Positions 1 through 64,000 of a stretch of DNA of 64,000 nucleotides are shown here, in pieces. The notes below the pieces were generated by a model, which was given only the letters and a program-made list of their open reading frames with translations, ran no database searches and was not told the origin of the DNA. The position numbers were made by a program, and so were the translations under genes. Every line of letters begins with the position of its first letter. Positions within the stretch are counted from its first letter, which is position 1. This DNA comes from a virus. The stretch is from positions 41,157-105,156 of the IMG/VR virus record IMGVR_UViG_3300017987_000005, one strand, 5' to 3'.

Positions 1-374
1 TTCTTAATCTTTGTGCGCTCATCCTCATTCGTGAAATAATCGACAAGTATCTTATGGGGATTCCCGTAACTCTTTCTGAATATAATTAAAATCCCCCCTC
101 TTTTTCCTCCGCCGTCTCGATAATCAACGATTATCATATCTCCATGAACAAGTCCCGGCACAAGATTCTTTGTTGTGAATGATTTCTTGTTATACCCAAA
201 ACGCTTCTCGTACATTGGATTACGAAGAAGACGGTCAATCTTCGCACACACATTCCGTCGTATCCGCCGCTTAAACGTATGCGCAGCATGTTCCCCCGAG
301 TCAGAGTTCTTCAGTACAACACTGACGACAGCTTTAGCTGAGCGCATAAAAGCTTTGAGAACAGTATCGCTCAC
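1..374 (-). CDS. hypothetical protein, partial (runs off left edge)
   Basis: GTG at 372-374 overlaps the TGA of 371..871; my translation MSDTVLKAFMRSAK... stays open to position 1. Confidence 0.6.
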   Translation of the reverse strand, partial: MSDTVLKAFMRSAKAVVSVVLKNSDSGEHAAHTFKRRIRRNVCAKIDRLLRNPMYEKRFGYNKKSFTTKNLVPGLVHGDMIIVDYRDGGGKRGGILIIFRKSYGNPHKILVDYFTNEDERTKIK

Positions 375-871
375 GATTTACCTTTCCCCATAATGTCAAG
401 AAGTTTCTGTAAATTATCCGCATGCTGTAACAGCTTATCCAATACTTTTTTAACTGGGCTGACGTCCACTTTCATGTCGTGCTCCCCGATAAACTCCAGG
501 GCGAGCTTGCACGAAGAAAATGTTATCTGATATTCGTTGTCATCATAATGGAAGTATATCTCTTCTTCGCGATTCAAATAAAATCCGCCATGATGCATCC
601 CGTCATAAATGAGGTCAAAAAACGGGTCAAGCGATTCGTTGTCTTTGGGGTCAAGTACGAGGCATCCTTCTGCATGACCCTCGCGCAAAACCCACTCTAC
701 GCATCCAACAAACTCATCAAGAAATAACGCAGTCGCAGCCTCCTCTACTTCGGGGCTCATTTTCATTGCTTCGTCCCAGTACGGGCGAGCGAGGCCGTTT
801 GCTTTATCGTTCAACTCCTGCTGCTTCTTTCGAAGCTCCTTATATCTATCTCGTAAAGCAGACATAATCAC
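371..871 (-). CDS. hypothetical phage protein
   Basis: 166-aa ORF, SD GGAGAG upstream, tightly packed operon. Confidence 0.75.
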   Translation of the reverse strand: MIMSALRDRYKELRKKQQELNDKANGLARPYWDEAMKMSPEVEEAATALFLDEFVGCVEWVLREGHAEGCLVLDPKDNESLDPFFDLIYDGMHHGGFYLNREEEIYFHYDDNEYQITFSSCKLALEFIGEHDMKVDVSPVKKVLDKLLQHADNLQKLLDIMGKGKS

Positions 872-875
872 TCTC

Positions 876-1361
876 CTAAACTATATGGACGTCTTCGCTA
901 CCGTCAGATTTTTTGATTGTGATTTTTGCAAGTGGCGTGTTGTCCTTCGGAGGCCCGTCCTCTTTTGGCTCAATGACGGCTCCGGTCTCGGGATACTCTC
1001 CTCCGAGGGTATACTCAAGTTCCGGTCCATCAAATTCCCCGTACGCCATCCCATCCTGATACATTGCTCGCAAAATAGACAGCCACGGCTCCTGGACATA
1101 ATAATAAAACTGGTTCTCATGACGTCCGAGACTCCCGTCAGGATGACGGAGCAGAACAAGGTCAGTACCGAACGCTCCGGCTTTCTTCCTTACTTGGCAG
1201 ACATATCCGACATACATACTCCACCCGCGCTCTCCATGATGATTCCCATGCTGTAACGCGGTTATAACATATCGTCCCGGCTCGGGGTGAGTACTAAGAC
1301 CCACTCCGAACTCAGGGTCTTTTGAGTCAATAATCTTCTTAAGAACTTTTTCGTCCATCAC
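876..1361 (-). CDS. hypothetical phage protein
   Basis: 161-aa ORF, SD AGGAGAG, overlaps upstream gene. Confidence 0.75.
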   Translation of the reverse strand: MMDEKVLKKIIDSKDPEFGVGLSTHPEPGRYVITALQHGNHHGERGWSMYVGYVCQVRKKAGAFGTDLVLLRHPDGSLGRHENQFYYYVQEPWLSILRAMYQDGMAYGEFDGPELEYTLGGEYPETGAVIEPKEDGPPKDNTPLAKITIKKSDGSEDVHIV

Positions 1362-1872
1362 ACTCTCCTAATCCGTTATTAAACCACTTCCCCGATGAAG
1401 GTATCATCCGAGATGCTAATGAATACATAAATACTCTAACTTGTTCGTCAGCTTCTTCTTTTGTACTTGTTCCGAATATTGTCATATTATAACTGCCCCA
1501 CTTTACGCTTTTCAGAAATATCCTAAATACGCAGATGGCATATCCGTCGTGCGGGTCACTGACATACTCTTCCTTCTCATAGTACGGGCATATCACTGCT
1601 ATGCGAAGAATCCCCTGACAAAGGTCAATCTCCTTTATGGAATCAGCTCCGACTACAGCGTGCCCCTCCTCAAGCTCATTATATAACGCGCTAGCCAACT
1701 CGGTCTTCAAGATAGTCTCTATCTTGTCAATTATCCTGAATCCGTGTTCAAGCGCATTATCATCGAGACCGTAAATCGCTTCCTCGATAGCAAATGCTAT
1801 CGATGTCTCAATCTCTCCGAATAAGTCCGAATCCAGGGGTCGCATCCTGCTTCTCCAATTTTCCATTATCAT
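1339..1872 (-). CDS. WFNN-tag protein
   Basis: ends ...GKWFNNGLGECDGRKSS; true start uncertain because of overlap with upstream ORF. Confidence 0.7.
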   Translation of the reverse strand: MIMENWRSRMRPLDSDLFGEIETSIAFAIEEAIYGLDDNALEHGFRIIDKIETILKTELASALYNELEEGHAVVGADSIKEIDLCQGILRIAVICPYYEKEEYVSDPHDGYAICVFRIFLKSVKWGSYNMTIFGTSTKEEADEQVRVFMYSLASRMIPSSGKWFNNGLGECDGRKSS

Positions 1873-2221
1873 ACCATCGCGCTTCCGGCGCGACCATGTT
1901 CTTCAACGACACGTGCGAAATAATATACTTTTTATCAACTCTCCATCTGAATCCGATTCCCGGATTCGTAATCATAACTTTCACATGCGCATCATAAAAT
2001 TCCTCATGCCACTGCGTGCTCGGATACACTATCTGTACTTTAACTGCAACGTGGCACTCGTTCTCAATAACGGGAACTTCACTCAAACGCTTCTCAATGT
2101 GCTTCTTCAGGTTATACTCAGGCTGCTCGTCAGCCCAAACAAAATCCGATAGCTTATCAAATGAAATCTCGTCAAGAATTCGATTCACGTTAGTTTGTAC
2201 TACATCGCTCCAACTCATCAA
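1808..2221 (-). CDS. WFNN-tag protein (WYDN variant)
   Basis: ends ...ARWYDNGKLEK... Confidence 0.7.
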   Translation of the reverse strand: MMSWSDVVQTNVNRILDEISFDKLSDFVWADEQPEYNLKKHIEKRLSEVPVIENECHVAVKVQIVYPSTQWHEEFYDAHVKVMITNPGIGFRWRVDKKYIISHVSLKNMVAPEARWYDNGKLEKQDATPGFGLIRRD

Positions 2222-2583
2222 GAAACTCCGACTCCATTGTCAAACCACGCTCTGCTCATGTCGCATCTGGCAGGGTTATTCACGTCAACAAACGGCGCGG
2301 CACACTGATAGCACAACTCCGATGTCGGACTGTCAGGTCCTCCTCCGGCATAGGCGGACTTGCGAACATAATAATACTCTTCTCTCTTACGTATCTGTGC
2401 TCCACACGAATCGCAAAATTCCTCGTTATCAGATATCACTGGATTAACGATGAAGCTTGTGCGTAATCCAGAGGCGCGTCCGGCAGCAATCTTTTCAAAA
2501 GCCCTTACCGCCGTAGCAACTCTATCCCGGAAAGAAGAGCGTTTCGGGTGCTTTAGATATCGCTTCCACGCTTCTTTACGCAT
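2218..2583 (-). CDS. Zn-finger WFNN-tag protein
   Basis: CDSC...CYQC; ends WFDNGVGVS. Confidence 0.75.
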   Translation of the reverse strand: MRKEAWKRYLKHPKRSSFRDRVATAVRAFEKIAAGRASGLRTSFIVNPVISDNEEFCDSCGAQIRKREEYYYVRKSAYAGGGPDSPTSELCYQCAAPFVDVNNPARCDMSRAWFDNGVGVS

Positions 2584-2585
2584 AC

Positions 2586-2960
2586 TCAGTCCTTCTTATT
2601 ATTAAACCATCCGCGCGTACGAACACGTCCGCACGGAAACTCCATATTCAACTCGTACGTATCTCCAGCTTCCAACACTTGTATCGACACCTTCGCTCGT
2701 AACAGGTTGTTAGCAAGACTTTTCTCGGTGTTATTCCGGCGACTGCACTCAACTGTCCATCTATTAATCTTGTTTCTATTAAACAGCTCCCGACACCTCT
2801 CCTGAAGAATGGTGCGGTAATTCTGTATCGATACGATGTCCGCAGGTTCATATTCGAAATGCTTTCCGGCTTCCATGAACTCGTCCTGGAGATTCTCTAT
2901 AAAACTTTCCGCATCTATCTTGCGCGCTATCTTTTTACGCTTCGAAAACTTAGCCATCAC
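2586..2960 (-). CDS. WFNN-tag protein resembling tail-sheath C-terminal domain
   Basis: VECSRRNNTEKSLANNLLRAKVSIQ resembles the sheath motif V.CD..NNT...I..N.L.A...IQ; ends WFNNKKD. Confidence 0.6.
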   Translation of the reverse strand: MMAKFSKRKKIARKIDAESFIENLQDEFMEAGKHFEYEPADIVSIQNYRTILQERCRELFNRNKINRWTVECSRRNNTEKSLANNLLRAKVSIQVLEAGDTYELNMEFPCGRVRTRGWFNNKKD

Positions 2961-3208
2961 ATCTTCCCGTTATTAAACCACTTTTTCGGACCAGCATGAT
3001 ATTCTGAATAACAGCAATGACACACAACAACGGTGTGAACAATATCGCAATCAACGCGAGGATTGTATGTCGAGTTCTCAACTACGTGCAGCATTTCTCC
3101 GTAACCGATATTACCGGCGCACTTCTGACACGTCGAACCCTCCAAAGCTTCGCACACAATCGAGCTTCGGTCTGCATCCCTTAATAAATATCTGGTATAA
3201 CTGCTCAC
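2957..3208 (-). CDS. Zn-finger WFNN-tag protein
   Basis: CQKC...CHCC; ends WFNNGKM. Confidence 0.75.
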   Translation of the reverse strand: MSSYTRYLLRDADRSSIVCEALEGSTCQKCAGNIGYGEMLHVVENSTYNPRVDCDIVHTVVVCHCCYSEYHAGPKKWFNNGKM

Positions 3209-3756
3209 AAGCTCCTCCGGTTATTAAACCACGTCAAAGGAACGGGTACAACGAACGTCCCGTTCGGGCACTTAAGTCCAAAACGTACTGACTTATACTC
3301 ATCCGTCTCCGTCATCCCCTGGACGACAATCTTCAATACAAAATCTTCGCGAGCTTCCGTATATACGCGGAACTCGTCAATACTTATCCCATAGTATTTC
3401 GAGATAGACTTCTTTAGCGTCCTATCAAACTCAACTGAAGGGTTCTTCACTCCCGTAAACGCCATTCTGTCAAGTATGTCCTGATGCGCGTCGGCGGCTA
3501 ATTTATGCAGAGTGCTTATCAGCGTATCTGATTCAAGCATCTCCTTAAACATTTTCTTTATCGGTCCTCTTGACGCTGCTTTGGACTCTTCTCCGAGTAC
3601 GTCTTCGATAGCTGTCCACGATTCTCCCATGTACATATACATCGTATTAGTCGTAGCGTCGTAATGCAGGTCTCCCATGTTAGGCGACTTGGGAAAACTC
3701 CCGTCCCCATATCCGTACGACGGCCCTTCCTTAGACACACTCACAGCACTTCCCAT
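3205..3756 (-). CDS. WFNN-tag protein with tail-fibre-like PxxGDLHYD..MYMY.G.SW repeat
   Basis: start moved to ATG 3756 (MGSAVSV); ends WFNNRRSL. Confidence 0.65.
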   Translation of the reverse strand: MGSAVSVSKEGPSYGYGDGSFPKSPNMGDLHYDATTNTMYMYMGESWTAIEDVLGEESKAASRGPIKKMFKEMLESDTLISTLHKLAADAHQDILDRMAFTGVKNPSVEFDRTLKKSISKYYGISIDEFRVYTEAREDFVLKIVVQGMTETDEYKSVRFGLKCPNGTFVVPVPLTWFNNRRSL

Positions 3757-4180
3757 TGTTAAACCAATCCTTATTCGGTGCATGGTGATATCTGCGAAGG
3801 TAAATCCGCATCTCATCAGGCTTGTCCCCTATCTCGTTGTCATAGCAGTGTCGGCACAGGTACGCACAATCAGAATCCGTCTCAGCATCGCACTCCACTT
3901 TGACAGCAAACATGTCGGGCTTAAGCGCGTTTCCGCACAACATGCAGAACTCATCCTTCCGCATTACATGACTCTCAGTGTATACGCGGTAATCAGTCTC
4001 CTGCTTCTTATACTTCACTGCGCACAGCGTACAGACTATTTTTGAGCGGGAAGGCCCGCGTCTTTTCCCGATAATGTAAAATCCCGGCATATCACGAATC
4101 GGCACGAGACAATCCATGCACGTATACTGGTCATGGTCTTCTTCCATCCCTTTTGTCATAACGTATACTGGATGGTCCAT
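3731..4180 (-). CDS. double Zn-finger WFNN-tag protein
   Basis: CMDC..CTLC and CMLC..CRHC; ends WFNNGKCCECV. Confidence 0.75.
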   Translation of the reverse strand: MDHPVYVMTKGMEEDHDQYTCMDCLVPIRDMPGFYIIGKRRGPSRSKIVCTLCAVKYKKQETDYRVYTESHVMRKDEFCMLCGNALKPDMFAVKVECDAETDSDCAYLCRHCYDNEIGDKPDEMRIYLRRYHHAPNKDWFNNGKCCECV

Positions 4181-4605
4181 TATCGCTCACTCCTGTTATT
4201 AAACCACGCATTCGGAATAGCCGGCTCCACAGGCGGCTCGACTCTGAGATATTTAGCAGTGCACCATATGCATCTGAATCCGTCTCTCCGAAGGTCCTGC
4301 TTTCCTTTATACACGATGAACATATACTTCGGTGAATCCTCAAGCGGTATTACTTCTCCGCACGCTTGGCACGTCGGCTCTTCCTCAGACGTCCAGTCAG
4401 TCCGCGAAATAGTATACTGTCTGCTGGTCCCTTTATTGAACTCGTCTATCGCTTCACGTATCCGCTGCTGGAATACTTTCCACGGGTCAACAATACTCCA
4501 GGGGTCTCCTCCACAACGGCAGAAGTATCCCTCGTATGTCTGTTCCCCACACTCCGGGCACGGACGAAGCATTCTATCAGTCCCCATCACGCATCCCGTT
4601 ATCAA
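4180..4605 (-). CDS. Zn-finger WFNN-tag protein
   Basis: CPEC..CRC, CQAC..CIWC; ends WFNNRSER. Confidence 0.75.
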   Translation of the reverse strand: MITGCVMGTDRMLRPCPECGEQTYEGYFCRCGGDPWSIVDPWKVFQQRIREAIDEFNKGTSRQYTISRTDWTSEEEPTCQACGEVIPLEDSPKYMFIVYKGKQDLRRDGFRCIWCTAKYLRVEPPVEPAIPNAWFNNRSER

Positions 4606-4768
4606 ACCAAGCTCCCGAACACTTCCGGCGCTTCAGGTTCTCAGCATACACGATGAACTCGGTAAGGGCTTCCTCCCCCATCTCCTTACATTCGTGTATC
4701 GTCAGGTCATACTCAAAAGAAGCAAACGCTGACAATGCGTCGAAATTCACTTTTCGTTTCTTATTCAC
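4577..4768 (-). CDS. small WFNN-tag protein
   Basis: 63 aa, SD GGGAGAG; ends WFDNGMRDGD. Confidence 0.65.
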   Translation of the reverse strand: MNKKRKVNFDALSAFASFEYDLTIHECKEMGEEALTEFIVYAENLKRRKCSGAWFDNGMRDGD

Positions 4769-5193
4769 ACTGCTCTCCCATTATTAAACCAAAACATCTC
4801 CATCGGGACAAACTTAAATTCCCGAAGGACATATCTGCTCTTTCCAAACTCGTCTTTGAACGACACTTTCACAATGACTTTGTTATACAGGCGTCGTCCG
4901 CACATCGCATCATCAACAGCAAGAACAGTAAATCCCTCCGGCAGCGGAGGTCTAATCTCATTATTGAGCTTTATCTTCGCAAGGCTCCGATAACGCTTTG
5001 CATTATGAATCCATCTGTTCCTGCGGACATGTTTATTGACGCGTATCAGAGCAGCATCAATCTGCGCGTTCCAATCCTCATCCCGTACATACATCCCGGC
5101 ATCCATTATTAAACCACAACATCTTCTCCGGAACAAACTTGAACTTCCGTATGGCAAGTCGTCTGCTTCCGGCATCGTTCGTAAATCTGACAA
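4765..5193 (-). CDS. WFNN-tag protein, paralogue of 5078..5437
   Basis: ...REFKFVPMEMFWFNNGRAV; true start probably near 5100 (MDAG/MYVR). Confidence 0.65.
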   Translation of the reverse strand: MSDLRTMPEADDLPYGSSSLFRRRCCGLIMDAGMYVRDEDWNAQIDAALIRVNKHVRRNRWIHNAKRYRSLAKIKLNNEIRPPLPEGFTVLAVDDAMCGRRLYNKVIVKVSFKDEFGKSRYVLREFKFVPMEMFWFNNGRAV

Positions 5194-5410
5194 CTACGCT
5201 TACAGCAACATACGGGAAATCCGGAGTCGGCTGGATATCCGAGGTTTGTATGGTCGCGTCCCGGATACGCTCGGCATCAATAGTATCCCTCATCTCCTCC
5301 TTCACGAGATTCGCATACTCGAATGAGGCTTTCATACGCTTCTCCCGGCAGATGCGCTGATGCGCTCGGGTAATAGCGACATTAATCAGTGACAGCACGC
5401 TCTGGCTCAT
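5078..5410 (-). CDS. WFNN-tag protein, paralogue of 4765..5193
   Basis: ...RKFKFVPEKMLWFNNGC; start MSQSV at 5410 with SD GAGGAG. Confidence 0.7.
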   Translation of the reverse strand: MSQSVLSLINVAITRAHQRICREKRMKASFEYANLVKEEMRDTIDAERIRDATIQTSDIQPTPDFPYVAVSVVVRFTNDAGSRRLAIRKFKFVPEKMLWFNNGCRDVCTG

Positions 5411-5750
5411 CCCGCAACTCCTCACATCCATTATCAAACCAAGCTCCCGGAAAGTACGTCGGGTATAAATGGCGGTATATCACGCTCTCACTCTCATCGT
5501 TTTCCATGTACAGCAGCTCAACGCGAATATGCGGCTGAGGCACATTCTTGCTCTTGGTCATCTGGATACAGTCAACGCTCCATCCGTGGGGATAGTTCCA
5601 TCCCTTCACAAGCATGTTAATCATTGTCCGTATGGCTTTCTTATACGTCGTGGGGCGTCTTGACTCCCCCACACGTATCACCCACGCATGCGCTTGATTG
5701 ATAGCGTACTGCAACTGTCCGCGTATGGTTCCTCGTATCGTCATGTTCAC
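5382..5750 (-). CDS. WFNN-tag protein, first gene of operon
   Basis: SD GGAGAG, promoter directly upstream; ends WFDNGCEE... Confidence 0.75.
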   Translation of the reverse strand: MNMTIRGTIRGQLQYAINQAHAWVIRVGESRRPTTYKKAIRTMINMLVKGWNYPHGWSVDCIQMTKSKNVPQPHIRVELLYMENDESESVIYRHLYPTYFPGAWFDNGCEELRDEPERAVTD

Positions 5751-5769
5751 TCTCCGACTGTACGCTTAT

Positions 5770-5797
5770 ATTATAGCGTATAAAATACATTTGTCAA
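5770..5797 (-). promoter_or_regulatory. sigma70-type promoter of WFNN operon
   Basis: TTGACA-16-TATAAT. Confidence 0.8.
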
Positions 5798-6500
5798 GTA
5801 AAAAATGAGAAAACTTCCCATATCTTAATCTTAAAAAAGGAGACGCTCGCGATTTTAGGGCAAAATCACGTGTGCGCACAGGCGCGCGCGAAAATGGGAG
5901 GATTATGAGGGGGCAGACAGGGCAGAACAGGCATCCTGGCGCGCTGACCGGGACTGTACGGGGCTGAAAGGATGGTCGAAGGGGTAAGAGACGGCTGGAG
6001 CGGACACGGGCTTGACGGGGCAGTAAGAGGGCTGGCGTGATACAAGGGTGTTGCCGGCTCCTTTACGGAGTGATAAGAAGAGCTTTTCAGCGTGGGTGGT
6101 TCCCGGAATTTTTTGCCGGGTACGGGTGGGGGGTATTACCCCCTTTGGGACGGGCATTGGACGGGCATTGTTTCTTATGGGTTCTTATAGGGTAGTATGG
6201 GGGGACATGGGGGTGGTTGTAAGGTTCCCGACTTCTACGGCAGCATCCCCGCCGCCCTTGACAGCGTTACCTTTCGTTAAAAGCGTGATTTCACCCTTTT
6301 TGACCTCAGCCTATAGAGGTACGTGGAACGTAAAACGGGGGGTGGGGGTATCTCGGTTTTGAGGAAGCATTATTTTTTATTCTGCATTGCTTCCCCCCTT
6401 CTTCCCCTTCCCCTGCATACGGGGGGAAGGGGTTCCGGTGCGGGTTGTTTGGTTTTATCCTCTGATATTGTCCGGCGCTTCCCCCTGAATAATTACGGGG

Positions 6501-6767
6501 TCAAGTACAATCCGGCTTTCCCTGAAGGCTTCCCCCCGTTGCTGTCTGTAGTCTTTTGATATAGTCGGGTGAATGGCGGTCAAGGCTTTTCCGTATATGG
6601 TCGGCTTTGTCGATTTCTCCCGATACTGCAAGAGTGCAGGCGCGCGCGGTTAGTTCGTGATATTCTTCCATAGTGTACGGCTTGACAGGCTGATACAATC
6701 CCGATTTTTCGAGAGTGTCGGCAATTATTCCCATTGCTTCCGGCTTCGTGTAAGTGTCTTTTTTCAT
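6501..6767 (-). CDS. hypothetical early protein
   Basis: start MKKDTYT after leader AGGAGACAAGACAATG. Confidence 0.7.
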   Translation of the reverse strand: MKKDTYTKPEAMGIIADTLEKSGLYQPVKPYTMEEYHELTARACTLAVSGEIDKADHIRKSLDRHSPDYIKRLQTATGGSLQGKPDCT

Positions 6768-6843
6768 TGTCTTGTCTCCTGTTCCTGTAGTGAGAAGGAA
6801 AGAGGGGGGAAGGGGTTTTAATTCCCCTTCCCCCTTCTGCGGT

Positions 6844-7449
6844 TTATTTCTTTTCCGGCTTTTCTGACAGGCTTGTAAGTGCAAAGTGATTCCATGTCTT
6901 ACAATCCTGTGTGCAGGTGCTTTTCACGTTTGAAAAAAAGTACTTGGCGCAAGTATTCAGATTTCCGGCTTTGTTGTCGCTGTTCCTTCCCTTCCATCTG
7001 ATGACGGTTCCGGCTTTGAGTTTCTTTCCCAAAGTCTTTTTAATATAGTCGATAGCTTCCCCCCTGCGCTTTTTCGGGCTGTCGTATTCTGTGACATTCA
7101 TTTCCTGACAGGCTTTGAAGCTGTCAAGGGTTATACAGTGCTTTCCTTCTGTCTCACTGTCTGCAAGGTGTATTCCTCTGTTCTTGGCGCTTTTCCTGTA
7201 GCTACTCCCTTCCTGCTGATAAAGGTTATAGCTTTCCTGTACTTCGCTGGAAAATCCGGTTTTTGATTTCTTGGCTTTGTCTGCGGTCTGCTGTGCAAGG
7301 CTGATTCTTACGGCTTTGTCTTTTCCGGCTTTGGCTTTTTTGTCTGTCTTTTTCATTGTCTTGTCTCCTGTGTTAAAAGAAAAAATATTGTTAGTGGTTT
7401 CCGGCTCGGTTCCTTTTTCCGGCTCGGTTCTAAAGTCTCTTTTTTTCAT
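6844..7449 (-). CDS. Lys-rich early protein, paralogue of 10449..10937 (alternative start 7356)
   Basis: two in-frame ATGs, each behind a GGAGAYAAGACA leader; shares KRR..I.YI..LG...WxGRN.D.K.GN.N.CAKYFFSN.KS with its paralogue. Confidence 0.75.
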   Translation of the reverse strand: MKKRDFRTEPEKGTEPETTNNIFSFNTGDKTMKKTDKKAKAGKDKAVRISLAQQTADKAKKSKTGFSSEVQESYNLYQQEGSSYRKSAKNRGIHLADSETEGKHCITLDSFKACQEMNVTEYDSPKKRRGEAIDYIKKTLGKKLKAGTVIRWKGRNSDNKAGNLNTCAKYFFSNVKSTCTQDCKTWNHFALTSLSEKPEKK

Positions 7450-7702
7450 TGTCTTATCTCCTTGTCTATATATATTATGAAACGAAAAACGGCTTTTTTC
7501 CAACTATTCCAAAAAAACTTTGGCTTATAAAGTCTTTATTATCAATAGTTTATGAAGGTGATATATTTTATTTATAAGGTATGATTTTTCAATGGTTTAT
7601 GTCGGTTCCGATTTTCCGGGCAGGTTCCGGGCAGGTCACATGTGATTGAAAAATTTCGGAGCCCGAACATCCACCACCAACGCCACACCCATGCCGAGCG
7701 CA

Positions 7703-7830
7703 AATACACAAGACCGCCGCCACCAACCACAGCCGTACGCGAATACACATGCGCCACCACCGCCAAGGCCAAACCTCGCGCGAATACACATAGCCGTACC
7801 GCCCCGGCCCATCACGCTCACGAATACACA
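7703..7830. repeat. four AATACACA-core repeats with ~40-bp spacing
   Basis: cores at 7703, 7742, 7783, 7823 in non-coding DNA. Confidence 0.8.
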
Positions 7831-7865
7831 TAACCGACGGAGCAGGAGGTTAGTCCTGCCGCCGG

Positions 7866-8210
7866 CTACATGTTCCAAGTATTAACGTATGAGGAAAAGT
7901 CGCAATATATTGCATCCCAACAATATTTTTTATTGTCGTATATGGTGACTTCCCGAAAGTCTCTTTTTTTGTTCGTGACAGTGAGTATTAAAAGACAAGG
8001 TTTATACTCGCTGTCGGTCACTCCCTGCAATAAAAAATGTATCTCTTCCCCTTCCCCGTCTACTGCATCAATGGAATATATCTCCGTCCCGTCATGTGGC
8101 TTTGCGTCGTAAACTTGTTTTATTGTTAGAGTCACTCCCCTGTCTGTAATATCATTGACAATTCCCCCGAGTACTTCCCCGACGTCTTCCATTTTTCTCC
8201 TGTCTTCCAT
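7866..8210 (-). CDS. hypothetical early protein
   Basis: conserved leader AGGAGACAAGACAATG. Confidence 0.75.
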   Translation of the reverse strand: MEDRRKMEDVGEVLGGIVNDITDRGVTLTIKQVYDAKPHDGTEIYSIDAVDGEGEEIHFLLQGVTDSEYKPCLLILTVTNKKRDFREVTIYDNKKYCWDAIYCDFSSYVNTWNM

Positions 8211-8225
8211 TGTCTTGTCTCCTGT

Positions 8226-8510
8226 CTAAATCCAATAATCCGGCTTTGTGACTATGTCCTGCACATAGTCAAGAATTTTATTATAGTCTGAATCAGGAAC
8301 GGGCATTCCTGTATTTTCCTGTATAGGTTCCGTATAAAAATCCCCGATAAATCCCCCGTCCTCGCTGTCAATATCAAAGTATACAGGAACATCTATATTG
8401 ATTGAATCATCATTGACAGTATCAAAAGTCCATTCTACTATGTATTCTTGATAGTAAAATATCTCTATCGGTCTTCCCAAAGTTTTGATTGCTTCCGCTT
8501 CATTCCTCAT
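8226..8510 (-). CDS. hypothetical acidic early protein
   Basis: conserved leader, promoter upstream. Confidence 0.75.
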   Translation of the reverse strand: MRNEAEAIKTLGRPIEIFYYQEYIVEWTFDTVNDDSINIDVPVYFDIDSEDGGFIGDFYTEPIQENTGMPVPDSDYNKILDYVQDIVTKPDYWI

Positions 8511-8548
8511 TGTCTTGTCTCCTGTTAATGTCTTATTTGTATACTATT

Positions 8549-8577
8549 AGTATAGCATATAAAAGTGATAATGACAA
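8549..8577 (-). promoter_or_regulatory. sigma70-type promoter
   Basis: TTGTCA-17-TG.TATACT. Confidence 0.7.
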
Positions 8578-8751
8578 GCAGAAAATAAAAAAACTTCCCG
8601 CCCATCAGCTCACTCGTCTCTACCTCGTTGACTCACGCTGCCCGCGCCGACTGCAATCACGTGCAATGCCGACCACCGCCACGCTTACGCGTACACACTT
8701 ACACATCGCCTACCACAGCCACCTCGACCGCAGCCACTTACACATACAGAT

Positions 8752-8783
8752 AAAAAAGAGGCGAGGTTGTTACGCCTCGCCTC
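8752..8783 (-). terminator. intrinsic terminator
   Basis: GAGGCGAGG/CCTCGCCTC stem followed by U6 on minus strand. Confidence 0.8.
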
Positions 8784-8863
8784 AACATCTCGTTCTTTCT
8801 CGAACTGAATATCACACGCTCACCCTACTTCATAGTTATCTCCTTTCATCAGGGCATAACCGG

Positions 8864-9100
8864 TTACTCGACATAAAAGATTGAATCCAGAAAATGCTCC
8901 GTCACGCTACCACTCTGTAGTTCCTCCACCGTGACGACTCCACGTACCTCATCATCCATCTCAACGATGTCAACCTCCACAACACGGGCTCTGAGATATT
9001 TCCATCCGGCCTCAGTCTCTCTGGTCAAGGTTCGTGATTTAATCACACTGCCGGGATAAACACTCTTCGCTTGTGCTGTGACCATGCTCTTAACTCCCAT
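8864..9100 (-). CDS. hypothetical protein
   Basis: 78-aa ORF in packed operon. Confidence 0.6.
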   Translation of the reverse strand: MGVKSMVTAQAKSVYPGSVIKSRTLTRETEAGWKYLRARVVEVDIVEMDDEVRGVVTVEELQSGSVTEHFLDSIFYVE

Positions 9101-9350
9101 GAAAGTTACGATACGCTAACCTGTCCTGAGTCCCCTTACCCAGTATATTATCCATCACTCTGCCCTCCCGGAACAGAGCATCATCCGTAGCTTCTCTCAC
9201 CAAGCTGGCTACGGCTTCAAATCCCGATGCATTCAGCTTCGACCGCTGATGCAGCAATGCTTGCGATGTCTGATGCAGCAGCCCCCACCGTATCAGCAGG
9301 CTGTGCTTGTTGCACGCCTTGTTCTCAACGCTGTACTTATCATCCATCAT
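9090..9350 (-). CDS. hypothetical protein
   Basis: 86-aa ORF with SD. Confidence 0.65.
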   Translation of the reverse strand: MMDDKYSVENKACNKHSLLIRWGLLHQTSQALLHQRSKLNASGFEAVASLVREATDDALFREGRVMDNILGKGTQDRLAYRNFHGS

Positions 9351-9354
9351 AGTT

Positions 9355-9549
9355 CTACCTCACTCTCTTCGCAAACTCCGGTGCGACATACGTCCCGCCA
9401 CCGATATATTCATTGTTCTCCCGTACATATCGTAACGTCTGCCGGCTGTAATGTCGGCGGACGTTAATGGGCGCTGTGCCCCGAGTGGAACATCCGGTTC
9501 CAATCAGGGCACCCGCTACCAACAGGAGAAGACATAATCTCTTCATCAC
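9355..9549 (-). CDS. small lipoprotein
   Basis: MMKRLCLLLLVAGALIGTG-C signal peptide II pattern. Confidence 0.65.
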   Translation of the reverse strand: MMKRLCLLLLVAGALIGTGCSTRGTAPINVRRHYSRQTLRYVRENNEYIGGGTYVAPEFAKRVR

Positions 9550-9788
9550 ATTACCTCTACACTTCCGCTGTACACCTTCACGTCTATCCCGTCCGACCTG
9601 AAGACATAGTATCCATCATCACCGAGCGGCTGGAGTGACCGGTCCTGGGTCAGTCCGCCAAGCGGGTCAACGTATATATCTTCACGGAAAAAGTGCATAT
9701 CCTGCTGAGCCCGCAGCATAATGAAATGGTCACTCTCGGACGACTTGACCTCGATGTCGGTCCCGACCTTTACTGTAAACATTCTCAT
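9546..9788 (-). CDS. hypothetical protein
   Basis: 80-aa ORF, overlapping stop/start. Confidence 0.65.
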   Translation of the reverse strand: MRMFTVKVGTDIEVKSSESDHFIMLRAQQDMHFFREDIYVDPLGGLTQDRSLQPLGDDGYYVFRSDGIDVKVYSGSVEVM

Positions 9789-9791
9789 CGC

Positions 9792-9974
9792 TTACCCTTT
9801 CACTGGCTGAACGTGTCCGAGCGGGACAGTCCTGACCTCTTCCTTGGCGACTTTGACGCGCGCCAAGCAGTCAGCGGTGACTTCCTGTAGAATCCCGAAC
9901 ACTGGGCGAGCCTTCCCGCTCACGATACGAACTGCCATCCCCTTGCGTGCTTTCCGGCTTTCCTTTTTTGTCAT
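9792..9974 (-). CDS. small basic hypothetical protein (KOW/SH3-like?)
   Basis: MTKKES start behind AGGAGACAGGACA leader; KGMAVRIVSGK motif. Confidence 0.65.
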   Translation of the reverse strand: MTKKESRKARKGMAVRIVSGKARPVFGILQEVTADCLARVKVAKEEVRTVPLGHVQPVKG

Positions 9975-10026
9975 TGTCCTGTCTCCTGTAAAAAAGTGTC
10001 TTGTCTTATCTTTCTTTTCTATAAGT

Positions 10027-10055
10027 ATTATAGCATATAAAAGTGATAATTGCAA
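10027..10055 (-). promoter_or_regulatory. sigma70-type promoter (duplicated ~60-bp module)
   Basis: TTGCAA-17-TG.TATAAT; near-identical to 11034-11062 and 16048-16076. Confidence 0.75.
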
Positions 10056-10391
10056 GTAAAAAAATAAAAAGATTCTACCTGACTTCGCACCATCACCCTC
10101 CCCTCCAAACCCAATGTTTCATTGGGTGCGCCGCCGCCAGCCGCGTACACGTCTACCGAGCATACACAAGGACCTCACGCGCCCGCTCATCGCCCCACGG
10201 CCCTACCACAGTCTCGCTCGCCATTCCCGACCACCACTCCAACTACCTTACCAGCAACCGCGACCGAGCTGTACCATATCTGTCGTCACCTCAGCGCCGC
10301 GCTGTGCCCACCGGCCCTGCAAGTGATTGCAATCGGCTATCGCCAAACATGTGATTGTACCACCAACCCGTGCCAACTTTGAAAAAAAAAT

Positions 10392-10425
10392 AAAAAAAAG
10401 AGGGGCCACCACTCGGTGACCCCTC
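10392..10425 (-). terminator. intrinsic terminator
   Basis: GAGGGG(C/T)CACC stem plus U8. Confidence 0.75.
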
Positions 10426-10448
10426 CACACAGGAGATACATTCAGCCG

Positions 10449-10937
10449 TTAGGCTTCGACCTTCGTCTCGGCTGAAGTGATTGCGAAATAATTGGTGGCC
10501 TCGCATTTCTGTCCGCTCACCGAGCTTTTCGCATTGCTGAAAAAATACTTTGCGCATTTATTGACGTTACCGCTCTTGGTATCGCCATTGCGTCCCGCCC
10601 ATGCAACAACGTCGCCCTTCTTCAGTTTCCCGAGCTGACCGGCGATATAGGCGACAACCTCCTGCCGGCGCTTCTTGTTGACGTCATACTGGGAAATCCC
10701 GAGCGCCTGCACCGCGTCGTTGATGTCCAGCACCTTGGCGTCAGGATGTTCGTCAAGACGCAGCCCGTGATTGGTCTGGCCCCGCTTGTAAGAGTCACCC
10801 TGGTCGAGCCCGTCGTGGTTCACGATTTCACGATGCAGCCCCGCCTTTGTCGTGGCGGCCTCGCGTGTGCGAGTAGCAAGCGAAATGCGCTTGCCCTTGG
10901 TTTCTGATTTCTTCTTGGCTTTTTTTGTCTTTGCCAT
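10449..10937 (-). CDS. Lys-rich early protein, paralogue of 6844..7449
   Basis: MAKTKK start with GGAGACAAGAC leader; shared CAKYFFSN motif. Confidence 0.8.
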   Translation of the reverse strand: MAKTKKAKKKSETKGKRISLATRTREAATTKAGLHREIVNHDGLDQGDSYKRGQTNHGLRLDEHPDAKVLDINDAVQALGISQYDVNKKRRQEVVAYIAGQLGKLKKGDVVAWAGRNGDTKSGNVNKCAKYFFSNAKSSVSGQKCEATNYFAITSAETKVEA

Positions 10938-11033
10938 GTCTTGTCTCCAAAAATAAAAGTAAAAAACAAACAACCCGAACTTTGTCTTTGCTCCTAACTA
11001 AAGTGATAAAGAACATCTTTCTTTTCTATAAGT

Positions 11034-11062
11034 ATTATAGCATATAAAAGTGATAATTGCAA
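11034..11062 (-). promoter_or_regulatory. sigma70-type promoter
   Basis: TTGCAA-17-TATAAT. Confidence 0.75.
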
Positions 11063-11256
11063 ATAAAAAATAAAAAAACTTTCAGCCAAAGCCAAGTATA
11101 TCAACGAGTTACGACGAGCACCGCGCCACCCATCCCGACGAACCACCGCGATGTCTTCTTGAGGTCTACCGCCGCCTACGCCTATCGCGCACGTAAATAC
11201 ACATGACCACCAAGTATACCACACGCGTGCGTAAATACACAAGAAAAACTGCTGCC

Positions 11257-11484
11257 TTACGCAGGCTCGATGTTGTAGACTTTGACTGCGATGATTCCCA
11301 CCCCGAGCTGGCACTCGGAGATGTGTTCCCGTATCGCACGAGCCAACTCATACTCAGCACTCCTGCTGACTTTGATGTCGTACGTACCGTGACACTCCAT
11401 CCCATCTTCAAAGTGAACATCGTATTCACAGGTCACCCGGACTCTCTCAGGCTTCTGCTCTTTCTTCTTCAACCATCCGAACAT
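11257..11484 (-). CDS. hypothetical protein
   Basis: 75 aa, SD AAGGAGG. Confidence 0.7.
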   Translation of the reverse strand: MFGWLKKKEQKPERVRVTCEYDVHFEDGMECHGTYDIKVSRSAEYELARAIREHISECQLGVGIIAVKVYNIEPA

Positions 11485-11496
11485 AGTCTTGCCTCC

Positions 11497-11874
11497 TTAA
11501 ATAAAAACTGCATTGTCTTTGGCATTGAATCGGGCCGGCACCTTCCCGCGACAGGTCACGTTATGGCTCACAACTTTCCTGCCCGAGTGAAAGCTGATGT
11601 GGAATCGCTTTCCATCCGACCCCCGGAACATATCATCAATGTCCTCAACGTTGATTTCATACGCTACCCCGTCTATGATAGCGGTGTCACGACTCATTAA
11701 CGTATTCTCCCAGTGCCAGCACTCCAGACAGATAATTTTCTCATCCAGCTCAGCCTGCACTCCATCATCCCAATGAGAAGTCCTCTCAGCCCCGCACTTC
11801 ACGCAATGGTCTGTTCCGTCAAATGTCAGGACCGACTCCTTCTCCTCATCGAGATTCCAATAATTCTTAAACAT
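11497..11874 (-). CDS. Zn-finger hypothetical protein
   Basis: CVKC...CLEC, SD GAGGAGG. Confidence 0.7.
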   Translation of the reverse strand: MFKNYWNLDEEKESVLTFDGTDHCVKCGAERTSHWDDGVQAELDEKIICLECWHWENTLMSRDTAIIDGVAYEINVEDIDDMFRGSDGKRFHISFHSGRKVVSHNVTCRGKVPARFNAKDNAVFI

Positions 11875-11885
11875 TGTCCTGCCTC

Positions 11886-12539
11886 CTATATCAGTCTTTC
11901 CTCATCCGGAATGTCCCCACCCATGCGGCGAGTTTCCTCATCGGCTTCAGCATCAGTCCGACCATCCTCCTCATATCCCTCATCCGTGAGTGTCCGACCC
12001 TTGCATTCTCCGAGGCATTTGTTCCCCTTGCTGTAATCCCCACACCCTTCGCAGTAGTAGAAGTCGGGATGCAGATTGTCAAGAGTTTCCTCCTGCCCCT
12101 GGTAGATGCAGTCGTAACAGACTTCTTCACAGAGTTCCTGACCTTCCACATAAACTGGGTAGCGGTGATTCTTGCTCATAGGAACTGGCTCGCCACATAT
12201 CAGGCATTTGCTGTCGGGTTCTTTCGGCAGTTCAGCTTTTTCCCGCCGGCGCTCTTCGCGTCTCGCATCGAAGGCTTTCTTCCGGTCAGCACCGTGGATA
12301 GCAGCAAGCAAGCACTCTGCCGTGGTATCTGCATCATTGTGGAATTCTGTTGAGAAGCGTTCATCGCTCGGACCGCTAACATCGTAGGAGTTGATTGCGA
12401 AGCACAACCCCTCATGCAACGGTTCCATATAGTAATGGTATCCCATCACAACAATCAATCCTTCATCGGTGTGACCCGCCATTATCCCGCTGTTGTAGCT
12501 TTCTTCATCAACAACAAAAGTTACTGTGACCTCTTTCAT
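11886..12539 (-). CDS. Cys-rich Zn-binding hypothetical protein
   Basis: CLIC, C..C, CEGC motifs; conserved leader. Confidence 0.75.
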   Translation of the reverse strand: MKEVTVTFVVDEESYNSGIMAGHTDEGLIVVMGYHYYMEPLHEGLCFAINSYDVSGPSDERFSTEFHNDADTTAECLLAAIHGADRKKAFDARREERRREKAELPKEPDSKCLICGEPVPMSKNHRYPVYVEGQELCEEVCYDCIYQGQEETLDNLHPDFYYCEGCGDYSKGNKCLGECKGRTLTDEGYEEDGRTDAEADEETRRMGGDIPDEERLI

Positions 12540-12582
12540 GTCCTGTCTCCTGTAAAAAAGTTCTAATCAAACAACTATACAT

Positions 12583-12610
12583 ATTATAGCATATAAATAT
12601 AATAAGTCAA
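12583..12610 (-). promoter_or_regulatory. sigma70-type promoter
   Basis: TTGACT-16-TG.TATAAT. Confidence 0.75.
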
Positions 12611-12674
12611 GCGCTAAATAAAAGAACTTTCTACCGGGCGGCGCACAGCCGTGGAACCTTGCAATTGATTGCAA

Positions 12675-12705
12675 ATAAAAGAGCCGGCGGGGGTCACGCC
12701 GGCTC
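12675..12705 (-). terminator. intrinsic terminator
   Basis: GAGCCGGCG/CGCCGGCTC stem plus UUUUAUUU. Confidence 0.8.
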
Positions 12706-12743
12706 CAGGTGGTTGTTTGATTGTTTTAAGACAAGACTGACCC

Positions 12744-13157
12744 CTAATCTGTTTCGTCACATCCGCAGAATCCTTTCTTGCGCAACTCTTCGCGCCGCAC
12801 ATCGCGCTCCTTGATGTTATTGACTACCACTTCGACTGCTTTCTCAGTTGACTCTTTGAGTTCTTTGAGAATATCAATCTTCCTGCCACACTGCGGGCAG
12901 TATTTGTGGATACGGAGGCGGTCGCCATAACTGCTATTAAATCCGTCTGCTTTCTCAACAAGCGTCAGTACTCTGCTGTGGTTTGAACGCTGCACCACCA
13001 GCATTCTCAAACTTCCTCCGAACACTCCGAGCATGGGGTGGAAACCTCCACTGTGCTCCTCTTCGTACCACCCGAGTTCGCAATCACATTCAGGTTCTTT
13101 TTTCTGATTTCTTTTAGCAACCTTCTTTTTCTTAGCGCTACTCTTTTTCCTTACCAT
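12744..13157 (-). CDS. Zn-ribbon hypothetical protein
   Basis: CDC...YCPQCG; Lys-rich N-terminus; start MVRKK with SD GAGGAG. Confidence 0.7.
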   Translation of the reverse strand: MVRKKSSAKKKKVAKRNQKKEPECDCELGWYEEEHSGGFHPMLGVFGGSLRMLVVQRSNHSRVLTLVEKADGFNSSYGDRLRIHKYCPQCGRKIDILKELKESTEKAVEVVVNNIKERDVRREELRKKGFCGCDETD

Positions 13158-13413
13158 CACCACTCTCCTCAATCACAGTTCTTCGATTATCCCCGTGTTC
13201 GCCAACAATATCCCGCATCTCCTGCTCAATCTCCTTCACCTCGGTGAGCTTGACCTTCCTGAGCTGGCGCAACCCTTCGTACTTCTTGTTCACCCGCTTC
13301 TCAGGGTACTTGCAACGGTCGTACCGTTGGCAGGATGCGCAGTTATGGGCAAAGCGCTTCGGTGACCAACAATTAGTCCCGAGTTCACTTGACTTGATTA
13401 TCTGTGCCTTCAT
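13138..13413 (-). CDS. hypothetical protein
   Basis: CASCQRYDRCKY motif, SD AGGAGA. Confidence 0.7.
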   Translation of the reverse strand: MKAQIIKSSELGTNCWSPKRFAHNCASCQRYDRCKYPEKRVNKKYEGLRQLRKVKLTEVKEIEQEMRDIVGEHGDNRRTVIEESGDGKEKE

Positions 13414-13440
13414 AACTTTCTCCTAAAATATAGGGCGTTC

Positions 13441-13662
13441 TCACCCCTCCTGGAGCATTCCTTCCTGCATAATACGAGTCTCACCACGGGGAATAATTCC
13501 GTGGACTTCAACGCTCACCACGTCGAATCCCGCTTCCGACAGAGATTTCCTCACTGCCTCACGGAGTGCTTCAACGGCTTTAAGGTCAGAACGAACCATC
13601 CCGGTAATCTCCTCTCCGTTCTTCCCTTTAGCCGAGTACTCAATCTTCCGTGCTCGTTTCAT
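13441..13662 (-). CDS. hypothetical protein
   Basis: SD AAGGAGGGTG. Confidence 0.7.
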   Translation of the reverse strand: MKRARKIEYSAKGKNGEEITGMVRSDLKAVEALREAVRKSLSEAGFDVVSVEVHGIIPRGETRIMQEGMLQEG

Positions 13663-13686
13663 GACTCACCCTCCTTAAACGATTGG

Positions 13687-14067
13687 TTATTCTTTTCCGA
13701 ACGCGTCAGCCGCAGCAGATGCTCCCTTCGGAGGCTTATAATCACTGATGACCACGCTCACTACTTCACTCTCCGTAGTGTACGAACCCTCCTGAAGGTT
13801 CTCCACTTCCTCACGTTTCTTCACCGCGAGTCTTTTAAGCGCTTCCCCCGCCACGCCTTTCCACGCGACATTGGTTCGCTTCGTGGTCTTGATAGCGAGG
13901 ACCTTATCATCTACGATAACTTCCCCCGCTCCGACCACCAGGGTCTTCACATCGTCCTTGATTTTATCAAGGGCTTTTTTCGCGGCCTTCTCTGCTTCCT
14001 TGGCCTCGACATACTGCTTGACGAGTTCATATTCTTTCGACCCCGGCTCTACTCTCAATGACCCCAT
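13687..14067 (-). CDS. hypothetical coiled-coil phage protein
   Basis: start MGSLRV with SD GAAGGAG; YVEAKEAEKAAKK...VAWK. Confidence 0.7.
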   Translation of the reverse strand: MGSLRVEPGSKEYELVKQYVEAKEAEKAAKKALDKIKDDVKTLVVGAGEVIVDDKVLAIKTTKRTNVAWKGVAGEALKRLAVKKREEVENLQEGSYTTESEVVSVVISDYKPPKGASAAADAFGKE

Positions 14068-14113
14068 GTCCTTCTCCTTCAAAATACGGCAACTGTTGTT
14101 GAACCACGCAGGC

Positions 14114-14317
14114 TTATAACCCGAACTGTTTGAGGACTTCATCTTCCTTCGCCTCCTCTTCAAGCTCAACCTGCGACTTAGGGACATGCACCAACCCTTT
14201 GCGATGCATCTTCCATACAATATAAGCGAGTGCTTCGGCCTTGGTCAATACGGCATCTTTCGGCAAGTGATGTTCTTCCGCCTCGACCTCTGCTCTGATT
14301 TCTTCTTCAACTGTCAT
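14114..14317 (-). CDS. hypothetical protein
   Basis: start MTVEEE behind AGGAGACAAGGC leader. Confidence 0.7.
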   Translation of the reverse strand: MTVEEEIRAEVEAEEHHLPKDAVLTKAEALAYIVWKMHRKGLVHVPKSQVELEEEAKEDEVLKQFGL

Positions 14318-14358
14318 GCCTTGTCTCCTTGAAAACTGTCTAATCAAACAACACTATT

Positions 14359-14386
14359 ATTATATCATATAATAGGTATAAGTCAA
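14359..14386 (-). promoter_or_regulatory. sigma70-type promoter
   Basis: TTGACT-16-TG.TATAAT. Confidence 0.75.
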
Positions 14387-14389
14387 GAA

Positions 14390-14647
14390 CTATTTTGAAG
14401 AAACTTTGGGCCAATAATGTTTCACTTTCGAACCCTTCTTTGGTCTAACATATCCAACCACCTCACACTTGGGGCATCTCATTCGTCCGCTACCGCCGGT
14501 ACAGGATGTCATCTCATAATGATTATGTTGATGCTGGCACCGCTGGTACTGTAACAATTCGCAACTATCAGCCTTGGGGCAACGATATATCGGCTGCCCC
14601 GAGGCTATAGCTGATTCAAACCACGGCTTTTTCATTTCTTCGTCCAT
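14390..14647 (-). CDS. Cys/His-rich hypothetical protein
   Basis: CPKADSC...CQHQHNH...CPKC. Confidence 0.65.
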   Translation of the reverse strand: MDEEMKKPWFESAIASGQPIYRCPKADSCELLQYQRCQHQHNHYEMTSCTGGSGRMRCPKCEVVGYVRPKKGSKVKHYWPKVSSK

Positions 14648-14928
14648 CCGAACCGCCCCTCATTGCGGAGCATCTCGCACGCACCCCGGTAAGAAAGGAG
14701 GTCTGTGTTCTGAAACATATGTGTCACGCACCCTGGAGACAGGTACTCGTGTCCCTCATTCCCATACCGGAGGCATCCGTGAGCATTCCCGCTCACCTTG
14801 TCAGTATAAACATAGAGGTCATACTTCTCCTCATCGCCGGGACTCCTCACAACAACGAATGACCCAACATATTCCTCCGCCGCATGGTCACACTTGTTAT
14901 CCCACACAGGACCATTTATCTTTATCAT
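14632..14928 (-). CDS. hypothetical protein
   Basis: 98-aa ORF in operon. Confidence 0.65.
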   Translation of the reverse strand: MIKINGPVWDNKCDHAAEEYVGSFVVVRSPGDEEKYDLYVYTDKVSGNAHGCLRYGNEGHEYLSPGCVTHMFQNTDLLSYRGACEMLRNEGRFGWTKK

Positions 14929-15245
14929 GCCCGGCTCCTCTCCATTACTTCAGCAAGAGTATGGTCATAACCATAGTGTCTGTCACGTTCCATCGGCAGA
15001 CCCATGATATTGATGCTCTCCAGTTCACGAAGGCTGAAGTACCCCAGCTCGGGGAAATCTCCCTCAACCCATCCGAAGAACAGCCAATCCCCGTCCTCCT
15101 GCTTGCTTCCCTCAGTGGCAAACCACGTCCAATGACTGAACGGATGAAAGAACTTCACCACCACGTTAATGTCTTCCGGTTCTTTGTCCTCATTCGCATA
15201 CAGCGCCGGCAGCTTCGATTCGATTTCTTTTGTCATAAGCTTCAT
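14925..15245 (-). CDS. DUF2958 family protein
   Basis: MKLMTKEI..KLPALY...VVKFFHPFSHWTWFATE...FFGWV....ELGYFSLRELE...MERD. Confidence 0.85.
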   Translation of the reverse strand: MKLMTKEIESKLPALYANEDKEPEDINVVVKFFHPFSHWTWFATEGSKQEDGDWLFFGWVEGDFPELGYFSLRELESINIMGLPMERDRHYGYDHTLAEVMERSRA

Positions 15246-15520
15246 GCCTCGTCTCCTTCTTCCATACCAGTAACGATAAATGTTTCCCGACTCGGCGCCT
15301 CGCATACGGCATGGTACAAGTCTGCCGCGTGCTTCAGCCCTTCGGCTTCTTCAGCAATCTGTTTTGCTTCGAAGGCGACCGTGTGGGTATCCTGACTGTG
15401 CATCTTGTTGAGCCGCTTATTTATAGACGACATCTTTGATGCAACAGCTCCGCCGAGGACAGTCCTCAACGTTTTGTAATCGACCTCAATCTTTTCCGCA
15501 TCGAAATGTGATAACTTCAT
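15242..15520 (-). CDS. hypothetical protein
   Basis: start MKLSHF with SD GAGGAG. Confidence 0.65.
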   Translation of the reverse strand: MKLSHFDAEKIEVDYKTLRTVLGGAVASKMSSINKRLNKMHSQDTHTVAFEAKQIAEEAEGLKHAADLYHAVCEAPSRETFIVTGMEEGDEA

Positions 15521-15521
15521 C

Positions 15522-15761
15522 CTACCACTCCTCTCCGAACTTGAAGGCAGGACAGGCGTCATCACCCATCCCAACATTCTCACAGTCCTCAGCCCGACAT
15601 GCTGAACAATGTGGGTCACACCCGCGTTTCAGCAGGAACTCCACATAACCGGGGCTCAGATATCCCAGCCAACGCTCGATGTCCTTCTTTTTCGGATGGT
15701 CCGCCGGATAGCTGACTCTCTGATGTTCCGCATCAACCCGCTCAACTTTCAGTATCGTCAT
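15522..15761 (-). CDS. Cys-containing hypothetical protein
   Basis: CDPHCSAC...C...CP. Confidence 0.6.
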   Translation of the reverse strand: MTILKVERVDAEHQRVSYPADHPKKKDIERWLGYLSPGYVEFLLKRGCDPHCSACRAEDCENVGMGDDACPAFKFGEEW

Positions 15762-15762
15762 A

Positions 15763-16002
15763 TCATCCCCTTTGACCATAAAGGCTCATAACGAACTCGT
15801 GCACCTCGCGATGCAATCTCTGTCCCACCGTCAGACTTTCATCAGACGTCATTGCGCGCCGCAACTTCTCCGTGATTTCGGGATAGTTTATGACGCGACC
15901 TCCGGGATAGCAGTCCATGCGGACACACTTAATCTCGACCGCTACGTCCTCCCCGTCAACATTGAACGTATGCGAAAACTTGAACTCTGCCTTGTCTGTC
16001 AT
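15763..16002 (-). CDS. hypothetical protein
   Basis: AGGAGACAGGAC leader. Confidence 0.7.
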   Translation of the reverse strand: MTDKAEFKFSHTFNVDGEDVAVEIKCVRMDCYPGGRVINYPEITEKLRRAMTSDESLTVGQRLHREVHEFVMSLYGQRG

Positions 16003-16047
16003 GTCCTGTCTCCTTGTCAAAAGTAAATAACTTTCTTTTCTATAAGT

Positions 16048-16076
16048 ATTATATCATATAAATATAATAATTGCAA
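16048..16076 (-). promoter_or_regulatory. sigma70-type promoter
   Basis: TTGCAA-17-TG.TATAAT. Confidence 0.75.
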
Positions 16077-16234
16077 GCAAAAAATAAAAATTTCGTGCCC
16101 GACTTTCGACCGCAGCATTAGAGCAAAATCCCTACCTACCTCATTGGCTCAACTCACCACCACCGACACCTAACGCGTACGTAAATACACAACGCCGCCG
16201 CCTACACCTAACGTACGCGCAAATACACAAGACC

Positions 16235-16273
16235 AAAAAAAGGGCGGAATTGCAATCACGTGCAACTCCGCCC
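16235..16273 (-). terminator. intrinsic terminator whose upper stem/loop is a TTGCAA-N4-GTGCAA palindrome
   Basis: GGGCGGA..TTGCA/TGCAA..TCCGCCC plus U7. Confidence 0.75.
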
Positions 16274-16293
16274 GAAGCAGGAGACAAAACTGC

Positions 16294-16953
16294 TTATTCT
16301 TCGACGAGTTCTTTCACCTCGATAGGTATATAAACTATCTTCACTGCGATGACTTCGCCCGCAGCATTTCTTGACACAAAGGCATCGTAACTTCCATCCC
16401 CGACACCTGAGCTGCTCACGACTCCATACGGGATAAGACCCCAACTGTAGAACGACAGGGTGCGGTCACAACACAGGTTGTACCACTCCCCTCCTTCCTC
16501 CCCGTCACCCCTTCCGATATCAGTCTTGGTCAGACGAGGCGCTTCTTCCGCTACCTTATCGTCACGGAAGTGTTTCATGTCGAATATCCCGCACTGACCG
16601 CTATCCACTCCGATGTCAGCAGGTAAACGTTCCCACTCGGCCTGGGGCAACTCGCCCATATCGCGTTCGAAACTGTCCCGACAGAAATCTTCGTGGTGAG
16701 CATGAAGCTCAACGACACGATGGCCCCATCCATCAATGTTCACAACTTGTGCTCCAGGGAACCACTGTCCGTTCTTGGCTTCGACACTCCCTTGGCACCA
16801 CGTCCCTTTCGTGTAGCAGGGGTCTGAAATCATCAGTTCCCCCGACACCACTTCGAACTGGCATTTGTCATACGAAAAATCCATCCCGACCACTCCTTCA
16901 CAAAAGATAAAAAACGAAAACAGTACAACCATCATAATAACAATCTTCTTCAC
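16294..16953 (-). CDS. DUF4241-like protein, possibly with optional signal peptide (second start 16884)
   Basis: SGELMISDPCY, VDSGQCGIFD, SSSGVGDGSY...GEVIAVKI motifs; two in-frame starts each with GAAGGAG. Confidence 0.7.
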   Translation of the reverse strand: MKKIVIMMVVLFSFFIFCEGVVGMDFSYDKCQFEVVSGELMISDPCYTKGTWCQGSVEAKNGQWFPGAQVVNIDGWGHRVVELHAHHEDFCRDSFERDMGELPQAEWERLPADIGVDSGQCGIFDMKHFRDDKVAEEAPRLTKTDIGRGDGEEGGEWYNLCCDRTLSFYSWGLIPYGVVSSSGVGDGSYDAFVSRNAAGEVIAVKIVYIPIEVKELVEE

Positions 16954-16987
16954 GGCCCACTCTCCTTCACAAAAGAATAAAAAAACA

Positions 16988-17368
16988 TTACCGTTCCTCG
17001 CTCGGTATTGACTCTGTAATAACAGCCCGCATGGTCCAATCAAGTTCCACGCCATTGTGGATAAGTTTGAGGTCATAGTAATCCTCACGCATATCCGCCA
17101 TACACATTTCTGAAGCATAGTCAGTGAGTTCTGAAAGTGCTTGTTCTTTTGAATCGCACTCCACCACGCTCAGCTCCCCGTCTACATAACTGTGGACTTG
17201 CCACTCCGCGTCATGCGACTCCTTCTCCAGCTCGGCCTTGAGGTCGTTGTACTCCCCTGACAACTTGCTGGCCTCACGGGACAGTTCGTCCACTTCCCGT
17301 GCAATCTGTTCGCGCCGACGCTTATTAGCGTCCATGCACCCTTCAATTCTTTCTGATTTATCACTCAT
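16988..17368 (-). CDS. hypothetical coiled-coil protein
   Basis: 127-codon ORF in operon. Confidence 0.65.
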   Translation of the reverse strand: MSDKSERIEGCMDANKRRREQIAREVDELSREASKLSGEYNDLKAELEKESHDAEWQVHSYVDGELSVVECDSKEQALSELTDYASEMCMADMREDYYDLKLIHNGVELDWTMRAVITESIPSEER

Positions 17369-17676
17369 GACGACGCCCATCCGAAAAAGAGATATTTAGC
17401 ATTACCATCCTTGTCGGGCGGTTCCAACTGAACTGCTCCGGCAGGCCCCCACTTATCATCAATCCGTGGGTCACAATCTTCAAGCAACTGATTGGCAAAC
17501 CGTTCAGGTTTCTCCCCCTCCGGCACCTCGATGGAAACAAAGCAGTCTTTTTCTGCAATAGTTCCCGTGTACCCGGCATGTCCGTAGTCATACTGCGCTT
17601 GCTCAACCGCAGCATTAAAGGCTTTCTGCACTGACTGACCTGAAGCAGTGCACATAAATTCGCAAGCACCCATCAT
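17365..17676 (-). CDS. conserved phage hypothetical protein (GH.GYTGTIAEK type)
   Basis: MGACEF...YDYGHAGYTGTIAEK...DKWGPAGA...YLFFGWAS. Confidence 0.75.
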   Translation of the reverse strand: MMGACEFMCTASGQSVQKAFNAAVEQAQYDYGHAGYTGTIAEKDCFVSIEVPEGEKPERFANQLLEDCDPRIDDKWGPAGAVQLEPPDKDGNAKYLFFGWASS

Positions 17677-17683
17677 TGTCTCC

Positions 17684-17986
17684 TTAAATAAGTCCTTCGT
17701 CCCGCGCCGCGTGGTATCTGCGGTCGCCCTCATCCCAATAAGCATCCCGAGCTTCTTCAGCAGCCCGCTCCATCACGGCTTCCTCAATATCACAGAGTTC
17801 TGCATCGGTCAGTTCCCGACCAAGCAGTTCTTCAATATGTTCGGTATTGAGAATTTCAACTTCCGGGCCGCTGCCGGGGTATGCTCTGTCCGGTGGGTTC
17901 ATTATCATCGGCTCACCCGGCGTAATGTTGTAGTCAACTTCAAAATCGACTTCTTCGCCTTTGGTATTCTCAAGTGTCCAGTCCAT
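17684..17986 (-). CDS. acidic phage hypothetical protein
   Basis: conserved leader; first gene after promoter. Confidence 0.75.
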   Translation of the reverse strand: MDWTLENTKGEEVDFEVDYNITPGEPMIMNPPDRAYPGSGPEVEILNTEHIEELLGRELTDAELCDIEEAVMERAAEEARDAYWDEGDRRYHAARDEGLI

Positions 17987-18031
17987 AGTCTTGTCTCCTA
18001 TTGAAAAAATGTCTTGTCAAACAATATGTAT

Positions 18032-18059
18032 ATTATATCATATAAACATCATAAGTCAA
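18032..18059 (-). promoter_or_regulatory. sigma70-type promoter
   Basis: TTGACT-16-TG.TATAAT. Confidence 0.75.
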
Positions 18060-18079
18060 GAACTATTTTCAAGTAAGTT

Positions 18080-18271
18080 TCAACCATCGACATCTTCAAC
18101 GAAACGTTCGTTGACCAGCTCCCCATCCTCGTAATCGAACTCGTAGATGGCTCCGCCACCATAGTCCTTCGCCTCCTCACGGAGTTCGTTAATGTCGTCG
18201 TCCATTGACAACACCGTAGCATCGAAGCTCCCTGTCCCGCCTTTAGCTCTCGAATCAAAAAGTACAAACAT
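18080..18271 (-). CDS. small acidic hypothetical protein
   Basis: SD AGGAGGT. Confidence 0.7.
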   Translation of the reverse strand: MFVLFDSRAKGGTGSFDATVLSMDDDINELREEAKDYGGGAIYEFDYEDGELVNERFVEDVDG

Positions 18272-18328
18272 GGCTTACCTCCTATCTAGCCTACCCGTAA
18301 TACCACTCCGGCACGCAAATACACAAGG

Positions 18329-18583
18329 TCACTGCTGAATCACCACTGCTGAAGGCAGTCCGTGTACGAACGTGACTGCGTGTGGCGGCGGACCAAGTCT
18401 CTCAACCGCAGCTTTCATCAAAAACTCAATTACCTCAATGTTCTCAAACACTGAGTGTCCGCATTTATTGCAGACCAGTGCTGTGATAACTGGGACAGGA
18501 GTAATGATTGGTTTCATCTCCGCCCCGCATTTGCATTTGATTATCGGCTTCGCCGTTCCATCTACGTTTATTATAAGACTCAT
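18329..18583 (-). CDS. Zn-ribbon hypothetical protein
   Basis: CKCG...CNKCG. Confidence 0.65.
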   Translation of the reverse strand: MSLIINVDGTAKPIIKCKCGAEMKPIITPVPVITALVCNKCGHSVFENIEVIEFLMKAAVERLGPPPHAVTFVHGLPSAVVIQQ

Positions 18584-19113
18584 CGCCGTGCTCCTTCAGG
18601 ATTAGTTATCTGTGCTACAACATCCATCACCGTCTCCAGTTCAGGATTCCGCCACGCGCTCACGACATAAATATACGGCTTATTGTAATGATAACCGAAT
18701 GAATCAATGTGTTTCTGAGCAGCCTCCTCGGTGAGAAATATCTCTCCAGGCACCGGCACCCTGACTTCCTCCCATCCGAACTGGGTTAATCCCAAGTCAC
18801 CGGCAATCTCACCTGGGTCATCGCCGTCAATGGCGTCATACTGCTCCGAAGTGATGTCGCAGTTATCCATGACCTCTTCCTTGTTCTTGAACCACTCAAC
18901 AAGTTCGTCTGACGAGTGGGCGACCTCGAAGAAATCATAAGTGTTGGCAAAGTAAGCTACCTCCTGCGAATCATCAATGTCGCACCGACGCTCCTCAATC
19001 TGATAGACGTGGTACAGCGGCAACCGAGTGGCTCGATTGTCCTGCGTCTCCATCAGCTCCGCCATGTGTTTTAGGCGGTCATATTGTTCATCAGTGACTT
19101 CTATAGTTTTCAT
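18580..19113 (-). CDS. conserved phage protein with TQDNRxT motif (Ead/Ea22-like?)
   Basis: TQDNRATRLPLY...FLTEEAA...PYIYV.SAWRNPE. Confidence 0.55.
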   Translation of the reverse strand: MKTIEVTDEQYDRLKHMAELMETQDNRATRLPLYHVYQIEERRCDIDDSQEVAYFANTYDFFEVAHSSDELVEWFKNKEEVMDNCDITSEQYDAIDGDDPGEIAGDLGLTQFGWEEVRVPVPGEIFLTEEAAQKHIDSFGYHYNKPYIYVVSAWRNPELETVMDVVAQITNPEGARR

Positions 19114-19427
19114 CAGCTCACCCTTTCTTCCGAAGTAATCTGAATGTCACGAAAGCACGCCTCACAGATAATATCATCGTGCATCAAATCTTCATGCTTG
19201 ATGTCACCGCACATCTCACAGGCGTGAAATTCTTTGGATTCATCCCGGCAGCCGTCGCAGATGTTAATGCATCCGCCAAGGTCGTTGACTTCAACGAGTT
19301 TAATCTGTCCTTCCGGGACCCACTCTCCGCAACATTCGCATTGAAGTTCCCCGTCAAAAAGGTGCCGGTCAGTTTCTTCCGCTTCTTTGGCATCCGCCAT
19401 AACGTGTTCTCTGTAAACGTCTGTCAT
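19113..19427 (-). CDS. Zn-finger hypothetical protein
   Basis: CECC, CDGC, CEMC, CEAC. Confidence 0.75.
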   Translation of the reverse strand: MTDVYREHVMADAKEAEETDRHLFDGELQCECCGEWVPEGQIKLVEVNDLGGCINICDGCRDESKEFHACEMCGDIKHEDLMHDDIICEACFRDIQITSEERVS

Positions 19428-19458
19428 TGTCCTGTCTCCTTAATTAAAGTGTACTTCT

Positions 19459-19486
19459 ATTATATCATATAATTGTTATAAGTCAA
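19459..19486 (-). promoter_or_regulatory. sigma70-type promoter
   Basis: TTGACT-16-TG.TATAAT. Confidence 0.75.
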
Positions 19487-19529
19487 GGGTTAAATTAAAA
19501 AACTTCCTACCTCCTTGACTGACGCGGCC

Positions 19530-19868
19530 TCAGCCCTGGTTCGTAGGGAACATTGAGTGCTGCCGGGCTTCACTCCAATCAAGTTCGAGCCATTCTTTCA
19601 CTTTCTCCGGGCTGCCCCAGCATGATGAGGGTACCTCATTATAGATATACTGGCATATCTCCTTCAGCGCCGCATAGCTCTTATGGTCAGCAGCTCCCAC
19701 CGCAACCATCAGGTTGTTCTCCAGACACTTCTGGAGGAACCCTCCCGTGGGGCGTCCTTCATCCGCGTAAACCCGCAGCGAGTGCTCAAGGTTCTCGGGG
19801 ATAGTCGGATAACGGCGTTCGCCGTCCTTGTCGTAAATAATGTAAGGTTTTTTGTCGTTGTCGTTCAT
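19530..19868 (-). CDS. conserved phage hypothetical protein
   Basis: GGFLQ..LENNL..AVGAAD...YNEVPSSCWGSPEKV..W. Confidence 0.75.
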   Translation of the reverse strand: MNDNDKKPYIIYDKDGERRYPTIPENLEHSLRVYADEGRPTGGFLQKCLENNLMVAVGAADHKSYAALKEICQYIYNEVPSSCWGSPEKVKEWLELDWSEARQHSMFPTNQG

Positions 19869-20407
19869 AATCCTGCCTCCTGAAAATCTTTCCGTGCTTT
19901 GTTTACCTCTCCGAATCCGTTACGCATTTCGGGTGGAATAAACTCCACGCCGAGCGCATTAAATATTCCTTCTTCATCCTGGGTGCCGGGAATCCTTTCC
20001 CCTGACTCCCTATCCCACAACCCCTTCTCATTAAGTTTCATCCCTTTGTCCTTCGCCACGCTGCGCATTGCTCGGTTAAATTCCCCACTTCCCGTGCTCG
20101 CCATCATTGCGGCTCCGAAGGCTTCTTTGGTAAAGAACATCAGGTCCACCTGAACTCCATCAATCTCACCGGTCCTCTTGGGGTTCCCATTCTTGTGCTC
20201 ACCGAACTTCTCAACAAGTCTGTCGTGATATGCGTCCCACGTACCCGGCACGATGATGTCCACATCCCCCGAATCAGGCTTACCGCGTCGATAGCTTCCG
20301 CATACAATGATTGGGGCATCCAACCACTCTACAACAATATCCCGTATGCGTTCTATCTCTTTACGAGTAACGCGTCCACCCTTTCCGGCAATCTTTCCGC
20401 CCATCAT
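19865..20407 (-). CDS. polX: minimal family X DNA polymerase (palm and thumb only)
   Basis: GSYRRGKPDSGDVDII, GVQVDL, TGSGEFN..MR..A..KG..LNEKGL, EEGIF.ALG..FIPPEMR. Confidence 0.9.
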   Translation of the reverse strand: MMGGKIAGKGGRVTRKEIERIRDIVVEWLDAPIIVCGSYRRGKPDSGDVDIIVPGTWDAYHDRLVEKFGEHKNGNPKRTGEIDGVQVDLMFFTKEAFGAAMMASTGSGEFNRAMRSVAKDKGMKLNEKGLWDRESGERIPGTQDEEGIFNALGVEFIPPEMRNGFGEVNKARKDFQEAGL

Positions 20408-20583
20408 TCGTCCCTTTCCGAAATAAGCTGAACTACCTTGCGCAGCTCAACAGGATTTACTTTGGCGATGATGTCGCCCTCCTGAACGTGAGTAACGTCC
20501 CGGTCTCCGCCAAGCGGATAAAGCACTACCGGCAGCTCGGGGTCGCATTCCTGTAAACAGGCAATGAGTTCGCTGACCTTCAC
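20404..20583 (-). CDS. small hypothetical protein (absent from ORF track)
   Basis: own translation MKVSELIACLQECDPELPVV..., 59 aa, fills the gap with overlapping stop/start. Confidence 0.7.
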   Translation of the reverse strand: MKVSELIACLQECDPELPVVLYPLGGDRDVTHVQEGDIIAKVNPVELRKVVQLISERDE

Positions 20584-20585
20584 TG

Positions 20586-21047
20586 TTAATCCTCTCGGTC
20601 AAGAATGGTCACACCATCCCCGTATCCGCAGGCTCTCTGACACAACTGTTTCCCTGGATACCATTCCCCCTCATCACCGTCACTGTGAATGGCTACGTCA
20701 TCACCGAAATGATGCTTCAGCGCAATAAGGCAAGCTGTCACCACATCGTCATACGGTTTACGGGCAGTTTTGGTAAAATTGAAAACTCTGCCGGCATCGT
20801 CCTTGCTTGAGGAATATCCCCCGCCAGGCGCAACAGCAAATGTTTCGTGAGCTTCATCTCCCACCCCATTAAGACTGACTGCTCCATCAGTAATCTTGGG
20901 GTCTCCACCTTCTCCCATACCATCTCCGATGGCGATTCCATCGGCCTTGGCACATTCGACAATCTTTTTGCAATCGCTTGCAAACTTGCCGAACTTCTTC
21001 GTATCAAGTTCCGGCTTCACATAGTAATAGTGCGTATATCCCATCAC
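20586..21047 (-). CDS. conserved phage hypothetical protein (MGYTHY type)
   Basis: MGYTHY...LNG....HETF...FTKTARKPYDDVV.ACL...SDGD. Confidence 0.75.
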   Translation of the reverse strand: MMGYTHYYYVKPELDTKKFGKFASDCKKIVECAKADGIAIGDGMGEGGDPKITDGAVSLNGVGDEAHETFAVAPGGGYSSSKDDAGRVFNFTKTARKPYDDVVTACLIALKHHFGDDVAIHSDGDEGEWYPGKQLCQRACGYGDGVTILDRED

Positions 21048-21433
21048 TCGGCCTCCTTCTCAACAATGTTATGAACGTGGTTCATTGCATCGAACCATAT
21101 CGTATCTTTTCCTCTGCGGACGCACAGCGCTCCGCCTCCGAATTCATCAATGCGTGGTTTATCGCAAGTGTATGACCATGACGCGTAGAATGGTTCGTCA
21201 ATCTCCAACTCCTCGACCAGCGCTTTCGCTATCTGTTCAAGGTGGTCAATAATAACTCCATCACTGTGGAACCATACTCCGTCACCTTCCATCTCGGCTT
21301 CGACTCCGCAATACCCCCAATCTTCATCCTCGTCAAAACTCTCGACCTCCCGGTCAACGATTTGAGCAGCCTGCTCTAACTTATCAGCAGGTACATTAAG
21401 GAATGCGGAAGTCTCGCAATAGTTGTTTGCCAT
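21044..21433 (-). CDS. conserved phage hypothetical protein
   Basis: MANNY...WSYTCDKPRIDEFGGGA. Confidence 0.75.
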   Translation of the reverse strand: MANNYCETSAFLNVPADKLEQAAQIVDREVESFDEDEDWGYCGVEAEMEGDGVWFHSDGVIIDHLEQIAKALVEELEIDEPFYASWSYTCDKPRIDEFGGGALCVRRGKDTIWFDAMNHVHNIVEKEAE

Positions 21434-21473
21434 ATCTTGTCTCCTTTGTGGCTATCAATTTAACAACACTTAT

Positions 21474-21501
21474 ATTATATCATATAAATGTTATAAGTCA
21501 A
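21474..21501 (-). promoter_or_regulatory. sigma70-type promoter
   Basis: TTGACT-16-TG.TATAAT. Confidence 0.75.
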
Positions 21502-21518
21502 GTAAGAAATAATAAAAG

Positions 21519-21956
21519 TTACAGCCCCTCCTTCTTCTCGGTTTCGAGGATAAAATCCTCCCACGGACCAAAGTTAGCTGCATCCACCATTCTAAGACGA
21601 GCCTCTTCGACTGTGTATCGCACGGTCTCGTCCTCCCGTACTCCGCCATAATGATAATACACCTCCCTGGGCAACGTGGAATCATTGTTGTTGGATTTGT
21701 CAATACAAAACCACATCTCAAAGTAATCCGGGTGACCTTCCGGGAGATTCTTATGCATCTCTGCCGGCATGGGCACTTTCTCGCAATACTCCACCCAGGC
21801 ATGTCCGTGAAGGGGCACATACTCACCCTCAATAATGAATCCCCCGACAAGTCCGTGAACCACGAAATATTCCCTGTCGTCAGGAGGGCTGAGCACAGCT
21901 ACCTGCGCTGCTGCTTCGTAGCAGTTCCCGCCGTCCTTGAGTTTCTTGGTTTTCAT
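21519..21956 (-). CDS. transglutaminase/papain-like Cys-His-Asp protein
   Basis: GNCYEAA...HGHAWVE...IDKS. Confidence 0.6.
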   Translation of the reverse strand: MKTKKLKDGGNCYEAAAQVAVLSPPDDREYFVVHGLVGGFIIEGEYVPLHGHAWVEYCEKVPMPAEMHKNLPEGHPDYFEMWFCIDKSNNNDSTLPREVYYHYGGVREDETVRYTVEEARLRMVDAANFGPWEDFILETEKKEGL

Positions 21957-22231
21957 TCAGTCTGACCCTCATCACAGGTTCCCGAAGCGCAAGTCTCCTG
22001 ACCGCAGAACTCGGATTCGTCATTAGAACACATCCTGACCCCTCCGCAACTCTCCCAAAAGACGCACTCCTCACAATTGACGTCCACCTTAACGAGTCCC
22101 AGTCCACCGCAAACAGAGCATTTAATCTGCTCCGGCTTATCTTTCAAAGAACTCCCGTACCCGTTGCAGTGAGGACACTGCTCATACCCGTACTTCTTCG
22201 GGTTCATCATAATTTCCATTTTGTCAACCAT
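21953..22231 (-). CDS. DnaJ-type Zn-finger hypothetical protein
   Basis: CPHCNGYG...CSVCGGLG plus further Cys cluster. Confidence 0.65.
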   Translation of the reverse strand: MVDKMEIMMNPKKYGYEQCPHCNGYGSSLKDKPEQIKCSVCGGLGLVKVDVNCEECVFWESCGGVRMCSNDESEFCGQETCASGTCDEGQTE

Positions 22232-22235
22232 TGTC

Positions 22236-22433
22236 CTATCTCCCTTCATTCATCAACGTTACTACAGCATTGTGGTGGATGCCGTACTTCTCGATAAGTT
22301 TATTAAACGCCTCTTCGTCATAAGAGATGCTGTTGTCATTTGCTAACCTGTGCTGATTCTCTGCGTGCATCCCCATCGCCTCAATCAAAGCGCATATTGA
22401 TTGTGAAATAATATAAGCATCATTATCACCCAT
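22236..22433 (-). CDS. hypothetical protein
   Basis: SD AGGAGA. Confidence 0.7.
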   Translation of the reverse strand: MGDNDAYIISQSICALIEAMGMHAENQHRLANDNSISYDEEAFNKLIEKYGIHHNAVVTLMNEGR

Positions 22434-22444
22434 GATATTCTCCT

Positions 22445-22482
22445 AAAATAAAAGCGGGGAGGGTGTGACAAGCACCCTCCCC
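22445..22482 (-). terminator. intrinsic terminator, part of a three-hairpin element
   Basis: GGGGAGGGTG/CACCCTCCCC stem plus UUUUAUUUU. Confidence 0.75.
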
Positions 22483-22541
22483 AGGAGACAAGACAAGGTA
22501 GCCTGGCGGCTACCCGCTTGCGCAGGTGTGACAAGCACCTG

Positions 22542-22757
22542 CTATTTTTCTATGAGTTCATAGTCGTCAACAATCTCGATGCCTCTGTCCCGCAACTCAC
22601 AGCCTATTTCAATCATCCAAAGAACATCGCCAATATCAGGCGACTTATTCGTTTCATCTTCAAACCGTGAACGGAGACGTGAGTGTTCTTCAATGAGTTC
22701 GTCCAATGACCATTCAGTCATCGGCCTCTCATTTACTTTTTCTCGTGTGTCGTGCAT
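22542..22757 (-). CDS. hypothetical protein
   Basis: conserved leader AAGGAGACAAGA. Confidence 0.7.
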   Translation of the reverse strand: MHDTREKVNERPMTEWSLDELIEEHSRLRSRFEDETNKSPDIGDVLWMIEIGCELRDRGIEIVDDYELIEK

Positions 22758-22786
22758 AATCTTGTCTCCTTCAATTGTCTAATTAT

Positions 22787-22814
22787 ATTATAGCATAAAA
22801 ACTTGATTTGTCAA
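22787..22814 (-). promoter_or_regulatory. sigma70-type promoter
   Basis: TTGACA-16-TG.TATAAT. Confidence 0.8.
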
Positions 22815-22827
22815 GGACAAAATCAGA

Positions 22828-23208
22828 TTATTTCTTACCTCGTTGGCTTGGGCGACCATTGTTAAACCACTGGGTCGGAGCCTTGAACAGGTCTTCGTGG
22901 TGGTTGCGGTATCTCATGCAGACATCGCCGGCGGCAGCAAATATAGTTGGTCGAGAAGAAGAGAATGACCTCCACACTGCTTTGTGAGTCCCTGCCTTGA
23001 TAGCACTGTCAATAAGCAATCTGAAATTATCATCAACCGTCCCCCCAACATAATGTAAGTCGTCACGGTACAGCCATTTCCCCACTGCTGCCTGCTTTAT
23101 GGTAGAATGATATACTTCAACAATACCATGTTCAGGTCTTGCTATGTAAACTGTACACTGGTGTGTATGCCTACTCAACAGGACGCAGGCTTGATAGCTT
23201 TTTTCCAT
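22828..23208 (-). CDS. WFNN-tag protein
   Basis: ends ...TQWFNNGRPSQRGKK. Confidence 0.7.
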   Translation of the reverse strand: MEKSYQACVLLSRHTHQCTVYIARPEHGIVEVYHSTIKQAAVGKWLYRDDLHYVGGTVDDNFRLLIDSAIKAGTHKAVWRSFSSSRPTIFAAAGDVCMRYRNHHEDLFKAPTQWFNNGRPSQRGKK

Positions 23209-23560
23209 TGTTAAACCACTTTCCTTCTCTTACTGCTTCTGCCCGAAGTTCCCGATGTTTCGCAGCTACCTTTCTCTTGAAATAATCCCTTGCGCATATC
23301 GCTGCCCGCAGCATCGGGTGGTCAAATTCGTTAAAAATATCATACACCATGTGCTCATATTCTTTCCTATCCGCATAATCATGCGCTACCTCGTTAGCGA
23401 ACTCATGCAACGTACATCCATGCCTTGCAGCATCTCCGACATCGTACATCGCTACCTTGTTAAAACAATTCTGTGCAAACGAATGCAAAGGACTTTCATA
23501 AACAGTAATACTATGGTCACCCTGGACGATAAGGATTCCCCACTCCCCCTGTGGGCGCAT
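23171..23560 (-). CDS. WFNN-tag protein
   Basis: ends ...GKWFNNGKKLSSLRPVE; start uncertain. Confidence 0.65.
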   Translation of the reverse strand: MRPQGEWGILIVQGDHSITVYESPLHSFAQNCFNKVAMYDVGDAARHGCTLHEFANEVAHDYADRKEYEHMVYDIFNEFDHPMLRAAICARDYFKRKVAAKHRELRAEAVREGKWFNNGKKLSSLRPVE

Positions 23561-23579
23561 CTTTACCCAAAATCTTCCT

Positions 23580-23951
23580 CTACTTGGCATTGTTAAACCA
23601 CCCTTTCATCGGTTCAGGTCTGGTAACCTTAAATAATCTCTCGCCAACTTCCAACATCTCAGTCAACATCTCCGCTGCCTTCTTAGGAAGTGTGGTTCGT
23701 GTCCCTGCAACAGTTCCCATCCTACCGCAGCGGCGATGCGTCTCAAAGTATTTAACGGTCTGTTCATACGAATACCTGTCCCGTACATAAAAATCCTCTA
23801 TCGGAGTCTCACGAAGAATCTTCGCCCCGGACTTCGTATAAGGTACTCTGAAAACTCGGGCTACGCGCCCACCCTTACGTCTCAGCGGAGCAACTACAAG
23901 AAGCGTGTCTACGCGCTTACCATTACTCTCTTTGAAAACGTGGGCAATCAT
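23580..23951 (-). CDS. WFNN-tag protein
   Basis: ends ...MKGWFNNAK. Confidence 0.75.
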   Translation of the reverse strand: MIAHVFKESNGKRVDTLLVVAPLRRKGGRVARVFRVPYTKSGAKILRETPIEDFYVRDRYSYEQTVKYFETHRRCGRMGTVAGTRTTLPKKAAEMLTEMLEVGERLFKVTRPEPMKGWFNNAK

Positions 23952-23954
23952 CGC

Positions 23955-24323
23955 CTACTCCTTTGCATTGTTAAACCATCCAGCAAACACTGGCTCTGCC
24001 GGCGTTGGTTCGGGCTTTGATACATAATGACTTCCATACTTTGCCCATTTCACTGCTTTCTCCTGCAACCACTCGTGCTCCCCTTGGTCGCTGAATATCA
24101 AAACGTAATCATCCCCCTTCTTCCGCCACCCGCGCAACTTCTTCTCCAGTTGCGTATCAAACGAATGGGTATAATAAATCTGATTACTGAAGTGACCTCT
24201 GCTCAGCGTCTCATTACGTCCGTAGAAACAATCAACACCGCCTCCCCCAGGTCTTTCCATAAGGAAGTAATACTTATTGTGTCTACCGGTCGTACAAACG
24301 TAAAGTTCTGCTCTGACTTCCAT
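23955..24323 (-). CDS. WFNN-tag protein with WGR-like N-terminus
   Basis: HNKYYFL...YGRN...QLEKKLRG..K.DYV resembles WGR; ends FAGWFNNAKE. Confidence 0.7.
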   Translation of the reverse strand: MEVRAELYVCTTGRHNKYYFLMERPGGGGVDCFYGRNETLSRGHFSNQIYYTHSFDTQLEKKLRGWRKKGDDYVLIFSDQGEHEWLQEKAVKWAKYGSHYVSKPEPTPAEPVFAGWFNNAKE

Positions 24324-24334
24324 CGCTCACCCTC

Positions 24335-24826
24335 CTACGAATGCATATCTATGAGGACTATGTATCGCTTACCCTCATCCTCACCATACTCGTGTGCTTT
24401 CTGAGTTATACCGAAATTATCAAACTGATAATCAAAATAATTTACTGACCATATATCAAAGTTATCAGCCTGAGTCCCTGCTTCATATTTCGCTTTAGCA
24501 TACTTAGAAAGTTTCCACCAATCCCAGTTATCATCCGGCTCCTCACCGGCAAGAACTGTGGTCATGGTTGCGAGTGCCTCCTCCTCATTGTCAAACTCAC
24601 TGAGCGCCTTCTTCAGCATCTCCTCAATGTCTTTGATTTTATAAGACGAGGGCGTCCACCGTCCTTCTCCGGTGTCGTATGCAGTATCATCCTCGCAAAC
24701 CGACCCGCAGATACTTCTCCAGTTATTCTCATTACCCCACTCCACGATACTGCTTTCAACAGCATCACAAGCCTCCTGATGATTTTCCGCTCTGACTGTC
24801 ATAAAATGAAGATAATGCATTGTCAT
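24335..24826 (-). CDS. acidic hypothetical protein
   Basis: first gene after promoter; ends LIDMHS. Confidence 0.75.
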   Translation of the reverse strand: MTMHYLHFMTVRAENHQEACDAVESSIVEWGNENNWRSICGSVCEDDTAYDTGEGRWTPSSYKIKDIEEMLKKALSEFDNEEEALATMTTVLAGEEPDDNWDWWKLSKYAKAKYEAGTQADNFDIWSVNYFDYQFDNFGITQKAHEYGEDEGKRYIVLIDMHS

Positions 24827-24849
24827 TGTCTCCTATAAAGTATAGTTAT

Positions 24850-24877
24850 ATTATATCATATAAATGATATTTGTCAA
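24850..24877 (-). promoter_or_regulatory. sigma70-type promoter
   Basis: TTGACA-16-TG.TATAAT. Confidence 0.8.
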
Positions 24878-24895
24878 GGACTATCTGAAACAACT

Positions 24896-25372
24896 TCACG
24901 CCCGCACGGGCACGTTCTCAAACCACGGCTTCTTGGGTTTCCAATAGTACCACTCTCCCATCGGGGCATCGTGATGCGTCACTCTCACCTTAAGTCCGTC
25001 TCCGTCCTCCCACACCCACCAGTGGTAATCCCCTCCGTTTCCGAGGCATTTGCTGATGAGCGCCTTTCCGTCCGTTATGTCCTCAAAGTCAGATTCGGCA
25101 GAACGGTGCTGCCATCCCATGTTGCGTCCTTCGGCATGCCACCGTCCGTCCGGGCACAGTCTCCTGACAACATCAGTCAGATTAGCCAGCTCCGATTCAT
25201 AGCAGAAATCAAACAGGGCACCGTCCATTTGAATTTCCTGCCAGATATCGTCCTCATCCGGTTTCTCATCATAACCGAAGTCTTCCCAATTCTCAAGACG
25301 ATATTCAACCTCACCCTTCATTATCTCGTAAGTGTCCCAACTGGCTACAAGTTTTTCAGTTTCTTCAACCAT
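24896..25372 (-). CDS. hypothetical protein (degenerate tag KPWFEN)
   Basis: HHDAPMG motif; ends KPWFENVPVRA. Confidence 0.75.
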   Translation of the reverse strand: MVEETEKLVASWDTYEIMKGEVEYRLENWEDFGYDEKPDEDDIWQEIQMDGALFDFCYESELANLTDVVRRLCPDGRWHAEGRNMGWQHRSAESDFEDITDGKALISKCLGNGGDYHWWVWEDGDGLKVRVTHHDAPMGEWYYWKPKKPWFENVPVRA

Positions 25373-25374
25373 GA

Positions 25375-25548
25375 TTAGTCCTCCGTAACTATCCAGCCCT
25401 CGGGGTCGAGAGTATCACTGTACTCAAGTACATCACTGTAATCCCCGCCACCGTCAGCAACAGCTTGTTTCGCAGCCTCGGCGTCTTCCGCCTCAACTAC
25501 AACGTGCTGAAAGTGTATCTCTTTTACAAGCACCCTGAATCTTTTCAT
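25375..25548 (-). CDS. small hypothetical protein (absent from ORF track)
   Basis: own translation MKRFRVLVKEIHFQHVVVEAEDAEAAKQAV..., 57 aa, fills the gap. Confidence 0.7.
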   Translation of the reverse strand: MKRFRVLVKEIHFQHVVVEAEDAEAAKQAVADGGGDYSDVLEYSDTLDPEGWIVTED

Positions 25549-26291
25549 ACCTCTAACTCCTCTTCAAGAAGGTTCTCGATATACTGACGAATTACCTCCC
25601 AGTAAATGTCAGAGTTCATAAACGCATCGTGAAGTCTGCTCGCCAGATTGGGAAGACTGTCCCGTATAATTTCCTGCTGCGCCTTCTCCATCTTATCAAA
25701 CCCCGGAACATCGCCGGTGCTGACGATGGTAACGACTGCCCGTTCATAATCGAGTCTGTCCTGCTGATGTATGCAAGCCATCGGTTTAGGTTCGATTACG
25801 ATGTCGGGAAGCTCCTTGCGTGCCTCGACTATAAGTTTGTGGTTCTCATAGTCATCAACCGGAATACGGTATATTTCACTGAAATCCTTCGGTGCCATAT
25901 CCCATCCGCACGAATAGACGACAAGTTCTTTTTCCGCCGCGTTAATGCGATAGAAATACTCGATGTCCCCGTGGAACCCGCAGTCCTTTCCGCAAATCCC
26001 ATGACCCAGGAAATCCATTCCGTCCGGCGCGCCGTAATCTTTCCCCGAATTCCAGCGAGCCATGCTTTCAGTGCTGTGGTGAATAAGGTGAAACATCAGC
26101 CATGCGGGGAGGTACTCAACATCGGTCAGCCCCCGCTCGTCGCTGAACCGTTTCAGGAACGGAAGTATCCCATAAGGAACTCCATGCGGACCATCCGGGT
26201 AACCGTCACTGTGACGATACATCAAAACAGTCGGCTCAGCCATCGGCTGACTGTCCCGTTCATAAATCCCTATTTGACAACGTGTACTCAT
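25545..26291 (-). CDS. conserved phage protein (MSTR...Y.HSDGYP type)
   Basis: MSTRCQIG...YRHSDGYP...GDIEYFY. Confidence 0.75.
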   Translation of the reverse strand: MSTRCQIGIYERDSQPMAEPTVLMYRHSDGYPDGPHGVPYGILPFLKRFSDERGLTDVEYLPAWLMFHLIHHSTESMARWNSGKDYGAPDGMDFLGHGICGKDCGFHGDIEYFYRINAAEKELVVYSCGWDMAPKDFSEIYRIPVDDYENHKLIVEARKELPDIVIEPKPMACIHQQDRLDYERAVVTIVSTGDVPGFDKMEKAQQEIIRDSLPNLASRLHDAFMNSDIYWEVIRQYIENLLEEELEV

Positions 26292-26533
26292 GCCGTAACT
26301 CCTTCCTCTACAGGTACTAAAAGACCAGTCGCAAGGTCGGGAACTTCCGCTATCCGTGCGAACTGGTCAGCCGGCTCGAATTCGGCAATGACATCATCAC
26401 CGTAGTGCCGGTAAGCAATACTGGTCTGGTCGGAGTCGAGAAAATACGAAATCATCTCACCCCGTCTGATGCGTACATTCACACGCATCCGCCCCTCATC
26501 ATCTTCAACTAACGTAGCGATTGCTCGCGCCAT
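26288..26533 (-). CDS. hypothetical protein
   Basis: leader AAGGAGACG preceded by palindromic operator. Confidence 0.7.
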   Translation of the reverse strand: MARAIATLVEDDEGRMRVNVRIRRGEMISYFLDSDQTSIAYRHYGDDVIAEFEPADQFARIAEVPDLATGLLVPVEEGVTA

Positions 26534-26545
26534 AATACGTCTCCT

Positions 26546-26561
26546 TTGCAAGTGATTGCAA
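26546..26561. promoter_or_regulatory. TTGCAA-N4-TTGCAA palindrome between promoter and RBS
   Basis: TTGCAAGTGATTGCAA; one of at least 12 copies. Confidence 0.65.
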
Positions 26562-26582
26562 TTAACTTAAACATACACTTAT

Positions 26583-26610
26583 ATTATATCATATAAAAGT
26601 AATTAGTCAA
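26583..26610 (-). promoter_or_regulatory. sigma70-type promoter
   Basis: TTGACT-16-TG.TATAAT. Confidence 0.75.
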
Positions 26611-26759
26611 GGGAAAAATAAAACAACTTCCGACCGTATATGTGCGGATTCGACCACCATTACGAGCGATTCCGCACGCAAATACACAAGAAATAAAAAG
26701 CCCCCGTGCAGGGCAAGCAATCCTACACGAGGGCCAGGGAAAGGAGGTGCGAGGTGTGA

Positions 26760-27131
26760 TTAACTCTTTCGGTTGTTAAACCACCTCGCGGGCTTGGCAG
26801 TCTGTGGCTGTGGGTACTTCCCGAGCAAATCCTCCAGGGCCTCGGCTGCTTCTTTCGGAATTTCGTCCAGGAACCCCTGGATAACTCCGTAGTGCTTGTA
26901 CCCCAGGCGCAACAGTCTGTCAATATATCCACTATAGTCGTGCTTCTTACTGATATAAAGACTTCTCGCACTTGCCTCGCGAAGTCGGTGGACTGATGCT
27001 CGGTTAAGCTGCCCTCCCGCAACGCGTGCTCTGAATGTCGGCTTATCCTCACCCTTCTTGTGCTTCTTCATAACGACAGAGAAGTCGGCAGGTGTCTTGC
27101 CGTTATCCCGAATATAAATATGTGCTCTCAT
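26760..27131 (-). CDS. WFNN-tag protein
   Basis: ends ...KPARWFNNRKS. Confidence 0.75.
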   Translation of the reverse strand: MRAHIYIRDNGKTPADFSVVMKKHKKGEDKPTFRARVAGGQLNRASVHRLREASARSLYISKKHDYSGYIDRLLRLGYKHYGVIQGFLDEIPKEAAEALEDLLGKYPQPQTAKPARWFNNRKS

Positions 27132-27140
27132 ATCACTCTC

Positions 27141-27584
27141 CTATCCCGTAACCGCGTCCAAGAACTTCATCATACTTCTATTACCTAGCGCACTCACGCA
27201 GCCATCCCAAAAGGGCACTTCGATGTGCATTAAGACTGCATTGTCAAGTTTCCGCATCAGGTACAGGATGTGGCCCGAATACTTGTCGTTCTTCTCGAAC
27301 TGTTCATCCTGAACCGATATCATCGCGAATGCTTTGAGAACATCCGTGATAATCTGAATAGCCGGCTTCGATAGTGCGACCTCACTCTCAATAACTATGA
27401 TTGGCTGTCTACCCGACACTGTCTTGAGGTCGGTAACTACTTTCTGTATTCCATACATCCCGAGCACCGTCAACACGTTGGTCATCCGGTCACTTATGAC
27501 GACCAGCTCCCTGTATTCATTATCCGGCAACCCGTTCTCACGAAGAACGTTCAGGAGTTTCTCTACATTTTTGTTCTGCATCAA
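27141..27584 (-). CDS. hypothetical protein
   Basis: 147-aa ORF, overlapping stop/start. Confidence 0.7.
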   Translation of the reverse strand: MMQNKNVEKLLNVLRENGLPDNEYRELVVISDRMTNVLTVLGMYGIQKVVTDLKTVSGRQPIIVIESEVALSKPAIQIITDVLKAFAMISVQDEQFEKNDKYSGHILYLMRKLDNAVLMHIEVPFWDGCVSALGNRSMMKFLDAVTG

Positions 27585-28465
27585 CCACTCCAGTGAAAGA
27601 AATAGTTTTCAGGGTCATCCTGCGCCAAAACATAGTCGCAGACTTCTTCAACGACTTCAAGCGCTTCGATGTACCACTGGTATGCTTCCTTATTTTCAGC
27701 GATAGCATAAATGGTAGGTATCTCCCCGCCCATGAAATGTTTAGATGTCCCCTTTACGAATCCGAATACCTTGATTCCCTCAAGAAAATAGTCTCCCGTA
27801 CCCGTGGAATATGAGGAAAATCCGCTCGGCTTTCCATCATCACCCTTGTGATTCTCCAACTGTTTGACGAACTCCTGCATCGCCTCCTGCTTTGAATAGG
27901 CAGGTTTGCGAGGATTCTCGTCGCCTCGCTTGGTATCGCTTTCAGTCAATCCCTTCAACCACGAAATGTTGACATCCATTTCCATTGCCCGGTACTTCCC
28001 GAAGTCGCTTTCAGCAAGTTTCTTCAACTGCTCAATAGCGAGCCGGGCGCGTTCTTTCGACGCCTCCCAGTCAGGTGTGAACATATATTCATCATTATCT
28101 TTCCCGAAGATGTCATAAAGGTCGGGAACCCCCAGGTCACGAAATACTGAGTTCATCCCGCCACTGTTGTATGAACTGCGGAAATATCCGACCGTAAACA
28201 TGTGGTCAGGGTGAATTTTGCTCGGTTCGTTAACCCCTTCTTCAATATGGTCAGGGACGCTCCCCCACTCATCCAACCCGAGCGACTTAGCCAGCTCATC
28301 TGTTTTCTTGCTGACCGCATCTCGTTCTTCGTCGGTGAGGTCGTCATACTCGCCGGCTTCCTTCCACATCTTTTCAGATTTCTTCTCGTACTCTTCCTGT
28401 TTCTCGCGCCACGGCTTCAAATCCTCTGTAGCGTGATAAAGATAGATATCCAAGCCCATTTTCAC
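27581..28465 (-). CDS. conserved phage protein (MGLD.YL type)
   Basis: MGLDIYLY...GYFRSSYNSGG...FHWSG. Confidence 0.75.
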   Translation of the reverse strand: MKMGLDIYLYHATEDLKPWREKQEEYEKKSEKMWKEAGEYDDLTDEERDAVSKKTDELAKSLGLDEWGSVPDHIEEGVNEPSKIHPDHMFTVGYFRSSYNSGGMNSVFRDLGVPDLYDIFGKDNDEYMFTPDWEASKERARLAIEQLKKLAESDFGKYRAMEMDVNISWLKGLTESDTKRGDENPRKPAYSKQEAMQEFVKQLENHKGDDGKPSGFSSYSTGTGDYFLEGIKVFGFVKGTSKHFMGGEIPTIYAIAENKEAYQWYIEALEVVEEVCDYVLAQDDPENYFFHWSG

Positions 28466-28505
28466 TCTCCTTCTGAAAAAGTCCTGTCTCCAAAGTAATA
28501 CTTAT

Positions 28506-28533
28506 ATTATAGCATATAAATGTAATATGTCAA
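28506..28533 (-). promoter_or_regulatory. sigma70-type promoter
   Basis: TTGACA-16-TG.TATAAT. Confidence 0.8.
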
Positions 28534-28542
28534 GGTCAAAAT

Positions 28543-29196
28543 AAAAAAATTAAGGGCCGGTGACAGAAAGGACCGCTAATCCCTCTCCGTCCCGGCCCCC
28601 GGCAGGTCTCTGACGCTCGGCTTCAGCTTACCACTAGGGGAATCGGCTTCGCATCTATCTGACGGCACGTTCAACTGCGGCCTCTGATAGGCATGGTCTT
28701 TGGCAACGGTCTCGTTTAGGCACGTCTGCTTAATCGGAGAAACTGGCACTTAGACATCTACCCCTCGCAATGAGGCGTCTGACAGTCCCGCCCTTCATCG
28801 TCGGTCCCTATGCGCGGGCCTTGACAACTACTCGGCGACACGGGTGGGGGTTTGCGCACTGTCCACCTTTTTTTAATCACTCTAAATATAAAAGAGCTTA
28901 GCACCTTCGACCTCTCCAGGTGTACCTGGTTAATGAGGCGTAGCAGGTTCGGCTCTATTGCGGTCGTAAAGGGGGGCAAGGGCATCCCGAAGGCTCTCCC
29001 TTCGGTTTTCGGAACCACTAATCTCCGGCTCCTCCACCCCCCAGTCATACTGCATTGGACTGTTTGTATAATAGTCCACGGCTCACCCTTACGTCGAATG
29101 GAGGGAGAATCTATCAGCCCATTTATTTAAGGGCGAGTTCTATACGCCGTCGCTTGTCAGGGAGCCTAAGCAGGGGTGGTCTGTTTTCAAAGAGCT
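28543..29196 (-). ncRNA. candidate large structured non-coding RNA (~650 nt)
   Basis: no credible CDS; boxA-like GCTCTTTGAAAAC at 5' end; several hairpins; 3' long G-U-containing stem plus U-tract. Confidence 0.55.
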
Positions 29197-29325
29197 ATTG
29201 CAATCACTTGCAATAATCCTCAGAGCCGCTCAGAGGCGTTCTAAGGCTTTAATAGGTCAGTATGAATAACGGCTCATTTCAAGGTCACTTCTCTTAATCT
29301 GGGCTCATTCTGGGCTCACAGCACC

Positions 29326-29751
29326 CTAAATTAAGAACTTCTCCTTGCAACAGGAGCACTGAAACAGAGAATCATCCCTTGAAGGCAATTCGTACTCGTC
29401 CACCCGCTCTACATATTTGCAGTATGGGCAGGTGACGTCAGCCATCTCTATCCACTCGACTTCGCCACGCAAAACAGCGATGTGTTTACGTTTTCCTGAG
29501 AACTTCAGTCCCCGTACTCTGCCATCCCGGAACTTATACGTTCCGCTGAAGTGTATGCAACACTCACTTGACACGTACTCACCGTCCTGAAATACGGTGA
29601 CTTCAGCATCTTTGTGGCAAAACGGACACTCTGCCGTGTGGTGGTATGCAGATTCAGTATTTCCCGTGCACTGCGACTCGACTTCGATAGTCGTGGTGAC
29701 CAGAGCTTTCTCTTCATCCTTAACGGCTACTTCCCCAAATAATGTTTCCAT
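29326..29751 (-). CDS. Zn-ribbon hypothetical protein
   Basis: CPFC, CPYC, CSCC; start METLF with SD GGAGGGTGA. Confidence 0.7.
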   Translation of the reverse strand: METLFGEVAVKDEEKALVTTTIEVESQCTGNTESAYHHTAECPFCHKDAEVTVFQDGEYVSSECCIHFSGTYKFRDGRVRGLKFSGKRKHIAVLRGEVEWIEMADVTCPYCKYVERVDEYELPSRDDSLFQCSCCKEKFLI

Positions 29752-29755
29752 CTTC

Positions 29756-30256
29756 TCACCCTCCATATAGTCCAAACTTATTGTCGTTGCCTCCAAACGA
29801 ACTGTCAATCAGTCCGGATATCTTCCCGGACGTAGACGAATCAGTCCATGTAATCGTAACAGAATCACCGGTCCCATCATCAATCCCCGGAACCCAAGGC
29901 GCGGGTTCGTACGGAACGTATGGATAAACAGGCTCAGCCGGCACTGCTGGGATAGATATTGGAACAATCACTGGCCTGCTCTTCAGGTCTGCCACTTCCC
30001 GCTCCAGCTCCTCGACCCGCTCCTTCAACTCCTCCAGTGATAATTCCTCCGTACCTCGTGGCTTCGCGTCGCCACCAGCAGCAGGCTTGGCTTCTTTGGG
30101 TGCATCCGGCACAACGGGCTCGAACCACGGGGCAGGGCGCTGTGCCGCACAGAAATTTATCGCTACGATGTCACGTATCGACCCGTTATAATTATGTGAA
30201 ACAAGGTATGCTTTATTATCCGGCATGTACGGGTTAACCACGACTGGTATGTTCAT
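29756..30256 (-). CDS. hypothetical protein (Pro-rich, short coiled coil)
   Basis: 166-aa ORF in operon. Confidence 0.65.
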   Translation of the reverse strand: MNIPVVVNPYMPDNKAYLVSHNYNGSIRDIVAINFCAAQRPAPWFEPVVPDAPKEAKPAAGGDAKPRGTEELSLEELKERVEELEREVADLKSRPVIVPISIPAVPAEPVYPYVPYEPAPWVPGIDDGTGDSVTITWTDSSTSGKISGLIDSSFGGNDNKFGLYGG

Positions 30257-30549
30257 TGGGTACCTCTTTCCCTCAAATACTTTATCACCTGATAGATAAT
30301 GGCGAATAAAAAGCAGACTGCCATCATTGCATAAACGTCTCGTGGAGTATCGGGGTTATAATCACTGTTACCGAACTTCTCCCCCCGAGGCACCTGCTCG
30401 AATCCGAAATGTCGTTTATCATCCTCACCGCGCATAAACGAGTCGTCACGAACGTGAACGTCACCATCGCAGTCAGGAAAATCCTCACGTTTCGGTATTA
30501 CCAAGTCCTCAACATAATCTTCTTGGTCGCCATCAAGTATATCGCCCAT
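30253..30549 (-). CDS. small membrane protein
   Basis: acidic N-terminus and C-terminal TM segment. Confidence 0.7.
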   Translation of the reverse strand: MGDILDGDQEDYVEDLVIPKREDFPDCDGDVHVRDDSFMRGEDDKRHFGFEQVPRGEKFGNSDYNPDTPRDVYAMMAVCFLFAIIYQVIKYLRERGTQ

Positions 30550-30581
30550 AACTTATCCTCCGACTAATAAAGCATATTATA

Positions 30582-30609
30582 ATTATATCATATAATCATA
30601 ATATGTCAA
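30582..30609 (-). promoter_or_regulatory. sigma70-type promoter
   Basis: TTGACA-16-TG.TATAAT. Confidence 0.8.
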
Positions 30610-30618
30610 GTCTTTTTT

Positions 30619-33063
30619 TCACATCCCCGCCTTTCGCACACTTTTTAACCCCTTCAAGAAGCCGGATATCTTCGTGTACGCAGTCTTAACAAGTTCGCTC
30701 ACCTTATCAACTTTGCAATGGTTCGTATAGTAACGACCGACACTTGAGTACTGAACTCCGATGCAGAACAGATTGATTTCGCCGCTATCCTCTATCTGTC
30801 GGGCAACCTGTATCAAATCTTCATCGGGATTGTATCGAGCATACCCCGCCGGCGCTCCATCGCAGATTACGATTAACAGTTTCTTGCTTTCCTTGCGCTC
30901 TGCCAATCTCCTGGCGGCCCATCGTAAACTCTCACCGTCAAGGTTCTGATAAAGCAGTACCTCGGGCAGACTTCCCATCGCACCTTTGGTCTTATGGTCT
31001 AATTTCCGTTCAAACGGTTTTACGACATAGCCGAGCAGTGGGCTCACTCTGGTGTACCCTTCTTTGTAGTGATGGCTCCCGCCTCCGACTTGGGTGAATC
31101 CGAGAACTTCAAACGGTACCCCGACTAAGTTCAATGTTTCCGACAGAATAATAGCAACATCCGTTGCCGTCTGTATCTTGCTTCCCGACATCGAACCGGA
31201 GCAGTCAACGAGCAGAGTAACCGCAGCATCAAGTTCAATCTTCCGCCGCTTCTGCTTGAACAAATCTTCTTCTTTGAATGCGACCCTGAATAAATCCCTG
31301 TCATTAATCGTACCCTGCTTCTGTCGCTTTGTCCACTTCTTAGGATTGCCGAGCAAGTCCATCAGCAGTCTCCGCCGGAGCACATTAACATCGCCCCTCA
31401 GTTCTTGGACATTCTTAGTGTATCGCTCGAACCCCCGCTCCCTCGCGTCCGCCGCATGCGTATGCGGATATACTTTTCCCAACGCAGCCGGGTCTCTCTC
31501 AGCAACAAGGTCTACCTCCCGGTCGTCATTGATGTAAGGTATCACAGTTTCCCCACGATAGCCGGAATCAACTTTGTCAGTAATAATCAGTTTGCTAACC
31601 TTATCATAAAGCACGCTTTCAGCAGTCACGCCCCCATCTGCTCCACTGCTCTGCTGAGCAATGCCTCCGATAGTTTCATCAAGTTTATCTTTAACTTCCT
31701 GCCGCTTCTCCTCGATGCTTTTTTCTTCTTCCTCTACCCCGTCTTCTTCACTCTCCTCACCATCAGGACTCCCGTCGCCATCACCGTCCCCTTCTTCGGC
31801 TTCCTCCTCACCCTCGTCATCATCAAAATCCTCATCCTCGCCATCATCATCCCAACCATCTTCCTCATAATCCTCTTCGCCCCACTCGTCCCAATCCTTT
31901 TCCTCTTCACCTTCCTCTTCGTCCTCTACCTCCCCTTCATCATCTGCTCCACTATCAGAACCTTCTCCATCAGAGGATGAATCCTCGGCCTCGTCTCCGT
32001 CTTCGCCTTCAGCAGAATCAGAAGTTCCCTCAGCCTCTTCAGTTTCTTCACTATCATCTCCGCCTCCTCCGGATTCATCTTCCCCTTCGCCGGCTCCTTC
32101 ATCTTCGCCCTCCTCACTGCAATCACTTGCAGAACTATCGTCACCTTTATCTTTTCTCATATCAATTTCTTCAACTTCCCCCGGACCGGAACTATCCTTT
32201 TCCTGCTCCCCCTCACCTTTACCTTCCCCGTCCTCGGATTTGTCGCTCTTGCTCTTTTTCCCCTTGCCTCCCTTTGAGGACTTCCCGCCAGACTCAGAAC
32301 TCTCACTATCCCCATCAGCCTCAGAAGAACTCCCCTGTCCCTGACCGGACTGGCTTTCCCCTTCCTGTCCTTCCTCACCCTCTCCCCCATACGGGTTCGG
32401 CACTTCGACCTGACTGATATAGTCCTTCAAAATTTCAGTCATTTCCATTGAGAGGTTAACTACCTCCTCAGTACTGCGAACTGACTTCGCCCGCTCCAAC
32501 TGCTCCTTCACCATGTCCACGAATTTCGGGTACATCGGGCTGACCTCTTCTCCACGACTGTCAATATACTCAATATCGTCCGGCCTGTGGGTTCTTGTCA
32601 TACGCATACCGAGCAGAAGCAGGGCACGTTCGTTATCATCGCAACCCTCCTTGTCTCGGATATTACTGCAAATGTCCTCTTTATAGAGCGCCTGATTGTG
32701 AATGAAGTCAAGGTTTCGGGCTACGCCGAGAGCCTTCTCCCCCATCAGCTTATCGACCCTGGCATCTTCCATTGCATTACTGAAAAAATGGACAATCCCC
32801 GCGCCGATTATTTTCTTCCGTTTGTAAACACCCATGTCGGTGTCATTAACGTGACCGGACTCATGGTCAACAAGACCTCGAAGCATATTGATTGCTTCAT
32901 CACTCAAGTCCGCCGGAAGTGGTGGCAGATGTATGATACCATGCTTGTTAGGCTCAGTATATGCTCCGCCCTTCGTGTCGTAAAGGATACGAACACGTTT
33001 GCCGGCACAGACACGTGCAGCCGCTTGCTGTCCGACTTCTAACATTCTTGCTAACTTACTCAT
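30619..33063 (-). CDS. cobT: CobT-like vWA (MIDAS) protein with N-terminal HExxH domain and long acidic linker
   Basis: HESGH; NAMEDARVD; E/D/G/S-rich middle; LLVDCSGSM, EVLGFT, DGESL.WA..RL, LIVICDGAP. Confidence 0.8.
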   Translation of the reverse strand: MSKLARMLEVGQQAAARVCAGKRVRILYDTKGGAYTEPNKHGIIHLPPLPADLSDEAINMLRGLVDHESGHVNDTDMGVYKRKKIIGAGIVHFFSNAMEDARVDKLMGEKALGVARNLDFIHNQALYKEDICSNIRDKEGCDDNERALLLLGMRMTRTHRPDDIEYIDSRGEEVSPMYPKFVDMVKEQLERAKSVRSTEEVVNLSMEMTEILKDYISQVEVPNPYGGEGEEGQEGESQSGQGQGSSSEADGDSESSESGGKSSKGGKGKKSKSDKSEDGEGKGEGEQEKDSSGPGEVEEIDMRKDKGDDSSASDCSEEGEDEGAGEGEDESGGGGDDSEETEEAEGTSDSAEGEDGDEAEDSSSDGEGSDSGADDEGEVEDEEEGEEEKDWDEWGEEDYEEDGWDDDGEDEDFDDDEGEEEAEEGDGDGDGSPDGEESEEDGVEEEEKSIEEKRQEVKDKLDETIGGIAQQSSGADGGVTAESVLYDKVSKLIITDKVDSGYRGETVIPYINDDREVDLVAERDPAALGKVYPHTHAADARERGFERYTKNVQELRGDVNVLRRRLLMDLLGNPKKWTKRQKQGTINDRDLFRVAFKEEDLFKQKRRKIELDAAVTLLVDCSGSMSGSKIQTATDVAIILSETLNLVGVPFEVLGFTQVGGGSHHYKEGYTRVSPLLGYVVKPFERKLDHKTKGAMGSLPEVLLYQNLDGESLRWAARRLAERKESKKLLIVICDGAPAGYARYNPDEDLIQVARQIEDSGEINLFCIGVQYSSVGRYYTNHCKVDKVSELVKTAYTKISGFLKGLKSVRKAGM

Positions 33064-33111
33064 TTGTTCACCCTCCGAATATATGAGTATCTTAACTAAA
33101 TATACAATTAT

Positions 33112-33139
33112 ATTATATCATATAATTGCAATAAGTCAA
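33112..33139 (-). promoter_or_regulatory. sigma70-type promoter
   Basis: TTGACT-16-TG.TATAAT. Confidence 0.75.
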
Positions 33140-33226
33140 GCAGATTTTCAAACAACTTCTCACCCTTAGTTAAGGGGCGGAGGTCTGCATCCCCCGCCCC
33201 TTCATTTGCGAAGAACGGAGGGTGAC

Positions 33227-34408
33227 CTATTCTTCGCTCGTGCCCATCCTGTCGCTCATATCAATCGGGTCTTTAGCTATCCGCTGATAAATCTCAGCAA
33301 GCGCCATCGCGTCCTCGTCCGTGCATTTATTCAGCACCGCGACTTTGAACGCATCGACCATCGTCCATCCCTTCCCGATAAGCTTCGCCGTGGCGATACT
33401 TTTCCGAAGGCTGAATGTAGTCATAATATCCTGACCGAAGCTCGCACGTGCAGCCGTGGCAATCTTCGTTAATGATTTCGCTTGCGCCTGTCCGATTCCG
33501 GTTCTCCTGCGGAGCACCTTTATCTCGTCTGACTGTGACAGGTAATTGATGCGGAACACTCCCAACCATCTATCAAGGAAGGCTTCGTCAAGTATCTGCC
33601 GACTCCGATAGATGTCTGCTTGGTCACCTCGTCCTGCGGTATTCGAGGTGGCGACCACTGCGAATCCTGGAGCCGCTTTGACGCGCTCACCGTGGTTCTT
33701 GGAAACAATGAGGTCTTTACCTTCCAGAACTCGTTGGAGTACGAACAGAATTCCCTGCTCCGCCACGTCCAACTCGTCAATCTGAAGCACCAATCCCTCA
33801 CGCATTGACTGCGTAAGCGGACCATCGGTAAATACGGTTTCCATCACACCGTCACCGTTGTCTTTCAGACTGATGTGTCCGATGAAGTCATCGACCGTGG
33901 TTTCCTCGGTCATATTGAATGGAAGTACTTTCCGACCGAGCTTGTGTTTGATAACACGTTCAAGCAGGTCTGTTTTCCCCGTGCCGGCAGGTCCGATTAA
34001 GAGAACGGGAAACCCCTCCTCAATCAGTTCGACTACCTTGGGGGTGCATTCGGGATAGATATAGAAATCCGAATCGGCATCGCCGTCGAACTCCTTACCT
34101 TCCCTGAGTGTGGGTGTCGGCTGACCCTTAATCCCTTTATAGGATTTAGGAGTAACCTTGACATTGAGAGTACTCTCAGTCACCCACGCAAGTTTCACAC
34201 CGGGAATCGTAAGGTCGGTTATTTCAGAAATGACGTCTGCCTTGAGACCCTTCTCACGCAAATCATCATCCGCGACCTCGAAATCGGTGCACCCGACTTC
34301 AGCGATAAACTCGTGCAGAACGAGCTTCGCCTCTTCCTTACGCATCTGGTCGATTGCCGACTCAGACTTTGTGGCAAATCCTGCCAGTTTTTTGTCGTCC
34401 ATCTTCAC
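33227..34408 (-). CDS. cobS: CobS/CbbQ/MoxR-type AAA+ ATPase
   Basis: GPAGTGKT Walker A, LQIDELD Walker B, ATSNT.G.GD, LDEAFLDRW, FSLRK; next to vWA partner. Confidence 0.85.
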   Translation of the reverse strand: MKMDDKKLAGFATKSESAIDQMRKEEAKLVLHEFIAEVGCTDFEVADDDLREKGLKADVISEITDLTIPGVKLAWVTESTLNVKVTPKSYKGIKGQPTPTLREGKEFDGDADSDFYIYPECTPKVVELIEEGFPVLLIGPAGTGKTDLLERVIKHKLGRKVLPFNMTEETTVDDFIGHISLKDNGDGVMETVFTDGPLTQSMREGLVLQIDELDVAEQGILFVLQRVLEGKDLIVSKNHGERVKAAPGFAVVATSNTAGRGDQADIYRSRQILDEAFLDRWLGVFRINYLSQSDEIKVLRRRTGIGQAQAKSLTKIATAARASFGQDIMTTFSLRKSIATAKLIGKGWTMVDAFKVAVLNKCTDEDAMALAEIYQRIAKDPIDMSDRMGTSEE

Positions 34409-34436
34409 CCTCCTTTAGAAAAAAGAAATGGACTGG

Positions 34437-34979
34437 TTATTCTTCACCCTCCTCGGCATCCTTGCCGGTAAGGGCATCAACATCATCATTGAAATCCGTA
34501 CTGAACACGACCCGAACGAGAACTGTAGCGGTCTCGCGACCTTCGTCAATCGGCACAATTACCGATGTCCACATCAGTTTCCGTTCATCACTTTCCGAAA
34601 CGATGTCAAACCGTTCCGCTATGCCGTCATTCTCGGGGCAGTATTGAACAAAATCGTTCCCACCGAACTGCTCCTTGGCATAATTTTCAAGGAACTTCTT
34701 CACCGCTTCGATTTGGTCTTCGCCCCGCAGTCTCGTCTGATTATCTTGCGGAGATACTTTTCCCCCGACCATCTCGATGTGTTTACAGTGACCACGGTTC
34801 TCAAATCCCTGACAGTCACAAGAGGCAATACCTTCCTCGGTTTCCTCATTGTATTCTGTAGTGATAGAATACGTGGCCTCCGTCTTTACAGTTCGCTTGT
34901 TGACTTTGCGAACCTCCCACTTCCCGACCTCTAGGAAGTCACAGATATACATTAGGTCTTTTTTAATCTCGCCTCCCAT
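34437..34979 (-). CDS. SWIM Zn-finger protein
   Basis: SCDCQGFENRGHCKHI. Confidence 0.75.
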   Translation of the reverse strand: MGGEIKKDLMYICDFLEVGKWEVRKVNKRTVKTEATYSITTEYNEETEEGIASCDCQGFENRGHCKHIEMVGGKVSPQDNQTRLRGEDQIEAVKKFLENYAKEQFGGNDFVQYCPENDGIAERFDIVSESDERKLMWTSVIVPIDEGRETATVLVRVVFSTDFNDDVDALTGKDAEEGEE

Positions 34980-35035
34980 TTGCTCACCCTCCTATAAAAG
35001 AATTATGGGAAACATTAAACTTAAACAACACTTAT

Positions 35036-35063
35036 ATTATAGCATACAAAAGTAATAAGTCAA
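35036..35063 (-). promoter_or_regulatory. sigma70-type promoter
   Basis: TTGACT-16-TG.TATAAT. Confidence 0.75.
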
Positions 35064-35083
35064 GGATTATTTCAGAAAACTTT

Positions 35084-35323
35084 CTACCCCTCCGATTCCT
35101 CGCTACCCCGTGACTTCACGTGACCACCGCCCATAGCTTGTCCCACTGCGGTCAGCACATATCCGGTTAGGAACATAAGCATGACCACCAGGTCCATAAT
35201 AGCTTCCTGGGTATTCTGTGGTACGAGGTTACCTCCGTACGTGATGGTCAAGGCGAGACCCAGTAATACTGCTCCTATCAGTAACTTGACTCCCGCCTTG
35301 AATAACGCGTGACCGTCCATCAT
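35084..35323 (-). CDS. small two-TM membrane protein
   Basis: two hydrophobic stretches. Confidence 0.7.
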   Translation of the reverse strand: MMDGHALFKAGVKLLIGAVLLGLALTITYGGNLVPQNTQEAIMDLVVMLMFLTGYVLTAVGQAMGGGHVKSRGSEESEG

Positions 35324-36129
35324 TTATCCTTGAACTCTTTGTTGGAATAGATTACACCATCCGCATCCGCAACAAGCACTTTCACGCCGGCAGCTCCTTC
35401 AAGCTCCTTCACCAGACGCTTAATTTCTTCCCGCTTGTCACCGTGCACGTGTGACGCAATGAATGAAGTACAGATATAGTCAAGGTTGGCACCCGACTTT
35501 TCACTGGTAGAGATTTTCTCAGACAACTCGAGCGCCGTCTTGAGATTCTCGGCCTGCTCTTCAAACAGGTTAAACGTGATACGCACGACCTTCTCGATTT
35601 TTCTCCCGTCCTTGATTGCTTTCGACCGGAGTGTCAGCGCACGTTCCCGCACCGTCTCAACAGTAATGCCGGAGCTGTCCTCAATAAGGTCTACGATGTC
35701 GGAAGTTTCGATGGCCTCTTCCTGTGCGATACTCGCAATCTCTTTCAGCTTCGACCACCCTTTATTCCGGATTACTTCAAGCGGTATGCCCCGCTTATTC
35801 CGGAGTTGGTCCCATATTTTAATGAGATACATCGCCTTGCGGTACTGAAACTCCAGTTCCGGACTTTCAATATACTGCTGAAAACTGTCGTACTCTTTGC
35901 CGGTCTTGGGATTAATCCAATCCCGCCAGTACTCCTCCCCGTTAATAACGAAGAGCGCTTCAGCCAGCGCAATATTGGCCTTGTCGTGAAACGTGACCAG
36001 GTCCTTCGCGGCTTTCCGGAATGCCTCATCCCGTGTAAGACGCTTCCCATCCTCGCCAAGGAGGTACGGGGTAAAGTCACCGTTCTGAAGAATACTCATC
36101 GCCTTTGTACTGTCTTGTGTCTCAGACAT
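35320..36129 (-). CDS. hypothetical (putative DNA-binding) phage protein
   Basis: 269 aa; YDSFQQYIE...RKAMYLI...GWSKLKE. Confidence 0.7.
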   Translation of the reverse strand: MSETQDSTKAMSILQNGDFTPYLLGEDGKRLTRDEAFRKAAKDLVTFHDKANIALAEALFVINGEEYWRDWINPKTGKEYDSFQQYIESPELEFQYRKAMYLIKIWDQLRNKRGIPLEVIRNKGWSKLKEIASIAQEEAIETSDIVDLIEDSSGITVETVRERALTLRSKAIKDGRKIEKVVRITFNLFEEQAENLKTALELSEKISTSEKSGANLDYICTSFIASHVHGDKREEIKRLVKELEGAAGVKVLVADADGVIYSNKEFKDK

Positions 36130-36188
36130 CGCTCACCCTCCAAATAAAAGAATGTATGACAAATAAAAGTATCTGATTAAACACTTCT

Positions 36189-36216
36189 ATTATATCATAC
36201 ATTCTATATTAGTCAA
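36189..36216 (-). promoter_or_regulatory. sigma70-type promoter
   Basis: TTGACT-16-TG.TATAAT. Confidence 0.75.
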
Positions 36217-36235
36217 GAAGTTTTTGAAATTATTT

Positions 36236-36607
36236 TCAACCAGTAAAGCTCTTTCTCCATATCTCATAATGCGTACACAGCGAGCCGTAACTCACTTCGA
36301 GTTCCTTCGCCATGTCCGTCTTCGCCATATCAGCGTTGCGTCCAAAAAAGTCATTGCGGTCAACATACCCATGCGCTTTCAACTGCTTCATGAAATCCTT
36401 TCCACCCCCGGACGCCTTCATCTCGATTTTGAACGCCCGCAGCAATGAACGCACTGTTGCGGCTCCTACATCAAAGCGCTCACCTATCTGGCCCGTACGT
36501 AACCCCAATTCATGATACAAATACACAAGATACTCACGCACCGCATCATCATCATGCGGTTTCTTCTTACCCTTGAGTTCCTCCGAAATACGCTCCTTAA
36601 GCGTCAT
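36236..36607 (-). CDS. HTH DNA-binding protein (two HTH-like segments)
   Basis: LRTGQIGERFDVGAATVRSLL and KTDMAKELEVSYGSL. Confidence 0.7.
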   Translation of the reverse strand: MTLKERISEELKGKKKPHDDDAVREYLVYLYHELGLRTGQIGERFDVGAATVRSLLRAFKIEMKASGGGKDFMKQLKAHGYVDRNDFFGRNADMAKTDMAKELEVSYGSLCTHYEIWRKSFTG

Positions 36608-37148
36608 TTTCCATTCTCCTTAACATCTGAATAACGGGGGCATCCTTCGCCGCTACCGCAGCTCCTAAAGCATCTGCTACGTGCTCCCGTTGAGTCTTAT
36701 TCACACCATCCAGGATGTCCGGTATCATTTCCACTGCACGTGATTGCACTTCCTCCTTCGAGGCGGACTTCTTACCCGTCATGGCGACCTTAACGTCGGT
36801 GGGTGTCGCATACAAGAACGGCAGGTTCTCATACACCACATCCAACGCGGCGATTATCCCACTAGCCAATCCCATCGCTCGCATAGCTTTAGCACTCTTA
36901 GAGCCCATACTCGGCATCTCCAGCACGACCGCAGCGGGCTCATACTCGTCGATGACGCGGCGTACCGACCTCGTGATTTCACGACACCGCCTCACATTGT
37001 CATCAGCAGACCGAATACTCAGCTTCTTGGGCGACGGCTTGGTCGATATCACTTCTTTATACACAAGACCTAAATCACGCGCGCGAATACACAAGACGAC
37101 AATGCCCATACTCGCAAATCCAACATCTATGGCTACTATATTGTTCAT
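36597..37148 (-). CDS. ruvC: RuvC-like Holliday junction resolvase
   Basis: IDVG..SMG, VLEMP, TPTDVK..MTG..SASKEEV, HVADALG. Confidence 0.9.
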   Translation of the reverse strand: MNNIVAIDVGFASMGIVVLCIRARDLGLVYKEVISTKPSPKKLSIRSADDNVRRCREITRSVRRVIDEYEPAAVVLEMPSMGSKSAKAMRAMGLASGIIAALDVVYENLPFLYATPTDVKVAMTGKKSASKEEVQSRAVEMIPDILDGVNKTQREHVADALGAAVAAKDAPVIQMLRRMENDA

Positions 37149-38008
37149 TTCTTAAAGCTCCAGCACTCTTCTCTAAAGGGACATTCGCGGGCCCGCGTCG
37201 TCGATTTTCTGCTGCACTTACGCTGGCACATGATGACTGGGTCCGGTTCGCCGGCTGCTACACACTCTTCGATGGCGTCAATGGTCCTGAATGCATTCTC
37301 AACCAGGTCCTCACGTTTATCCTCAATGACGGCACGGTATCTGTAGTCATCCCGGCAAATAAATAGGTATACGCACTTATCCACACCCAGCAGCTCCATG
37401 TAAATACTCGCCTGGGTCCTCTCCCTGGCGTTGGGGGCATGAGTCTTCTCCCAGGTGTTCCTGGATTTACTCTTCATCTCAAGAATCATGTCATCCAGGG
37501 AAGGTATCCTGATGATTCCATCAGAATGACCCCGAATCTTGTGTTCGTGGCTGAGAACTTGTGGTTCCAGGTATTGCAATCGATTGCAACTGCACTCCGG
37601 GCACTTCCCAGGGAGGAACGTCTTCTCAAACTCTGCCCCGCATTTGGGGCATTCCCAACTTCCCCACAGGATTCCCGCAGGTCCCAGGACCCGGTCCTGG
37701 AAAAAGTTGTGGGCCTGGGTCCCCGCAGCAGCCATTAACGACAGCGGCAGGTTAGGCTCCTCAATAAGAACTGGCGGGCGGCGTATCCGCAACCAGAACT
37801 CCGCGACTGGGCACATGTCGTGGATACGACTGGGATGGTAATAATCGTCGAATATCCGTCTCTCCGGCTTCGACATCAGCTCAGTGACAGCCTTCTCGAC
37901 GGTTTCCTCCGGCGTCTCCTTCACCCACTCCGGCTCTTCGTAAACCTCCCCGGCGCGTTTTTTCTGGTTATGCGTTCTCAGGTCGCCGAAACTGAATCCA
38001 TCACTCAT
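37145..38008 (-). CDS. Cas4-like PD-(D/E)XK exonuclease with Zn-ribbon insert
   Basis: PS...MCP, GTQAH, GHSDG..ILEMK, QASIYM, C-terminal C...C..CPF...C; start ATG 38008 coupled to upstream stop. Confidence 0.85.
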   Translation of the reverse strand: MSDGFSFGDLRTHNQKKRAGEVYEEPEWVKETPEETVEKAVTELMSKPERRIFDDYYHPSRIHDMCPVAEFWLRIRRPPVLIEEPNLPLSLMAAAGTQAHNFFQDRVLGPAGILWGSWECPKCGAEFEKTFLPGKCPECSCNRLQYLEPQVLSHEHKIRGHSDGIIRIPSLDDMILEMKSKSRNTWEKTHAPNARERTQASIYMELLGVDKCVYLFICRDDYRYRAVIEDKREDLVENAFRTIDAIEECVAAGEPDPVIMCQRKCSRKSTTRARECPFREECWSFKK

Positions 38009-38282
38009 CAGATGCAGCCGGCTTGCTCGGTACGGCGGCAGCGGCATCTGAATCGATGAGCTTAACCGTCACCGTCGTCTTGGTCTGGAGGGTGAACTTC
38101 TTGCGCAGCGACAGGATTGCGAACTCACCTTCGAGTCCAGCTCCCTCTTTCTTCGCCTGGGCTCTCACCCACTTCTCACACTCATACGTGTTGGCGAAAC
38201 CGCCCTTCTTCAGGACGAGGTTATCCCCATCAATCTTATAAACCCCGTAATCACTCTTTCCGACTTTCTTAGCCATGCTCAT
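38001..38282 (-). CDS. small basic hypothetical protein
   Basis: SD AGGAGAG. Confidence 0.7.
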   Translation of the reverse strand: MSMAKKVGKSDYGVYKIDGDNLVLKKGGFANTYECEKWVRAQAKKEGAGLEGEFAILSLRKKFTLQTKTTVTVKLIDSDAAAAVPSKPAASDE

Positions 38283-38385
38283 TCTCTCCTCGAATCTAAT
38301 ACCTCACGCACATGCGCGAATACACATGGCGCATTTTAATAGCGCAGTGTGACGACCTCACACGCGCGCGCAAATACACATGAAC

Positions 38386-38760
38386 CTACTTACGGTCCAT
38401 GCAAAAAATAGCAATAGTCATCAGGATGACGATTAACCATCCCATATTCCCCATAGCACACCCCAGTGCTGCTGCGGAGATGTAAGCGAAGGTCCCAATA
38501 GTATTGATGAGCAGCAGACGCTTCTTGCGGCGCAGCTCTTCCTGCTTCAGGTCCATCTCATCTGACTCCTCATCAGGGTCCTCACGCAGCTCCCAGGGAA
38601 TCTCCTCAGCAACAACATTCCCATCCTCATCTGCACTTACGTGTATCCAGGGACGGTCCTGGTCATCCGGGTCCGTATGGGTTGATGCGACGGTCATCTC
38701 GCTGTAGGGCACTGGCTTCTTGAGGGATTCCTCATCCTGAATAAAATTGGTTGCAATCAT
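38386..38760 (-). CDS. membrane protein
   Basis: acidic N-terminus, two C-terminal TM segments. Confidence 0.7.
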   Translation of the reverse strand: MIATNFIQDEESLKKPVPYSEMTVASTHTDPDDQDRPWIHVSADEDGNVVAEEIPWELREDPDEESDEMDLKQEELRRKKRLLLINTIGTFAYISAAALGCAMGNMGWLIVILMTIAIFCMDRK

Positions 38761-39140
38761 TGTACTTTCTCCTTCCAAGCTTGGTACATCTCGCGAAACA
38801 GTTCGACAGGCACAGCAATCCAGTCAGAAGGAGCTGGGCTCTTTCCCTCCAGAAAACTGAAGGCGAGCGCTGCTTCCTTGTCCTGCTGCTTCGCTTCTTT
38901 ATAAATCTTCTCGAGTACTTTACGACGAACAGCAATCGATTGGGCTCTCGTCGCTTTTTCCTCTATCTTAAACATTCCGTCCAATTCCCGGTCCCCCTTA
39001 TATCCAGACAGCCGTCCAGATGCAGGCGTGGGCTCTCCTCCGAGACTGCGGTCGAGTCGGCGATTCTGCTGCTTCTCATGAGGAGGCTTTCCCCAACGGT
39101 CCACTTTCGCTTTCTCGGCAGGTCTGTCCCAGTCAGTCAT
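38757..39140 (-). CDS. Hjc-like PD-(D/E)XK nuclease/resolvase
   Basis: E.......LGG..TPASG....KGD......IEEK.T. Confidence 0.75.
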   Translation of the reverse strand: MTDWDRPAEKAKVDRWGKPPHEKQQNRRLDRSLGGEPTPASGRLSGYKGDRELDGMFKIEEKATRAQSIAVRRKVLEKIYKEAKQQDKEAALAFSFLEGKSPAPSDWIAVPVELFREMYQAWKEKVQ

Positions 39141-40291
39141 CAGGTAACATCTCCAAACATGAAATCAAGGTTGAATCGCTTCAGGCACTCGTACTCGTTA
39201 CGATTCTCGATGAAGAACTGCTGGACATCCTTGTTGTTAGTGATTCCTTTCGGCAGCTCAAACCCGGCTTTCGGATGAACGCAATAATCCTTTCCATCCT
39301 TGAATATGGTCTCGAGGTCCATAGAATCCCTGAACAGCATCGGGGTCTCATCGATGACTCCCTTCTGGAAGAAGGAGGTCCGCTTGGTCACTAAGTTGAA
39401 CTTGGCGATATCCCCGAAGGTGGAGGTCAGTTTAGTCTTCTTGACTTCACACTCAACTCCAGCCATTTTCCCGATATCAACAGCATCCTGCTTACATTTC
39501 TTAAAGCGCAACTCAAAACTGTTGGCATACTCCTTGGTTTTCCCTCCCGCCTTCTCCTCCGTCGGGTGGAATCCTCCAATCCCGATGTTGATGTGGCAAA
39601 CTATAAAGATAACGAGTCTACGCTTAGCTAACATCCCCATCTCATTCTGTGCCATCACAATCCGGCGGATGAATCTGTTGATTTTGCGGGCGCGCAGCGC
39701 CATAACGTCTTCTTCCATACTCTTCTCCAGGTCAGCTTTGGGCGTCAACATGGTGAGAGTATCGATTACAACAAAGCTGGCGTCTGCTTCGCGAACGACT
39801 CCATCAACGATATCAAGTCCGGCTTCAGCATTATCGGGCTGCGTAACCCACATCAAGTCGTTGTCAACTCCGCAGCACTCAGACCAATCCGCGTCGTACG
39901 CTCCCTCAACATCCAGCCAAATAGTCTCAAACGGCTTGGGTGTCTTGCATTCGCATGCGGGTTCCCCCGGATAAAAGATGCGGTCCGGCTTAACGCGAAG
40001 GCAGTGGCGGCAATAACGCTGAGCATTTGCAATCGAGTGCAATAATGTCGTAGTCTTCCCTCCAGACTCCTTCCCGTAAATCTGAACAATGCGTCCCAGG
40101 GGCCAACCCCCCTCCAGCAGCTTATCCACTCCGTATATCCCACTGGGAATACGTTCAATACGCACTGCTGGTGACTTCGATGCCTGCGCTATCGAGTCAT
40201 TCCCGTATTTCTTCTTGATATTGCTGACAATTTCCCCGATGCTGGCCTTTTTTACGGGTTTTGGGGACTCATCATCCTTCTTCTTGCCCAT
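39140..40291 (-). CDS. recA: RecA/UvsX recombinase with Cys-rich insert
   Basis: IPSGI..VD.LL.GGWPLGRIVQIYGKESGGKTT, LDVEG, VIDTL. Confidence 0.92.
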   Translation of the reverse strand: MGKKKDDESPKPVKKASIGEIVSNIKKKYGNDSIAQASKSPAVRIERIPSGIYGVDKLLEGGWPLGRIVQIYGKESGGKTTTLLHSIANAQRYCRHCLRVKPDRIFYPGEPACECKTPKPFETIWLDVEGAYDADWSECCGVDNDLMWVTQPDNAEAGLDIVDGVVREADASFVVIDTLTMLTPKADLEKSMEEDVMALRARKINRFIRRIVMAQNEMGMLAKRRLVIFIVCHINIGIGGFHPTEEKAGGKTKEYANSFELRFKKCKQDAVDIGKMAGVECEVKKTKLTSTFGDIAKFNLVTKRTSFFQKGVIDETPMLFRDSMDLETIFKDGKDYCVHPKAGFELPKGITNNKDVQQFFIENRNEYECLKRFNLDFMFGDVT

Positions 40292-40630
40292 TTACTTCTC
40301 CCCACGAAGGTTGTCATCAACTTCCTTCTTAATCTGGATGAGCTTCTGTCCAGCAAACTCGCGGGCTGAGGCGTACGCGTCCTCGAGTCCCTCCACAGGA
40401 GTGGGCAGTGTACAGGTAACTGATATCTTGGCGGACTCATAGTCCCCGAGGTTCAGGGTCAGTCCCAGGGTAACGCTTATGCGTGCGGGCTCAACCCCTT
40501 CAGGAAAACGCACTGGTTCCATCGTATCCTCATCGGAACTCAACGGTTCCCAGGGTTTTCTGACTCCCTTGCGGTACATGGTGTGACAGGAATAGCCTCC
40601 TGCCTCGGCTTTTTCGCCTTTCTTCGACAT
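40292..40630 (-). CDS. conserved phage hypothetical protein (TLNLGDYES motif)
   Basis: LTLNLGDYESAKISV. Confidence 0.7.
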   Translation of the reverse strand: MSKKGEKAEAGGYSCHTMYRKGVRKPWEPLSSDEDTMEPVRFPEGVEPARISVTLGLTLNLGDYESAKISVTCTLPTPVEGLEDAYASAREFAGQKLIQIKKEVDDNLRGEK

Positions 40631-40657
40631 CTCACTCTCTCCTTAATGTCTACAGGG

Positions 40658-41131
40658 TTAATCCGTCTCGATATTGCTCCCCTCATCGTCGATGAGTTCG
40701 CTGGCGACGAATTCTTCTTCAATCATCTTCCCGAACTGTTCCAGGCTTCCGCGAAGACGCTTCTTCAGCACACGACGCATCGCTTCGATATAATCCCAGG
40801 AATACCAATCCCTGTCGAGCGAATCTATCATCGTGGGCGCAGGAAGAATCCCTGCTTGCTTCCAATTCCATATGGTCATCCGGGATATCCCGAGGAAATC
40901 ACAAAAGGCTGCACTGTGAAAAACTTCCAATCCTTTATATAGGCGTGGTTTCCACAGTCCTTCCCCGTCGCGCTCATCCTCGAAATTCCGAATCTCCTGG
41001 AGACGCTCCTGGCGTCTTTCTTCTGATAACTTGCGGCTGTTCTCGCGGGCTTTTTCCGCGAACTCTTCGTCCGTACGATATTTCCGCCCCATACGTGACA
41101 GTTCTTTTAAGGGCTTTAGTTGTCTAGGCAT
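40658..41131 (-). CDS. MerR-like HTH protein
   Basis: FCDFLGISRMTIWNWKQAGILP...RDWYS. Confidence 0.75.
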   Translation of the reverse strand: MPRQLKPLKELSRMGRKYRTDEEFAEKARENSRKLSEERRQERLQEIRNFEDERDGEGLWKPRLYKGLEVFHSAAFCDFLGISRMTIWNWKQAGILPAPTMIDSLDRDWYSWDYIEAMRRVLKKRLRGSLEQFGKMIEEEFVASELIDDEGSNIETD

Positions 41132-41173
41132 TGCTCATTCTCCTCATGGATTACCGGACAAATCTATATGTTT

Positions 41174-41201
41174 AGTATAACGTAAAAATTTGATTTGTCA
41201 A
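41174..41201 (-). promoter_or_regulatory. sigma70-type promoter of recombination operon
   Basis: TTGACA-16-TATACT. Confidence 0.7.
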
Positions 41202-41250
41202 GGAAAAAATCGGAAAAAATTTCGTTTCGTTATATTATACGAAATGAATT

Positions 41251-41304
41251 AAAAAAGGGGATGGCGGGAGGAGAGAGTGAGCAAGAGCCTCCCGGCACAT
41301 CCCC
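41251..41304 (-). terminator. intrinsic terminator with anti-leader loop
   Basis: GGGGATG..GGGAGG/CCTCCC..CATCCCC plus U6. Confidence 0.7.
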
Positions 41305-41336
41305 ATGCGACCTACTTCATCGGAGGGTGAAGTGGT

Positions 41337-41528
41337 CTAACTTTTACGCTTGGTCTCCACATAAAGATACCCAAGCCCCAGGACGGTCACACATATCATC
41401 CCCGTGATAACCACACTGGGTACAGCAATGTTCTTGATAATCGTGTACAGACTGATTCCCCCAATCCCAAGCGTCATCAGCGAGCGCTTAGACGAAATCA
41501 TCTTAATTGCGTTCTTCAACTGTTCCAT
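41337..41528 (-). CDS. small two-TM protein (holin-like?)
   Basis: 63 aa, two TM segments, basic C-terminus, SD GAGGGAGG. Confidence 0.6.
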   Translation of the reverse strand: MEQLKNAIKMISSKRSLMTLGIGGISLYTIIKNIAVPSVVITGMICVTVLGLGYLYVETKRKS

Positions 41529-41529
41529 A

Positions 41530-43030
41530 TCAATACCTCCCTCAAAAAAAGGTTAAAAGAGCATTTGCAATCACTTGCAATCCTGCTCACTCGAACTCTA
41601 TCCAGAATTATAAACCTACCTGGTCCATCTTCCATTGTCTACTCCTACACGGTGGAAACCACCTGAATACCTGGGGCCGGCGTATCCGGGTGCCGGCTAA
41701 TTTGCAATTGATTGCAATCTGCCGGTGCCCGACCAATATCAAACCATACGCGCCTCATGCTGCCTGCCCCATTGCAATCATTTTCAAACGGCCTGGAAGA
41801 CCTGAAGATGAAATGACCGCCGGCTTAAATAACCCGCCTGAATCTAATTCCACTTTTCCGGGCCCGACCACCGGGATAAATTGGTTGATTTTCAAATAAT
41901 TAAATACCACACGCAAAGCCGAATACACACGGGCCCTACGTAATCCGCGTAACCGAATACACATGGGCCTTAGAACCGACTCTAAAAGCCGAATACACAT
42001 GGCGAAAATACACATGAACCATTTAATTTCTTTTTCACCCCGAATTACCGACTGATAAATTAGCGGAATTTCACTTAATTTATTGCTGGCGCATACGAAT
42101 TGCTGGTCACGGTATCCCGATTTGCCGGTCCTTATAACGCCAATGTTAAATACACATGGGCTTATTAATGTTTTCAATTCGAAATGATAATATAATTCTC
42201 TAAGACCGCCAATACCCCCATTTATAATATGTGACATTTTTGTCACCATTCGCCTGCACGTAAACCGGTTGATAACATTTTTTACGAACTGATAAATGCC
42301 ATAAATCGCATTTATATGCCTGTAGCGCACACAAATTGCTAGAACATAGAGGGTATATAGTACCGTTTTATGGGCATAATACCGCATATAGGGGCGTATT
42401 TGAGCGGTTCGGTGTAAAGCGGTGTGTAAAGTATGGTATACTGTGGTCGTGTGGGGGGACGGTATGGTAAGCGGGACTGGGGTAGTATGTTTATTATTTA
42501 TAGGGGTTGTTCTTGTTTCCCGACTTTCAGGAGCGTGGACGTGAGTGCTTAGAAGGGCTGTGGGCATTGCAATCGATTGCAACGGGTTCATTACGCTCCT
42601 CTCTGTAAAGTTACCGGCTATCTGATGCGGATATTGAAATAAATACTGTAGTAGTACGTTATCCCTCTATGGTATGTGTATGTATAGTTGAGGTAATAGA
42701 TTCCCGGTAAAGCGGTTCCTATCCACTCCTCATCGTGTGCAAAATCGTGGTGTCCGTTGGTATCTTCCTGGGGTGGTCTCGGTATAAGATTGTCCCGACT
42801 CCGTGGACGCTTATCCCGGTCATTATCCCGCATCTATACTCTCCAGACGATTGCAATCACGTGCAAACAAAATCCAATATTGTGACATCGCTGTGATATG
42901 TCACAACGCTTAAAACCCCGCTTTTCTAATATAGAACGTTACGTATTGAGAAATACTGTGATTCCGCTGTGACAAAGCGAAATGTCACAAAACCTCACAG
43001 TGACATAAACATTTGACAATAATTTCAAAT
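41530..43030. repeat. repeat-rich non-coding region
   Basis: 5 TTGCAA-N4 palindromes, 5 AATACACA cores, 3 GTGACA/TGTCAC inverted repeats. Confidence 0.65.
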
Positions 43031-43269
43031 TATGAATCCGGGTTCCCAACGGTAATATGCAGCTCCCCTGCGTACGTATTAACGTTGTTTTCTGATGCAT
43101 CTGCAATAGGCTCATAACCCATACACTTCTTCAGCCAAATCTCCTCGCTGTCCCGAAAATATTTATAGAATACATCACGCATCTTCGGGCAGTTCATAGC
43201 CAGTCTCGTGTCACCGAATACACATGACTCGCATGCTCCCGAGATAACTGTTCCCCACTCTACGTTCAC
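43030..43269 (-). CDS. small Cys-containing hypothetical protein
   Basis: CESC...CPK...CMGY; overlaps upstream stop. Confidence 0.6.
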   Translation of the reverse strand: MNVEWGTVISGACESCVFGDTRLAMNCPKMRDVFYKYFRDSEEIWLKKCMGYEPIADASENNVNTYAGELHITVGNPDS

Positions 43270-44150
43270 GGTGTAATCTTCTCCACACGATGTTTATCTT
43301 TGATAGCACTCACAAGTTTATGTACTTCCTCGTTTCCAGATTCAGCTAACTCTCTGTGCAGAATGTCCATTGCTTTTTCTAAAGCAGCCTTTTCCTCAGC
43401 GGTAGCTCCGTTCTCTTTTTCATTATGTATCTTCACGCGAGCAGATTGCAGTCCTTTAACTATTTGGGTAAGTCCTTTAGCGGCAGACTTTCCCCCAAAA
43501 GCAGCAACCTTAAACGGTAATCCAGCAGCCCACCGCGTAAATACTTGATATGCGTACCAAACTACGCCAACTATAAATAAAAATACGAGTAATCCCCCGA
43601 GAAGACGCACCCACCAAGAAAACCGAGCACTCCATTTCCCATCGTTAGCAGCAAGCTCGTCTTCTTTGCTCTTTACTGCTTTTTCCTTCTCCGCTAATTT
43701 AACCGTGAAGTCCTGTACGTCTTTTTCAAGCTCGAGTGCTCTATTTCTTTCATTCTTCAGAGCTTCCTCCATCTCCTTCTGTTTTTCTTCGGCCTGCTTG
43801 AAAAATTCTTCGGGGTTATCCCAATCAATCTTGTCCCAGGCGACTCCAAGGAAACCCATTATGTTATATGAAAAATCTACTAGAATATCGAGACGGGGTT
43901 GGAATTTCTTTATGCGTTCGATGAATTTAGTCGGCTCTATATCATCCACCAGCTCCACGATGGTGTTCAACTCCATCAAACCCTTATTAATTTCAGTTCC
44001 CCCTACAGCTACAGCTCCCACATCGTCAATACTTATTTGTCCCTTTTGCGGAAGGTCGGGAAGCTGGCGTTTATAGTGAGACTGCGTGACGGTAACGAGA
44101 CTACAAGATGATAGAAACACGCACAGTAAAACTAATACTATATTCCGCAT
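43266..44150 (-). CDS. lipoprotein with coiled coil and internal TM segment (u-spanin-like topology)
   Basis: lipobox LSS-C at 16, coiled coil, TM WWVRLLGGLLVFLFIVGVVWYAY. Confidence 0.6.
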   Translation of the reverse strand: MRNIVLVLLCVFLSSCSLVTVTQSHYKRQLPDLPQKGQISIDDVGAVAVGGTEINKGLMELNTIVELVDDIEPTKFIERIKKFQPRLDILVDFSYNIMGFLGVAWDKIDWDNPEEFFKQAEEKQKEMEEALKNERNRALELEKDVQDFTVKLAEKEKAVKSKEDELAANDGKWSARFSWWVRLLGGLLVFLFIVGVVWYAYQVFTRWAAGLPFKVAAFGGKSAAKGLTQIVKGLQSARVKIHNEKENGATAEEKAALEKAMDILHRELAESGNEEVHKLVSAIKDKHRVEKITP

Positions 44151-44266
44151 AATAATTACTCCTTAAACAACAAAAATTTGTCCTTTTTGCGTTTCAGAAA
44201 AAATCCTGGCGTTCCGTACATCCAGTCCCCAAACTCTAAAGCATCGTCTCTTCTTGAAACACATAT

Positions 44267-44632
44267 TCATGGCGTACCTCCTCCGGAGCCAGAATGAATA
44301 GCATATATAAGTGAGCCGATAGCAATCAGCATCATAATAGCATTGATTATAATTCCCATCCAGTCACGTCCAGTTTGCTTCTCCGCAGCTTTTTCTTCGG
44401 CACGCTTCTGTGCGCACGCAGAATTATGCGCAGAAATCATAATATCAAACGCCTCGTTAGCGACTTCCCTAAAAACCTTCTCCTCACTTCTCGATAATTC
44501 ACGGTTCTTCAGGATTTCGTAAACAATCTCTTTAATTTCACGGCGAACATCCTCTGGTTTACGTCCCATAAAATGACAATCATACGGGGGTAGTACGCGA
44601 GTTGGCCCACCTTCATTGGGAACGTCACTCAT
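44267..44632 (-). CDS. C-terminal TM protein (holin/XhlA-like?)
   Basis: helical N-terminus, TM GIIINAIMMLIAIGSLIYAI. Confidence 0.6.
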   Translation of the reverse strand: MSDVPNEGGPTRVLPPYDCHFMGRKPEDVRREIKEIVYEILKNRELSRSEEKVFREVANEAFDIMISAHNSACAQKRAEEKAAEKQTGRDWMGIIINAIMMLIAIGSLIYAIHSGSGGGTP

Positions 44633-45084
44633 TTGCTCCTCCCATTAGAGATAGCCTTCTTCATAAACACGGTCTCAGAAATTACGGTAGCTCCCGAAAC
44701 TCCGTTACCGTTGAATACTTTCATCGGATTACGCTTAACAACATCCATCATCAACACAGTTGCGTAATCTTCGTGGTAAAATTCCATGCTGTCATGCGCC
44801 AAAAGAAACATCCGTCCGGCATAGGCGTTCCGAAGAAGGTTCTCACTAATGGATATACTCATCATCCCCGCACCTAAACTGAAATCAATCATTACGACTT
44901 CAAAATCCTTATGATGCTTAACAAGTTCCTGCCAGCGGTCTGAAGTGAACCAGTAGCACTTCAACCCGATAGATTCAAAAGATTTCTGAAGCTCTTTGTA
45001 ATCACTATCGTTATTCCCGATAAAGGCTACTTTACGTTCTTCAATCTTCGTAGGCGGCGGAGTCTTCTTCTTAAATGCAAACAT
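44629..45084 (-). CDS. CheY-like receiver domain protein
   Basis: KVAFIGNND, DFEVVMIDFSL, MFLLAH resemble receiver beta1, beta3 (Asp) and beta4. Confidence 0.6.
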   Translation of the reverse strand: MFAFKKKTPPPTKIEERKVAFIGNNDSDYKELQKSFESIGLKCYWFTSDRWQELVKHHKDFEVVMIDFSLGAGMMSISISENLLRNAYAGRMFLLAHDSMEFYHEDYATVLMMDVVKRNPMKVFNGNGVSGATVISETVFMKKAISNGRSK

Positions 45085-45101
45085 ATACCGAGTCCTGACA
45101 A

Positions 45102-45887
45102 TTAAGGAGCAAATTGAATATCAATACGAACCTCACCCAAATCCCCGCCATTCGCTATAACAGTCGATATGCAAGTTTCAGGAACAGAAGTAAGCATGAC
45201 AGCAGCTTCTCCGTTCACCAGGTCCACTTGGAGGTCGGAGAGCTTTCCGCGAGTACATTCCAGTGTAATTGTATCATTATCTTCAGCAGCGGTCTTATAC
45301 GCTCCTGAGCGGTCTTTTTTCTTAAGGGTTATCGTGCAATAACTCGTTCCATCAGCAGTGATATCCGGAACTCCGTCAACGGGGCTGGCAGTATCAGTTG
45401 CATCAGTGCTGATTTCCAACAAACATTGAGCGAGAAGTCCTTCCCTTGTTAGCTGAGAATTCCCTGAACCGCACGTCATTCCCATCTTCCCCATAGTTAT
45501 CGCGTAATTTATGGAAGGGATAGCTTTGGTTATAGCGGCATCGAGAACACTCTGTACGAGTCTTTTAACGTAAAACTCAGTAGTAGCTCCGTCGCCAGCG
45601 AGAATAAATCCGTGGGCATCGCGTACAACTACCCCGTCAGCAGGCGGAGAGTCAAAGACTATTTTTGTCTTAGGAGCAATAGAATCCCCGTCGCACCCCT
45701 TAAAATTGCACGATTCGACAACAGTATCCCAAGTGCAATTATTGAACTGGCAAACAACAAAGCTAATAGCTTCTATAATATCACCGCCAGCAGTTTCTTC
45801 AAAAGTGCAGTTAGTGAATATACTCCCAGCTATATCCCCCTGTAAATCATCTACAGTGAGTGTAGCATCAGTAAAAGTAGTTCCCAT
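45102..45887 (-). CDS. structural protein with C-terminal Big-1/invasin-like Ig domain; paralogue of 61864..62703
   Basis: DITADGTSYCTITLKKKD.SG...TRGKLS...NGEA.V.LTS. Confidence 0.7.
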   Translation of the reverse strand: MGTTFTDATLTVDDLQGDIAGSIFTNCTFEETAGGDIIEAISFVVCQFNNCTWDTVVESCNFKGCDGDSIAPKTKIVFDSPPADGVVVRDAHGFILAGDGATTEFYVKRLVQSVLDAAITKAIPSINYAITMGKMGMTCGSGNSQLTREGLLAQCLLEISTDATDTASPVDGVPDITADGTSYCTITLKKKDRSGAYKTAAEDNDTITLECTRGKLSDLQVDLVNGEAAVMLTSVPETCISTVIANGGDLGEVRIDIQFAP

Positions 45888-45907
45888 ATATATGTTCCTT
45901 CAAAAAC

Positions 45908-48900
45908 TTAAAGTTCGTTACTCGCATTCGTACGTCTGGTATAACTTCCAGTCCATCCCGTTACATTGGTGTACGTACATCCGGAATATGCGTCTGCGAT
46001 GGCGGCAGATGTACTATTATATGCGCCAAGCGAGGACTGAGTATCAGTACACCCCACGCAATTCTGAGCATTGTGGAACCCATACCCATCATTGACATTG
46101 GATTGACAAGCTGCTATCCTGGCGCACTGATGGTACCCGTGCGAATTATTATCTGTAGCTTGACATCCTGACATGCGCGCACACGCATAAAATCCGCACC
46201 CGGCTTCTCCGCTGGACTGTGCATTTCCTTCCGCTTTACATGCACTCAATTGATAACAGGTCTGAAATCCGTGCAAGTCATTGTACTCAGCATAGCATGC
46301 GGATAACTGGTCACAAAGGTAGAACCCGGTCCCTTTCGACGTATCTCCGTCATTATCTGTGAAATCAGCTCCACAAGATGATAACTGATAACATTCACGA
46401 AAACCGTAATCAACAGCGTTGTAAGAATAACAATCAGTCAGATAATAACACTGATAAAATCCTGCTTCGAAGCCCGAAGAATGTACGCGACATCCATTAA
46501 GGTGCCTGCAATCCTCGAAACCACATCCAGAAGCGCTTCCAGAATAAGCATTGGTCACATGGTCACACCCATTAAAATCGTAAGCCCCTGTCGCATTATA
46601 CGACGTGACATTAGTCAGATACGTACAGTTTATAAAACCATGCTCTGCTCCCTCAACTTCTACATTAGATACGCGACTACAAGTTGAAAACGCTATCTCA
46701 TTCCCGTTGCCGTACACATATGCGTTACTTACTCGTGAGCATCCGTTGAAAGCAGAACTCGTACACTGTATAGCTATGCATCCAGATAAATTATAGAGCT
46801 GTTGGAACCCAATCGCTGCTTCACCGACCCAACAGTCGATTACTTTGGTCCCGTAATTTCCATAGTTCCCCTGGAATCCTATTCCGGCAGTTCCGTCCCC
46901 GGAAAATGTACACATGACGACTCGAGCTGCACCATTGAGGTCAAACCCGTCTGCTCCCGACCCAGTGACTCTGTCAATAGTCATTCCAACGACAGTACTT
47001 CCACCTTGAAGAGCAAAAACGCCGCTGGACCCAACGGGTCTCTTCATTACTACAGACGGCTCGCATAATACATACTGAACAGTACTTTGAGTTATTCCGG
47101 CTCCAGTAACTTCGTAGGTACCGGTCTTCACAAATACGCTTTTGTATGACCCGCTCTCCAGCGCAGCTCGCAATGCATCGCCAGCAAGAATATCAGTCGC
47201 ATAATCTGCGCGGTCAACAACAACGTCAAACTGTCTTACCTGCGTAATATCTATTCCCGAACTTACGGGAAATCCAGAAGCATTAGTAAGGACAACTTCA
47301 TCAACAGCAGTAAATCCAGTAAGCGGATTATGGTCAGCAGCATCATCAAAACTATGAAGTCTGTCATGATGGTCATCCTCTGTAATACTGAGCAAATCGG
47401 CATGAGACACTTGATTCGGGTCACCAGCACTATGGTCATGTGCTCCATACGTAGTTATCTGCGCATCGAGATTCGCATCAACCTCATCAATTGCTGACTG
47501 CACTTCAGTCGCAGAAAGTCCGGAAGTCGAGTTATCATAACTGACATCAGAAGCAGTCTCAACTTCGACAGCAAACTGCCATACCCAGTTACCGGATATA
47601 TTTTTATAGAATCCGGCAGGGTTCGGCGGCGCATCATCGTCAACTTTACGGGCAATATACCACGCACTCGGCGGAGTTCCCGCAGGAACTTGAGGCCATC
47701 CTCCAACTGAATCGACGGGAATATTATCTCCAGGCGTACTGTAATTAGCATACTCCGCAGAACCGAGAATATTAAATGCTGTAATTGCTGCTCCGAACGC
47801 AAGCGGAAGATTAGTAACCATGGCATTTGTAATCGTATCGTCGCCGGCTATACGCTCAATTTCAGCGAGCTTTATTACATAATGCAGGTTCCCATCCACA
47901 TCCTCGTAACGATAATGCTGTCCGACAACATCAATCTCAGAAAGCCAATCTCCATTCAGCGCAATGTCCTCGCGAACATAGATTTCCTGAATTACCTGTT
48001 CACGAATTTGAGCTTCGGTCGATGTTGACAGCGGATGAAGAAGATTCGGGTCTTCTTCTGCATTTATTTGGTCAAGGTATACATTCAAATATACTGCGTC
48101 AGCGCGCGTCGCTCCGTCATACGAATCATACAACGTACCATCAGCAGTCGCACTCGGGATAGCTTCAGCTACTTCCACATCAGTCTCATCATCGCCGACA
48201 TCATACGTCGCAGTAACGACAGTATATGTCCCGTCATTCCCGGTACTACCGGCAATACTTATCGAACGCCCCGCTACAAAACGCGAAGCCCAGTCCCCAC
48301 TGATATGAAACAGCTTGCTTCCCTGTGTCACGTTAACGACAGTTTCCCCAATAGGGTCAGTCAACCTAATAACATAGCGGTCATATACATCAATAACACT
48401 CGAGTAACTCCCTGCTACGGTTATTGAGGTCGCGGTATTCGATACAATATCAATAGGCGTCAGCGTCCCGTTCAGAATATGAATCTGTCGTCCTTTGAAT
48501 TCATCGACCTTATATTTCTGCGCCGAATCATGTATTATCGTATTACCGCCAGTCTCTTCAACTTCAGTAACGCGTGGGAATATCGACCTTGCTGATTCCG
48601 GTTCCGCTTCATTCGGAGGCGCAGGGAACGTCGCATCAGGCTTATACTCCACATCCCCGAATAACGCACAACGAAGTCCTTCAAGAAGGAACGCCCCGCC
48701 AAGAGAGCCATCATCAATATCAGCTCCCTCAAGTGCTCCGCCCTGCTCACTTCCGGCAACAACAAAGTTATTAACGTTATCGCTCGTACGGTGATAACCT
48801 CCCCCTGGAGTCCCGTCAGCTTCGACAATCCGGAATCCATCATTAATGTATCCGTCACCGAGCCCGAGCTGTAGCGTCCTCTGGACATACGTGCTTAGCG

Positions 48901-49021
48901 ATTCGGTCGCATCATTCTCGTCAGCGTCTACCCAGGGGACACCCTGCTGAACTATCGCACGGCGATATCTTTTCTTTTCGTCGTAAATATCACGACTTAT
49001 ATTAGCATCAGGTGCGCCCAT
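45908..49021 (-). CDS. tail fibre/tailspike with DUF6519-like N-terminus and Cys-rich beta-helix
   Basis: SRDIYDEKKRY..AIVQQG.P.VDAD.ND; C-terminal GFxxCxxLxxCxA repeats. Confidence 0.75.
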   Translation of the reverse strand: MGAPDANISRDIYDEKKRYRRAIVQQGVPWVDADENDATESLSTYVQRTLQLGLGDGYINDGFRIVEADGTPGGGYHRTSDNVNNFVVAGSEQGGALEGADIDDGSLGGAFLLEGLRCALFGDVEYKPDATFPAPPNEAEPESARSIFPRVTEVEETGGNTIIHDSAQKYKVDEFKGRQIHILNGTLTPIDIVSNTATSITVAGSYSSVIDVYDRYVIRLTDPIGETVVNVTQGSKLFHISGDWASRFVAGRSISIAGSTGNDGTYTVVTATYDVGDDETDVEVAEAIPSATADGTLYDSYDGATRADAVYLNVYLDQINAEEDPNLLHPLSTSTEAQIREQVIQEIYVREDIALNGDWLSEIDVVGQHYRYEDVDGNLHYVIKLAEIERIAGDDTITNAMVTNLPLAFGAAITAFNILGSAEYANYSTPGDNIPVDSVGGWPQVPAGTPPSAWYIARKVDDDAPPNPAGFYKNISGNWVWQFAVEVETASDVSYDNSTSGLSATEVQSAIDEVDANLDAQITTYGAHDHSAGDPNQVSHADLLSITEDDHHDRLHSFDDAADHNPLTGFTAVDEVVLTNASGFPVSSGIDITQVRQFDVVVDRADYATDILAGDALRAALESGSYKSVFVKTGTYEVTGAGITQSTVQYVLCEPSVVMKRPVGSSGVFALQGGSTVVGMTIDRVTGSGADGFDLNGAARVVMCTFSGDGTAGIGFQGNYGNYGTKVIDCWVGEAAIGFQQLYNLSGCIAIQCTSSAFNGCSRVSNAYVYGNGNEIAFSTCSRVSNVEVEGAEHGFINCTYLTNVTSYNATGAYDFNGCDHVTNAYSGSASGCGFEDCRHLNGCRVHSSGFEAGFYQCYYLTDCYSYNAVDYGFRECYQLSSCGADFTDNDGDTSKGTGFYLCDQLSACYAEYNDLHGFQTCYQLSACKAEGNAQSSGEAGCGFYACARMSGCQATDNNSHGYHQCARIAACQSNVNDGYGFHNAQNCVGCTDTQSSLGAYNSTSAAIADAYSGCTYTNVTGWTGSYTRRTNASNEL

Positions 49022-49034
49022 TATCTATTCTCCT

Positions 49035-49439
49035 TTATGACTTTGTAACTTCTATTTTTTCAAGCTTATCTTCTTCGATATACGAATCAATTTTATCCTG
49101 CATCCGGGACAATACTCCATCGCGCTTTTCCTCAAGTTCGGAAATAACTACTTCCGAATTTTCCGCCCCGTCTTCTTCAGGGGTACGCGGCATTTCACGC
49201 TTACGAAATATATTTTTTCTGATATCCTTTAATTCGGCTGCATCGGATTCAAAAGACTCGACTATACTTTTCGTGGAACGCGTCTTAAACTTATAAAAAG
49301 AAAAAGCAGCGTTATATGTCATATCATTAACAACTATACGAACGCCATCTTCGTCAAAAGAAATATCAGACTCTTTAACATCAGACTGTGTTCCAATATT
49401 TCCAATATCGGGATTAAAGCATAAAATCTTCATATTCAT
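49035..49439 (-). CDS. hypothetical protein between tailspikes
   Basis: 134 aa, SD AAGGA. Confidence 0.6.
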   Translation of the reverse strand: MNMKILCFNPDIGNIGTQSDVKESDISFDEDGVRIVVNDMTYNAAFSFYKFKTRSTKSIVESFESDAAELKDIRKNIFRKREMPRTPEEDGAENSEVVISELEEKRDGVLSRMQDKIDSYIEEDKLEKIEVTKS

Positions 49440-49444
49440 TTCCT

Positions 49445-52400
49445 TTATATATTATCATGAGAGCGAACCCAAGTACCGGTAGTGCTCCCGCCAATATAAT
49501 TATCAGTAAGGTGGCTCCCACCTCCGGAAACATTCCCTAGTATACTATTATTCGATACGTTACACCCGATACTGCTCCCATTACCTACCACATTGTCTAA
49601 CTGGTTTCCAACTATGTGGGCATAAACACTCGACGTAACTGTAATATCCCCAATTATCTGGTTTCCAGACGCCTCTCTTACACTAATAATATCTCCGGTT
49701 ACATAAGAGCCGGTTATCTTAACTGAAGCCCCTATTATATCTCCATCTATATAACATGTGGATAAATGCGAAGTGTCAATATATAAAGGCACAGCACCCA
49801 TGTTGCGGAAATAGCAGAGAGACATATAATTAACGTTCCACACAAACACGCCATTACCGGTTCCCGAATCTGTAAAACCTGTCCCCGTAGTCCAGCACAG
49901 ACAATTAGACAACCTCGACTGATTAGACAAGTTGAAAATATGCAAACGAATATTATTACCCGTCCACGCATTTCCGCAATTTAAGGTCATAGTTACGTTA
50001 GATATAGCTCCTCTGTAACTTTGAGTAATAAAATGCATAACCTTACTACTAGTACTCCAGGTCTCTCCCATAAGATTCGCATAAAATTTAATTCCAGTAA
50101 TAGTGCAGTCCTGCCCTTGCTTTATAACGTGAGTACCTGATTCGACAGGGTTATAGTCGGTAACATGAAAAGAAGACGCAAATATATGAGAATTATCTCC
50201 TTGTTCAATCCAATGATAATCCCCTGCCTGTAGACAATAATCCCCAAACAGGCGGGCTTCGGTAGCACTGAACTGAGAATTATCTCCTTGAGTCAACTGA
50301 TGGAATCTGTTTCCGTCGCCAACAAGAATGCACCTGCCCCCATCCCCCTGAATAATATCAATGCTCGTATTATACAAGAAAGCATTCTCAATAGTCCCAC
50401 TATTCCCCTGAGTAATAGTTATGGGATTATCTACCCTACAGTTAATAATTTTACCTTCACTCAACTGAGTAACAGCTCCCCCAAGCTCTCCGCAGTTAGA
50501 TATAACTCCCCGCTCACCCATCGAAACTACTCCGAGACCTCCGTTGCAGTCCGTTATAATACAATCATTACCCGCAGTAATATCGACGCGCGTCCCGCCT
50601 TTAATATTCGAAATATAAGCGTTGTTATCAACAACTATCCTGCAATCATCGAAAAGCTCGATATTAGTAATCGTGGCAGCATTTCCAGCATTAATGAGAG
50701 TCATATTAATTCCGCCAGCACTCCCGTCGAGATACATATCTTCGAAATGAGAGCCGTAAGAATCGCAATCAAATATGATGTCGCTGTTATGGTCCCAGTC
50801 TCCAAGGTCTCCAAGATTAATACCAAAAACTCTAAATTGATAATTGCACGCAATAGCTGTCTGTATTGACTGCCCTGCATTCTTATTGAAATTAACATTA
50901 GTAACCTGTCTTCCATAACTGGTTATAGTCACATAATGACTTCCGAAATCCCAAGCTACGGCTTGATTGGGGCAACTTAAATTGTAACTTCCCGGCATAA
51001 ATGTAATCTGATGTCTTGTCCCGCTCCCGGAAGCAACTATAGCATCTACAATAGCTTGCCACTCGGTAATTCCGTCTCCGGGCTCCATAGTATACTGAAT
51101 TACATTATTATCAATAGCGTCACTCAATTCTGATAATACGGCATCGACATTACTCGGAGATGTAATGTGATTATCCGTCCCTCCGCTTACGTTAGTGTAC
51201 GCAATTTCACTCGCGTCATCACTTGCCGCAGCGATGGTATCCATCCCGGCACTTATCTCTGACAGGACGGTATCTAAATCAGCAGGCGAACTAATCCACG
51301 TATCCAGCCCCGAACTCTGGTTCGTATAGTTGACATCAGAAGCATCTTCAACTTCCACGTTATACAAGTATACCCAGCTACCTGCGGTATTTCCGTAAAA
51401 CCCGGCTGGGTTCGCATTGTCGTCCTCTTTCCGCGCAATATAAACAGCATTAGAAGGATATCCTTCCGGAACTTCAGGCCATCCGTTTACACTATGTACG
51501 GGGATATTATCCGGGTCAGTCGTATGGTCAGCATATTCAGCAGAACCCATCAACAGGAACGGCGAGTTTGTAAGTCCGAACGCAAATTCCCCCTGAAGAT
51601 TTGTAATCATCGAGTTTCGAATATTCGCATTATCAACATGACCAGCACCAGCACGCTCAATCGAAGCGAGCTTAACTACATAATGAAGATTCCCGTCAGC
51701 ATCCGTATAACGATACTGACCATCGACGTCGTCAAGCTCGTTAATCCAGTCGCCATGTGTCCCGATATCCTCGCGTACAAATATCTCCTGGATTACCTGC
51801 TCACGAATCTTGCATTCAACTGCTCCTCCGATAGCGTGATACAACGAAGGGTCTTCCTGAGCATTTATCTGGTCAAGATACATATTAAGGTATACTCCGT
51901 CCTCACGTGTTCCTGGGTCTGCGATTGTCGGCGCAGTGAGTGTGATGACATATCGGTCATACCTGTTTATACTAGATGAATGACTTCCGGCAAACGTAAT
52001 CTCGGTAGCAGTGTTCGCAGTAATGGCTTGAGGAGCAAGTCCACTTCCCAATACGTGAATACTACGACCTACCAGCTCATTTACTTTATACTGCTGTGCG
52101 GTATCCACTACAGTAGTATTCCCACCGCCTTCGTTAACATCCTCTACTCTCGGGAAAATAGACTGGGCTGATATTGGTTCGGGGTTCCCCGGAGGGTCGG
52201 GGAAAGAATCGTCAGGTTTATACTCAACGTCCCCAAAAAGAACGGCTCGCAATCCCTCAAGCATAAACGCACCGGTCAGGTACGGGTCATCAATGTCCTC
52301 TCCGGCATGCGCACTCAGGTCACTACCAGCAACTACAAAATTGTCTGCGGGGTCACTTGAACGGTGCCCTGAACTGTCAGCCTCAACGATTTTGAATCCA

Positions 52401-52582
52401 TCATTAATCCATCCATCGCCGAGTGCCTGCTGCATGATTCTCTGTGTATATGTTGCGAGCGACTTACTAGCGTCATTCTCATCAGCGTCTACCAGAGGAA
52501 CTCCCTGCTGAGCAACGGCTCTGCGGTACCGCTTCCTTTCGTCGAAAATGTCTCGACTGATATTAGCGTCGGGTGCTCCCAT
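49445..52582 (-). CDS. tail fibre/tailspike, paralogue of 45908..49021 with different beta-helix C-terminus
   Basis: near-identical N-terminal ~480 aa; G/N/I-rich parallel beta-helix. Confidence 0.75.
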   Translation of the reverse strand: MGAPDANISRDIFDERKRYRRAVAQQGVPLVDADENDASKSLATYTQRIMQQALGDGWINDGFKIVEADSSGHRSSDPADNFVVAGSDLSAHAGEDIDDPYLTGAFMLEGLRAVLFGDVEYKPDDSFPDPPGNPEPISAQSIFPRVEDVNEGGGNTTVVDTAQQYKVNELVGRSIHVLGSGLAPQAITANTATEITFAGSHSSSINRYDRYVITLTAPTIADPGTREDGVYLNMYLDQINAQEDPSLYHAIGGAVECKIREQVIQEIFVREDIGTHGDWINELDDVDGQYRYTDADGNLHYVVKLASIERAGAGHVDNANIRNSMITNLQGEFAFGLTNSPFLLMGSAEYADHTTDPDNIPVHSVNGWPEVPEGYPSNAVYIARKEDDNANPAGFYGNTAGSWVYLYNVEVEDASDVNYTNQSSGLDTWISSPADLDTVLSEISAGMDTIAAASDDASEIAYTNVSGGTDNHITSPSNVDAVLSELSDAIDNNVIQYTMEPGDGITEWQAIVDAIVASGSGTRHQITFMPGSYNLSCPNQAVAWDFGSHYVTITSYGRQVTNVNFNKNAGQSIQTAIACNYQFRVFGINLGDLGDWDHNSDIIFDCDSYGSHFEDMYLDGSAGGINMTLINAGNAATITNIELFDDCRIVVDNNAYISNIKGGTRVDITAGNDCIITDCNGGLGVVSMGERGVISNCGELGGAVTQLSEGKIINCRVDNPITITQGNSGTIENAFLYNTSIDIIQGDGGRCILVGDGNRFHQLTQGDNSQFSATEARLFGDYCLQAGDYHWIEQGDNSHIFASSFHVTDYNPVESGTHVIKQGQDCTITGIKFYANLMGETWSTSSKVMHFITQSYRGAISNVTMTLNCGNAWTGNNIRLHIFNLSNQSRLSNCLCWTTGTGFTDSGTGNGVFVWNVNYMSLCYFRNMGAVPLYIDTSHLSTCYIDGDIIGASVKITGSYVTGDIISVREASGNQIIGDITVTSSVYAHIVGNQLDNVVGNGSSIGCNVSNNSILGNVSGGGSHLTDNYIGGSTTGTWVRSHDNI

Positions 52583-52608
52583 TATAACTTCTCCTCATAA
52601 AATATCGT

Positions 52609-53205
52609 TTATGTATTGACGACAATATTAAACTGAATGAAACGTTCCAGTTTTACATTGTCCTCTTTTCTTATCCTACTGTGACGTATCGTATTAACGA
52701 TATGTCCGCTATCGAGTCCGGTCGTAGCGTCACCGCCAAAAATCCCCTGTTCACGAATCCACTCACCATTGGCTTCACTGAAGTCAAATGTCGTCTTTAT
52801 GCGGATTCGATTTGTAATCGTAAGCGTCGGGTTCCCGGTTCCGTCAATATATTCAATCAGGTCCGGGGCTTTTCTGAAATACTCATCGAGCAATGTCGTG
52901 TTCGACTTATCGGGCGAAGGCGGAGTCGGGGACGTATCCCAAGCAGAATTTCCACGACTAAGCGCATGATACAGAATACCGCCAGTAAACGTCGTCTCAT
53001 TCTTCAGAAGTCCGGCGATAAGATTGGCGACACTATCCATAATGGTATTGTGAACTTTCTCAGTCTCGGTAATTATGATGCTACCGTCATCCTGGAGGGT
53101 GTGTATTTTATCCCACCAAATACCCTCCATCCCCACGCTGACGACTTCAATCTTACGCCGCTCGCGCTTGATGATAGGTTTTCTATCTACTACTGGATAT
53201 CTCAT
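52609..53205 (-). CDS. tail/baseplate protein (tail-collar/fibre N-terminal-like)
   Basis: HNTI....G...W...P....T.L..E..RK...FDFSEANG..IRE.GIFGGDA. Confidence 0.65.
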   Translation of the reverse strand: MRYPVVDRKPIIKRERRKIEVVSVGMEGIWWDKIHTLQDDGSIIITETEKVHNTIMDSVANLIAGLLKNETTFTGGILYHALSRGNSAWDTSPTPPSPDKSNTTLLDEYFRKAPDLIEYIDGTGNPTLTITNRIRIKTTFDFSEANGEWIREQGIFGGDATTGLDSGHIVNTIRHSRIRKEDNVKLERFIQFNIVVNT

Positions 53206-53218
53206 TACTCACTCCTTA

Positions 53219-53698
53219 TTATATAACATATGTTGAGTCTATAAATAATTCGACTGCCAAGTTCCCGACAACTCCGTATTCAATGCTGGCATCATGTGAA
53301 GAATTAACATACATATTAATCTCACCTTCATACTCATACTGGTCTCCAGGAACATCGGGACATCCGGATGGAGCGGTACCATAGATAGTCACTTCAAAAG
53401 TCTCTGTATCTTCAAGCACTCCTGTTCTTGACAACTGAATTTCAGCATAATAGATGCCGAGCCTATCAAAATCTCCGTCCTTCACAAGATAAATACACTC
53501 ACCCTTATCAGCATCGTGTATTCGGCATTCGCCGTCAAGATATACTTCGGAACTCCCAGGTACCCACATCAAAAACTTGGCATCATATCCCGTCAAGTCT
53601 TTCGGTTCCTGCGTGTCCGCTTCTGTTATCTTGAATAATATATTGAACCCAAAATTATTGAGTTTGTATCTCTTTTTGTGTCGTATGACTTCTGCCAT
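53219..53698 (-). CDS. BppU N-terminal-like baseplate protein
   Basis: P.DLTGY.AKF...G.C.Y....GDFD..GIYYAEIQL. Confidence 0.7.
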   Translation of the reverse strand: MAEVIRHKKRYKLNNFGFNILFKITEADTQEPKDLTGYDAKFLMWVPGSSEVYLDGECRIHDADKGECIYLVKDGDFDRLGIYYAEIQLSRTGVLEDTETFEVTIYGTAPSGCPDVPGDQYEYEGEINMYVNSSHDASIEYGVVGNLAVELFIDSTYVI

Positions 53699-55048
53699 TT
53701 AACTCACCTCTAATTCTATATATTTACTCGGAACTTCCAGCTCGACAACGTCTGCAATCACCTGCAAATCAGAACGGTACTCAGATTTAAGTCCCATTAC
53801 AATCTCAAGCTGACCAACGTGCCCTCTTTCAAAAACGATTGATGACGCTTCAGGCAGCAGGCTCATTCCAATCGAACCAACATACGATTCCTCATGCTCA
53901 TGCTTGTAATAATCAGAAGCAGGAGTAAGCGATAACGCAAGATTCCCGGCATACACCATTTCAGCTATAGCGGCAGATTCCGGCGTAAGCGTTACTCCAA
54001 GGTCCCCCTCGTATACATACTCGAGACTTGAATCGCTGTCCGGAGTCAATTCAAGGGGTATGTTTCCAACATATTCGAATTTGTTATCCGTCTTAAAATA
54101 CGAAGATGCCGGCAATAAATCTAGTTCGATATCTCCATTATATATAAATGTCTGCTCGGATTTTTCTGTGTGCGAATTCGGGATAAAGCTGAATCCGAGG
54201 TTACCTTCAAAAACGTGCGTGAAGGATGCCTCAGACTCCGGAAGCAGTGATAGCTGCACGTTACCGGAATACGTCCACTCACGCACGTACTCTGATGCAA
54301 GCGCAAGCTCCAGCGGAATATTTCCGGCATAATCTTCTCCTGCGTCCTGCTTCTGATACAAACTATCCGGAGTAAGCAGTACGTCAACATCTCCGGCATA
54401 CGAGTGCGTTCTGTTACGCTCAGATGACGGGGTCAGATTGAACCCCATGTCTCCTTCAAAAGTAAATACGTTATGGTAGCTGGAGTCAGAATCCGGGAGG
54501 AGGTCAACCTCCAGGTCTCCGGTACGTACCCATTCCCGATTCCTCTCCGACGAGGGGGTCAAGGTCACACCGATATCTCCAGCATACGCAAAGAGCTGGT
54601 CATAGTGGTCATAGACGCTGTGCGGCGTCAGCGATAATCCAATATTCCCCTCAACAACAAACTCGCGTACACGGGTTGATGATGGCGTCAGGGATACATC
54701 TAAAGAACCCCCATACACGTAATCCCGAACAACTTCGGATTCGGGCATCAAATGTATATAAAGCTCTCCGTTATACTCCCATTCCTGCTGAACTTCTTCA
54801 TATATAGAATCCGGAGTAAGCGTGACGACTGTTCCCGATATCCCGCTAATAGCATTATGTATCTGATAATATTTCTTATAAGGACTTCCCGGATACTGTG
54901 GGATTATCATATCGATTCCGAGAGTTCCGGTATAGTCCCCCCTGACCATCCCTGGTTTCATCTCGACGGTCAGGTTACCGACAATAGGAGTTATACTCCC
55001 CTTATTGACAGCAGATACAGACTCTTCGTTACCGATAAATACAGGCAT
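53699..55048 (-). CDS. beta-rich repeat structural protein
   Basis: about 17-19 repeats of [YF]xG[ND][IL]x[LV]xLxPxS. Confidence 0.7.
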   Translation of the reverse strand: MPVFIGNEESVSAVNKGSITPIVGNLTVEMKPGMVRGDYTGTLGIDMIIPQYPGSPYKKYYQIHNAISGISGTVVTLTPDSIYEEVQQEWEYNGELYIHLMPESEVVRDYVYGGSLDVSLTPSSTRVREFVVEGNIGLSLTPHSVYDHYDQLFAYAGDIGVTLTPSSERNREWVRTGDLEVDLLPDSDSSYHNVFTFEGDMGFNLTPSSERNRTHSYAGDVDVLLTPDSLYQKQDAGEDYAGNIPLELALASEYVREWTYSGNVQLSLLPESEASFTHVFEGNLGFSFIPNSHTEKSEQTFIYNGDIELDLLPASSYFKTDNKFEYVGNIPLELTPDSDSSLEYVYEGDLGVTLTPESAAIAEMVYAGNLALSLTPASDYYKHEHEESYVGSIGMSLLPEASSIVFERGHVGQLEIVMGLKSEYRSDLQVIADVVELEVPSKYIELEVS

Positions 55049-55638
55049 TATTTACCAATCTTCACTTTATTAAATTCAACTTCATTCTCAGCAACAGGCA
55101 GATACCCCTGCCATACACAAGTAAATTTCGTATTACTTAAAAAATGCGCGGGCATAACATTCTTCGGCTCTTCAAATGCATCGGGATACTCCTTACACAG
55201 CGCCCACGCGCACAAGTAAGAACATATCGGTCGCTTCTTCGATACAAACGGATTTATTCCAGGAAATAACCAGCTATTCAGGCGATGCCAAATAGCTCCG
55301 AGAAAACTGTACGGAAGATTCGCGCGAGACGAACCAAAGAACCCGACCTTCGCTGAAGGTCTTCCGTCATAATCTTCTCCGTTATATTTCATAATCTTAA
55401 TATATCTTCCTGGATACTTCTTTATAATATTAATAAGCTTTGATTTCGGAAAAAGCGCACCGACAGTCCACGGCCCACCGCCACTAACTTCAATATGAGT
55501 ATAATCAGAATCAGTCTGGTCAAATCCGAGGTCACGCTGAACCTTGCGAATCTGATTGCAGAAAAAAGAATTGTCGCCCTTGTATACGACAAAATATCCT
55601 ATTCTTGGGATGTCTAGATTAAATTCTGGATAATCCAT
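55048..55638 (-). CDS. permuted papain-like amidase (YiiX/YaeF, NlpC/P60 superfamily)
   Basis: YTHIEV before PY.F and ICSYL (His-then-Cys order). Confidence 0.75.
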   Translation of the reverse strand: MDYPEFNLDIPRIGYFVVYKGDNSFFCNQIRKVQRDLGFDQTDSDYTHIEVSGGGPWTVGALFPKSKLINIIKKYPGRYIKIMKYNGEDYDGRPSAKVGFFGSSRANLPYSFLGAIWHRLNSWLFPGINPFVSKKRPICSYLCAWALCKEYPDAFEEPKNVMPAHFLSNTKFTCVWQGYLPVAENEVEFNKVKIGK

Positions 55639-55643
55639 TAACG

Positions 55644-56063
55644 TTAACCTTCAATACAAGAATAAAGTATATCGTGGTCAGCTTGTATGATGTCACCATT
55701 CGACAGTGCTATATCGGCTTGTAGCTTAGCTAAATCAATATTGTTGTTATCAAGGGCCGCAATGAACATAGCTCCATACTTATTCATAGCTGTAAACATC
55801 CTTGTTTGCTGTTCTCCAGGAGTGGCACTACTAAGAATATCTCTTATAATTTTATACCTATCCAGTCTTTTTACAGGGTCACCTTTATCGAAGGTCTCAG
55901 TGGTTTCATTCCAAAACCACTCCCTCTCATGGACCGATTCATCAAACATAAAATCAGTTGTAAGCATTTCTTCTGTTTCAGAATCAAACTGCCCATCATT
56001 TTCAAAATCTACGTTACCAAACCGCTTAACTTGATTCGTATCCTTATCTATTACTACGTTCAT
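55644..56063 (-). CDS. hypothetical, possible fibre assembly chaperone
   Basis: follows fibre gene; W.WNETTETF; start moved to ATG 56063. Confidence 0.5.
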   Translation of the reverse strand: MNVVIDKDTNQVKRFGNVDFENDGQFDSETEEMLTTDFMFDESVHEREWFWNETTETFDKGDPVKRLDRYKIIRDILSSATPGEQQTRMFTAMNKYGAMFIAALDNNNIDLAKLQADIALSNGDIIQADHDILYSCIEG

Positions 56064-56064
56064 T

Positions 56065-57939
56065 TTATAAATCCTCCCAGTAGCCTTGTACTCGGACTTC
56101 AGCATCATCTCCAGACGTCACATAATACTCAAATATCTGATTCTCATCTACGGGAATGAAAATATGACCCCCAATATCAACATAGGCGTACTCTCTGTCT
56201 GGAATTGCCGCTGTATTTCCATTTTCTCTGAAAGTGAATTGTGCGAAACTTGTTCCATCCATATTAAGGCGTACATACAGTAATCTGCTTGATGGGGGAG
56301 CTGAATCTGACGCATCGACATCTGTATAAGAAGTCGAGCTTCCTCCTGAAAGCACAAGAATATCATCATCCCATATCCAGTACCTTCTTGAACCTGAGCC
56401 TTCATACCTGCCAGGAAAGAAATCTGAACCAGAATCATTATAGATTGACCCTATCCTTCTTTTCTTCGTGTATCCCGAGGGTAAGGTCGGAGATGTAAAA
56501 GACTCTGAAAGAAGCCCTCGAACATTTCCGTTAGTCGGATTTTTTATTATCCACACAGCATACCATGTGCTGGATGACTCCGAACCCGTATCAAGTCCAT
56601 TAACACCGGACGCTGTTATATCTACTGTTATATCTGAATCTGAAACAATAAAATCTGTTCCATCATCTGAAACACATCTTCCAGCTCCAATATCTACCTG
56701 ATAATCGGGGTTGGAATCATTCATTGACATTAGGAGATTATGGATGAATCCCTTCATGGCCCCTGCTATAAAGCTGTAGTCTACTACAGGGTTTGCTTCA
56801 GTTAGAGAATTTGGGGCATTATCGAGTGCATCCTTTTCATCATCGGTTACATGTTTAATATCAGTCTCAGCATCTTTATTAGCTAAATCTGCATGATTCA
56901 ATGCTTGGAAATTAGCTGCGGTAGCTCCAGACGCTCTCAATACATCTCCTGCGGTTGCTCCTGAGATAGTATGGTCAGGTCCTAAAGCTGTCTCTGTAGC
57001 AAGAACATGAGATTGATTATGATGGTCATTCGCAGTCTGCCCAGTAGTAGATGCATGAGTAACAGTTACAGAAGCTTCTGTATGGTCATGCAATGAATCA
57101 GCATTGCTTCCATCAGTAAGTGTGTCGAGTTCCGCGCCAGTAGCTGACGTATCATTATGGCTTGCAATCGAGTGCAATTCGTTATGATGCGCATTAGCAT
57201 CACCAGCATGAGTAGATATAGATGAATCGACTTCCGAACCCGACTGGTAATCAGCATCATTATTAAGAAGGCTTACATTTTCCCCTTCTTTCATTATAGT
57301 AGAATCAGCAGGCTCGGCTCCAACATCGGCAGGGTCTAAGTTATGTGGATTTCCTGTCGTAGTCTGACTATGCGTATATGCTGTATCATAAGTACTGTGG
57401 TCATAAGTAGTCTCATGGGCGCCAACTTCATTAGCAGCTTCTCCGGCAGGGTCAAAATCCCCTACGTCATAACCACTATCCTTCGGGCGCCCGTTAGCAT
57501 CAAAAGATACAAGGTTATCTTCAGTCGCCCCTGACACCCCATTATGGTCAGAGCCGTCAATATCGTGAACTTGGTCATGTACGCGGTCAACTGCGTCTTT
57601 GACTTCAGCAGCAGTAGATGCATTGCCCACACCGTCGTCAACAGTAGCGGCACTATCAGGTATTCCATCATCGTTAGAGTCATACGTTTCTTTGTTCATC
57701 TGTGCTGGCGGGTCTGTTATGGGATTTCCGTACTTATCTTCAACAGTAATGTGTCCCGACCCTATAGCGTCCTGCACATCAGCAGATTCATATATCTCCT
57801 GCTCCGTAAATTCTTGCAGCAGGTCATAATCAACAGTAGGGTGGACGAAGCTCCTGGCTCCGAGGTCATCAAACACAACAGGACTCAGCGTTCCTGTAGT
57901 AGTTATTTTATACTGGTTATCAGGTGTAGGTGCAGGCAT
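56065..57939 (-). CDS. tail fibre protein with His-rich stem repeats
   Basis: H..xH repeats (HDQVHD, HNELHS, HNQSH); C-terminal GLDTGS..SSTWY..W...RRIGSI domain. Confidence 0.7.
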   Translation of the reverse strand: MPAPTPDNQYKITTTGTLSPVVFDDLGARSFVHPTVDYDLLQEFTEQEIYESADVQDAIGSGHITVEDKYGNPITDPPAQMNKETYDSNDDGIPDSAATVDDGVGNASTAAEVKDAVDRVHDQVHDIDGSDHNGVSGATEDNLVSFDANGRPKDSGYDVGDFDPAGEAANEVGAHETTYDHSTYDTAYTHSQTTTGNPHNLDPADVGAEPADSTIMKEGENVSLLNNDADYQSGSEVDSSISTHAGDANAHHNELHSIASHNDTSATGAELDTLTDGSNADSLHDHTEASVTVTHASTTGQTANDHHNQSHVLATETALGPDHTISGATAGDVLRASGATAANFQALNHADLANKDAETDIKHVTDDEKDALDNAPNSLTEANPVVDYSFIAGAMKGFIHNLLMSMNDSNPDYQVDIGAGRCVSDDGTDFIVSDSDITVDITASGVNGLDTGSESSSTWYAVWIIKNPTNGNVRGLLSESFTSPTLPSGYTKKRRIGSIYNDSGSDFFPGRYEGSGSRRYWIWDDDILVLSGGSSTSYTDVDASDSAPPSSRLLYVRLNMDGTSFAQFTFRENGNTAAIPDREYAYVDIGGHIFIPVDENQIFEYYVTSGDDAEVRVQGYWEDL

Positions 57940-58643
57940 TATGTCTTCCTCCTACGGAAATACAGCCCCACGGACGGACGTGGTATGCTGGTTCCGTTCA
58001 TATAAATTTCTATACGGTCTCCCGCATCAAAATCCGTATTCTTTGTGAAATCATAATTCGTATATTGATTAGCTATTGACAGCGAATCTTCAACAGCAGC
58101 TACTCCATTCTTACGTACTTCTCCTGTCCACGATACGGTGTTGCTGGTACACGACAAAGTCATCCCTACAAGTGTCGCATCAAAAGGAAGTACGTACGGA
58201 ATCAGGTTACTGGGACCCCTGTCGTAAAGACTTAAATATATGTCCGTGACGCTATTATTATTTCGAGCGCCGTTAACAAATACCTGATGAAGCGATAACC
58301 ACTTATCCCCCCTGGAATTATCCTTGTAATAAATGTCTCCGCCATCCTGAATATACGGCACGGCGATGAATATGTCATCAATAACAATAGACGTATGTCC
58401 GGATTTGGTAATTTCAATTTTAATGCGGTCAGCATCTTCATCTATATCAATCCAGAACTCATACTCGCCCTGGTCGTCCGTCAAAATTGTCGAAGGAGAC
58501 GCAGCACCTTCGGTAGCGTACTGATTGATAGGCGTCGAGGTCCCGGCTTGGTACGCACTTACCGTAGCCCCGTCAAATATAACAAGGGTATTATCAGTAC
58601 CTTCTTCGGTAGCAATACCGAATATCTTTTTCCTATTTGCCAT
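57939..58643 (-). CDS. structural protein sharing N-terminal domain with 59165..61834
   Basis: GA.V.AY.AGT.TP...YA......G.YEFW. Confidence 0.7.
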   Translation of the reverse strand: MANRKKIFGIATEEGTDNTLVIFDGATVSAYQAGTSTPINQYATEGAASPSTILTDDQGEYEFWIDIDEDADRIKIEITKSGHTSIVIDDIFIAVPYIQDGGDIYYKDNSRGDKWLSLHQVFVNGARNNNSVTDIYLSLYDRGPSNLIPYVLPFDATLVGMTLSCTSNTVSWTGEVRKNGVAAVEDSLSIANQYTNYDFTKNTDFDAGDRIEIYMNGTSIPRPSVGLYFRRRKT

Positions 58644-58704
58644 TAAAAATTCTCCTCAGTCAGATGCAGGGGTGGGGAATAACCCCCACCCCCACGAAAA
58701 CTGC

Positions 58705-59103
58705 TTAGCTAACGGTCACCTTGGGGGTGATTTTGACGCTATCGCCATCGCCCACATTGTACGGTCCGTCACTGAAATGCTCAACAGCTACCAACCTTCC
58801 GGTCGTGCCGCTCGCAGCATCAGTAATAAAATACCCATACTGGTTACCCCACGCTGCTCCCGCAGCAGTAAAAGTAACCTGCGCGTACTCAGCCGTATCG
58901 TCAGTGATAGTCCAGCTTCCACGGTCGAGCTGTATACGGGCGTACCCGTCACCGCTCTGCTCCGTAAGGTCGCTGAGCCCATCATCCTCAGCAGGCTCCG
59001 TTCCGTTTTCGTACAGTCCGATGTAGAGCGGGTCTACGGGGGACAGGGTTCCGAAAATGGTGTCAGCTACCATGTTTTCTCCATCATCGCACCACTTAGG
59101 CAT
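58705..59103 (-). CDS. conserved small tail protein
   Basis: LYIGLY...P....E.SG.GYAR...W.....FI.DAAS...G. Confidence 0.7.
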   Translation of the reverse strand: MPKWCDDGENMVADTIFGTLSPVDPLYIGLYENGTEPAEDDGLSDLTEQSGDGYARIQLDRGSWTITDDTAEYAQVTFTAAGAAWGNQYGYFITDAASGTTGRLVAVEHFSDGPYNVGDGDSVKITPKVTVS

Positions 59104-59164
59104 GTTCTATCTCCTTATGAAAAAAGTGGCGGTTACAAAATCGCGTTCCACTATAAAACGCTCA

Positions 59165-61834
59165 TCAAGAAGTGTTGTTCGCATTGATTTCAACACTTCC
59201 ACTAATACTTCCAGTTACGTGACATCCGTTCACAATCGTATCTGCTCCTGATGTAAGTACTCCAATATTTCCTTCTATCTGGCTCCCTGTTACTTGGCTC
59301 CTATTTGAAAGGGTTAATGAATTGCATATTATTCTACTTCCCGACACCTGGCAATCCAAGGCAGTCGTCGCATATATTTGAAAATCAGGCTGATGCCCGA
59401 CTAAAGTACATCCTCTGAACGATGCTGCTGAAAATTCGGCTCTGAGATTCAACGCAGTAAAAGTAAGCGGCCCGCCTGAACGGAAAAACTCATAAGCTAA
59501 ATTATTCAGGTGCACGTACGCTCCCGAATCGCTCAGACGTATCTTACTGTTATCGTCCATTATATCAAAACCGTTCGCATCGAAACGGATAATACAATCG
59601 GACATGTACACTTTTCCTCCGGCACCGCTATACTTTATGAATGTAAGCGTAGAAGCTCCTCCGATAACATCCCAATTACTATCATACAGCTTCGGTAGAA
59701 AAGTAACTCCGTTAATATTCCACGCTGAATTTCCTGTAGAACTGTATACTTGAATCAAATCCATCACAGTCTGTCCGGGGTCTATCGGCATTCTAATGAC
59801 TCCACCTTGGATACTGGCGTTATCATTAAGAATTATCATCGGATTCCCGGAACTATATGACATCGAAATATATACCTGTCCCGGATAGAATATAGATTCA
59901 CTCCCTAATGTAATGCTCGCTGTATTCAAAAGCGAACCATTAAGATGAAACTCACACGATGATGAAAAATTCATCACTCCGGCAGTTCCGTCCATATGCA
60001 TTACGCCATTACCGCCTACCGTCCAATTAGAACTGAGATTATATATCCCAGTAAGTACTGCTGCTGCTCCGACTACGTTCGTAATTCCAGAACCGGTAAA
60101 CTGACAGTTGGAAATATTAGCATAATTCCCAAAACTGACATTACTGCTCGGCATATAGCAGTCGCTCATAAACGTATACGTCGTCGCTAATATTGTCCCA
60201 AGAGACAGTCTCAGTCTGGTGAAGCGCGAAACAGTCCCGCCATCAAATATATAAGTCTTTTTCCCTAAAGCGTTCACGTACATGTCGTTGACGGCAAGCT
60301 TTCCTGTAGTCTTCATCCACGAACCAGTGTACGTCGTCCCGGTTATACTTATTTGAGTAGCTTCGCCATAACCTTCAATCGTTACATCGGCAGCTCCAAA
60401 ATCAAAATCATTCCCCGCCCCTTTAGTTGTAAATGAGTATGCTCCAGGCATGAATGTAATCTTCGCCTGACCGCTCCCGCCGATGTCAGTAATTATCGCG
60501 TCAAGTTCAGAATTACTATCTCCGGGATACATTACATACTGACTGACTCCGTCTACAGCGGCACTCAATTCCGACAAAATAGTATCAACATCGGAACCAG
60601 AAATATGATTATCAACTCCTCCGCTTACATTCGTATATGATACGTTGTCAGCAGACGGCGCACTTCCCATCAAGTCAGAAGCATGGTATCCGTCAAGCGT
60701 ATCGGCATCAAGGTATGAATGAGGCGAGCTTCCTTTCGGAACCAGCGAATTAAATCCACCGGTAACCTGATATGCATTGTTAAATTTCTTCCACCAGTTC
60801 GTAGAACCAGCATCGCGGCTGTTCCAAAAATGAGTGTGGACAGAATTAATCCAGAACACTCCCTTTCCATCGTCAGCATCGTCATCAATGACCATGTTAT
60901 ACCAGCCATCAAAAATGACTTTATTCAGGAATATCCCGTCAATATAATTTCCAGAAGGCATCACTTCAATAAACACGGGGTTAGTTATATTACTGCTGTT
61001 AACTTCAAAAATACAGTTGGTAAAATCAATAGATGACAGCCAATTATACGAAGACCCCATATACTGTCCGAACGAGAAAAATCCCCCTTCACCAGCTCCA
61101 TTATCAATGGAGATGTACATATTCTCGAACTTCCAGTCATAATCATCTATATTAGCTCCGGGCTGAATCCTGAAGAATCCCTGCTCCTGTGGGGCCATTG
61201 GTCCAACTGCGGTAAAATCGACATTAATTTTAATCCCGTATTCAAACCATACATATTTATCAGCAACATTAGTGATATACATGTACGCACTTGTCGTTAT
61301 ATGGTCAAACGTCAGGTCATTCGTTCCGATTACGGCAATAGTTCTCTTTGTGGCATCCTGCATCGCAGTAATGAAGTCACCTTCAGGGTCGGCATCGTTT
61401 TCCGTATCAATCACAGCATCCCACACAACTACTCCGCTGGCAGACATCGGTCCAGGACGATACTCTCCTTCAGTATCATTATAAATCAGAACCTCTCCGT
61501 CATTCGGTACAATCGTGCTGCTTACATCCTCGTGGTCTTTGATGCTTCCGTCATCGCCATGCCCAATATATACAAAATCCCGCTCAATCGGGTCAAACCC
61601 GAGCTTATCAATATATACTTTCAATGCTCCTTTGTATTCGACCCAAAACTCATAATACCCGTTGAGCAATGTCTGAAGTGAACCGATAGGTGAACCGCCC
61701 GTCTGATTTGCATACATATCAACAGGTGTCGTGGTTCCGGCTTCGTACGCATTGACATCAGCTCCAGCGAGCGTAGTCATTACGTTATTAGCCCCCTCAA
61801 ACCAAGCGGTTCCGAATACTTTAACTCGTGCCAT
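59165..61834 (-). CDS. tailspike/fibre with two beta-helix regions
   Basis: shares YTNVSGG.DNHI..VD..LSELS...ITFMPG.Y segment with 49445..52582. Confidence 0.75.
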   Translation of the reverse strand: MARVKVFGTAWFEGANNVMTTLAGADVNAYEAGTTTPVDMYANQTGGSPIGSLQTLLNGYYEFWVEYKGALKVYIDKLGFDPIERDFVYIGHGDDGSIKDHEDVSSTIVPNDGEVLIYNDTEGEYRPGPMSASGVVVWDAVIDTENDADPEGDFITAMQDATKRTIAVIGTNDLTFDHITTSAYMYITNVADKYVWFEYGIKINVDFTAVGPMAPQEQGFFRIQPGANIDDYDWKFENMYISIDNGAGEGGFFSFGQYMGSSYNWLSSIDFTNCIFEVNSSNITNPVFIEVMPSGNYIDGIFLNKVIFDGWYNMVIDDDADDGKGVFWINSVHTHFWNSRDAGSTNWWKKFNNAYQVTGGFNSLVPKGSSPHSYLDADTLDGYHASDLMGSAPSADNVSYTNVSGGVDNHISGSDVDTILSELSAAVDGVSQYVMYPGDSNSELDAIITDIGGSGQAKITFMPGAYSFTTKGAGNDFDFGAADVTIEGYGEATQISITGTTYTGSWMKTTGKLAVNDMYVNALGKKTYIFDGGTVSRFTRLRLSLGTILATTYTFMSDCYMPSSNVSFGNYANISNCQFTGSGITNVVGAAAVLTGIYNLSSNWTVGGNGVMHMDGTAGVMNFSSSCEFHLNGSLLNTASITLGSESIFYPGQVYISMSYSSGNPMIILNDNASIQGGVIRMPIDPGQTVMDLIQVYSSTGNSAWNINGVTFLPKLYDSNWDVIGGASTLTFIKYSGAGGKVYMSDCIIRFDANGFDIMDDNSKIRLSDSGAYVHLNNLAYEFFRSGGPLTFTALNLRAEFSAASFRGCTLVGHQPDFQIYATTALDCQVSGSRIICNSLTLSNRSQVTGSQIEGNIGVLTSGADTIVNGCHVTGSISGSVEINANNTS

Positions 61835-61863
61835 TATCTATCCTCACTTTGCAATCAATTGCA

Positions 61864-62703
61864 TTATGTCGTAGGAGCAAACTGAATATCAATAGTCAGC
61901 GGCTCCTCTCCTTCTATCTCTGCTGTAACAGTAGCGATAGTCGTTTCTGTAACTGACGTTAAATCTGTTTCGGCTACTCCATCAGTCATCGTAACCTGTA
62001 ACGAACTTAAGCTTCCCCTGGTTGTCTTAAATACGACTACTGTCGTATCATCATCTTTGGTATCTCCTGCGCGGTCTTTTGCAGTAACGGTAATTGTACA
62101 TGAGCTTGTCCCGTTCGCTGGAATATCTGGAATACCATCGTAAGGCTGGTATGAATCAATAGCATCTGTAGATATTTCAAATGTAGCCACAGCTAACCAC
62201 TCAGTTCTCGAAACTTCCCCAGCATATATCGGGCAATCATAATGAGCTTTCCCCATAGTCAATGTATAATCATCTGCTGTAAGATATTCTGGATTCTCGT
62301 CATCCATATTTATAGGGGTGTTCTCAAAAGCATTTCGAACAGCAGTCTCATCAATACGGGCAAAATCCCACTCAGTTTCTTCCCCCGTACCCCTGAGAAT
62401 AGTGTTAATGTCATCTGCCGGGAGCCATTTATCAGGAGGAGCTGAATCGAACACGACATTACATATCCCCGGAACCGCTCCTTCAGCAGATACGAATAAA
62501 CAATCTTTAACAGGGTTGCTCCATGTACAGTTGGTAAACAAAGCATATGAAAAATCAACATGCTCAATCATAGCATCGCCAGCAGTATTTTGGAAAACGC
62601 AATTAGTAAACGTTGACCCGCGCTCATCCCGATAAAACCCACCATCTGTCAAATCTGAAGTAAGGTCGTCAATTGTCAAAGTTACATCACTATAATTATT
62701 CAT
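61864..62703 (-). CDS. structural protein with Big-1-like Ig domain; paralogue of 45102..45887
   Basis: DIPANGTSSCTITVTAKD.AG...TRGSLS...DGVA...LTS...IDIQFAP. Confidence 0.7.
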   Translation of the reverse strand: MNNYSDVTLTIDDLTSDLTDGGFYRDERGSTFTNCVFQNTAGDAMIEHVDFSYALFTNCTWSNPVKDCLFVSAEGAVPGICNVVFDSAPPDKWLPADDINTILRGTGEETEWDFARIDETAVRNAFENTPINMDDENPEYLTADDYTLTMGKAHYDCPIYAGEVSRTEWLAVATFEISTDAIDSYQPYDGIPDIPANGTSSCTITVTAKDRAGDTKDDDTTVVVFKTTRGSLSSLQVTMTDGVAETDLTSVTETTIATVTAEIEGEEPLTIDIQFAPTT

Positions 62704-62714
62704 ATACTAATCCT

Positions 62715-64000
62715 CTATTGGGTCTCTATGGAGGACAGGGTCTCTGCGGCTCCGGCTGACATCCTCACATAAGAATTCTGCTTAACCACTGCCTGAGTAC
62801 CACCCCAATTCATTAGAATATCCGGGTAAAACCAACCCTCTACATCTCCACACTCGTACATCAACCATACATGCATTGGGAAAAAATAATAGTATGATGT
62901 GCTCAATGTACCTATCTGTGTGTGAAAAGTTACCGTGCCAGTGACTCCCGCAGTGCTATCGTTTCCAGAAGACCGCACCCATATATCTTGCCCGGTCAAA
63001 GCATTAAGCCCCCAACTCTTATAACCACCAACCGATGCTGTCGTCCTATAAGCTCCTGGGCCACCAAAATAATCACTGCCGACCGAAACATCAAGGTTAT
63101 GCTCCTCAGTAAACCCATAAATACCCCCAAAACTGTCTGTTTCCATGCTCGGAAAGTTAAACCTGAGCTGAATGATTCCTGTTGAGGTTCCCGGCCTACC
63201 TACTACGAGAATAAAATACTCTATAATATAGGTTACTCCGGCCTCTACCCTGACTCCCAACCGATTTCCCGTATTTCCTACCGACGTCCAAGAATTGTCA
63301 CTTAGACCAAAATCAGTGCGCAGGACATTCCCCCTGAATCTAAGCGGGCTCCATGAAATACTCCCAACACTCTCACTTGCATATGCAGATGAGCTCATCC
63401 TGAGATTATTGCGAAACCGGTCATAAGAAGGGCTATAATAATAAGGAGCTACATAAGTATCTGCATAAGAAGTAACTCCTCCCGTATCAACATAAAAAGT
63501 CCCATCACAAGTAACTTCACGCCACCTTACGGTATTATACAAATACATATTTCCTGTGACGTACACACGGCTACAGGAACCTTGCGGTCCCGGCTGATAA
63601 TAATCTCCGTCTACAAGTCCATGAGATACATCGCAAAATGTTCCCAGTTGGATTTCATACGTAAACTCACCAGAACCAGAAGACATATAAAAATCATGTA
63701 GACCGACCCACGTCGAACCGTAAATACGTCCACAGCTATTTACCATCTTTACTCCACGTGCAGACGCGTACGCACCAAGATTAAGAGTCGCTATATTACT
63801 GCATACGATATTAGATACTTGAGCACCTTGTCCCATCTGCACTTGATAAGAAGACGATATATTCAAAAACGTACAATTGCTAACATTAATCGGATATGAT
63901 ATCGAACTGCCAAAAATTGCTGAATTACAACTATCATTTCCATCTATCCTAATATTATCGTAAACCACGCCATAGCCTGACGGCGTTCCAAAACTGCATA
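62715..64000 (-). CDS. tail fibre/tailspike C-terminal part, partial (open to right edge)
   Basis: frame stays open upstream of GTG 63968 to position 64000; beta-helix-like S/G/Y-rich sequence. Confidence 0.7.
   Translation of the reverse strand, partial: CSFGTPSGYGVVYDNIRIDGNDSCNSAIFGSSISYPINVSNCTFLNISSSYQVQMGQGAQVSNIVCSNIATLNLGAYASARGVKMVNSCGRIYGSTWVGLHDFYMSSGSGEFTYEIQLGTFCDVSHGLVDGDYYQPGPQGSCSRVYVTGNMYLYNTVRWREVTCDGTFYVDTGGVTSYADTYVAPYYYSPSYDRFRNNLRMSSSAYASESVGSISWSPLRFRGNVLRTDFGLSDNSWTSVGNTGNRLGVRVEAGVTYIIEYFILVVGRPGTSTGIIQLRFNFPSMETDSFGGIYGFTEEHNLDVSVGSDYFGGPGAYRTTASVGGYKSWGLNALTGQDIWVRSSGNDSTAGVTGTVTFHTQIGTLSTSYYYFFPMHVWLMYECGDVEGWFYPDILMNWGGTQAVVKQNSYVRMSAGAAETLSSIETQ

Follow-up and report, generated by a model that had tools for sequence, protein, structure and literature searches.

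A recurrent W-F-x-N peptide near the C-termini of unrelated small proteins of an uncultured myovirus: a putative docking motif read in trans

In the genome of an uncultured tailed phage, a myovirus (183,648 bp), the peptide W-[FY]-[ND]-N is carried, mostly near the C-terminus, by a large set of small proteins that are otherwise mostly unrelated. With the variants WFEN and WFSN included, ~40 of the ~310 genes are tagged (~13%, about one in eight). The best explanation, to which we give about an even chance, is that the tag would be a short linear docking motif, recognised in trans by a putative single common partner. No paper describing the W-F-x-N tag, or any tag on ~13% of the genes of a phage, was found in the literature.

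Tagged genes and their place in the genome

The window, i.e., the whole 64,000-nt stretch of DNA that was analysed, lies inside the phage genome. All twelve consecutive genes at 1339-5750 of the window, on the minus strand, encode the tag in frame, 3-18 residues before the stop, and the same twelve genes are present in independent public gene calls on identical contigs. The features below are given in window coordinates.

5770..5797, minus strand: consensus sigma-70-like promoter heading the tagged operon, TTGACA-16-TATAAT (12/12 match)
5382..5744, minus strand: gene 12, 120 aa, WFDN at 5430-5441, 15 residues before the stop
5078..5410, minus strand: gene 11, 85-110 aa depending on start choice, WFNN at 5105-5116, paralogue of gene 10
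4765..5094, minus strand: gene 10, 109 aa, WFNN at 4780-4791, paralogue of gene 11
4577..4768, minus strand: gene 9, 63 aa, WFDN at 4598-4609
4180..4605, minus strand: gene 8, 135-141 aa, CxxC zinc-ribbon-like, WFNN at 4195-4206
3731..4180, minus strand: gene 7, 149 aa, several CxxC pairs, WFNN at 3755-3766
3205..3783, minus strand: gene 6, 183-192 aa, WFNN at 3220-3231
2957..3208, minus strand: gene 5, 83 aa, CxxC, WFNN at 2969-2980
2586..2957, minus strand: gene 4, 123 aa, WFNN at 2598-2609
2218..2583, minus strand: gene 3, 121 aa, CxxC, WFDN at 2236-2247
1808..2218, minus strand: gene 2, 136 aa, WYDN at 1865-1876, with an 18-residue tail overlapping the start of gene 1
1339..1845, minus strand: gene 1, 168 aa, WFNN at 1375-1386
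14095..14106, minus strand: single copy out of frame with the gene ending just upstream and in frame with a downstream ORF (KPAWFNNS)
22828..24323, minus strand: second cluster of four consecutive tagged genes, tags at 22858, 23207, 23589 and 23967
24896..25372, minus strand: gene with the variant tag WFEN (24914-24925) at its end, a promoter directly after it
26760..27131, minus strand: tagged gene, WFNN at 26772-26783, the last before a promoter and without an adjacent downstream RBS

For gene 1, no homologue outside its own phage was found among 5.8 billion proteins. The first-pass annotation had claimed twelve consecutive genes with a shared W-[FY]-[ND]-N near the C-terminus under a promoter at 5770-5797. 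All twelve positions were found, the public gene calls agree and the promoter is perfect, but the extent of the set had been understated: below 1339 the unit runs on with two untagged genes and then three more tagged genes, and further copies are present across the genome.

Copies of W[FY][ND]N number 18 in the whole window, all on the minus strand, and 39 in the whole genome, where the plus strand contains none and all copies are in frame with long minus-strand ORFs. C-terminal copies, 1-18 residues before the stop, account for 34 of the 39, and the commonest distance from the tag to the stop is 3 codons (12/39). From amino-acid composition, 0.33 copies would be expected proteome-wide and 0.045 within the final 25 residues of the proteins, versus the 34 C-terminal copies present. 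A scan against a shuffled background, proposed in the first-pass annotation as a check, gave a mean of 0.048 tagged tails and a maximum of 2 in 2000 per-protein shuffles, versus 30 observed in the same gene set.

The genome contains 28 stereotyped minus-strand sigma-70-like promoters, and every tagged gene sits in such a promoter unit; according to the promoter map, five tags precede a promoter rather than an RBS. Tagged genes are absent from the structural block of the genome at 83-142 kb.

Carrier proteins and constraint on the peptide

After removal of the tag, BLAST among 34 proteins detected only two similar pairs, namely, genes 10/11 (E 7e-7) and the genes at 23580 and 26760 of the window, in agreement with the earlier description of the carriers as mostly unrelated. 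When three orthologue families were compared by hhalign, only the 13 tag columns were aligned, or nothing, with a probability of 1-13%; thus, the similarity of bodies expected of diverged paralogues is lacking at both sequence and profile level. No Pfam or PHROG family was found for the tagged proteins. Their bodies range from 57 to 203 aa, many being of about 95-160 aa, and some, but not all, have CxxC zinc ribbons. For one tagged family, the structure model has a pLDDT of 50, too poor to judge exposure of the tail.

Proline is 3.4-fold enriched in the eight residues before Trp (p 1e-9), and the lead-in is linker-like, while Gly, Arg and Lys after the tag represent, at least partly, the Shine-Dalgarno sequence of the next gene read as codons. 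The tail after the tag comprises 1-18 residues here and 36 in one orthologue. N-terminal copies of the tag also exist and are kept in orthologues, and the tag was found in a linker as well. Fixed W, F and N residues, a Pro-rich lead-in and unrelated bodies are the properties of a linear motif.

At the nucleotide level, positions 1-5, 10 and 11 of the tag are reported as invariant and position 8 is invariant in 38/39 copies; apart from single changes at positions 5 and 8, only the wobble positions and the first base of codon 3 vary. Codons AAT and AAC for Asn-4 occur in a ratio of 24:15, equal to the genome usage of 0.62:0.38. The Phe codon is TTT in 33 of 38 tags versus the expected 0.58-0.61 (p about 4e-4), a bias that may point to recent spread by descent or to an added nucleotide-level constraint in this genome.

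Orthologues from other metagenomes (GC 0.31-0.45) keep W-F-x-N, with N, D, E, S or C at position x. The orthologue sets include WFDNGEK / WFENGAK / WFCNGAK, WFDNGRAVSI / WFNNGRGILIP, WFNNSKVEAYA / WFNNHKVEAYA and WFENGI.. / WFNNGIG.; WYNNGRE was found in a relative phage of GC 0.31. Since the copies are in frame, vary only at wobble positions and residue 3, and have orthologues with different codons, sequence comparison indicates that selection acts on the peptide and not on the DNA 12-mer. The same had been proposed in the first-pass annotation.

Relatives differ from each other by gain and loss of tagged genes at the same loci. In the sister lineage L057/L094 (two overlapping contigs, six genes, ~5 kb), four of the six genes downstream of DnaB carry W-[FY]-[DN]-G-[GH], as WFDGGTI-stop, WFNGHTL-stop, WYNGGDE-stop and WFDGGKEK... 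In this clade, DnaB possesses a separate acidic tail of its own. The W-F-x-N tag is absent from more distant relatives (portal 42% identical).

Proposed docking in trans and the alternative explanations

The proposed motif, about P-x(1-4)-[AG]-W-F-x-N-(G)-(K/R), would be presented on an exposed, mostly C-terminal tail of ~40 unrelated small proteins, expressed from the host-type (sigma-70-like) promoters of the phage. The putative partner, a host or a phage protein, would accommodate the Trp-Phe pair in a pocket and contact the invariant Asn; with a common partner, all tagged proteins would be docked to, or handled by, the same machine. We infer a single reader, as well as what docking may achieve: a handle for common processing of early proteins is the concrete version preferred over virion loading, the possibilities being a shared chaperone, timed stability through an unfoldase/protease, or a site in the infected cell to which the proteins are sorted. 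The apparently concerted W-F-[DN]-G-G variant on the two overlapping contigs of the sister lineage would strengthen the trans-read interpretation, and the absence of the tag from distant relatives suggests that the putative reader is not a universal host hub.

More tentatively, a clade of uncultured marine and sediment myoviruses might possess a proteome-wide address system, covering about one gene in eight, of early/middle accessory character, with one dedicated co-evolving reader. If so, the reader would be a hub of a new type, of phage or host origin, by which proteins are sorted, activated or destroyed at a set time, and tag and reader would have co-evolved, with a shift to W-F-[DN]-G-G in the sister lineage. 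No part of phage genomes is understood less well than the small early ORFans; the tag brings ~40 of them together as one functional class and provides a handle for experiments in the form of a 10-residue bait. The implied hub could give the phage, or a host defence, simultaneous control over much of the early programme. Should the reader be found, the tag would become a portable engineering signal and a marker of accessory genes in metagenomic phages.

It is unlikely that the tag directs its carriers into the capsid, to be injected, or into a compartment made by the phage. The large genome (184 kb), the contractile tail and the many carriers that are small ORFans, of the type acting early after injection, are consistent with it, and the capsid targeting sequence of T4 internal proteins is a precedent for a shared address peptide. 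However, all carriers are in host-type promoter units, none of them in or beside the 83-142 kb block, the C-terminal tag is not followed by a residue resembling a protease site, and ~40 cargo species would be unprecedented. In a general scan of roughly 50 larger proteins, no nucleus-shell or tubulin-like gene was seen. From the shared docking or targeting signal suggested in the first-pass annotation, the trans-read signal is retained as the best reading, while the analogy with virion packaging is not supported: the carriers lie outside the structural block, and no cleavage motif was seen with the C-terminal tag.

It is improbable that the tag has no common reader and is a small structural cap (W-F packing and an Asn-Gly turn) kept for folding or self-association by extremely diverged paralogues or after repeated 3'-end captures. 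Similar sizes of many carriers, the two paralogous pairs, the preference of N-G for beta-turns and the TTT bias, which suggests some identity by descent, agree with such a cap; but the bodies, differing in size and in CxxC ribbons, have nothing in common at profile level, copies exist at N-termini and within a linker as well, tails after the tag vary from 1 to 36 residues, and independent intramolecular roles would hardly account for an apparently concerted N-to-G change in the sister lineage.

That an enzyme encoded by the phage uses the tag as a substrate site and modifies its invariant Asn or Trp is a quite improbable explanation. The candidate is a compact GT29-like glycosyltransferase (sialyltransferase family; Pfam E 1.7e-18; genome 39776-40336), encoded between tagged genes in the largest tagged operon and retained in this position by the L051 lineage, and the invariant residue is indeed Asn. 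The link is that of neighbouring genes, in an operon whose genes mostly carry the tag in any case. There is no N-x-S/T sequon, and modification of Asn is not known for GT29 enzymes; both radical-SAM proteins are small, without a SPASM domain.

Still more doubtful is a cis-acting nascent peptide, by which W-F-x-N would slow or arrest the ribosome near the stop and so link translation to that of the following gene. TnaC is a known example of an arrest peptide with a key Trp close to the stop, and in most cases the tag is located directly 5' of the Shine-Dalgarno sequence of the next gene, with the 3-codon spacing to the stop the commonest; but this closeness is a trivial consequence of C-terminal position in a tightly packed operon. 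The spacing varies from 1 to 18 codons, the carriers are full-size proteins and some tags are far from any RBS, which does not correspond to arrest peptides of the TnaC/SecM type. Tags ahead of promoters, conserved N-terminal copies and the 36-residue tail of an orthologue show that the tag is not a signal for the RBS of the next gene.

A nucleotide-level element, i.e., an RNA/DNA signal or a recombination site at cassette boundaries, is close to refuted: the AU-rich core, the TTT bias and the gain and loss of tagged genes at the same loci are compatible with it, but conservation respects frame and codon position in 39/39 copies on one strand, relatives encode the peptide by different codons, and even the copy at 14095..14106, out of frame with the upstream gene, is in an open frame.

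Comparison with known systems

The capsid targeting sequence of T4 (IPI-III, Alt) is N-terminal, comprises ~10 residues, is removed by the prohead protease and is found on a handful of virion proteins. Like it, W-F-x-N is a short peptide on unrelated proteins of one phage, and both would be an address for one partner, putative in the present case. Unlike it, W-F-x-N is mostly C-terminal (34/39), is carried by ~40 proteins in early-type units without a link to head genes, and has no (L/I)-x-E cleavage motif before or after the tag.

Hub-docking tails are represented by T4 gp43, gp33 and gp55, which bind the gp45 clamp, and by T7 gp2.5 and gp4, whose acidic tails ending in Phe bind the polymerase. 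Like W-F-x-N, these tails are short C-terminal motifs that contain aromatic residues and are common to proteins of unrelated sequence; they are read by one hub, as W-F-x-N would be by a putative hub. The T4 and T7 tails are limited to two or three proteins of replication or transcription, have an acidic or hydrophobic character and are located at the very C-terminus, whereas W-F-x-N is neutral to basic, flanked by K/R, lies 1-18 residues from the end (36 in an orthologue) and is carried by many ORFans.

Bacterial degrons include ssrA-type C-terminal tags for ClpXP, which must sit at the extreme C-terminus, and aromatic-rich Lon degrons, for example, the beta-galactosidase-derived 'beta20' containing A-W-F. 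By analogy, W-F-x-N may likewise be a short exposed terminal peptide conferring a common fate, its Ala-Trp-Phe core resembling the aromatic degrons of the Lon type; we know of no invariant Asn in ssrA-type or Lon aromatic degrons.

According to Kaur et al. (2020, PMC7159879), an extended or unstructured peptide is bound by the MIDAS site of vWA domains that cooperate with MoxR-type AAA+ ATPases. A difference from this type of peptide capture is that residue 3 is acidic in some tags and not in others; the likeness is that the phage and one relative encode a CobT-like vWA protein together with a CobS/MoxR-like AAA+ ATPase, a pair that is a purely hypothetical reader of the tag.

Tagged genes and their promoters

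The window corresponds to bases 41157-105156 of one 183,648-bp contig, the genome of a contractile-tailed phage according to PHROGs (sheath, portal, baseplate wedge and tape measure), in which the minus strand holds nearly all long ORFs. The first-pass annotation had reported twelve consecutive genes at 1339-5750 whose products end in a W-[FY]-[ND]-N tag, all under one promoter. These minus-strand genes, encoding proteins of 57-192 aa, do carry the tag in frame, 3-18 residues ahead of the stop codon, and the same set is reproduced by public gene calls on identical contigs of other assemblies. A promoter, a perfect TTGACA-16-TATAAT at 5797-5770, heads the cluster, and no convincing terminator was seen within 1339-5750. 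The transcription unit beginning at 5797 runs on past 1339; the further part contains two untagged genes, then three tagged ones, a gene for a GT29-like glycosyltransferase, one more tagged gene and the gene of a 75-aa protein with an N-terminal copy of the motif.

A scan of the whole genome revealed 39 copies of the motif, all 39 in frame with a long ORF and none on the plus strand; 34 of them are located 1-18 residues ahead of a stop codon. The number expected from amino-acid composition is 0.33 for the whole proteome and 0.045 for C-terminal tails; in 2000 shuffles, tagged tails averaged 0.048 and never exceeded 2, versus 30 observed in the same gene set. The variants WFEN or WFSN were found at at least five further C-termini of the genome, and thus about 40 of the approximately 310 genes are tagged. 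The tag is a real and striking feature; the earlier observation stands, but its extent had been much understated.

All tagged genes fall within units of sigma-70-like promoters. Over the whole genome, 28 nearly identical promoters of this type are present on the minus strand and one on the plus strand, with the form TTGAC[AT], 16 nt, TATAAT, usually with TATG ahead of the -10 hexamer; none was found within the structural block (genome 83-142 kb).

Examples of sigma-70-like promoters in the window
5770-5797, minus strand, promoter of the 12-gene cluster
12583-12610, minus strand, promoter
14359-14386, minus strand, promoter
18032-18059, minus strand, promoter
22787-22814, minus strand, promoter
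24850-24877, minus strand, promoter
28506-28533, minus strand, promoter

Just upstream of the promoter of the tagged operon, the ORF-poor segment at window 6500-7500 contains the peptide GDKTMKK in three ORF translations, a recurrence that suggests either a short DNA repeat or an RNA leader present more than once.

Selected genes of the phage
Genome 39776-40336 (positions 3776-4336 of contig L002) and positions 250-816 of L051, a contig of a relative: compact GT29 (sialyltransferase-family) protein, 186 aa, Pfam E 1.7e-18
Window 30619-34408: CobT-like vWA protein (814 aa) and adjacent CobS/MoxR-like AAA+ ATPase (393 aa)

Within the largest tagged operon, the GT29-like gene occupies a central position, and it is kept in a relative; the family is unusual for a phage. 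The CobT-like and CobS/MoxR-like pair was also found in a distant relative (contig L055, 2394-5659), two genes upstream of a tagged gene. Replication is represented by genes for DnaB helicase, family-A DNA polymerase, a primase-like protein and a RecA-like protein, and RNA repair by RtcB and RlaP; NAD-salvage enzymes and two small radical-SAM proteins are also encoded. A Ro/TROVE-like protein is apparently present as well, as judged only from a C-terminus in common with the TROVE gene of a relative (contig L058). The metagenomes from which the contigs originate are of sediment and seawater.

Carrier proteins and conservation in relatives

After removal of the tag, all-against-all BLAST of 34 carriers, that is, tagged proteins, detected only two related pairs; Pfam and PHROGs gave no match for the carriers except weak zinc-ribbon ones, and profile-profile comparison of three carrier families with orthologues produced alignments confined to the tag. 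The carriers are therefore unrelated ORFans. Several CxxC pairs are present in some of them and none in most, and pI is no different between small proteins with the tag and those without. The W, F and N of the tag are fixed within a Pro-rich, linker-like context. One tagged family, modelled with AlphaFold2 from three sequences, gave a structure too poor to inform, with a mean pLDDT of 50 and the tail as a low-confidence coil, and the ESM Atlas contained no usable structural look-alikes of two tagged proteins. For one carrier, a PHROG tail-sheath match was obtained (E 2e-4), but none of the tagged proteins is similar to the sheath of this phage, and the separate idea of the first-pass annotation that carriers are sheath or gp25-like domains is not supported.

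No match among 50,697 GenBank phages was obtained by megablast or tblastn with a 12-kb DNA segment, a 1037-aa protein and the 203-aa tagged protein as queries, and protein-based scans of IMG/VR yielded no useful relative. A scan of IMG/VR for the two-copy DNA pattern recovered a fragment of the same phage (L025) and otherwise chance or unrelated matches. Among the latter, unrelated low-GC phages (L029, 74-1979; also L012, L018 and L030), which surfaced solely through the WFDN pattern, contain 4-5 paralogous genes in tandem arrays, whose products, each about 125 aa long, start with MYSKGISWIDDCRIP, have GRFPANLLVSDD in common and end in DKWFDNLIDV; they are reminiscent of C-terminal fragments of a DNA methyltransferase in repeated copies. 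For one tagged protein, of 177 aa, a search of 5.8 billion proteins found no homologue beyond this phage, and the contigs with its gene are all 100% identical to this genome and therefore provide no population variation for dN/dS. The profile of the tagged family at genome 33638, compared with 1.84 billion representatives, matched two members of the clade and, weakly, Ig-like repeats of a 1441-aa surface protein containing TWFDNE, the latter judged to be chance.

Relatives were found with DnaB as an anchor, as short contigs with DnaB 77-47% identical, and further contigs then through their own proteins. Relatives of the clade occur in ERZ25073474 and related assemblies and in ERZ27256810, JGI 3300031673, SRR10018917, SRR17165147 and SRR17165164. 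Orthologues in these phages retain the tag, while its third residue drifts.

Tags of this phage and of orthologues in relatives
WFDNGEK: WFENGAK, WFCNGAK
WFDNGRAVSI: WFNNGRGILIP
WFNNSKVEAYA: WFNNHKVEAYA
WFNNQRTRQ: WFNNQKV
WFENGICKSKI: WFNNGIGG
WFSNG: WFSNG, then 36 more residues

In a phage of GC 0.31, the form WYNNGRE directly before the stop was found. From one relative to another, the same loci have gained or lost tagged genes. A different ending, W-[FY]-[DN]-G-[GH]-x-x-stop, is present on four of the six genes that follow DnaB in the lineage of contigs L057 and L094 (DnaB 52% identical). No excess of W-F-x-N was seen in three MAG-bin contigs of 111-157 kb from relatives further away (about 42% identity in the portal), and a crude scan of these three contigs revealed no other obvious common tail 3-mer.

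The DnaB proteins of several relatives have an acidic C-terminal run and an aromatic residue near the end, for example, ...EDEDEDAFPW and ...YSEESVDF, which recalls the tail of the T7 helicase. This is a second tail motif, separate from W-F-x-N.

DnaB genes with acidic tails, by contig
L051, 3977-5284
L054, 3944-5275
L055, 10001-11290
L056, 733-2025
L057, 1243-2535

The portal gene of one relative (61% identical; contig L049, 9748-12588) contains a LAGLIDADG intein-like insertion (Pfam PF14528), its product being 946 aa long versus 607 aa here.

Position and possible role of the tag

The tag does not require a downstream gene; five tagged genes (genome 16578, 28054, 64014, 66052 and 67928) directly precede a promoter. 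Five copies of the motif are not C-terminal.

Non-C-terminal copies of the motif
Genome 39199-39426 (contig L002, 3199-3426; in relatives L051, 1173-1400, and L054, 1251-1478): 75-aa protein starting MSVDRKYIWFNNRF, motif at residues 9-12
Another protein: residues 6-9
An ORF: about 31 residues from its start
178-aa protein: middle
Window 14095-14106: W-F-N-N copy beyond the end of a gene

The gene of the 75-aa protein directly follows a C-terminally tagged gene, and its N-terminal motif is kept in two relatives as WFNNRY and WFENRF. Alone among the W-F-N-N copies, the one at 14095-14106 does not share the frame of the gene just upstream, which stops about 8 nt ahead of it; its frame is that of the downstream ORF, and its KP-x-W context is that of real tags. 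It could be a frameshift-severed tag or an N-terminal copy.

The fixed W, F and N, the Pro-rich context, the unrelated carriers, the tolerance of either terminus, the conservation throughout the clade and the apparent joint change in the sister lineage L057/L094 argue for a short linear motif that a single partner would recognise in trans, a reading to which we give about an even chance. Tagged proteins would then be handled in common inside the infected cell, by chaperoning, timed AAA+ turnover or sorting to a site. Loading into the virion is unlikely, and handling in the cell is favoured over it, because the carriers are accessory proteins of the early or middle phase, encoded away from the head genes. 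Since MIDAS sites of vWA domains bind extended peptides (Kaur et al. 2020, PMC7159879), the CobT-like/MoxR-like pair may be proposed, by analogy, as a candidate reader; complex prediction for the vWA domain with Mg and the 63-aa tagged protein gave a median of 0.26, the mark being 0.34, and is neutral on binding.

A structural cap within each protein, conserved among extremely diverged paralogues, is just as doubtful as virion loading. Modification of the tag, for which the GT29-like enzyme of the same operon is a lead, is rather less probable. An effect of the nascent peptide on translation is quite improbable. The tag is followed by Gly in 20 of 34 cases and then by Lys/Arg in 23 of 34, largely through the codons GGA/GGG/AGG/AAG, which are part of the Shine-Dalgarno sequence of the next gene; of the five tags without a following gene, only one has this Gly. 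Phe is encoded by TTT in 33 of 38 tags and by TTC in 5 (58-61% TTT expected; p about 4e-4); in relatives, TTC is used freely. An element at the nucleotide level is hardly credible: positions 1-5, 10 and 11 are invariant over the 39 tags (with a single change at 5) and position 8 in 38 of 39, apart from one change each at positions 5 and 8, variation is confined to wobble positions and to the base that opens codon 3 (N/D/E/S), and the Asn-4 codons AAT and AAC (24:15) follow genome usage (0.62:0.38).

Comparison with known systems

A search of the literature (WFNN, common C-terminal motifs, early phage proteins) found no description of the tag. The nearest described systems are the capsid targeting sequence of T4, which is N-terminal, cleaved and carried by head cargo; the C-terminal docking tails of T4 gp43, gp33 and gp55 on the clamp and of T7 gp2.5 and gp4 on the polymerase, found at the extreme C-terminus of a small number of proteins; and, third, protease degrons. 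The tag lacks the tested defining features of the T4 signal, as well as those of the T4 and T7 docking tails. Read in trans by one partner, it would be a shared docking peptide, of a kind already known, here on an unusual scale.

Follow-up and report, generated by a model that had tools for sequence, protein, structure and literature searches.

Several mRNA tails of an uncultivated 184-kb phage carry short complements to the phage's own ribosome-binding leaders, which raises the question of whether these anti-leaders arise by chance or act on translation, and if so on that of which genes. The window analyzed here is a stretch of 64,000 nucleotides of this genome, in which an earlier note had listed sites (a) to (f) and a weaker one near 10430. 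The sequences quoted there were all found in place on the minus-strand RNA. The observation as a whole was partly confirmed, (f) and the site near 10430 being at background level, and its interpretation as pairing within an mRNA or as 3' UTR-derived small RNAs is likewise supported in part. In the predicted folds, the anti-leaders of (b), (c) and (d) lie in hairpin or terminator loops, and those of (e) and (f) in single strands just 5' of terminators.

Long complements to leaders exceed chance

The genome-wide count took in every intergenic k-mer with a complement in any leader (−22..+3), and dinucleotide shuffles served as control. Long complements exceed the shuffles, with 8 observed at k=13 against 0.7 in shuffles (maximum 4; 11-fold), 17 against 3.1 at k=12 and 39 against 13.9 at k=11. 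At k=9 the count is 342 against 268, so that (b) and (c) as bare 9-mers are not individually significant. Orientation controls at k=13 gave 0 matches for complement-only and 1 for reverse-only sequences, and tRNA T-arms account for 2 of the 9 matches of 12 nt or more. No clear depletion of aSD-like sequences was seen in this phage's coding sequences (O/E 0.6–1.3).

Two of the listed sites do not stand out from this background:

26733..26759, minus strand: site (f), a single-stranded pyrimidine-rich tail with CACCUCCUUUC, preceding a terminator that ends at 26700 (fold)
10399..10436, minus strand: weak site near 10430, with UCUCCU just 5' of a terminator (fold)
10399-10426, minus strand: the terminator at this site (terminator scan)

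No leader partner of (f) is better than those of shuffles (z −0.3 to −1.6), and (f) is best described as a generic anti-SD-like tract whose significance is unproven. At the site near 10430, the complement to the leader of its operon is just 5 nt long.

Such cases fit an origin by chance and local mutation without function, in which template switching or inverted micro-duplications would copy nearby leaders into terminator regions, or in which G-rich terminators would resemble anti-SDs through their C-rich descending arms. The background level of the short matches, the two long matches in tRNA arms, the roughly 3 12-mer matches expected anyway and the CCUCC that forms the descending arm of the terminator in several 3' UTRs all point this way. 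The 11-fold excess of 13-mers does not, and we regard the two variants together as highly improbable for the set as a whole.

Three anti-leaders are conserved within or beside covarying hairpins

Relatives from metagenomes, with 60-80% protein identity, are informative for (a), (c) and (d). Site (a) belongs to a short unit with a consensus promoter and a terminator of its own:

22787-22814, minus strand: promoter, 12/12 consensus (promoter scan)
22755..22814, minus strand: this promoter with the gene's own leader AGGAGACAAGAUUAUG, the predicted partner of the anti-leader (whole-mRNA fold)
22445..22544, minus strand: site (a), the structured 3' UTR of a 71-aa gene at 22542..22757 (fold z = −6.3)
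22522-22542, minus strand: hairpin 1, loop CUUGUCA (fold)
22496-22515, minus strand: hairpin 2 (fold)
22482..22496, minus strand: anti-leader UUGUCUUGUCUCCUG, in the linker between hairpin 2 and the terminator
22455-22483, minus strand: terminator, followed by a U-tract (terminator scan)
22439..22444, minus strand: SD AGGAGA of the next gene (22236..22433), directly after the U-tract

Three lineages (the window, L244-247 and L254/255) of about 70% protein identity keep the three-hairpin 3' UTR, with five pairs of the consensus fold changed on both sides. None of the 12 nt of the core GUCUUGUCUCCU differs among them, whereas identity at the gene's third codon positions is just 59%. Nucleotide identity of the 3' UTR is 77-79%, against 66-75% for the coding sequence.

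Site (c) lies at the end of a MoxR/CobS-like gene and upstream of the CobT leader:

33208..33237, minus strand: site (c), a hairpin across the UAG stop codon of the MoxR/CobS-like gene, with stem GCGAAGAA/UUCUUCGC and a 14-nt loop, UAGGUCACCCUCCG (fold)
33174..33200, minus strand: G/C hairpin after (c), without a proper U-tract in the window (fold; absent from the terminator scan), which probably terminates leakily or stabilises the 3' end
33112-33139, minus strand: CobT promoter (promoter scan)
33061..33139, minus strand: this promoter with the CobT leader UUCGGAGGGUGAAC, complementary to two loops

In five lineages the stems of (c) are all different and the loop always contains CCCUCC. The leader of the MoxR gene itself carries GGAGGGU in all five, and in four lineages it also agrees with the loop over 2-3 nt past the core (UGA, UAG, UA, UUA). 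The leader of the next gene reads AAAGGAU rather than GGAGGGU in L007 and L010.

Site (d) is a terminator preceded by a second hairpin:

41308..41337, minus strand: hairpin 1 of the 3' UTR, loop ACCCUCCG (fold)
41257..41304, minus strand: site (d), an intrinsic terminator whose 16-nt loop, CUCUUGCUCACUCUCU, is unusual (fold z −4.5)
41269-41281, minus strand: the anti-leader, within the terminator loop
40628..40657, minus strand: leader AAGGAGAGAGUGAGAUG, which precedes the second gene downstream (40292..40630) and is the best partner of the loop

Five lineages show five different terminator stems, all of them still complementary, around a conserved loop, with a loop identity of 80% against 65% for the arms. 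The match between the loop and this leader is 13/13 in the window (duplex −25.1 kcal/mol, z −4.05), 14/14 in L248-253, 12/12 in L001, 9 plus one G-U in L257 and 7 in L258. In L001, the partner gene is non-homologous and both partners are 2 nt shorter; this match may be partly coincidence, because GGAGAGUGAG leaders are common (GAGAGTGAG occurs about 16 times in the genome). The position of hairpin 1 is also occupied by a hairpin in relatives, with loops CCCUCC in L001 and L258, ACUCCGA in L257 and GCUUUCUGACU in L249.

Thus, at (a), (c) and (d) the stems covary and the anti-leader or anti-SD segment stays fixed over 3-5 diverged lineages, a pattern that already disfavours chance for these sites. 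The earlier note had named ribosome-binding sites of plus-strand genes as a further alternative and stated that no plus-strand start codon follows these sites. Inspection of the sequence showed no plausible plus-strand start after (a), (c) or (d), and the compensatory changes in their stems are not those that a conserved plus-strand peptide would be expected to leave. By sequence comparison, at least these three are conserved RNA elements at operon ends, and the evidence supports their being functional RNAs, neither chance nor plus-strand ribosome-binding sites.

Loops that stay conserved while their stems covary are likewise a classic hallmark of hairpins that bind proteins, and the elements may serve another purpose altogether, their leader complementarity being a by-product of pyrimidine-rich sequence facing purine-rich SDs. 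The loops or linkers would then bind a protein of the phage or its host, such as an antitermination or processing factor (nut/boxB-like), or would modulate termination by base-pairing with the adjacent terminator's 5' arm, which is G-rich and SD-like. Such arms exist (GGGGAGGGUG, GGAGGGGUC), and UCUCCU adjoins them at (a) and near 10430; in L003, the exception among the lineages of (c), CCCUCCUCUG, with its CCCUCC, is predicted to pair locally with the CGGAGGG of the next hairpin (MFE), and in two lineages the complementarity of (d) falls and the loop is retained. In the other 4 of 5 lineages, however, full-context folding leaves the (c) loop unpaired, and this explanation accounts neither for the excess over shuffles and orientation controls nor for perfect matches of 12-15 nt that run past the SD core into leader-specific ACAAGACAA and GAGUGAG. 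We know of no candidate protein for the conserved loops and consider both forms of this explanation, taken jointly, unlikely.

Own, neighboring and distant leaders as candidate partners

At (a), several leaders might be the partner. The anti-leader of this site, the sole copy in the 184-kb genome, is a 15/15 complement (reported before as 14/14) of the leaders at 8510, 8210 and 6767 and a 14/14 complement of a fourth, about 14 kb off (duplex with distant leaders −27.1 kcal/mol, z −6.3), as against 11 bp and one G-U with its own leader (−19.9 kcal/mol, z −4.3). Folding of the whole 336-nt mRNA places the SD of this own leader opposite the anti-leader at P of about 1.0, both in the window and in two relatives. 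All three lineages have AGGAGACAAGA(C/U) as the gene's own leader, which in the relatives is the only perfect leader match known. Pairing from 5' to 3' within an mRNA, one of the two options in the earlier note, is thus predicted by folding for (a) in three lineages. On read-through RNA, the SD AGGAGA of the next gene is also predicted to pair with UCUCCU across the terminator of (a); this pairing is kept in three lineages (columns 62-66 with 108-112 of the RNAalifold consensus), and the linker is paired locally only when this downstream SD is present.

Minimum free energy folds of the operon RNAs predict 5'-3' pairing for two further sites:

16275..16295, minus strand: site (b), hairpin AAGCAG/CUGCUU with loop UUUUGUCUC (fold)
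16279-16287, minus strand: anti-leader UUGUCUCCU of (b), in the hairpin loop
16242-16273, minus strand: terminator after this hairpin (terminator scan)
12711..12737, minus strand: site (e), mostly single-stranded GUCUUGUCUUAAAACAAUCAAACAACC (fold)
12680-12706, minus strand: terminator just 3' of (e) (terminator scan)

In the 1.79-kb operon RNA, (b) pairs with the operon's first leader at 17986 (14 bp including 2 G-U, z −4.1). The complement at (e) comprises 11 nt and a second 9-bp segment; the site forms 26 bp with its own operon's 5' UTR (14318-14352; duplex −18.0, z −3.3) in the 1.68-kb operon RNA, and its duplex with the downstream 5' UTR (12540-12577) reaches −24.6 kcal/mol (z −5.25). Relatives of (b), (e) and (f) were sought and none found. 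We consider (b) and (e) probably to be conserved RNA elements at operon ends as well.

The CobT leader at 33063 complements two loops, that of (c) over 10/10 (z −4.0) and, over 12/12 (z −5.7), that of the hairpin just upstream of (d), 8 kb off (41331-41320), absent from the earlier list. This distant leader is the only match of the latter loop, and (d) has no match to its own leader (z +0.5), so that the partner is ambiguous at (a) and (d). Such matches would fit trans action, in which terminator-proximal pieces of 3' UTR accumulating as sRNAs, or intact mRNAs, would pair with the ribosome-binding sites of many mRNAs with the same leader and shut off or time a whole class. Site (a) matches distant leaders better than its own and sits on the first gene of a 17-member leader cluster, and the conserved seeds lie in loops or beside terminators, as in known 3'-UTR-derived sRNAs and Firmicutes C-rich-loop sRNAs. 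Folding of swapped UTRs likewise points to complementarity by class rather than by operon: the 3' UTRs of (a), (b) and (e) close on any early-type 5' UTR, and unflagged 3' UTRs at times give 8-24 bp.

Against trans action, in addition to the own-leader match of (a) in relatives, stands the arrangement of the sites. One to three anti-leader copies per type, within or beside the matching leader cluster, face 9-28 leaders in the 184-kb genome, and the best partners of the four long matches lie 0.6-14 kb away. Cis action predicts this closeness, for which trans action has no need. No RNA run was found to contain this phage. The claim that anti-leaders track the local leader type holds by permutation of the longest exact complement (p=0.023 for 3' UTR and downstream leader; p=0.016 for the first leader of the same operon) and fails in a thermodynamic read-through model, where specificity is absent (p=0.65). 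On balance, we think trans action doubtful, if a little less so than a purpose apart from leaders.

A possible mechanism of translational shut-off

Because three anti-leaders are conserved while their flanking stems change, pairing with leaders that shuts off translation appears probable, and we give about an even chance to the proposal that these mRNA tails do so in cis. A short pyrimidine-rich anti-RBS segment would be presented in a hairpin loop, a terminator loop or a single strand 5' of a terminator and would base-pair with a ribosome-binding leader of the RNA that carries it. One candidate is the leader from which the segment's own gene or operon is translated; the 5' and 3' ends of the mRNA would then be joined, as they are in Staphylococcus aureus icaR and Bacillus subtilis hbs. 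Alternatively, the partner could be the leader of the next cistron on terminator read-through RNA, as in T4 e, soc and 49, in which case the translated transcripts would be those begun at the intervening promoter. Either way, 30S binding would be blocked and decay probably accelerated, so that protein output would be limited or timed. The analysis shows that the anti-leaders exist, are more frequent than expected by chance, are conserved where the stems covary and lie near leaders of the matching type; that they pair in vivo, with which partner and to what effect is what we infer.

Comparison with known systems

The mechanism is known from bacteria and little documented in phages. The earlier note's statement that such control is not known in phages was too strong, being preceded by T4 e, soc, 49 and I-TevI and by c4 of P1/P7. 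In the T4 genes, the ribosome-binding site is masked on read-through transcripts (PMC3014915): an anti-RBS arm, a promoter and the RBS arm follow one another, and the RBS is free only if the transcript starts at the internal promoter. The same order is found at (b), (c), (d) and (e). In T4, however, a late promoter is enclosed by the arms in one compact, local hairpin, whereas here the arms are 100-650 nt apart and separated by a terminator and a sigma-70-type promoter, and support for a specific match to the downstream leader is weak (p=0.02, against 0.65 by the thermodynamic model).

The antisense RNA c4 of phages P1 and P7 is said to have been described by Citron and Schuster in 1990. This RNA and its target are encoded on one strand; it comes from the 5' end of the operon, matures by processing to 77 nt and base-pairs at the ribosome-binding site downstream. 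Like c4 and the CI RNA of P4, the elements described here are same-strand phage RNAs in which exposed segments complement an RBS region further downstream, but they are 3' UTRs and terminators, and an Rfam search gave no match to any family, C4 included. PMC8198154 (citing its ref. 12) presents c4 as an antisense product of the c4-icd-ant operon, without which ant is not repressed.

C-rich anti-SD seeds in hairpin loops with an adjoining terminator are shared with 3'-UTR-derived sRNAs and with Firmicutes sRNAs such as RNAIII and RsaE, whose UCCCC motifs have been discussed (PMC3868564). Those are separate, stable, trans-acting RNAs, whereas the phage elements are predicted parts of mRNA tails.

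Pairing of 3'-UTR anti-SD sequences is established in bacteria, for icaR (PMC3868564), for the 5'/3'-UTR interaction of hbs (PMC5737220) and for B. subtilis generally (PMC12697547). In icaR and hbs, as predicted here, the 3' UTR complements the SD of the same mRNA, with initiation blocked and decay faster, and icaR resembles (a) also as a short monocistronic unit. Those genes are bacterial, however, and the icaR motif is a 7-nt UCCCCUG, as against 11-15 nt including leader-specific sequence in a phage genome with several elements, some within terminator loops. In B. subtilis, aSD-like 8-mers introduced into the CDS or 3' UTR base-pair with an RBS hundreds of nucleotides away and thereby repress the mRNA (Gill et al., 2025; PMC12697547). 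As here, such pyrimidine-rich sequences lie far from the RBS, and they lower mRNA level and translation. That study shows them to be generally selected against, whereas the phage anti-leaders are conserved at operon ends, which implies that they are used.

Anti-leaders occur beyond chance expectation

We report that intergenic segments complementary to the phage's own ribosome-binding (SD) leaders are more frequent than in shuffled controls; those in 3' UTRs are hereafter called anti-leaders. The sites under study are the following:

22482-22496, minus strand: site (a), 3' UTR of a 71-aa ORF (22542..22757)
16279-16287, minus strand: site (b)
33208-33237, minus strand: site (c), 3' end of a MoxR/CobS-like gene, with CobT downstream
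41257-41304, minus strand: site (d), intrinsic terminator with an anti-leader loop
12711-12737, minus strand: site (e)
26733-26759, minus strand: site (f)
about 10430, minus strand: weak site

Every string quoted in the earlier note was found where that note had placed it; the complement at (a), given there as 14/14, is present and actually extends to 15/15 with the leaders at 8510, 8210 and 6767. For the chance test, our own approximate gene calls supplied 264 leaders, each taken from -22 to +3, together with 21 kb of intergenic DNA, and counts were compared with dinucleotide shuffles.

Leader-complementary intergenic k-mers, observed and in dinucleotide shuffles
k; observed; shuffle mean
11; 39; 13.9
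12; 17; 3.1
13; 8; 0.7
14; 3; 0.14

The comparison with shuffled controls that had been proposed bears out the complementarity, with eight 13-mers vs 0.7; orientation controls at this length gave 0 (complement-only) and 1 (reverse-only). The 9-mers are only slightly enriched (342, with 268 in shuffles), so that 9-nt matches such as (b) and (c) are insufficient by themselves. Against shuffled anti-leaders, the duplex energies of sites (a) to (e) reach z-scores from -3 to -6, and (f) gives no signal. Among the anti-leaders first described, (a), (c), (d) and (e) hold up, (b) is marginal, and (f) and the site near 10430 are not above background. In predicted folds, (b), (c) and (d) carry the anti-leader in a loop, and (e) and (f) carry it in single strands adjoining terminators.

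Several other signals were set aside. Two long matches (window-equivalent 138177 and -39329) are tRNA T-arms, a third at -2468 is A/T-rich and unrelated to SD, and a snoRNA match around (a) (E=0.65) is spurious. Duplex energies of whole 3' UTRs against all leaders are uninformative, being dominated by G/C-rich terminator arms, and depletion of anti-SD sequences in coding sequences was not seen relative to a first-order Markov expectation. Near the weak site, ORF 10248..10430, initially taken for a gene with the GTG at 10412 as its start codon, starts inside a strong intrinsic terminator (10399-10426) and is probably not a gene.

Two recurrent sequence types add matches of other origin. Tracts of the form AAGUUGUUU(U/G)A lie just 5' of -35 boxes (33150-33165, 26620-26640, 24880-24895, 12615-12635) and resemble UP elements; GUUGUUUGA is found both in them and in the 5' UTRs at 14342 and 12565, which inflates sense/antisense matches around (e). 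Palindromes of the type TTGCAA-N4-TTGCAA recur near promoters and inside the terminator loop of (b) (41636-41754, 29180-29200, 26549-26564, 16248-16262, 12655-12670 and others), producing spurious reverse-complement matches between intergenic regions, and are probably the operator of a DNA-binding protein. Other repeated or structured regions also stand out. The sense-strand motif (C)UUGUGUAUUUGCG(C/U)G recurs in intergenic sequence 3' of terminators (38283-38385, 26640-26700, 18300-18328, 16180-16240, 7767-7865). The region 28466-29325 and positions 15270-16511 of L001, a locus of a metagenomic relative, are long, ORF-poor and highly structured; repeated modules, each with ...GGGGNUAGCGGUCC... 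and a U-tract at its end, occur in the former and several times in L001. The two regions are a candidate non-coding RNA array.

Relatives for comparison

The window belongs to a single contig of 183,648 bp with uniform GC skew, essentially all genes on the minus strand, strong sigma-70-type promoters and long SD leaders. Near-identical copies of the phage were found in sediment and seawater metagenomes. INPHARED yielded no near relative, its protein mode returning only distant CobT matches; among ~230 loci from 14-mer scans of IMG/VR, local blastn found none related except for one 77-bp match in locus L048. Protein and pattern scans of IMG/VR and JGI with RecA, a 217-aa protein, a 274-aa protein and a 32-nt pattern of (a) gave no match, leaving no relatives for comparing (b), (e) and (f). 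Short metagenomic contigs encode homologues, 60-80% identical, of proteins adjoining three sites, (a), (c) and (d), and we retrieved the DNA of these contigs for 3' UTR comparison. One relative, a 12.6-kb contig of NCBI GCA_048622575.1 (L010), is from a related phage with the same gene order and a MoxR of 58% identity; it is filed in a MAG labelled Elusimicrobiota, a placement that is either a binning error or a clue to the host.

Complements are kept in hairpins whose stems covary

The earlier note had proposed to look for compensatory changes in relatives; such changes were found in the hairpin stems. At (a), a three-hairpin 3' UTR is kept in three lineages with five base pairs altered on both sides; neither the linker core GUCUUGUCUCCU nor CUUGUCA, the loop of hairpin 1, varies. 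Identity is 77-79% in this 3' UTR vs 66-75% in the coding sequence and 59% at third codon positions. The gene's own leader is AGGAGACAAGA(C/U) in every lineage, and the anti-leader complements it over 11-12 contiguous nt; in the whole mRNA folded in silico, the two pair with P ~1.0 in all three lineages. A consensus promoter (22787-22814) and a terminator (22455-22483), which are pattern matches rather than mapped transcript ends, bracket the unit. Directly 3' of the U-tract stands the next gene's SD in all lineages, and on read-through RNA UCUCCU is predicted to pair alternatively with it across the terminator. With a 336-nt mRNA and a 12-nt invariant anti-leader, the unit offers a compact, testable model.

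At (c), the stems differ in five lineages (GCGAAGAA/UUCUUCGC, GAGGAG/CUCUUC, GGGGAA/UUCCCC, CUACC/GGUAG, GCUUUC/GAAAGC), and CCCUCC is the sole invariant loop element. The loop complements the MoxR-like gene's own leader over 8-10 nt in each of the five. Since that leader is GGAGGGU in 5/5 lineages, and own leader and loop also correspond in the nucleotides that follow the core in four of them, it is the most consistent partner of (c). The CobT leader at 33063 matches 10/10, in the window one base better than the MoxR leader; the next gene's leader in L007 and L010, two of the relatives, is AAAGGAU. At L003:3050-3110 (also in L004), the predicted partner of the CCCUCCUCUG beyond the MoxR stop is CGGAGGG in the following hairpin; the two would form one long composite hairpin, a possible alternative attenuator-like fold. 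L001:6585-6620 has an additional small ORF between MoxR and CobT, starting MKVWFNN....

Both hairpins at (d) are kept in five lineages (fold z -4.5 to -5.7). The MAFFT alignment of these lineages was too poor for pair counting, so arms and loops were compared directly: the terminator stems all differ, and the 15-19-nt loop is 80% identical vs 65% for the arms. Terminators usually show the opposite pattern. Together with the first bases of the stem, the loop is complementary to the leader of the second gene downstream; the match is 13/13 in the window, 14/14 in L248-253 and 12/12 in L001. The gene in L001 is non-homologous, and its leader and the anti-leader are both 2 nt shorter. In L257 the complementarity falls to 9 plus a G-U and in L258 to 7, and none was found to the site's own leader (z +0.5). 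Besides the conserved loop, GAGAGUGAG was found 5' of several other start codons. For the hairpin loop just 5' of the terminator (41331-41320), complementarity is 12/12 with the leader of CobT at 33063, which (c) also matches. The architecture of (d) recurs outside the window at 165858-165870 of the whole phage contig (window-equivalent 124714-124702), where the anti-leader UAUUCACUCUCCG lies inside a branched terminator structure and complements two CGGAGAGUGAAUA-type leaders at 13/13 and another three over 11-12 nt, with a consensus promoter and then a GGAGAGUGAA leader downstream. If the pairing is real, the loop of (d) would give an intrinsic terminator an unusual second role.

These sites could instead be the RBSs of translated plus-strand ORFs. 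We reject this reading for (a), (c) and (d), where no start codon stands at usable spacing and the stems covary.

Location points to action in cis

Each anti-leader type occurs in one to three copies per 184 kb, within or bordering the cluster formed by its type of leader. For the four long unbiased matches, the best partner lies 0.6-14 kb away. When the longest exact complement was permuted, p was 0.023 with the downstream leader as partner and 0.016 with the operon's own first leader. This co-location points to action in cis. Sites (b) and (e) each complement their operon's first leader, and in whole-operon MFE folds (b), (e) and partly (f) pair with the first leader of the respective operon. 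We rejected this closure as specific evidence: in swap controls any early-type 5' UTR will serve as partner for the 3' UTRs at (a), (b) and (e), closure is sometimes also predicted for unflagged 3' UTRs, and the diagonal of the swap matrix averages ~11 vs ~8 bp, which is class-level at best and not rare. A read-through folding model gave probabilities of 0.5-0.8 that the SD is paired with the 3' UTR at flagged sites and was discarded as evidence because swapped chimeras equal it (p=0.65). As modeled, the data support class-level complementarity co-located with its class; they fit alike closure on the own mRNA, read-through RNA whose next cistron is masked, and trans action.

A trans-acting small RNA, derived from the 3' UTR or a C-rich loop and silencing leader classes, would fit the seed of (a), which is invariant in three lineages and complementary to four distant leaders at 14-15 nt, as well as the conserved loop of (d). 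We judge it less likely than cis occlusion, given the placement of anti-leaders inside or beside their leader clusters. In part, the earlier interpretation is borne out: the anti-RBS RNA elements are real and under selection, with pairing as the mechanism that we infer; its class-silencing sRNA layer is unproven. It seems improbable, though worth stating, that one or two anti-leader RNAs (3' UTR or terminator loop) per leader-type block shut off translation of a whole class across the genome, working in trans and, where RNA reads through, also in cis, (a) being the master repressor of 17 AGGAGACAAGACAA-type early genes. If true, such a post-transcriptional layer would be an RNA-based equivalent of the T4 RegB/RegA early shut-off.

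If the pairing is real, anti-RBS sequences in 3' UTRs and terminator loops would be a recurring design in a large uncultivated phage, limiting translation or coupling it to promoter choice. An annotation rule for phage regulatory RNA follows: search for leader complements directly after final stop codons.

Comparison with known systems

The c4 RNA of P1/P7 is a same-strand RNA acting against an RBS. No Rfam family reached gathering score anywhere in the window, and the C4 model, which stands for c4 of P1/P7 and the CI RNA of P4, was unmatched. PMC8198154 cites c4 of P1/P7. In icaR and hbs, the 5' and 3' UTRs of one mRNA close on each other (PMC3868564, PMC5737220), and, in support of this mechanism, a systematic 2025 study in B. 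subtilis found anti-SD-like 8-mers in the CDS or 3' UTR to be generally repressive via the RBS (PMC12697547). Sites (a), (c), (b) and (e), unlike (d), share with icaR and hbs a 3' UTR anti-SD complementary to an SD of the same predicted transcript. That mechanism has been shown in only a few bacterial mRNAs; in the phage the pairing is predicted by in-silico folding and, if real, would extend the mechanism to phages.

The T4 genes e, soc, 49 and I-TevI have the order anti-RBS, promoter, RBS, in a compact hairpin (PMC3014915). A promoter likewise lies between anti-leader and leader at (b) (16048-16076), (c) (33112-33139), (d) (41174-41201) and (e) (12583-12610), which is compatible with masking on read-through RNA; at (a) this order is absent, the next SD following directly after the U-tract. 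Here 100-650 nt and a terminator separate the arms, unlike in the compact local hairpin of T4, and RBS specificity of the T4 type is not seen in folds, where swapped 3' UTRs mask equally (p=0.65); p is 0.023 by the exact-match measure. Given icaR/hbs, T4 and c4, the kind of mechanism is already known; new here are the phage setting, the several elements per genome, the leader-specific length of the complement and the use of a terminator loop.

What the first reader, a model, noticed from the sequence alone, without database searches (positions are those of the whole stretch)
22828..27131. Second, distant cluster of WFNN-tagged proteins
Seen: four more consecutive genes (22828, 23171, 23580, 23955) and 26760..27131 end in WFNN[GAR], here with AAC codons rather than the AAT common in the first cluster; 24896..25372 ends KPWFEN. 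The total is at least 17 tagged proteins in separate operons about 17 kb apart. This argues against a local tandem-duplication artefact and for an actively acquired tag. One member has a WGR-like N-terminus.
Basis: partly seen in the sequence, partly recalled or inferred. Interest (0 to 1): 0.75.

Follow-up and report, generated by a model that had tools for sequence, protein, structure and literature searches.

The report
Shared Trp-Phe-x-Asn tag on phage proteins
Six early proteins in this stretch, and about forty in the whole 184-kb phage genome, carry the same four-residue peptide (Trp-Phe-Asn/Asp/Glu-Asn) on a floppy end of otherwise unrelated bodies, which looks like an undescribed address label read by one still unidentified partner.

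Summary
All six genes (22828, 23171, 23580, 23955, 24896 and 26760, minus strand) carry W-F-[N/E]-N 2-11 residues before the stop.

- **Count:** the 183.6-kb myovirus genome has 43 such motifs, all on the coding strand and all in frame. 38 lie near C-termini and 3-4 near N-termini. Shuffles predict about 0.05, and 154 kb of other phage DNA has none.
- **Level of selection:** it is a peptide signal. Only synonymous or N/D/E changes occur. Orthologues down to 36% identity keep the tag while the linker before it diverges.
- **Structure:** AlphaFold puts the tag in a disordered tail.
- **Independent bodies:** the bodies are unrelated except one paralogue pair. Distant homologues of one body end without the tag.
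- **Co-variation:** an AT-rich relative has switched all five of its visible tags to W-Y.
- **Timing:** tagged genes sit behind perfect sigma-70 promoters, outside the structural module, so they are early genes.

My best reading is a terminal docking motif read by one common partner, more likely phage-encoded. The partner is unknown; a fold of the phage CobT-like VWA protein with a tail gave no verdict.

This scan had already reported the same tag for the first cluster of this genome, and analogous tags in other phages.

The parts
26760..27131 (-). Tagged early gene (123 aa), paralogue of 23580-23951. Tag WFNN at 26772-26783, three residues before the stop. Last gene of its operon.
   Evidence: terminator-like hairpin at 26714-26700
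24896..25372 (-). Tagged early gene (158 aa). Variant tag WFEN at 24914-24925, five residues before the stop.
   Evidence: AF2: the last strand ends at residue 146 and the tag (150-153) lies in a tail with pLDDT under 50. Orthologues keep WFEN or WFNN, while distant homologues have no tag.
23955..24323 (-). Tagged early gene (122 aa) with a WGR-like body. Tag WFNN at 23967-23978.
   Evidence: AF2: residues 1-96 are folded and 100-122 disordered. Six homologues at 36-61% identity all end in GWFNN or TWYNN.
23580..23951 (-). Tagged early gene (123 aa). Tag WFNN at 23589-23600, two residues before the stop.
   Evidence: full-length paralogue of 26760-27131 (29% identity, hhalign probability 94%)
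23171..23590 (-). Tagged early gene (139 aa). Tag WFNN at 23207-23218, eleven residues before the stop.
   Evidence: no family hit
22828..23208 (-). Tagged early gene (126 aa). Tag WFNN at 22858-22869, nine residues before the stop. Last gene of its operon.
   Evidence: the next promoter lies at 22814-22787
28506..28533 (-). Perfect sigma-70-type promoter (TTGACA-16-TATAAT, preceded by TG) heading the operon that ends with 26760-27131
26583..26610 (-). Sigma-70-type promoter (11 of 12 matches) heading the operon that ends with 24896-25372
24850..24877 (-). Perfect sigma-70-type promoter heading the operon 24335-24826 followed by four tagged genes
14095..14106 (-). WFNN near a probable N-terminus: MKSSNSSGYKPAWFNN..., from an ATG at window 14142 preceded by GGAGG...AAGGAAG. 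Two clearer N-terminal cases lie outside the window, at genome 39402 and 166672.
1339..5750 (-). First cluster of the same tag: twelve consecutive genes, the subject of another finding
30619..34979 (-). SWIM-finger protein (34437-34979), CobS-like MoxR AAA+ (33227-34408) and CobT-like VWA protein (30619-33063). The module is conserved in tag-bearing relatives. It is a candidate reader only, without support.

Best explanation
W-F-[N/D/E]-N is a short linear peptide motif selected at the protein level. It sits on a disordered, Pro/Lys-rich end of about forty otherwise unrelated early proteins, usually the C-terminus and occasionally the N-terminus. I read it as a docking or address tag: one common partner recognises the aromatic pair plus Asn and so handles all these proteins as a group, by recruitment to one complex or place or by a common fate.

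The tag is inherited within one phage lineage across hosts of very different GC content, and it changes in concert within a genome (WF to WY).

- **Shown:** the motif is real, in frame, peptide-level, terminal, disordered, clade-specific and co-varying, and it sits on early genes.
- **Inferred:** that it binds one partner, and what happens after binding.
For: 1. **Frame lock.** All 43 genomic copies are on the coding strand and read W-F-x-N in the frame of a long ORF.
2. **Only amino-acid-preserving variation.** TGG is invariant, and the other three codons read TT[TC], [AG]A[N] and AA[TC]. Asn codons, and the four Gly codons that often follow, are used at genome-wide frequencies.
3. **Orthologues differ synonymously in the tag.** AAT and AAC interchange in both pairs with L096.
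4. **Conservation against a variable linker.** In seven WGR-like homologues (36-61% identity) W116, N118 and N119 are invariant, while the preceding linker varies in sequence and length.
5. **Disordered position.** The tag lies in low-pLDDT tails of two different folds.
6. **Either terminus.** At genome 39402 and 166672 it lies 8 and 5 residues after ATG starts that overlap the previous stop codon (ATGA). Window 14106 is a third case behind a strong ribosome-binding site, and L112 has MKVWFNN....
7. **Bodies unrelated**. Distant homologues of one body lack the tag.
8. **Relatives.** The syntenic relative L101/L112 carries eight C-terminal tags and two N-terminal motifs on partly different genes.
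9. **Concerted change.** Relative L113 (GC 0.30) has W-Y in 5 of 5 tags, against 37 WF and 1 WY here. Fisher p is about 6e-6, my own arithmetic.
10. **Early genes.** Tagged genes sit behind perfect sigma-70 promoters. Such promoters and tags are both absent from the 83-142 kb structural module.
Against: - No reader has been identified.
- No protease, clamp or classical peptide-binding domain was seen among 129 untagged proteins scanned with Pfam and PHROGs. That survey lists families only and is not exhaustive.
- Phe is TTT in 33 of 37 C-terminal tags, against 61% in comparable contexts (p = 3e-4). Some nucleotide-level or shared-history effect therefore sits on top of the peptide signal.
- The Gly-[Lys/Arg] that often follows the tag is partly explained by the overlapping ribosome-binding site of the next gene, so the peptide core is only four residues.
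- In the N-terminal orthologue pair the conserved block is longer (WF.NRFQI), so there the motif may be part of a fold rather than a tag.
Confidence: 0.55

Rival explanations
1. Degron. The tag marks early proteins for timed destruction by a host or phage AAA+ protease, which needs a disordered end at either terminus to start on.
For: - The position is terminal and disordered, at either end.
- The carriers are early genes.
- Aromatic-rich tags are known Lon signals (my own knowledge).
Against: - The tag lies a variable 0-18 residues from the C-terminus, so it is not a carboxylate-anchored ClpX or Tsp type signal.
- No protease gene was seen in the surveys.
- A tag read by conserved host proteases should not be confined to one phage lineage.
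Confidence: 0.15
2. Cargo-loading peptide. The tag binds the inside of the procapsid (capsid, scaffold or portal protein), so that the tagged proteins are packed and injected with the DNA. This would resemble encapsulin targeting peptides or the T4 capsid targeting sequence.
For: - The architecture matches encapsulin targeting peptides: a short terminal peptide behind a flexible linker on diverse cargo, with an HK97-type shell (PMC7925596, PMC10960027).
- Large myoviruses carry internal proteins (PMC7697877).
Against: - All tagged genes lie in regions driven by sigma-70 promoters, among replication genes. None lies in or next to the 83-142 kb structural module.
- 43 different cargo species would be unprecedented.
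Confidence: 0.1
3. Site of a covalent event. The tag would be cleaved, ligated or cross-linked by a phage enzyme, for example a radical-SAM cross-link of an aromatic residue to Asn, or cleavage at Asn.
For: - A variable, seemingly dispensable extension follows the tag.
- The genome encodes two radical SAM proteins.
- W-F-N and F-N-N fit the aromatic-x-x pattern of three-residue cyclophane peptides (my own knowledge).
Against: - Both radical SAM proteins are short (274 and 278 aa), match no peptide-maturase model and show no SPASM hit.
- The carriers are folded proteins of 60-200 aa, not leader-core peptides.
Confidence: 0.07
4. Nucleotide-level signal at gene junctions. The 12-mer would be a recombination linker for cassette shuffling, a translational coupling element or an RNA processing site, and happens to be translated.
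For: - The motif always lies within about 60 nt of a gene boundary.
- There is a TTT excess.
- The four consecutive tags here share an identical 12-mer, and neighbouring tags share 12-mers more often than tags in general (0.22 against 0.09).
Against: - All 43 copies are in the W-F-x-N frame, although the G-L-T frame is equally open.
- Variation is confined to synonymous or N/D/E positions.
- Two of the six tags here end operons with no downstream gene.
- There is no extended nucleotide identity around the tags.
- The AT-rich relative keeps the peptide with other codons.
Confidence: 0.05
5. Shared descent only. All carriers would be one ancient paralogous family diverged beyond recognition, with the tail as a conserved relic that has no common reader.
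For: - Three full-length paralogue pairs exist.
- Several bodies start with a similar strand-turn-strand pattern (my reading).
Against: - hhalign finds nothing beyond the tag.
- The two AF2 bodies have different architectures.
- Homologues of one body outside the clade lack the tag.
- A relic would not stay invariant beside a hypervariable linker, nor switch F to Y in concert.
Confidence: 0.05

Closest known systems
Encapsulin cargo targeting peptides (PMC7925596, PMC10960027)
   Same: A short conserved peptide sits at a protein end behind a flexible linker. It is shared by unrelated cargo proteins and read by one partner.
   Different: - The consensus is different: encapsulin peptides have a Gly-Ser-Leu type core.
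- Encapsulin cargo genes sit next to the shell gene, whereas these are early genes far from the capsid genes.
- There are forty carriers instead of one to a few.
- Binding to a shell was not tested.
T4 capsid targeting sequence of internal proteins IPI-III and Alt (PMC3012670, PMC9026906)
   Same: A phage-encoded address peptide shared by unrelated proteins
   Different: - The T4 sequence is N-terminal, about ten residues long and removed by the prohead protease.
- This tag is four residues long and mostly C-terminal.
- Its carriers are early genes.
- No prohead protease link is visible.
Hub-docking motifs such as clamp-binding or PIP-box peptides (my own knowledge)
   Same: Two adjacent aromatic residues on a disordered N- or C-terminal tail, often next to basic residues, used by many clients of one hub
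   Different: - The Q-x-x-[LIM]-x-x-[FY]-[FY] or QL[SD]LF consensus is absent.
- No clamp gene was seen.
- The phage polymerase is family A.
MoxR AAA+ / VWA adaptor machines (CbbQ-CbbO, NorQ-NorD; my own knowledge), with peptide capture by vWA domains as proposed, according to an earlier scan note that I did not check
   Same: - The phage and its tag-bearing relatives carry a conserved SWIM, CobS-like MoxR and CobT-like VWA module with an intact MIDAS motif.
- Machines of this kind act on protein tails.
   Different: - MIDAS sites bind acidic residues, and the tag position is mostly Asn.
- The module also occurs in many phages outside this clade.
- No link to the tag has been shown.

Membership tests
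WGR domain (PF05406), for 23955-24323 | Match to the Pfam model above its gathering score | tested here: not met
   No WGR hit at E up to 0.1
WGR domain (PF05406), for 23955-24323 | WGR fold | tested here: inconclusive
   - AF2 model with pLDDT 85.
- Foldseek against PDB finds nothing at E up to 0.001, but several PARP2 WGR chains at E 0.1-0.4 and TM 0.3-0.36.
- 76 of 100 nearest Atlas clusters carry WGR.
Listeria-Bacteroides repeat (Flg_new, PF09479), for the tail of 23955-24323 | Match above the gathering score (27 bits) | tested here: not met
   15.6 bits, E = 0.018. Repeat proteins match residues 64-120 through P.PT...F.GW[FY]. AF2 sees no fold in the tail.
Encapsulin-type cargo targeting peptide | Terminal peptide behind a flexible linker on unrelated cargo | tested here: met
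Encapsulin-type cargo targeting peptide | Cargo gene adjacent to the shell gene, and binding to the shell interior | tested here: not met
   Adjacency is not met: tagged genes lie in early regions and none lies in the 83-142 kb structural module. Binding was not tested.
T4 capsid targeting sequence | N-terminal peptide of about ten residues, removed by the prohead protease | tested here: not met
   38 of 43 copies are C-terminal and the core is four residues. Cleavage cannot be tested here.
C-terminal degrons of the SsrA / ClpX type | Fixed position at the extreme C-terminus with a free carboxylate | tested here: not met
   0-18 variable residues follow the tag, and N-terminal copies exist
Clamp-binding / PIP-box motif | Consensus Q-x-x-[LIM]-x-x-[FY]-[FY] or QL[SD]LF | tested here: not met
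   The logo shows no Gln or aliphatic position upstream of W-F
Three-residue cyclophane (radical SAM/SPASM) peptides | A SPASM-domain radical SAM maturase encoded with the substrate | tested here: not met
   The two radical SAM proteins are 274 and 278 aa and match only generic models below cut-off
Client of the phage MoxR/VWA machine | Physical binding of the tag to the VWA or AAA+ protein | not testable with these tools
   The module is present and conserved. The one fold attempted gave no verdict (see Tried and rejected).

The most novel reading that the evidence does not exclude
This phage lineage runs its own proteome-sorting system. A four-residue terminal tag on about 14% of its genes routes early, mostly orphan proteins to one dedicated phage-encoded machine. 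The conserved SWIM/MoxR/VWA module is the only candidate seen. Tag and reader co-evolve (WF to WY between lineages), and new genes join the system simply by acquiring the tail.
Probability: 0.2. Interest if true: 0.85.

Novelty: new variant of a known kind. Interest (0 to 1): 0.66.

Why it matters
Most early genes of large phages are orphans with no handle for study. A tag shared by forty of them says that they are treated as one class.

I found no paper with this motif.

This scan has noted analogous tags with other sequences in several unrelated large phages. The principle may therefore be general.

Tried and rejected
- **Complex prediction.** I folded the whole CobT-like VWA protein (814 aa, 50-row alignment) with the tail of 23955-24323 (residues 85-122). 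The score was 0.01 against a mark of 0.32, so the result is no verdict and counts neither way.
- **Family searches.** Pfam and PHROGs on the six proteins and four neighbours gave no family.
- **Relatives in IMG/VR.** Searches with the 248-aa neighbour, the CobT-like protein and the WGR alignment returned only three distant loci without the tag, or nothing.
- **IMG/VR scan for two tags 357-387 nt apart (start to start).**
  - It gave 84 loci. Only L061 is the same phenomenon, and it is a near-identical fragment of this phage.
  - The rest are low-complexity repeats or one unrelated tandem paralogue family ending SRYYDIDKWFDNLIDV.
  - This spacing window would have missed relatives such as L101.
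- **Reader hunt by domain survey.** 129 untagged proteins showed no protease, clamp or peptide-binding domain.
- **Radical SAM idea.** Both enzymes are generic and short.
- **Termination or coupling models.** I dropped these because of the N-terminal copies and the tags at operon ends.
- **Literature.** 'WFNN' and phrases about shared C-terminal motifs in phage early genes found nothing relevant.
- **Failed call.** I replaced it with the 158-aa family.


Full report
**What is there.** The window is bases 41157-105156 of a 183,648-bp IMG/VR virus record. Its terminal repeat is only 123 bp, so it is probably a circular assembly. It is a myovirus: tail sheath, tail tube, baseplate and portal. It also encodes a family A DNA polymerase, primase, DnaB-like helicase, UvsX-like recombinase, Ro60, RtcB, an ArfB-like RF-1 domain protein, Apyc1, NAD salvage genes and a CobS/CobT-like pair. 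Nearly all genes are on the minus strand.

They end ...WFNNG......WFNNG......WFNNAK...WFNNAKE...WFNNRKS and ...KPWFENVPVRA.

**More than chance.**
- In the whole genome the DNA pattern TGGTTYRAYAAY occurs 38 times on the coding strand, never on the other strand, and never for the reversed control pattern.
- A six-frame census finds 43 W[FY][NDE]N, all on the coding strand. 38 lie 1-18 residues before the stop of a long open frame.
- Residue shuffles give 0.05 such C-terminal tags on average. 154 kb of other phage DNA, fetched for other reasons, has none in 881 long frames.

**Peptide, not nucleotide.**
- Every copy is read as W-F-x-N, although the same 12-mer could sit in a gene as G-L-T.
- All variation is synonymous (TTT/TTC, AAT/AAC) or N/D/E. 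The Asn codons, and the four Gly codons that often follow, are used at genome frequencies.
- A relative at 60-70% protein identity (L096) keeps both tags but with AAT and AAC exchanged.
- An exhaustive phmmer search of 1.8 billion representatives found six further small homologues of 23955-24323 at 36-61% identity. All end in GWFNN or TWYNN. In the alignment W116, N118 and N119 are invariant, while the linker before them varies in sequence and length.
- There is no extended nucleotide identity around the tags.
- Two residual nucleotide-level signals remain. Phe is TTT in 33 of 37 C-terminal tags (p = 3e-4). The Gly-Lys/Arg after the tag often doubles as the ribosome-binding site of the next gene. 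The peptide core is therefore four residues, preceded by a small residue and a Pro/Lys-rich stretch.

**An appended tail on unrelated bodies.**
- BLASTP and hhalign detect only tag-limited similarity among the six proteins, except the pair 23580/26760.
- AlphaFold folds 23955-24323 confidently up to residue 96 and leaves 100-122 disordered.
- AlphaFold ends the last strand of 24896-25372 at residue 146, with the tag at 150-153 in a tail of pLDDT under 50.
- Homologues of 24896-25372 at 25-35% identity in other phages (L105, L107-L110) end right after that strand, without a tag. The 43% homologue in the clade (L103) has WFNN.
- The WGR-like call for 23955-24323 is a lead, not a membership. Pfam is silent, Atlas neighbours are mostly WGR, and Foldseek gives only weak PARP2 WGR hits.

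**Either terminus.**
- Five copies are not near a stop.
- Two lie 8 and 5 residues after ATG starts that overlap the previous stop codon (genome 39402 and 166672).
- A third, at window 14106, lies 12 residues after an ATG with a strong ribosome-binding site.
- The 39402 protein has an orthologue in the relative L101 with WFEN at the same place, although there the conserved block is longer.
- L112 has a small gene starting MKVWFNN.
- This argues against models based on termination or translational coupling. So do the two tags in this cluster that end operons.

**Early genes.**
- The three operons here start at perfect or near-perfect TTGACA-16-TG-TATAAT promoters at 28533, 26610 and 24877, with another at 22814.
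- Across the genome there are 28 such promoters on the coding strand and one on the other strand. None lies in the 83-142 kb structural module, and no tag lies there either.

**A lineage trait that co-varies.**
- The syntenic relative L101/L112 carries eight C-terminal tags and two N-terminal motifs (an orthologue of the 39402 protein and the small MKVWFNN gene), partly on genes that have no counterpart here.
- A more distant, AT-rich relative (L113, CobT 51% identical, GC 0.30) carries W-Y-[ND]-[NG] in all five visible tags, against 37 WF and 1 WY here.
- A scan of IMG/VR for tag pairs found only a fragment of this same phage.
- A trait inherited in one phage lineage across hosts of different composition, and changing in concert, fits a single reader. 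It favours a phage-encoded one.

- The only conserved candidate I saw is a four-gene module kept in all three lineages: a 269-aa protein, a SWIM-finger protein, a CobS-like MoxR ATPase and a CobT-like VWA protein with an intact MIDAS motif.
- The same module occurs in many phages outside the clade.
- The one complex prediction gave no verdict.
- Surveys of 129 untagged proteins showed no protease, clamp or peptide-binding domain.

**Verdict.** The thing is a terminal short linear motif on early proteins, most likely a docking tag for one partner (0.55). Degron, cargo loading, covalent processing, nucleotide signal and pure descent are lesser rivals.

This scan had already reached a similar conclusion for the first cluster of this genome (e1-5354079) and has noted analogous tags in other phages. 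New here:
- the N-terminal copies;
- the tagless distant homologues;
- the disordered-tail models;
- the promoter map;
- the codon analysis;
- the WF-to-WY relative that carries the same CobS/CobT module.

Noticed in passing
L002:573-18628 (IMGVR_UViG_3300033145_000529, 148 kb): A distant relative shares only the 248-aa neighbour, at 38% identity. It has its own recurrent near-C-terminal motif, C-x-x-C-x-x-R-F-x-C-[YW]-T, on about nine otherwise different small proteins. This may be a zinc knuckle playing an analogous role.
   Followed up: partly
genome-wide tags (e.g. window 22858-22869, 23207-23218): Phe in C-terminal tags is TTT in 33 of 37 cases against 61% background (p = 3e-4), while all three N-terminal tags use TTC. 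TTT followed by A or G creates an out-of-frame TAA or TGA. This is unexplained.
   Followed up: partly
window 23955-24100: The tail of the WGR-like protein (Y.V.F...YGS.Y..P.PT...F.GWF) resembles the Listeria-Bacteroides (Flg_new) repeat and pulls out giant repeat proteins in phmmer. Pfam stays below its cut-off, and AF2 sees no fold in the tail.
   Followed up: partly
window 30619-36129: A four-gene module is conserved in relatives L112 and L113: a 269-aa phrog_17202 protein, a 180-aa protein with a SWIM-type C-x-C...C-x-H finger, a CobS-like MoxR ATPase and a CobT-like VWA protein. CobS and CobT each have their own promoter, with a terminator between them.
   Followed up: partly
genome 2021-15359 and 143-183 kb (L004, L009-L011): The genome holds a dense counter-defence and repair set: Ro60 (TROVE), RtcB, RlaP, an ArfB-like RF-1 domain protein (genome 13641-13997), Apyc1, and NAD genes (NadV-like, NAD synthase, isochorismatase, NADAR, cytidylyltransferase-like).
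   Followed up: no
whole genome: There are 28 near-consensus sigma-70 promoters on the coding strand and one on the other strand. None lies between 83 and 142 kb, so the structural module must use another promoter type. A weak Sigma70_r4 hit exists among the 143-183 kb genes.
   Followed up: partly
window 24897-24914: A G+C-rich hairpin overlaps the last codons (VPVRA) of 24896-25372, just upstream of the next promoter. It probably acts as the operon's terminator, placed inside coding sequence.
   Followed up: no
L070, L044, L072, L073, L024: AT-rich viral contigs carry tandem arrays of full-length paralogues that all end SRYYDIDKWFDNLIDV. This is a true paralogous family, not the tag phenomenon.
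   Followed up: partly
L112:5546-5755: In the relative, a 69-aa gene starting MKVWFNN, with a strong ribosome-binding site, is inserted between CobS and CobT. This phage has no gene there.
   Followed up: partly
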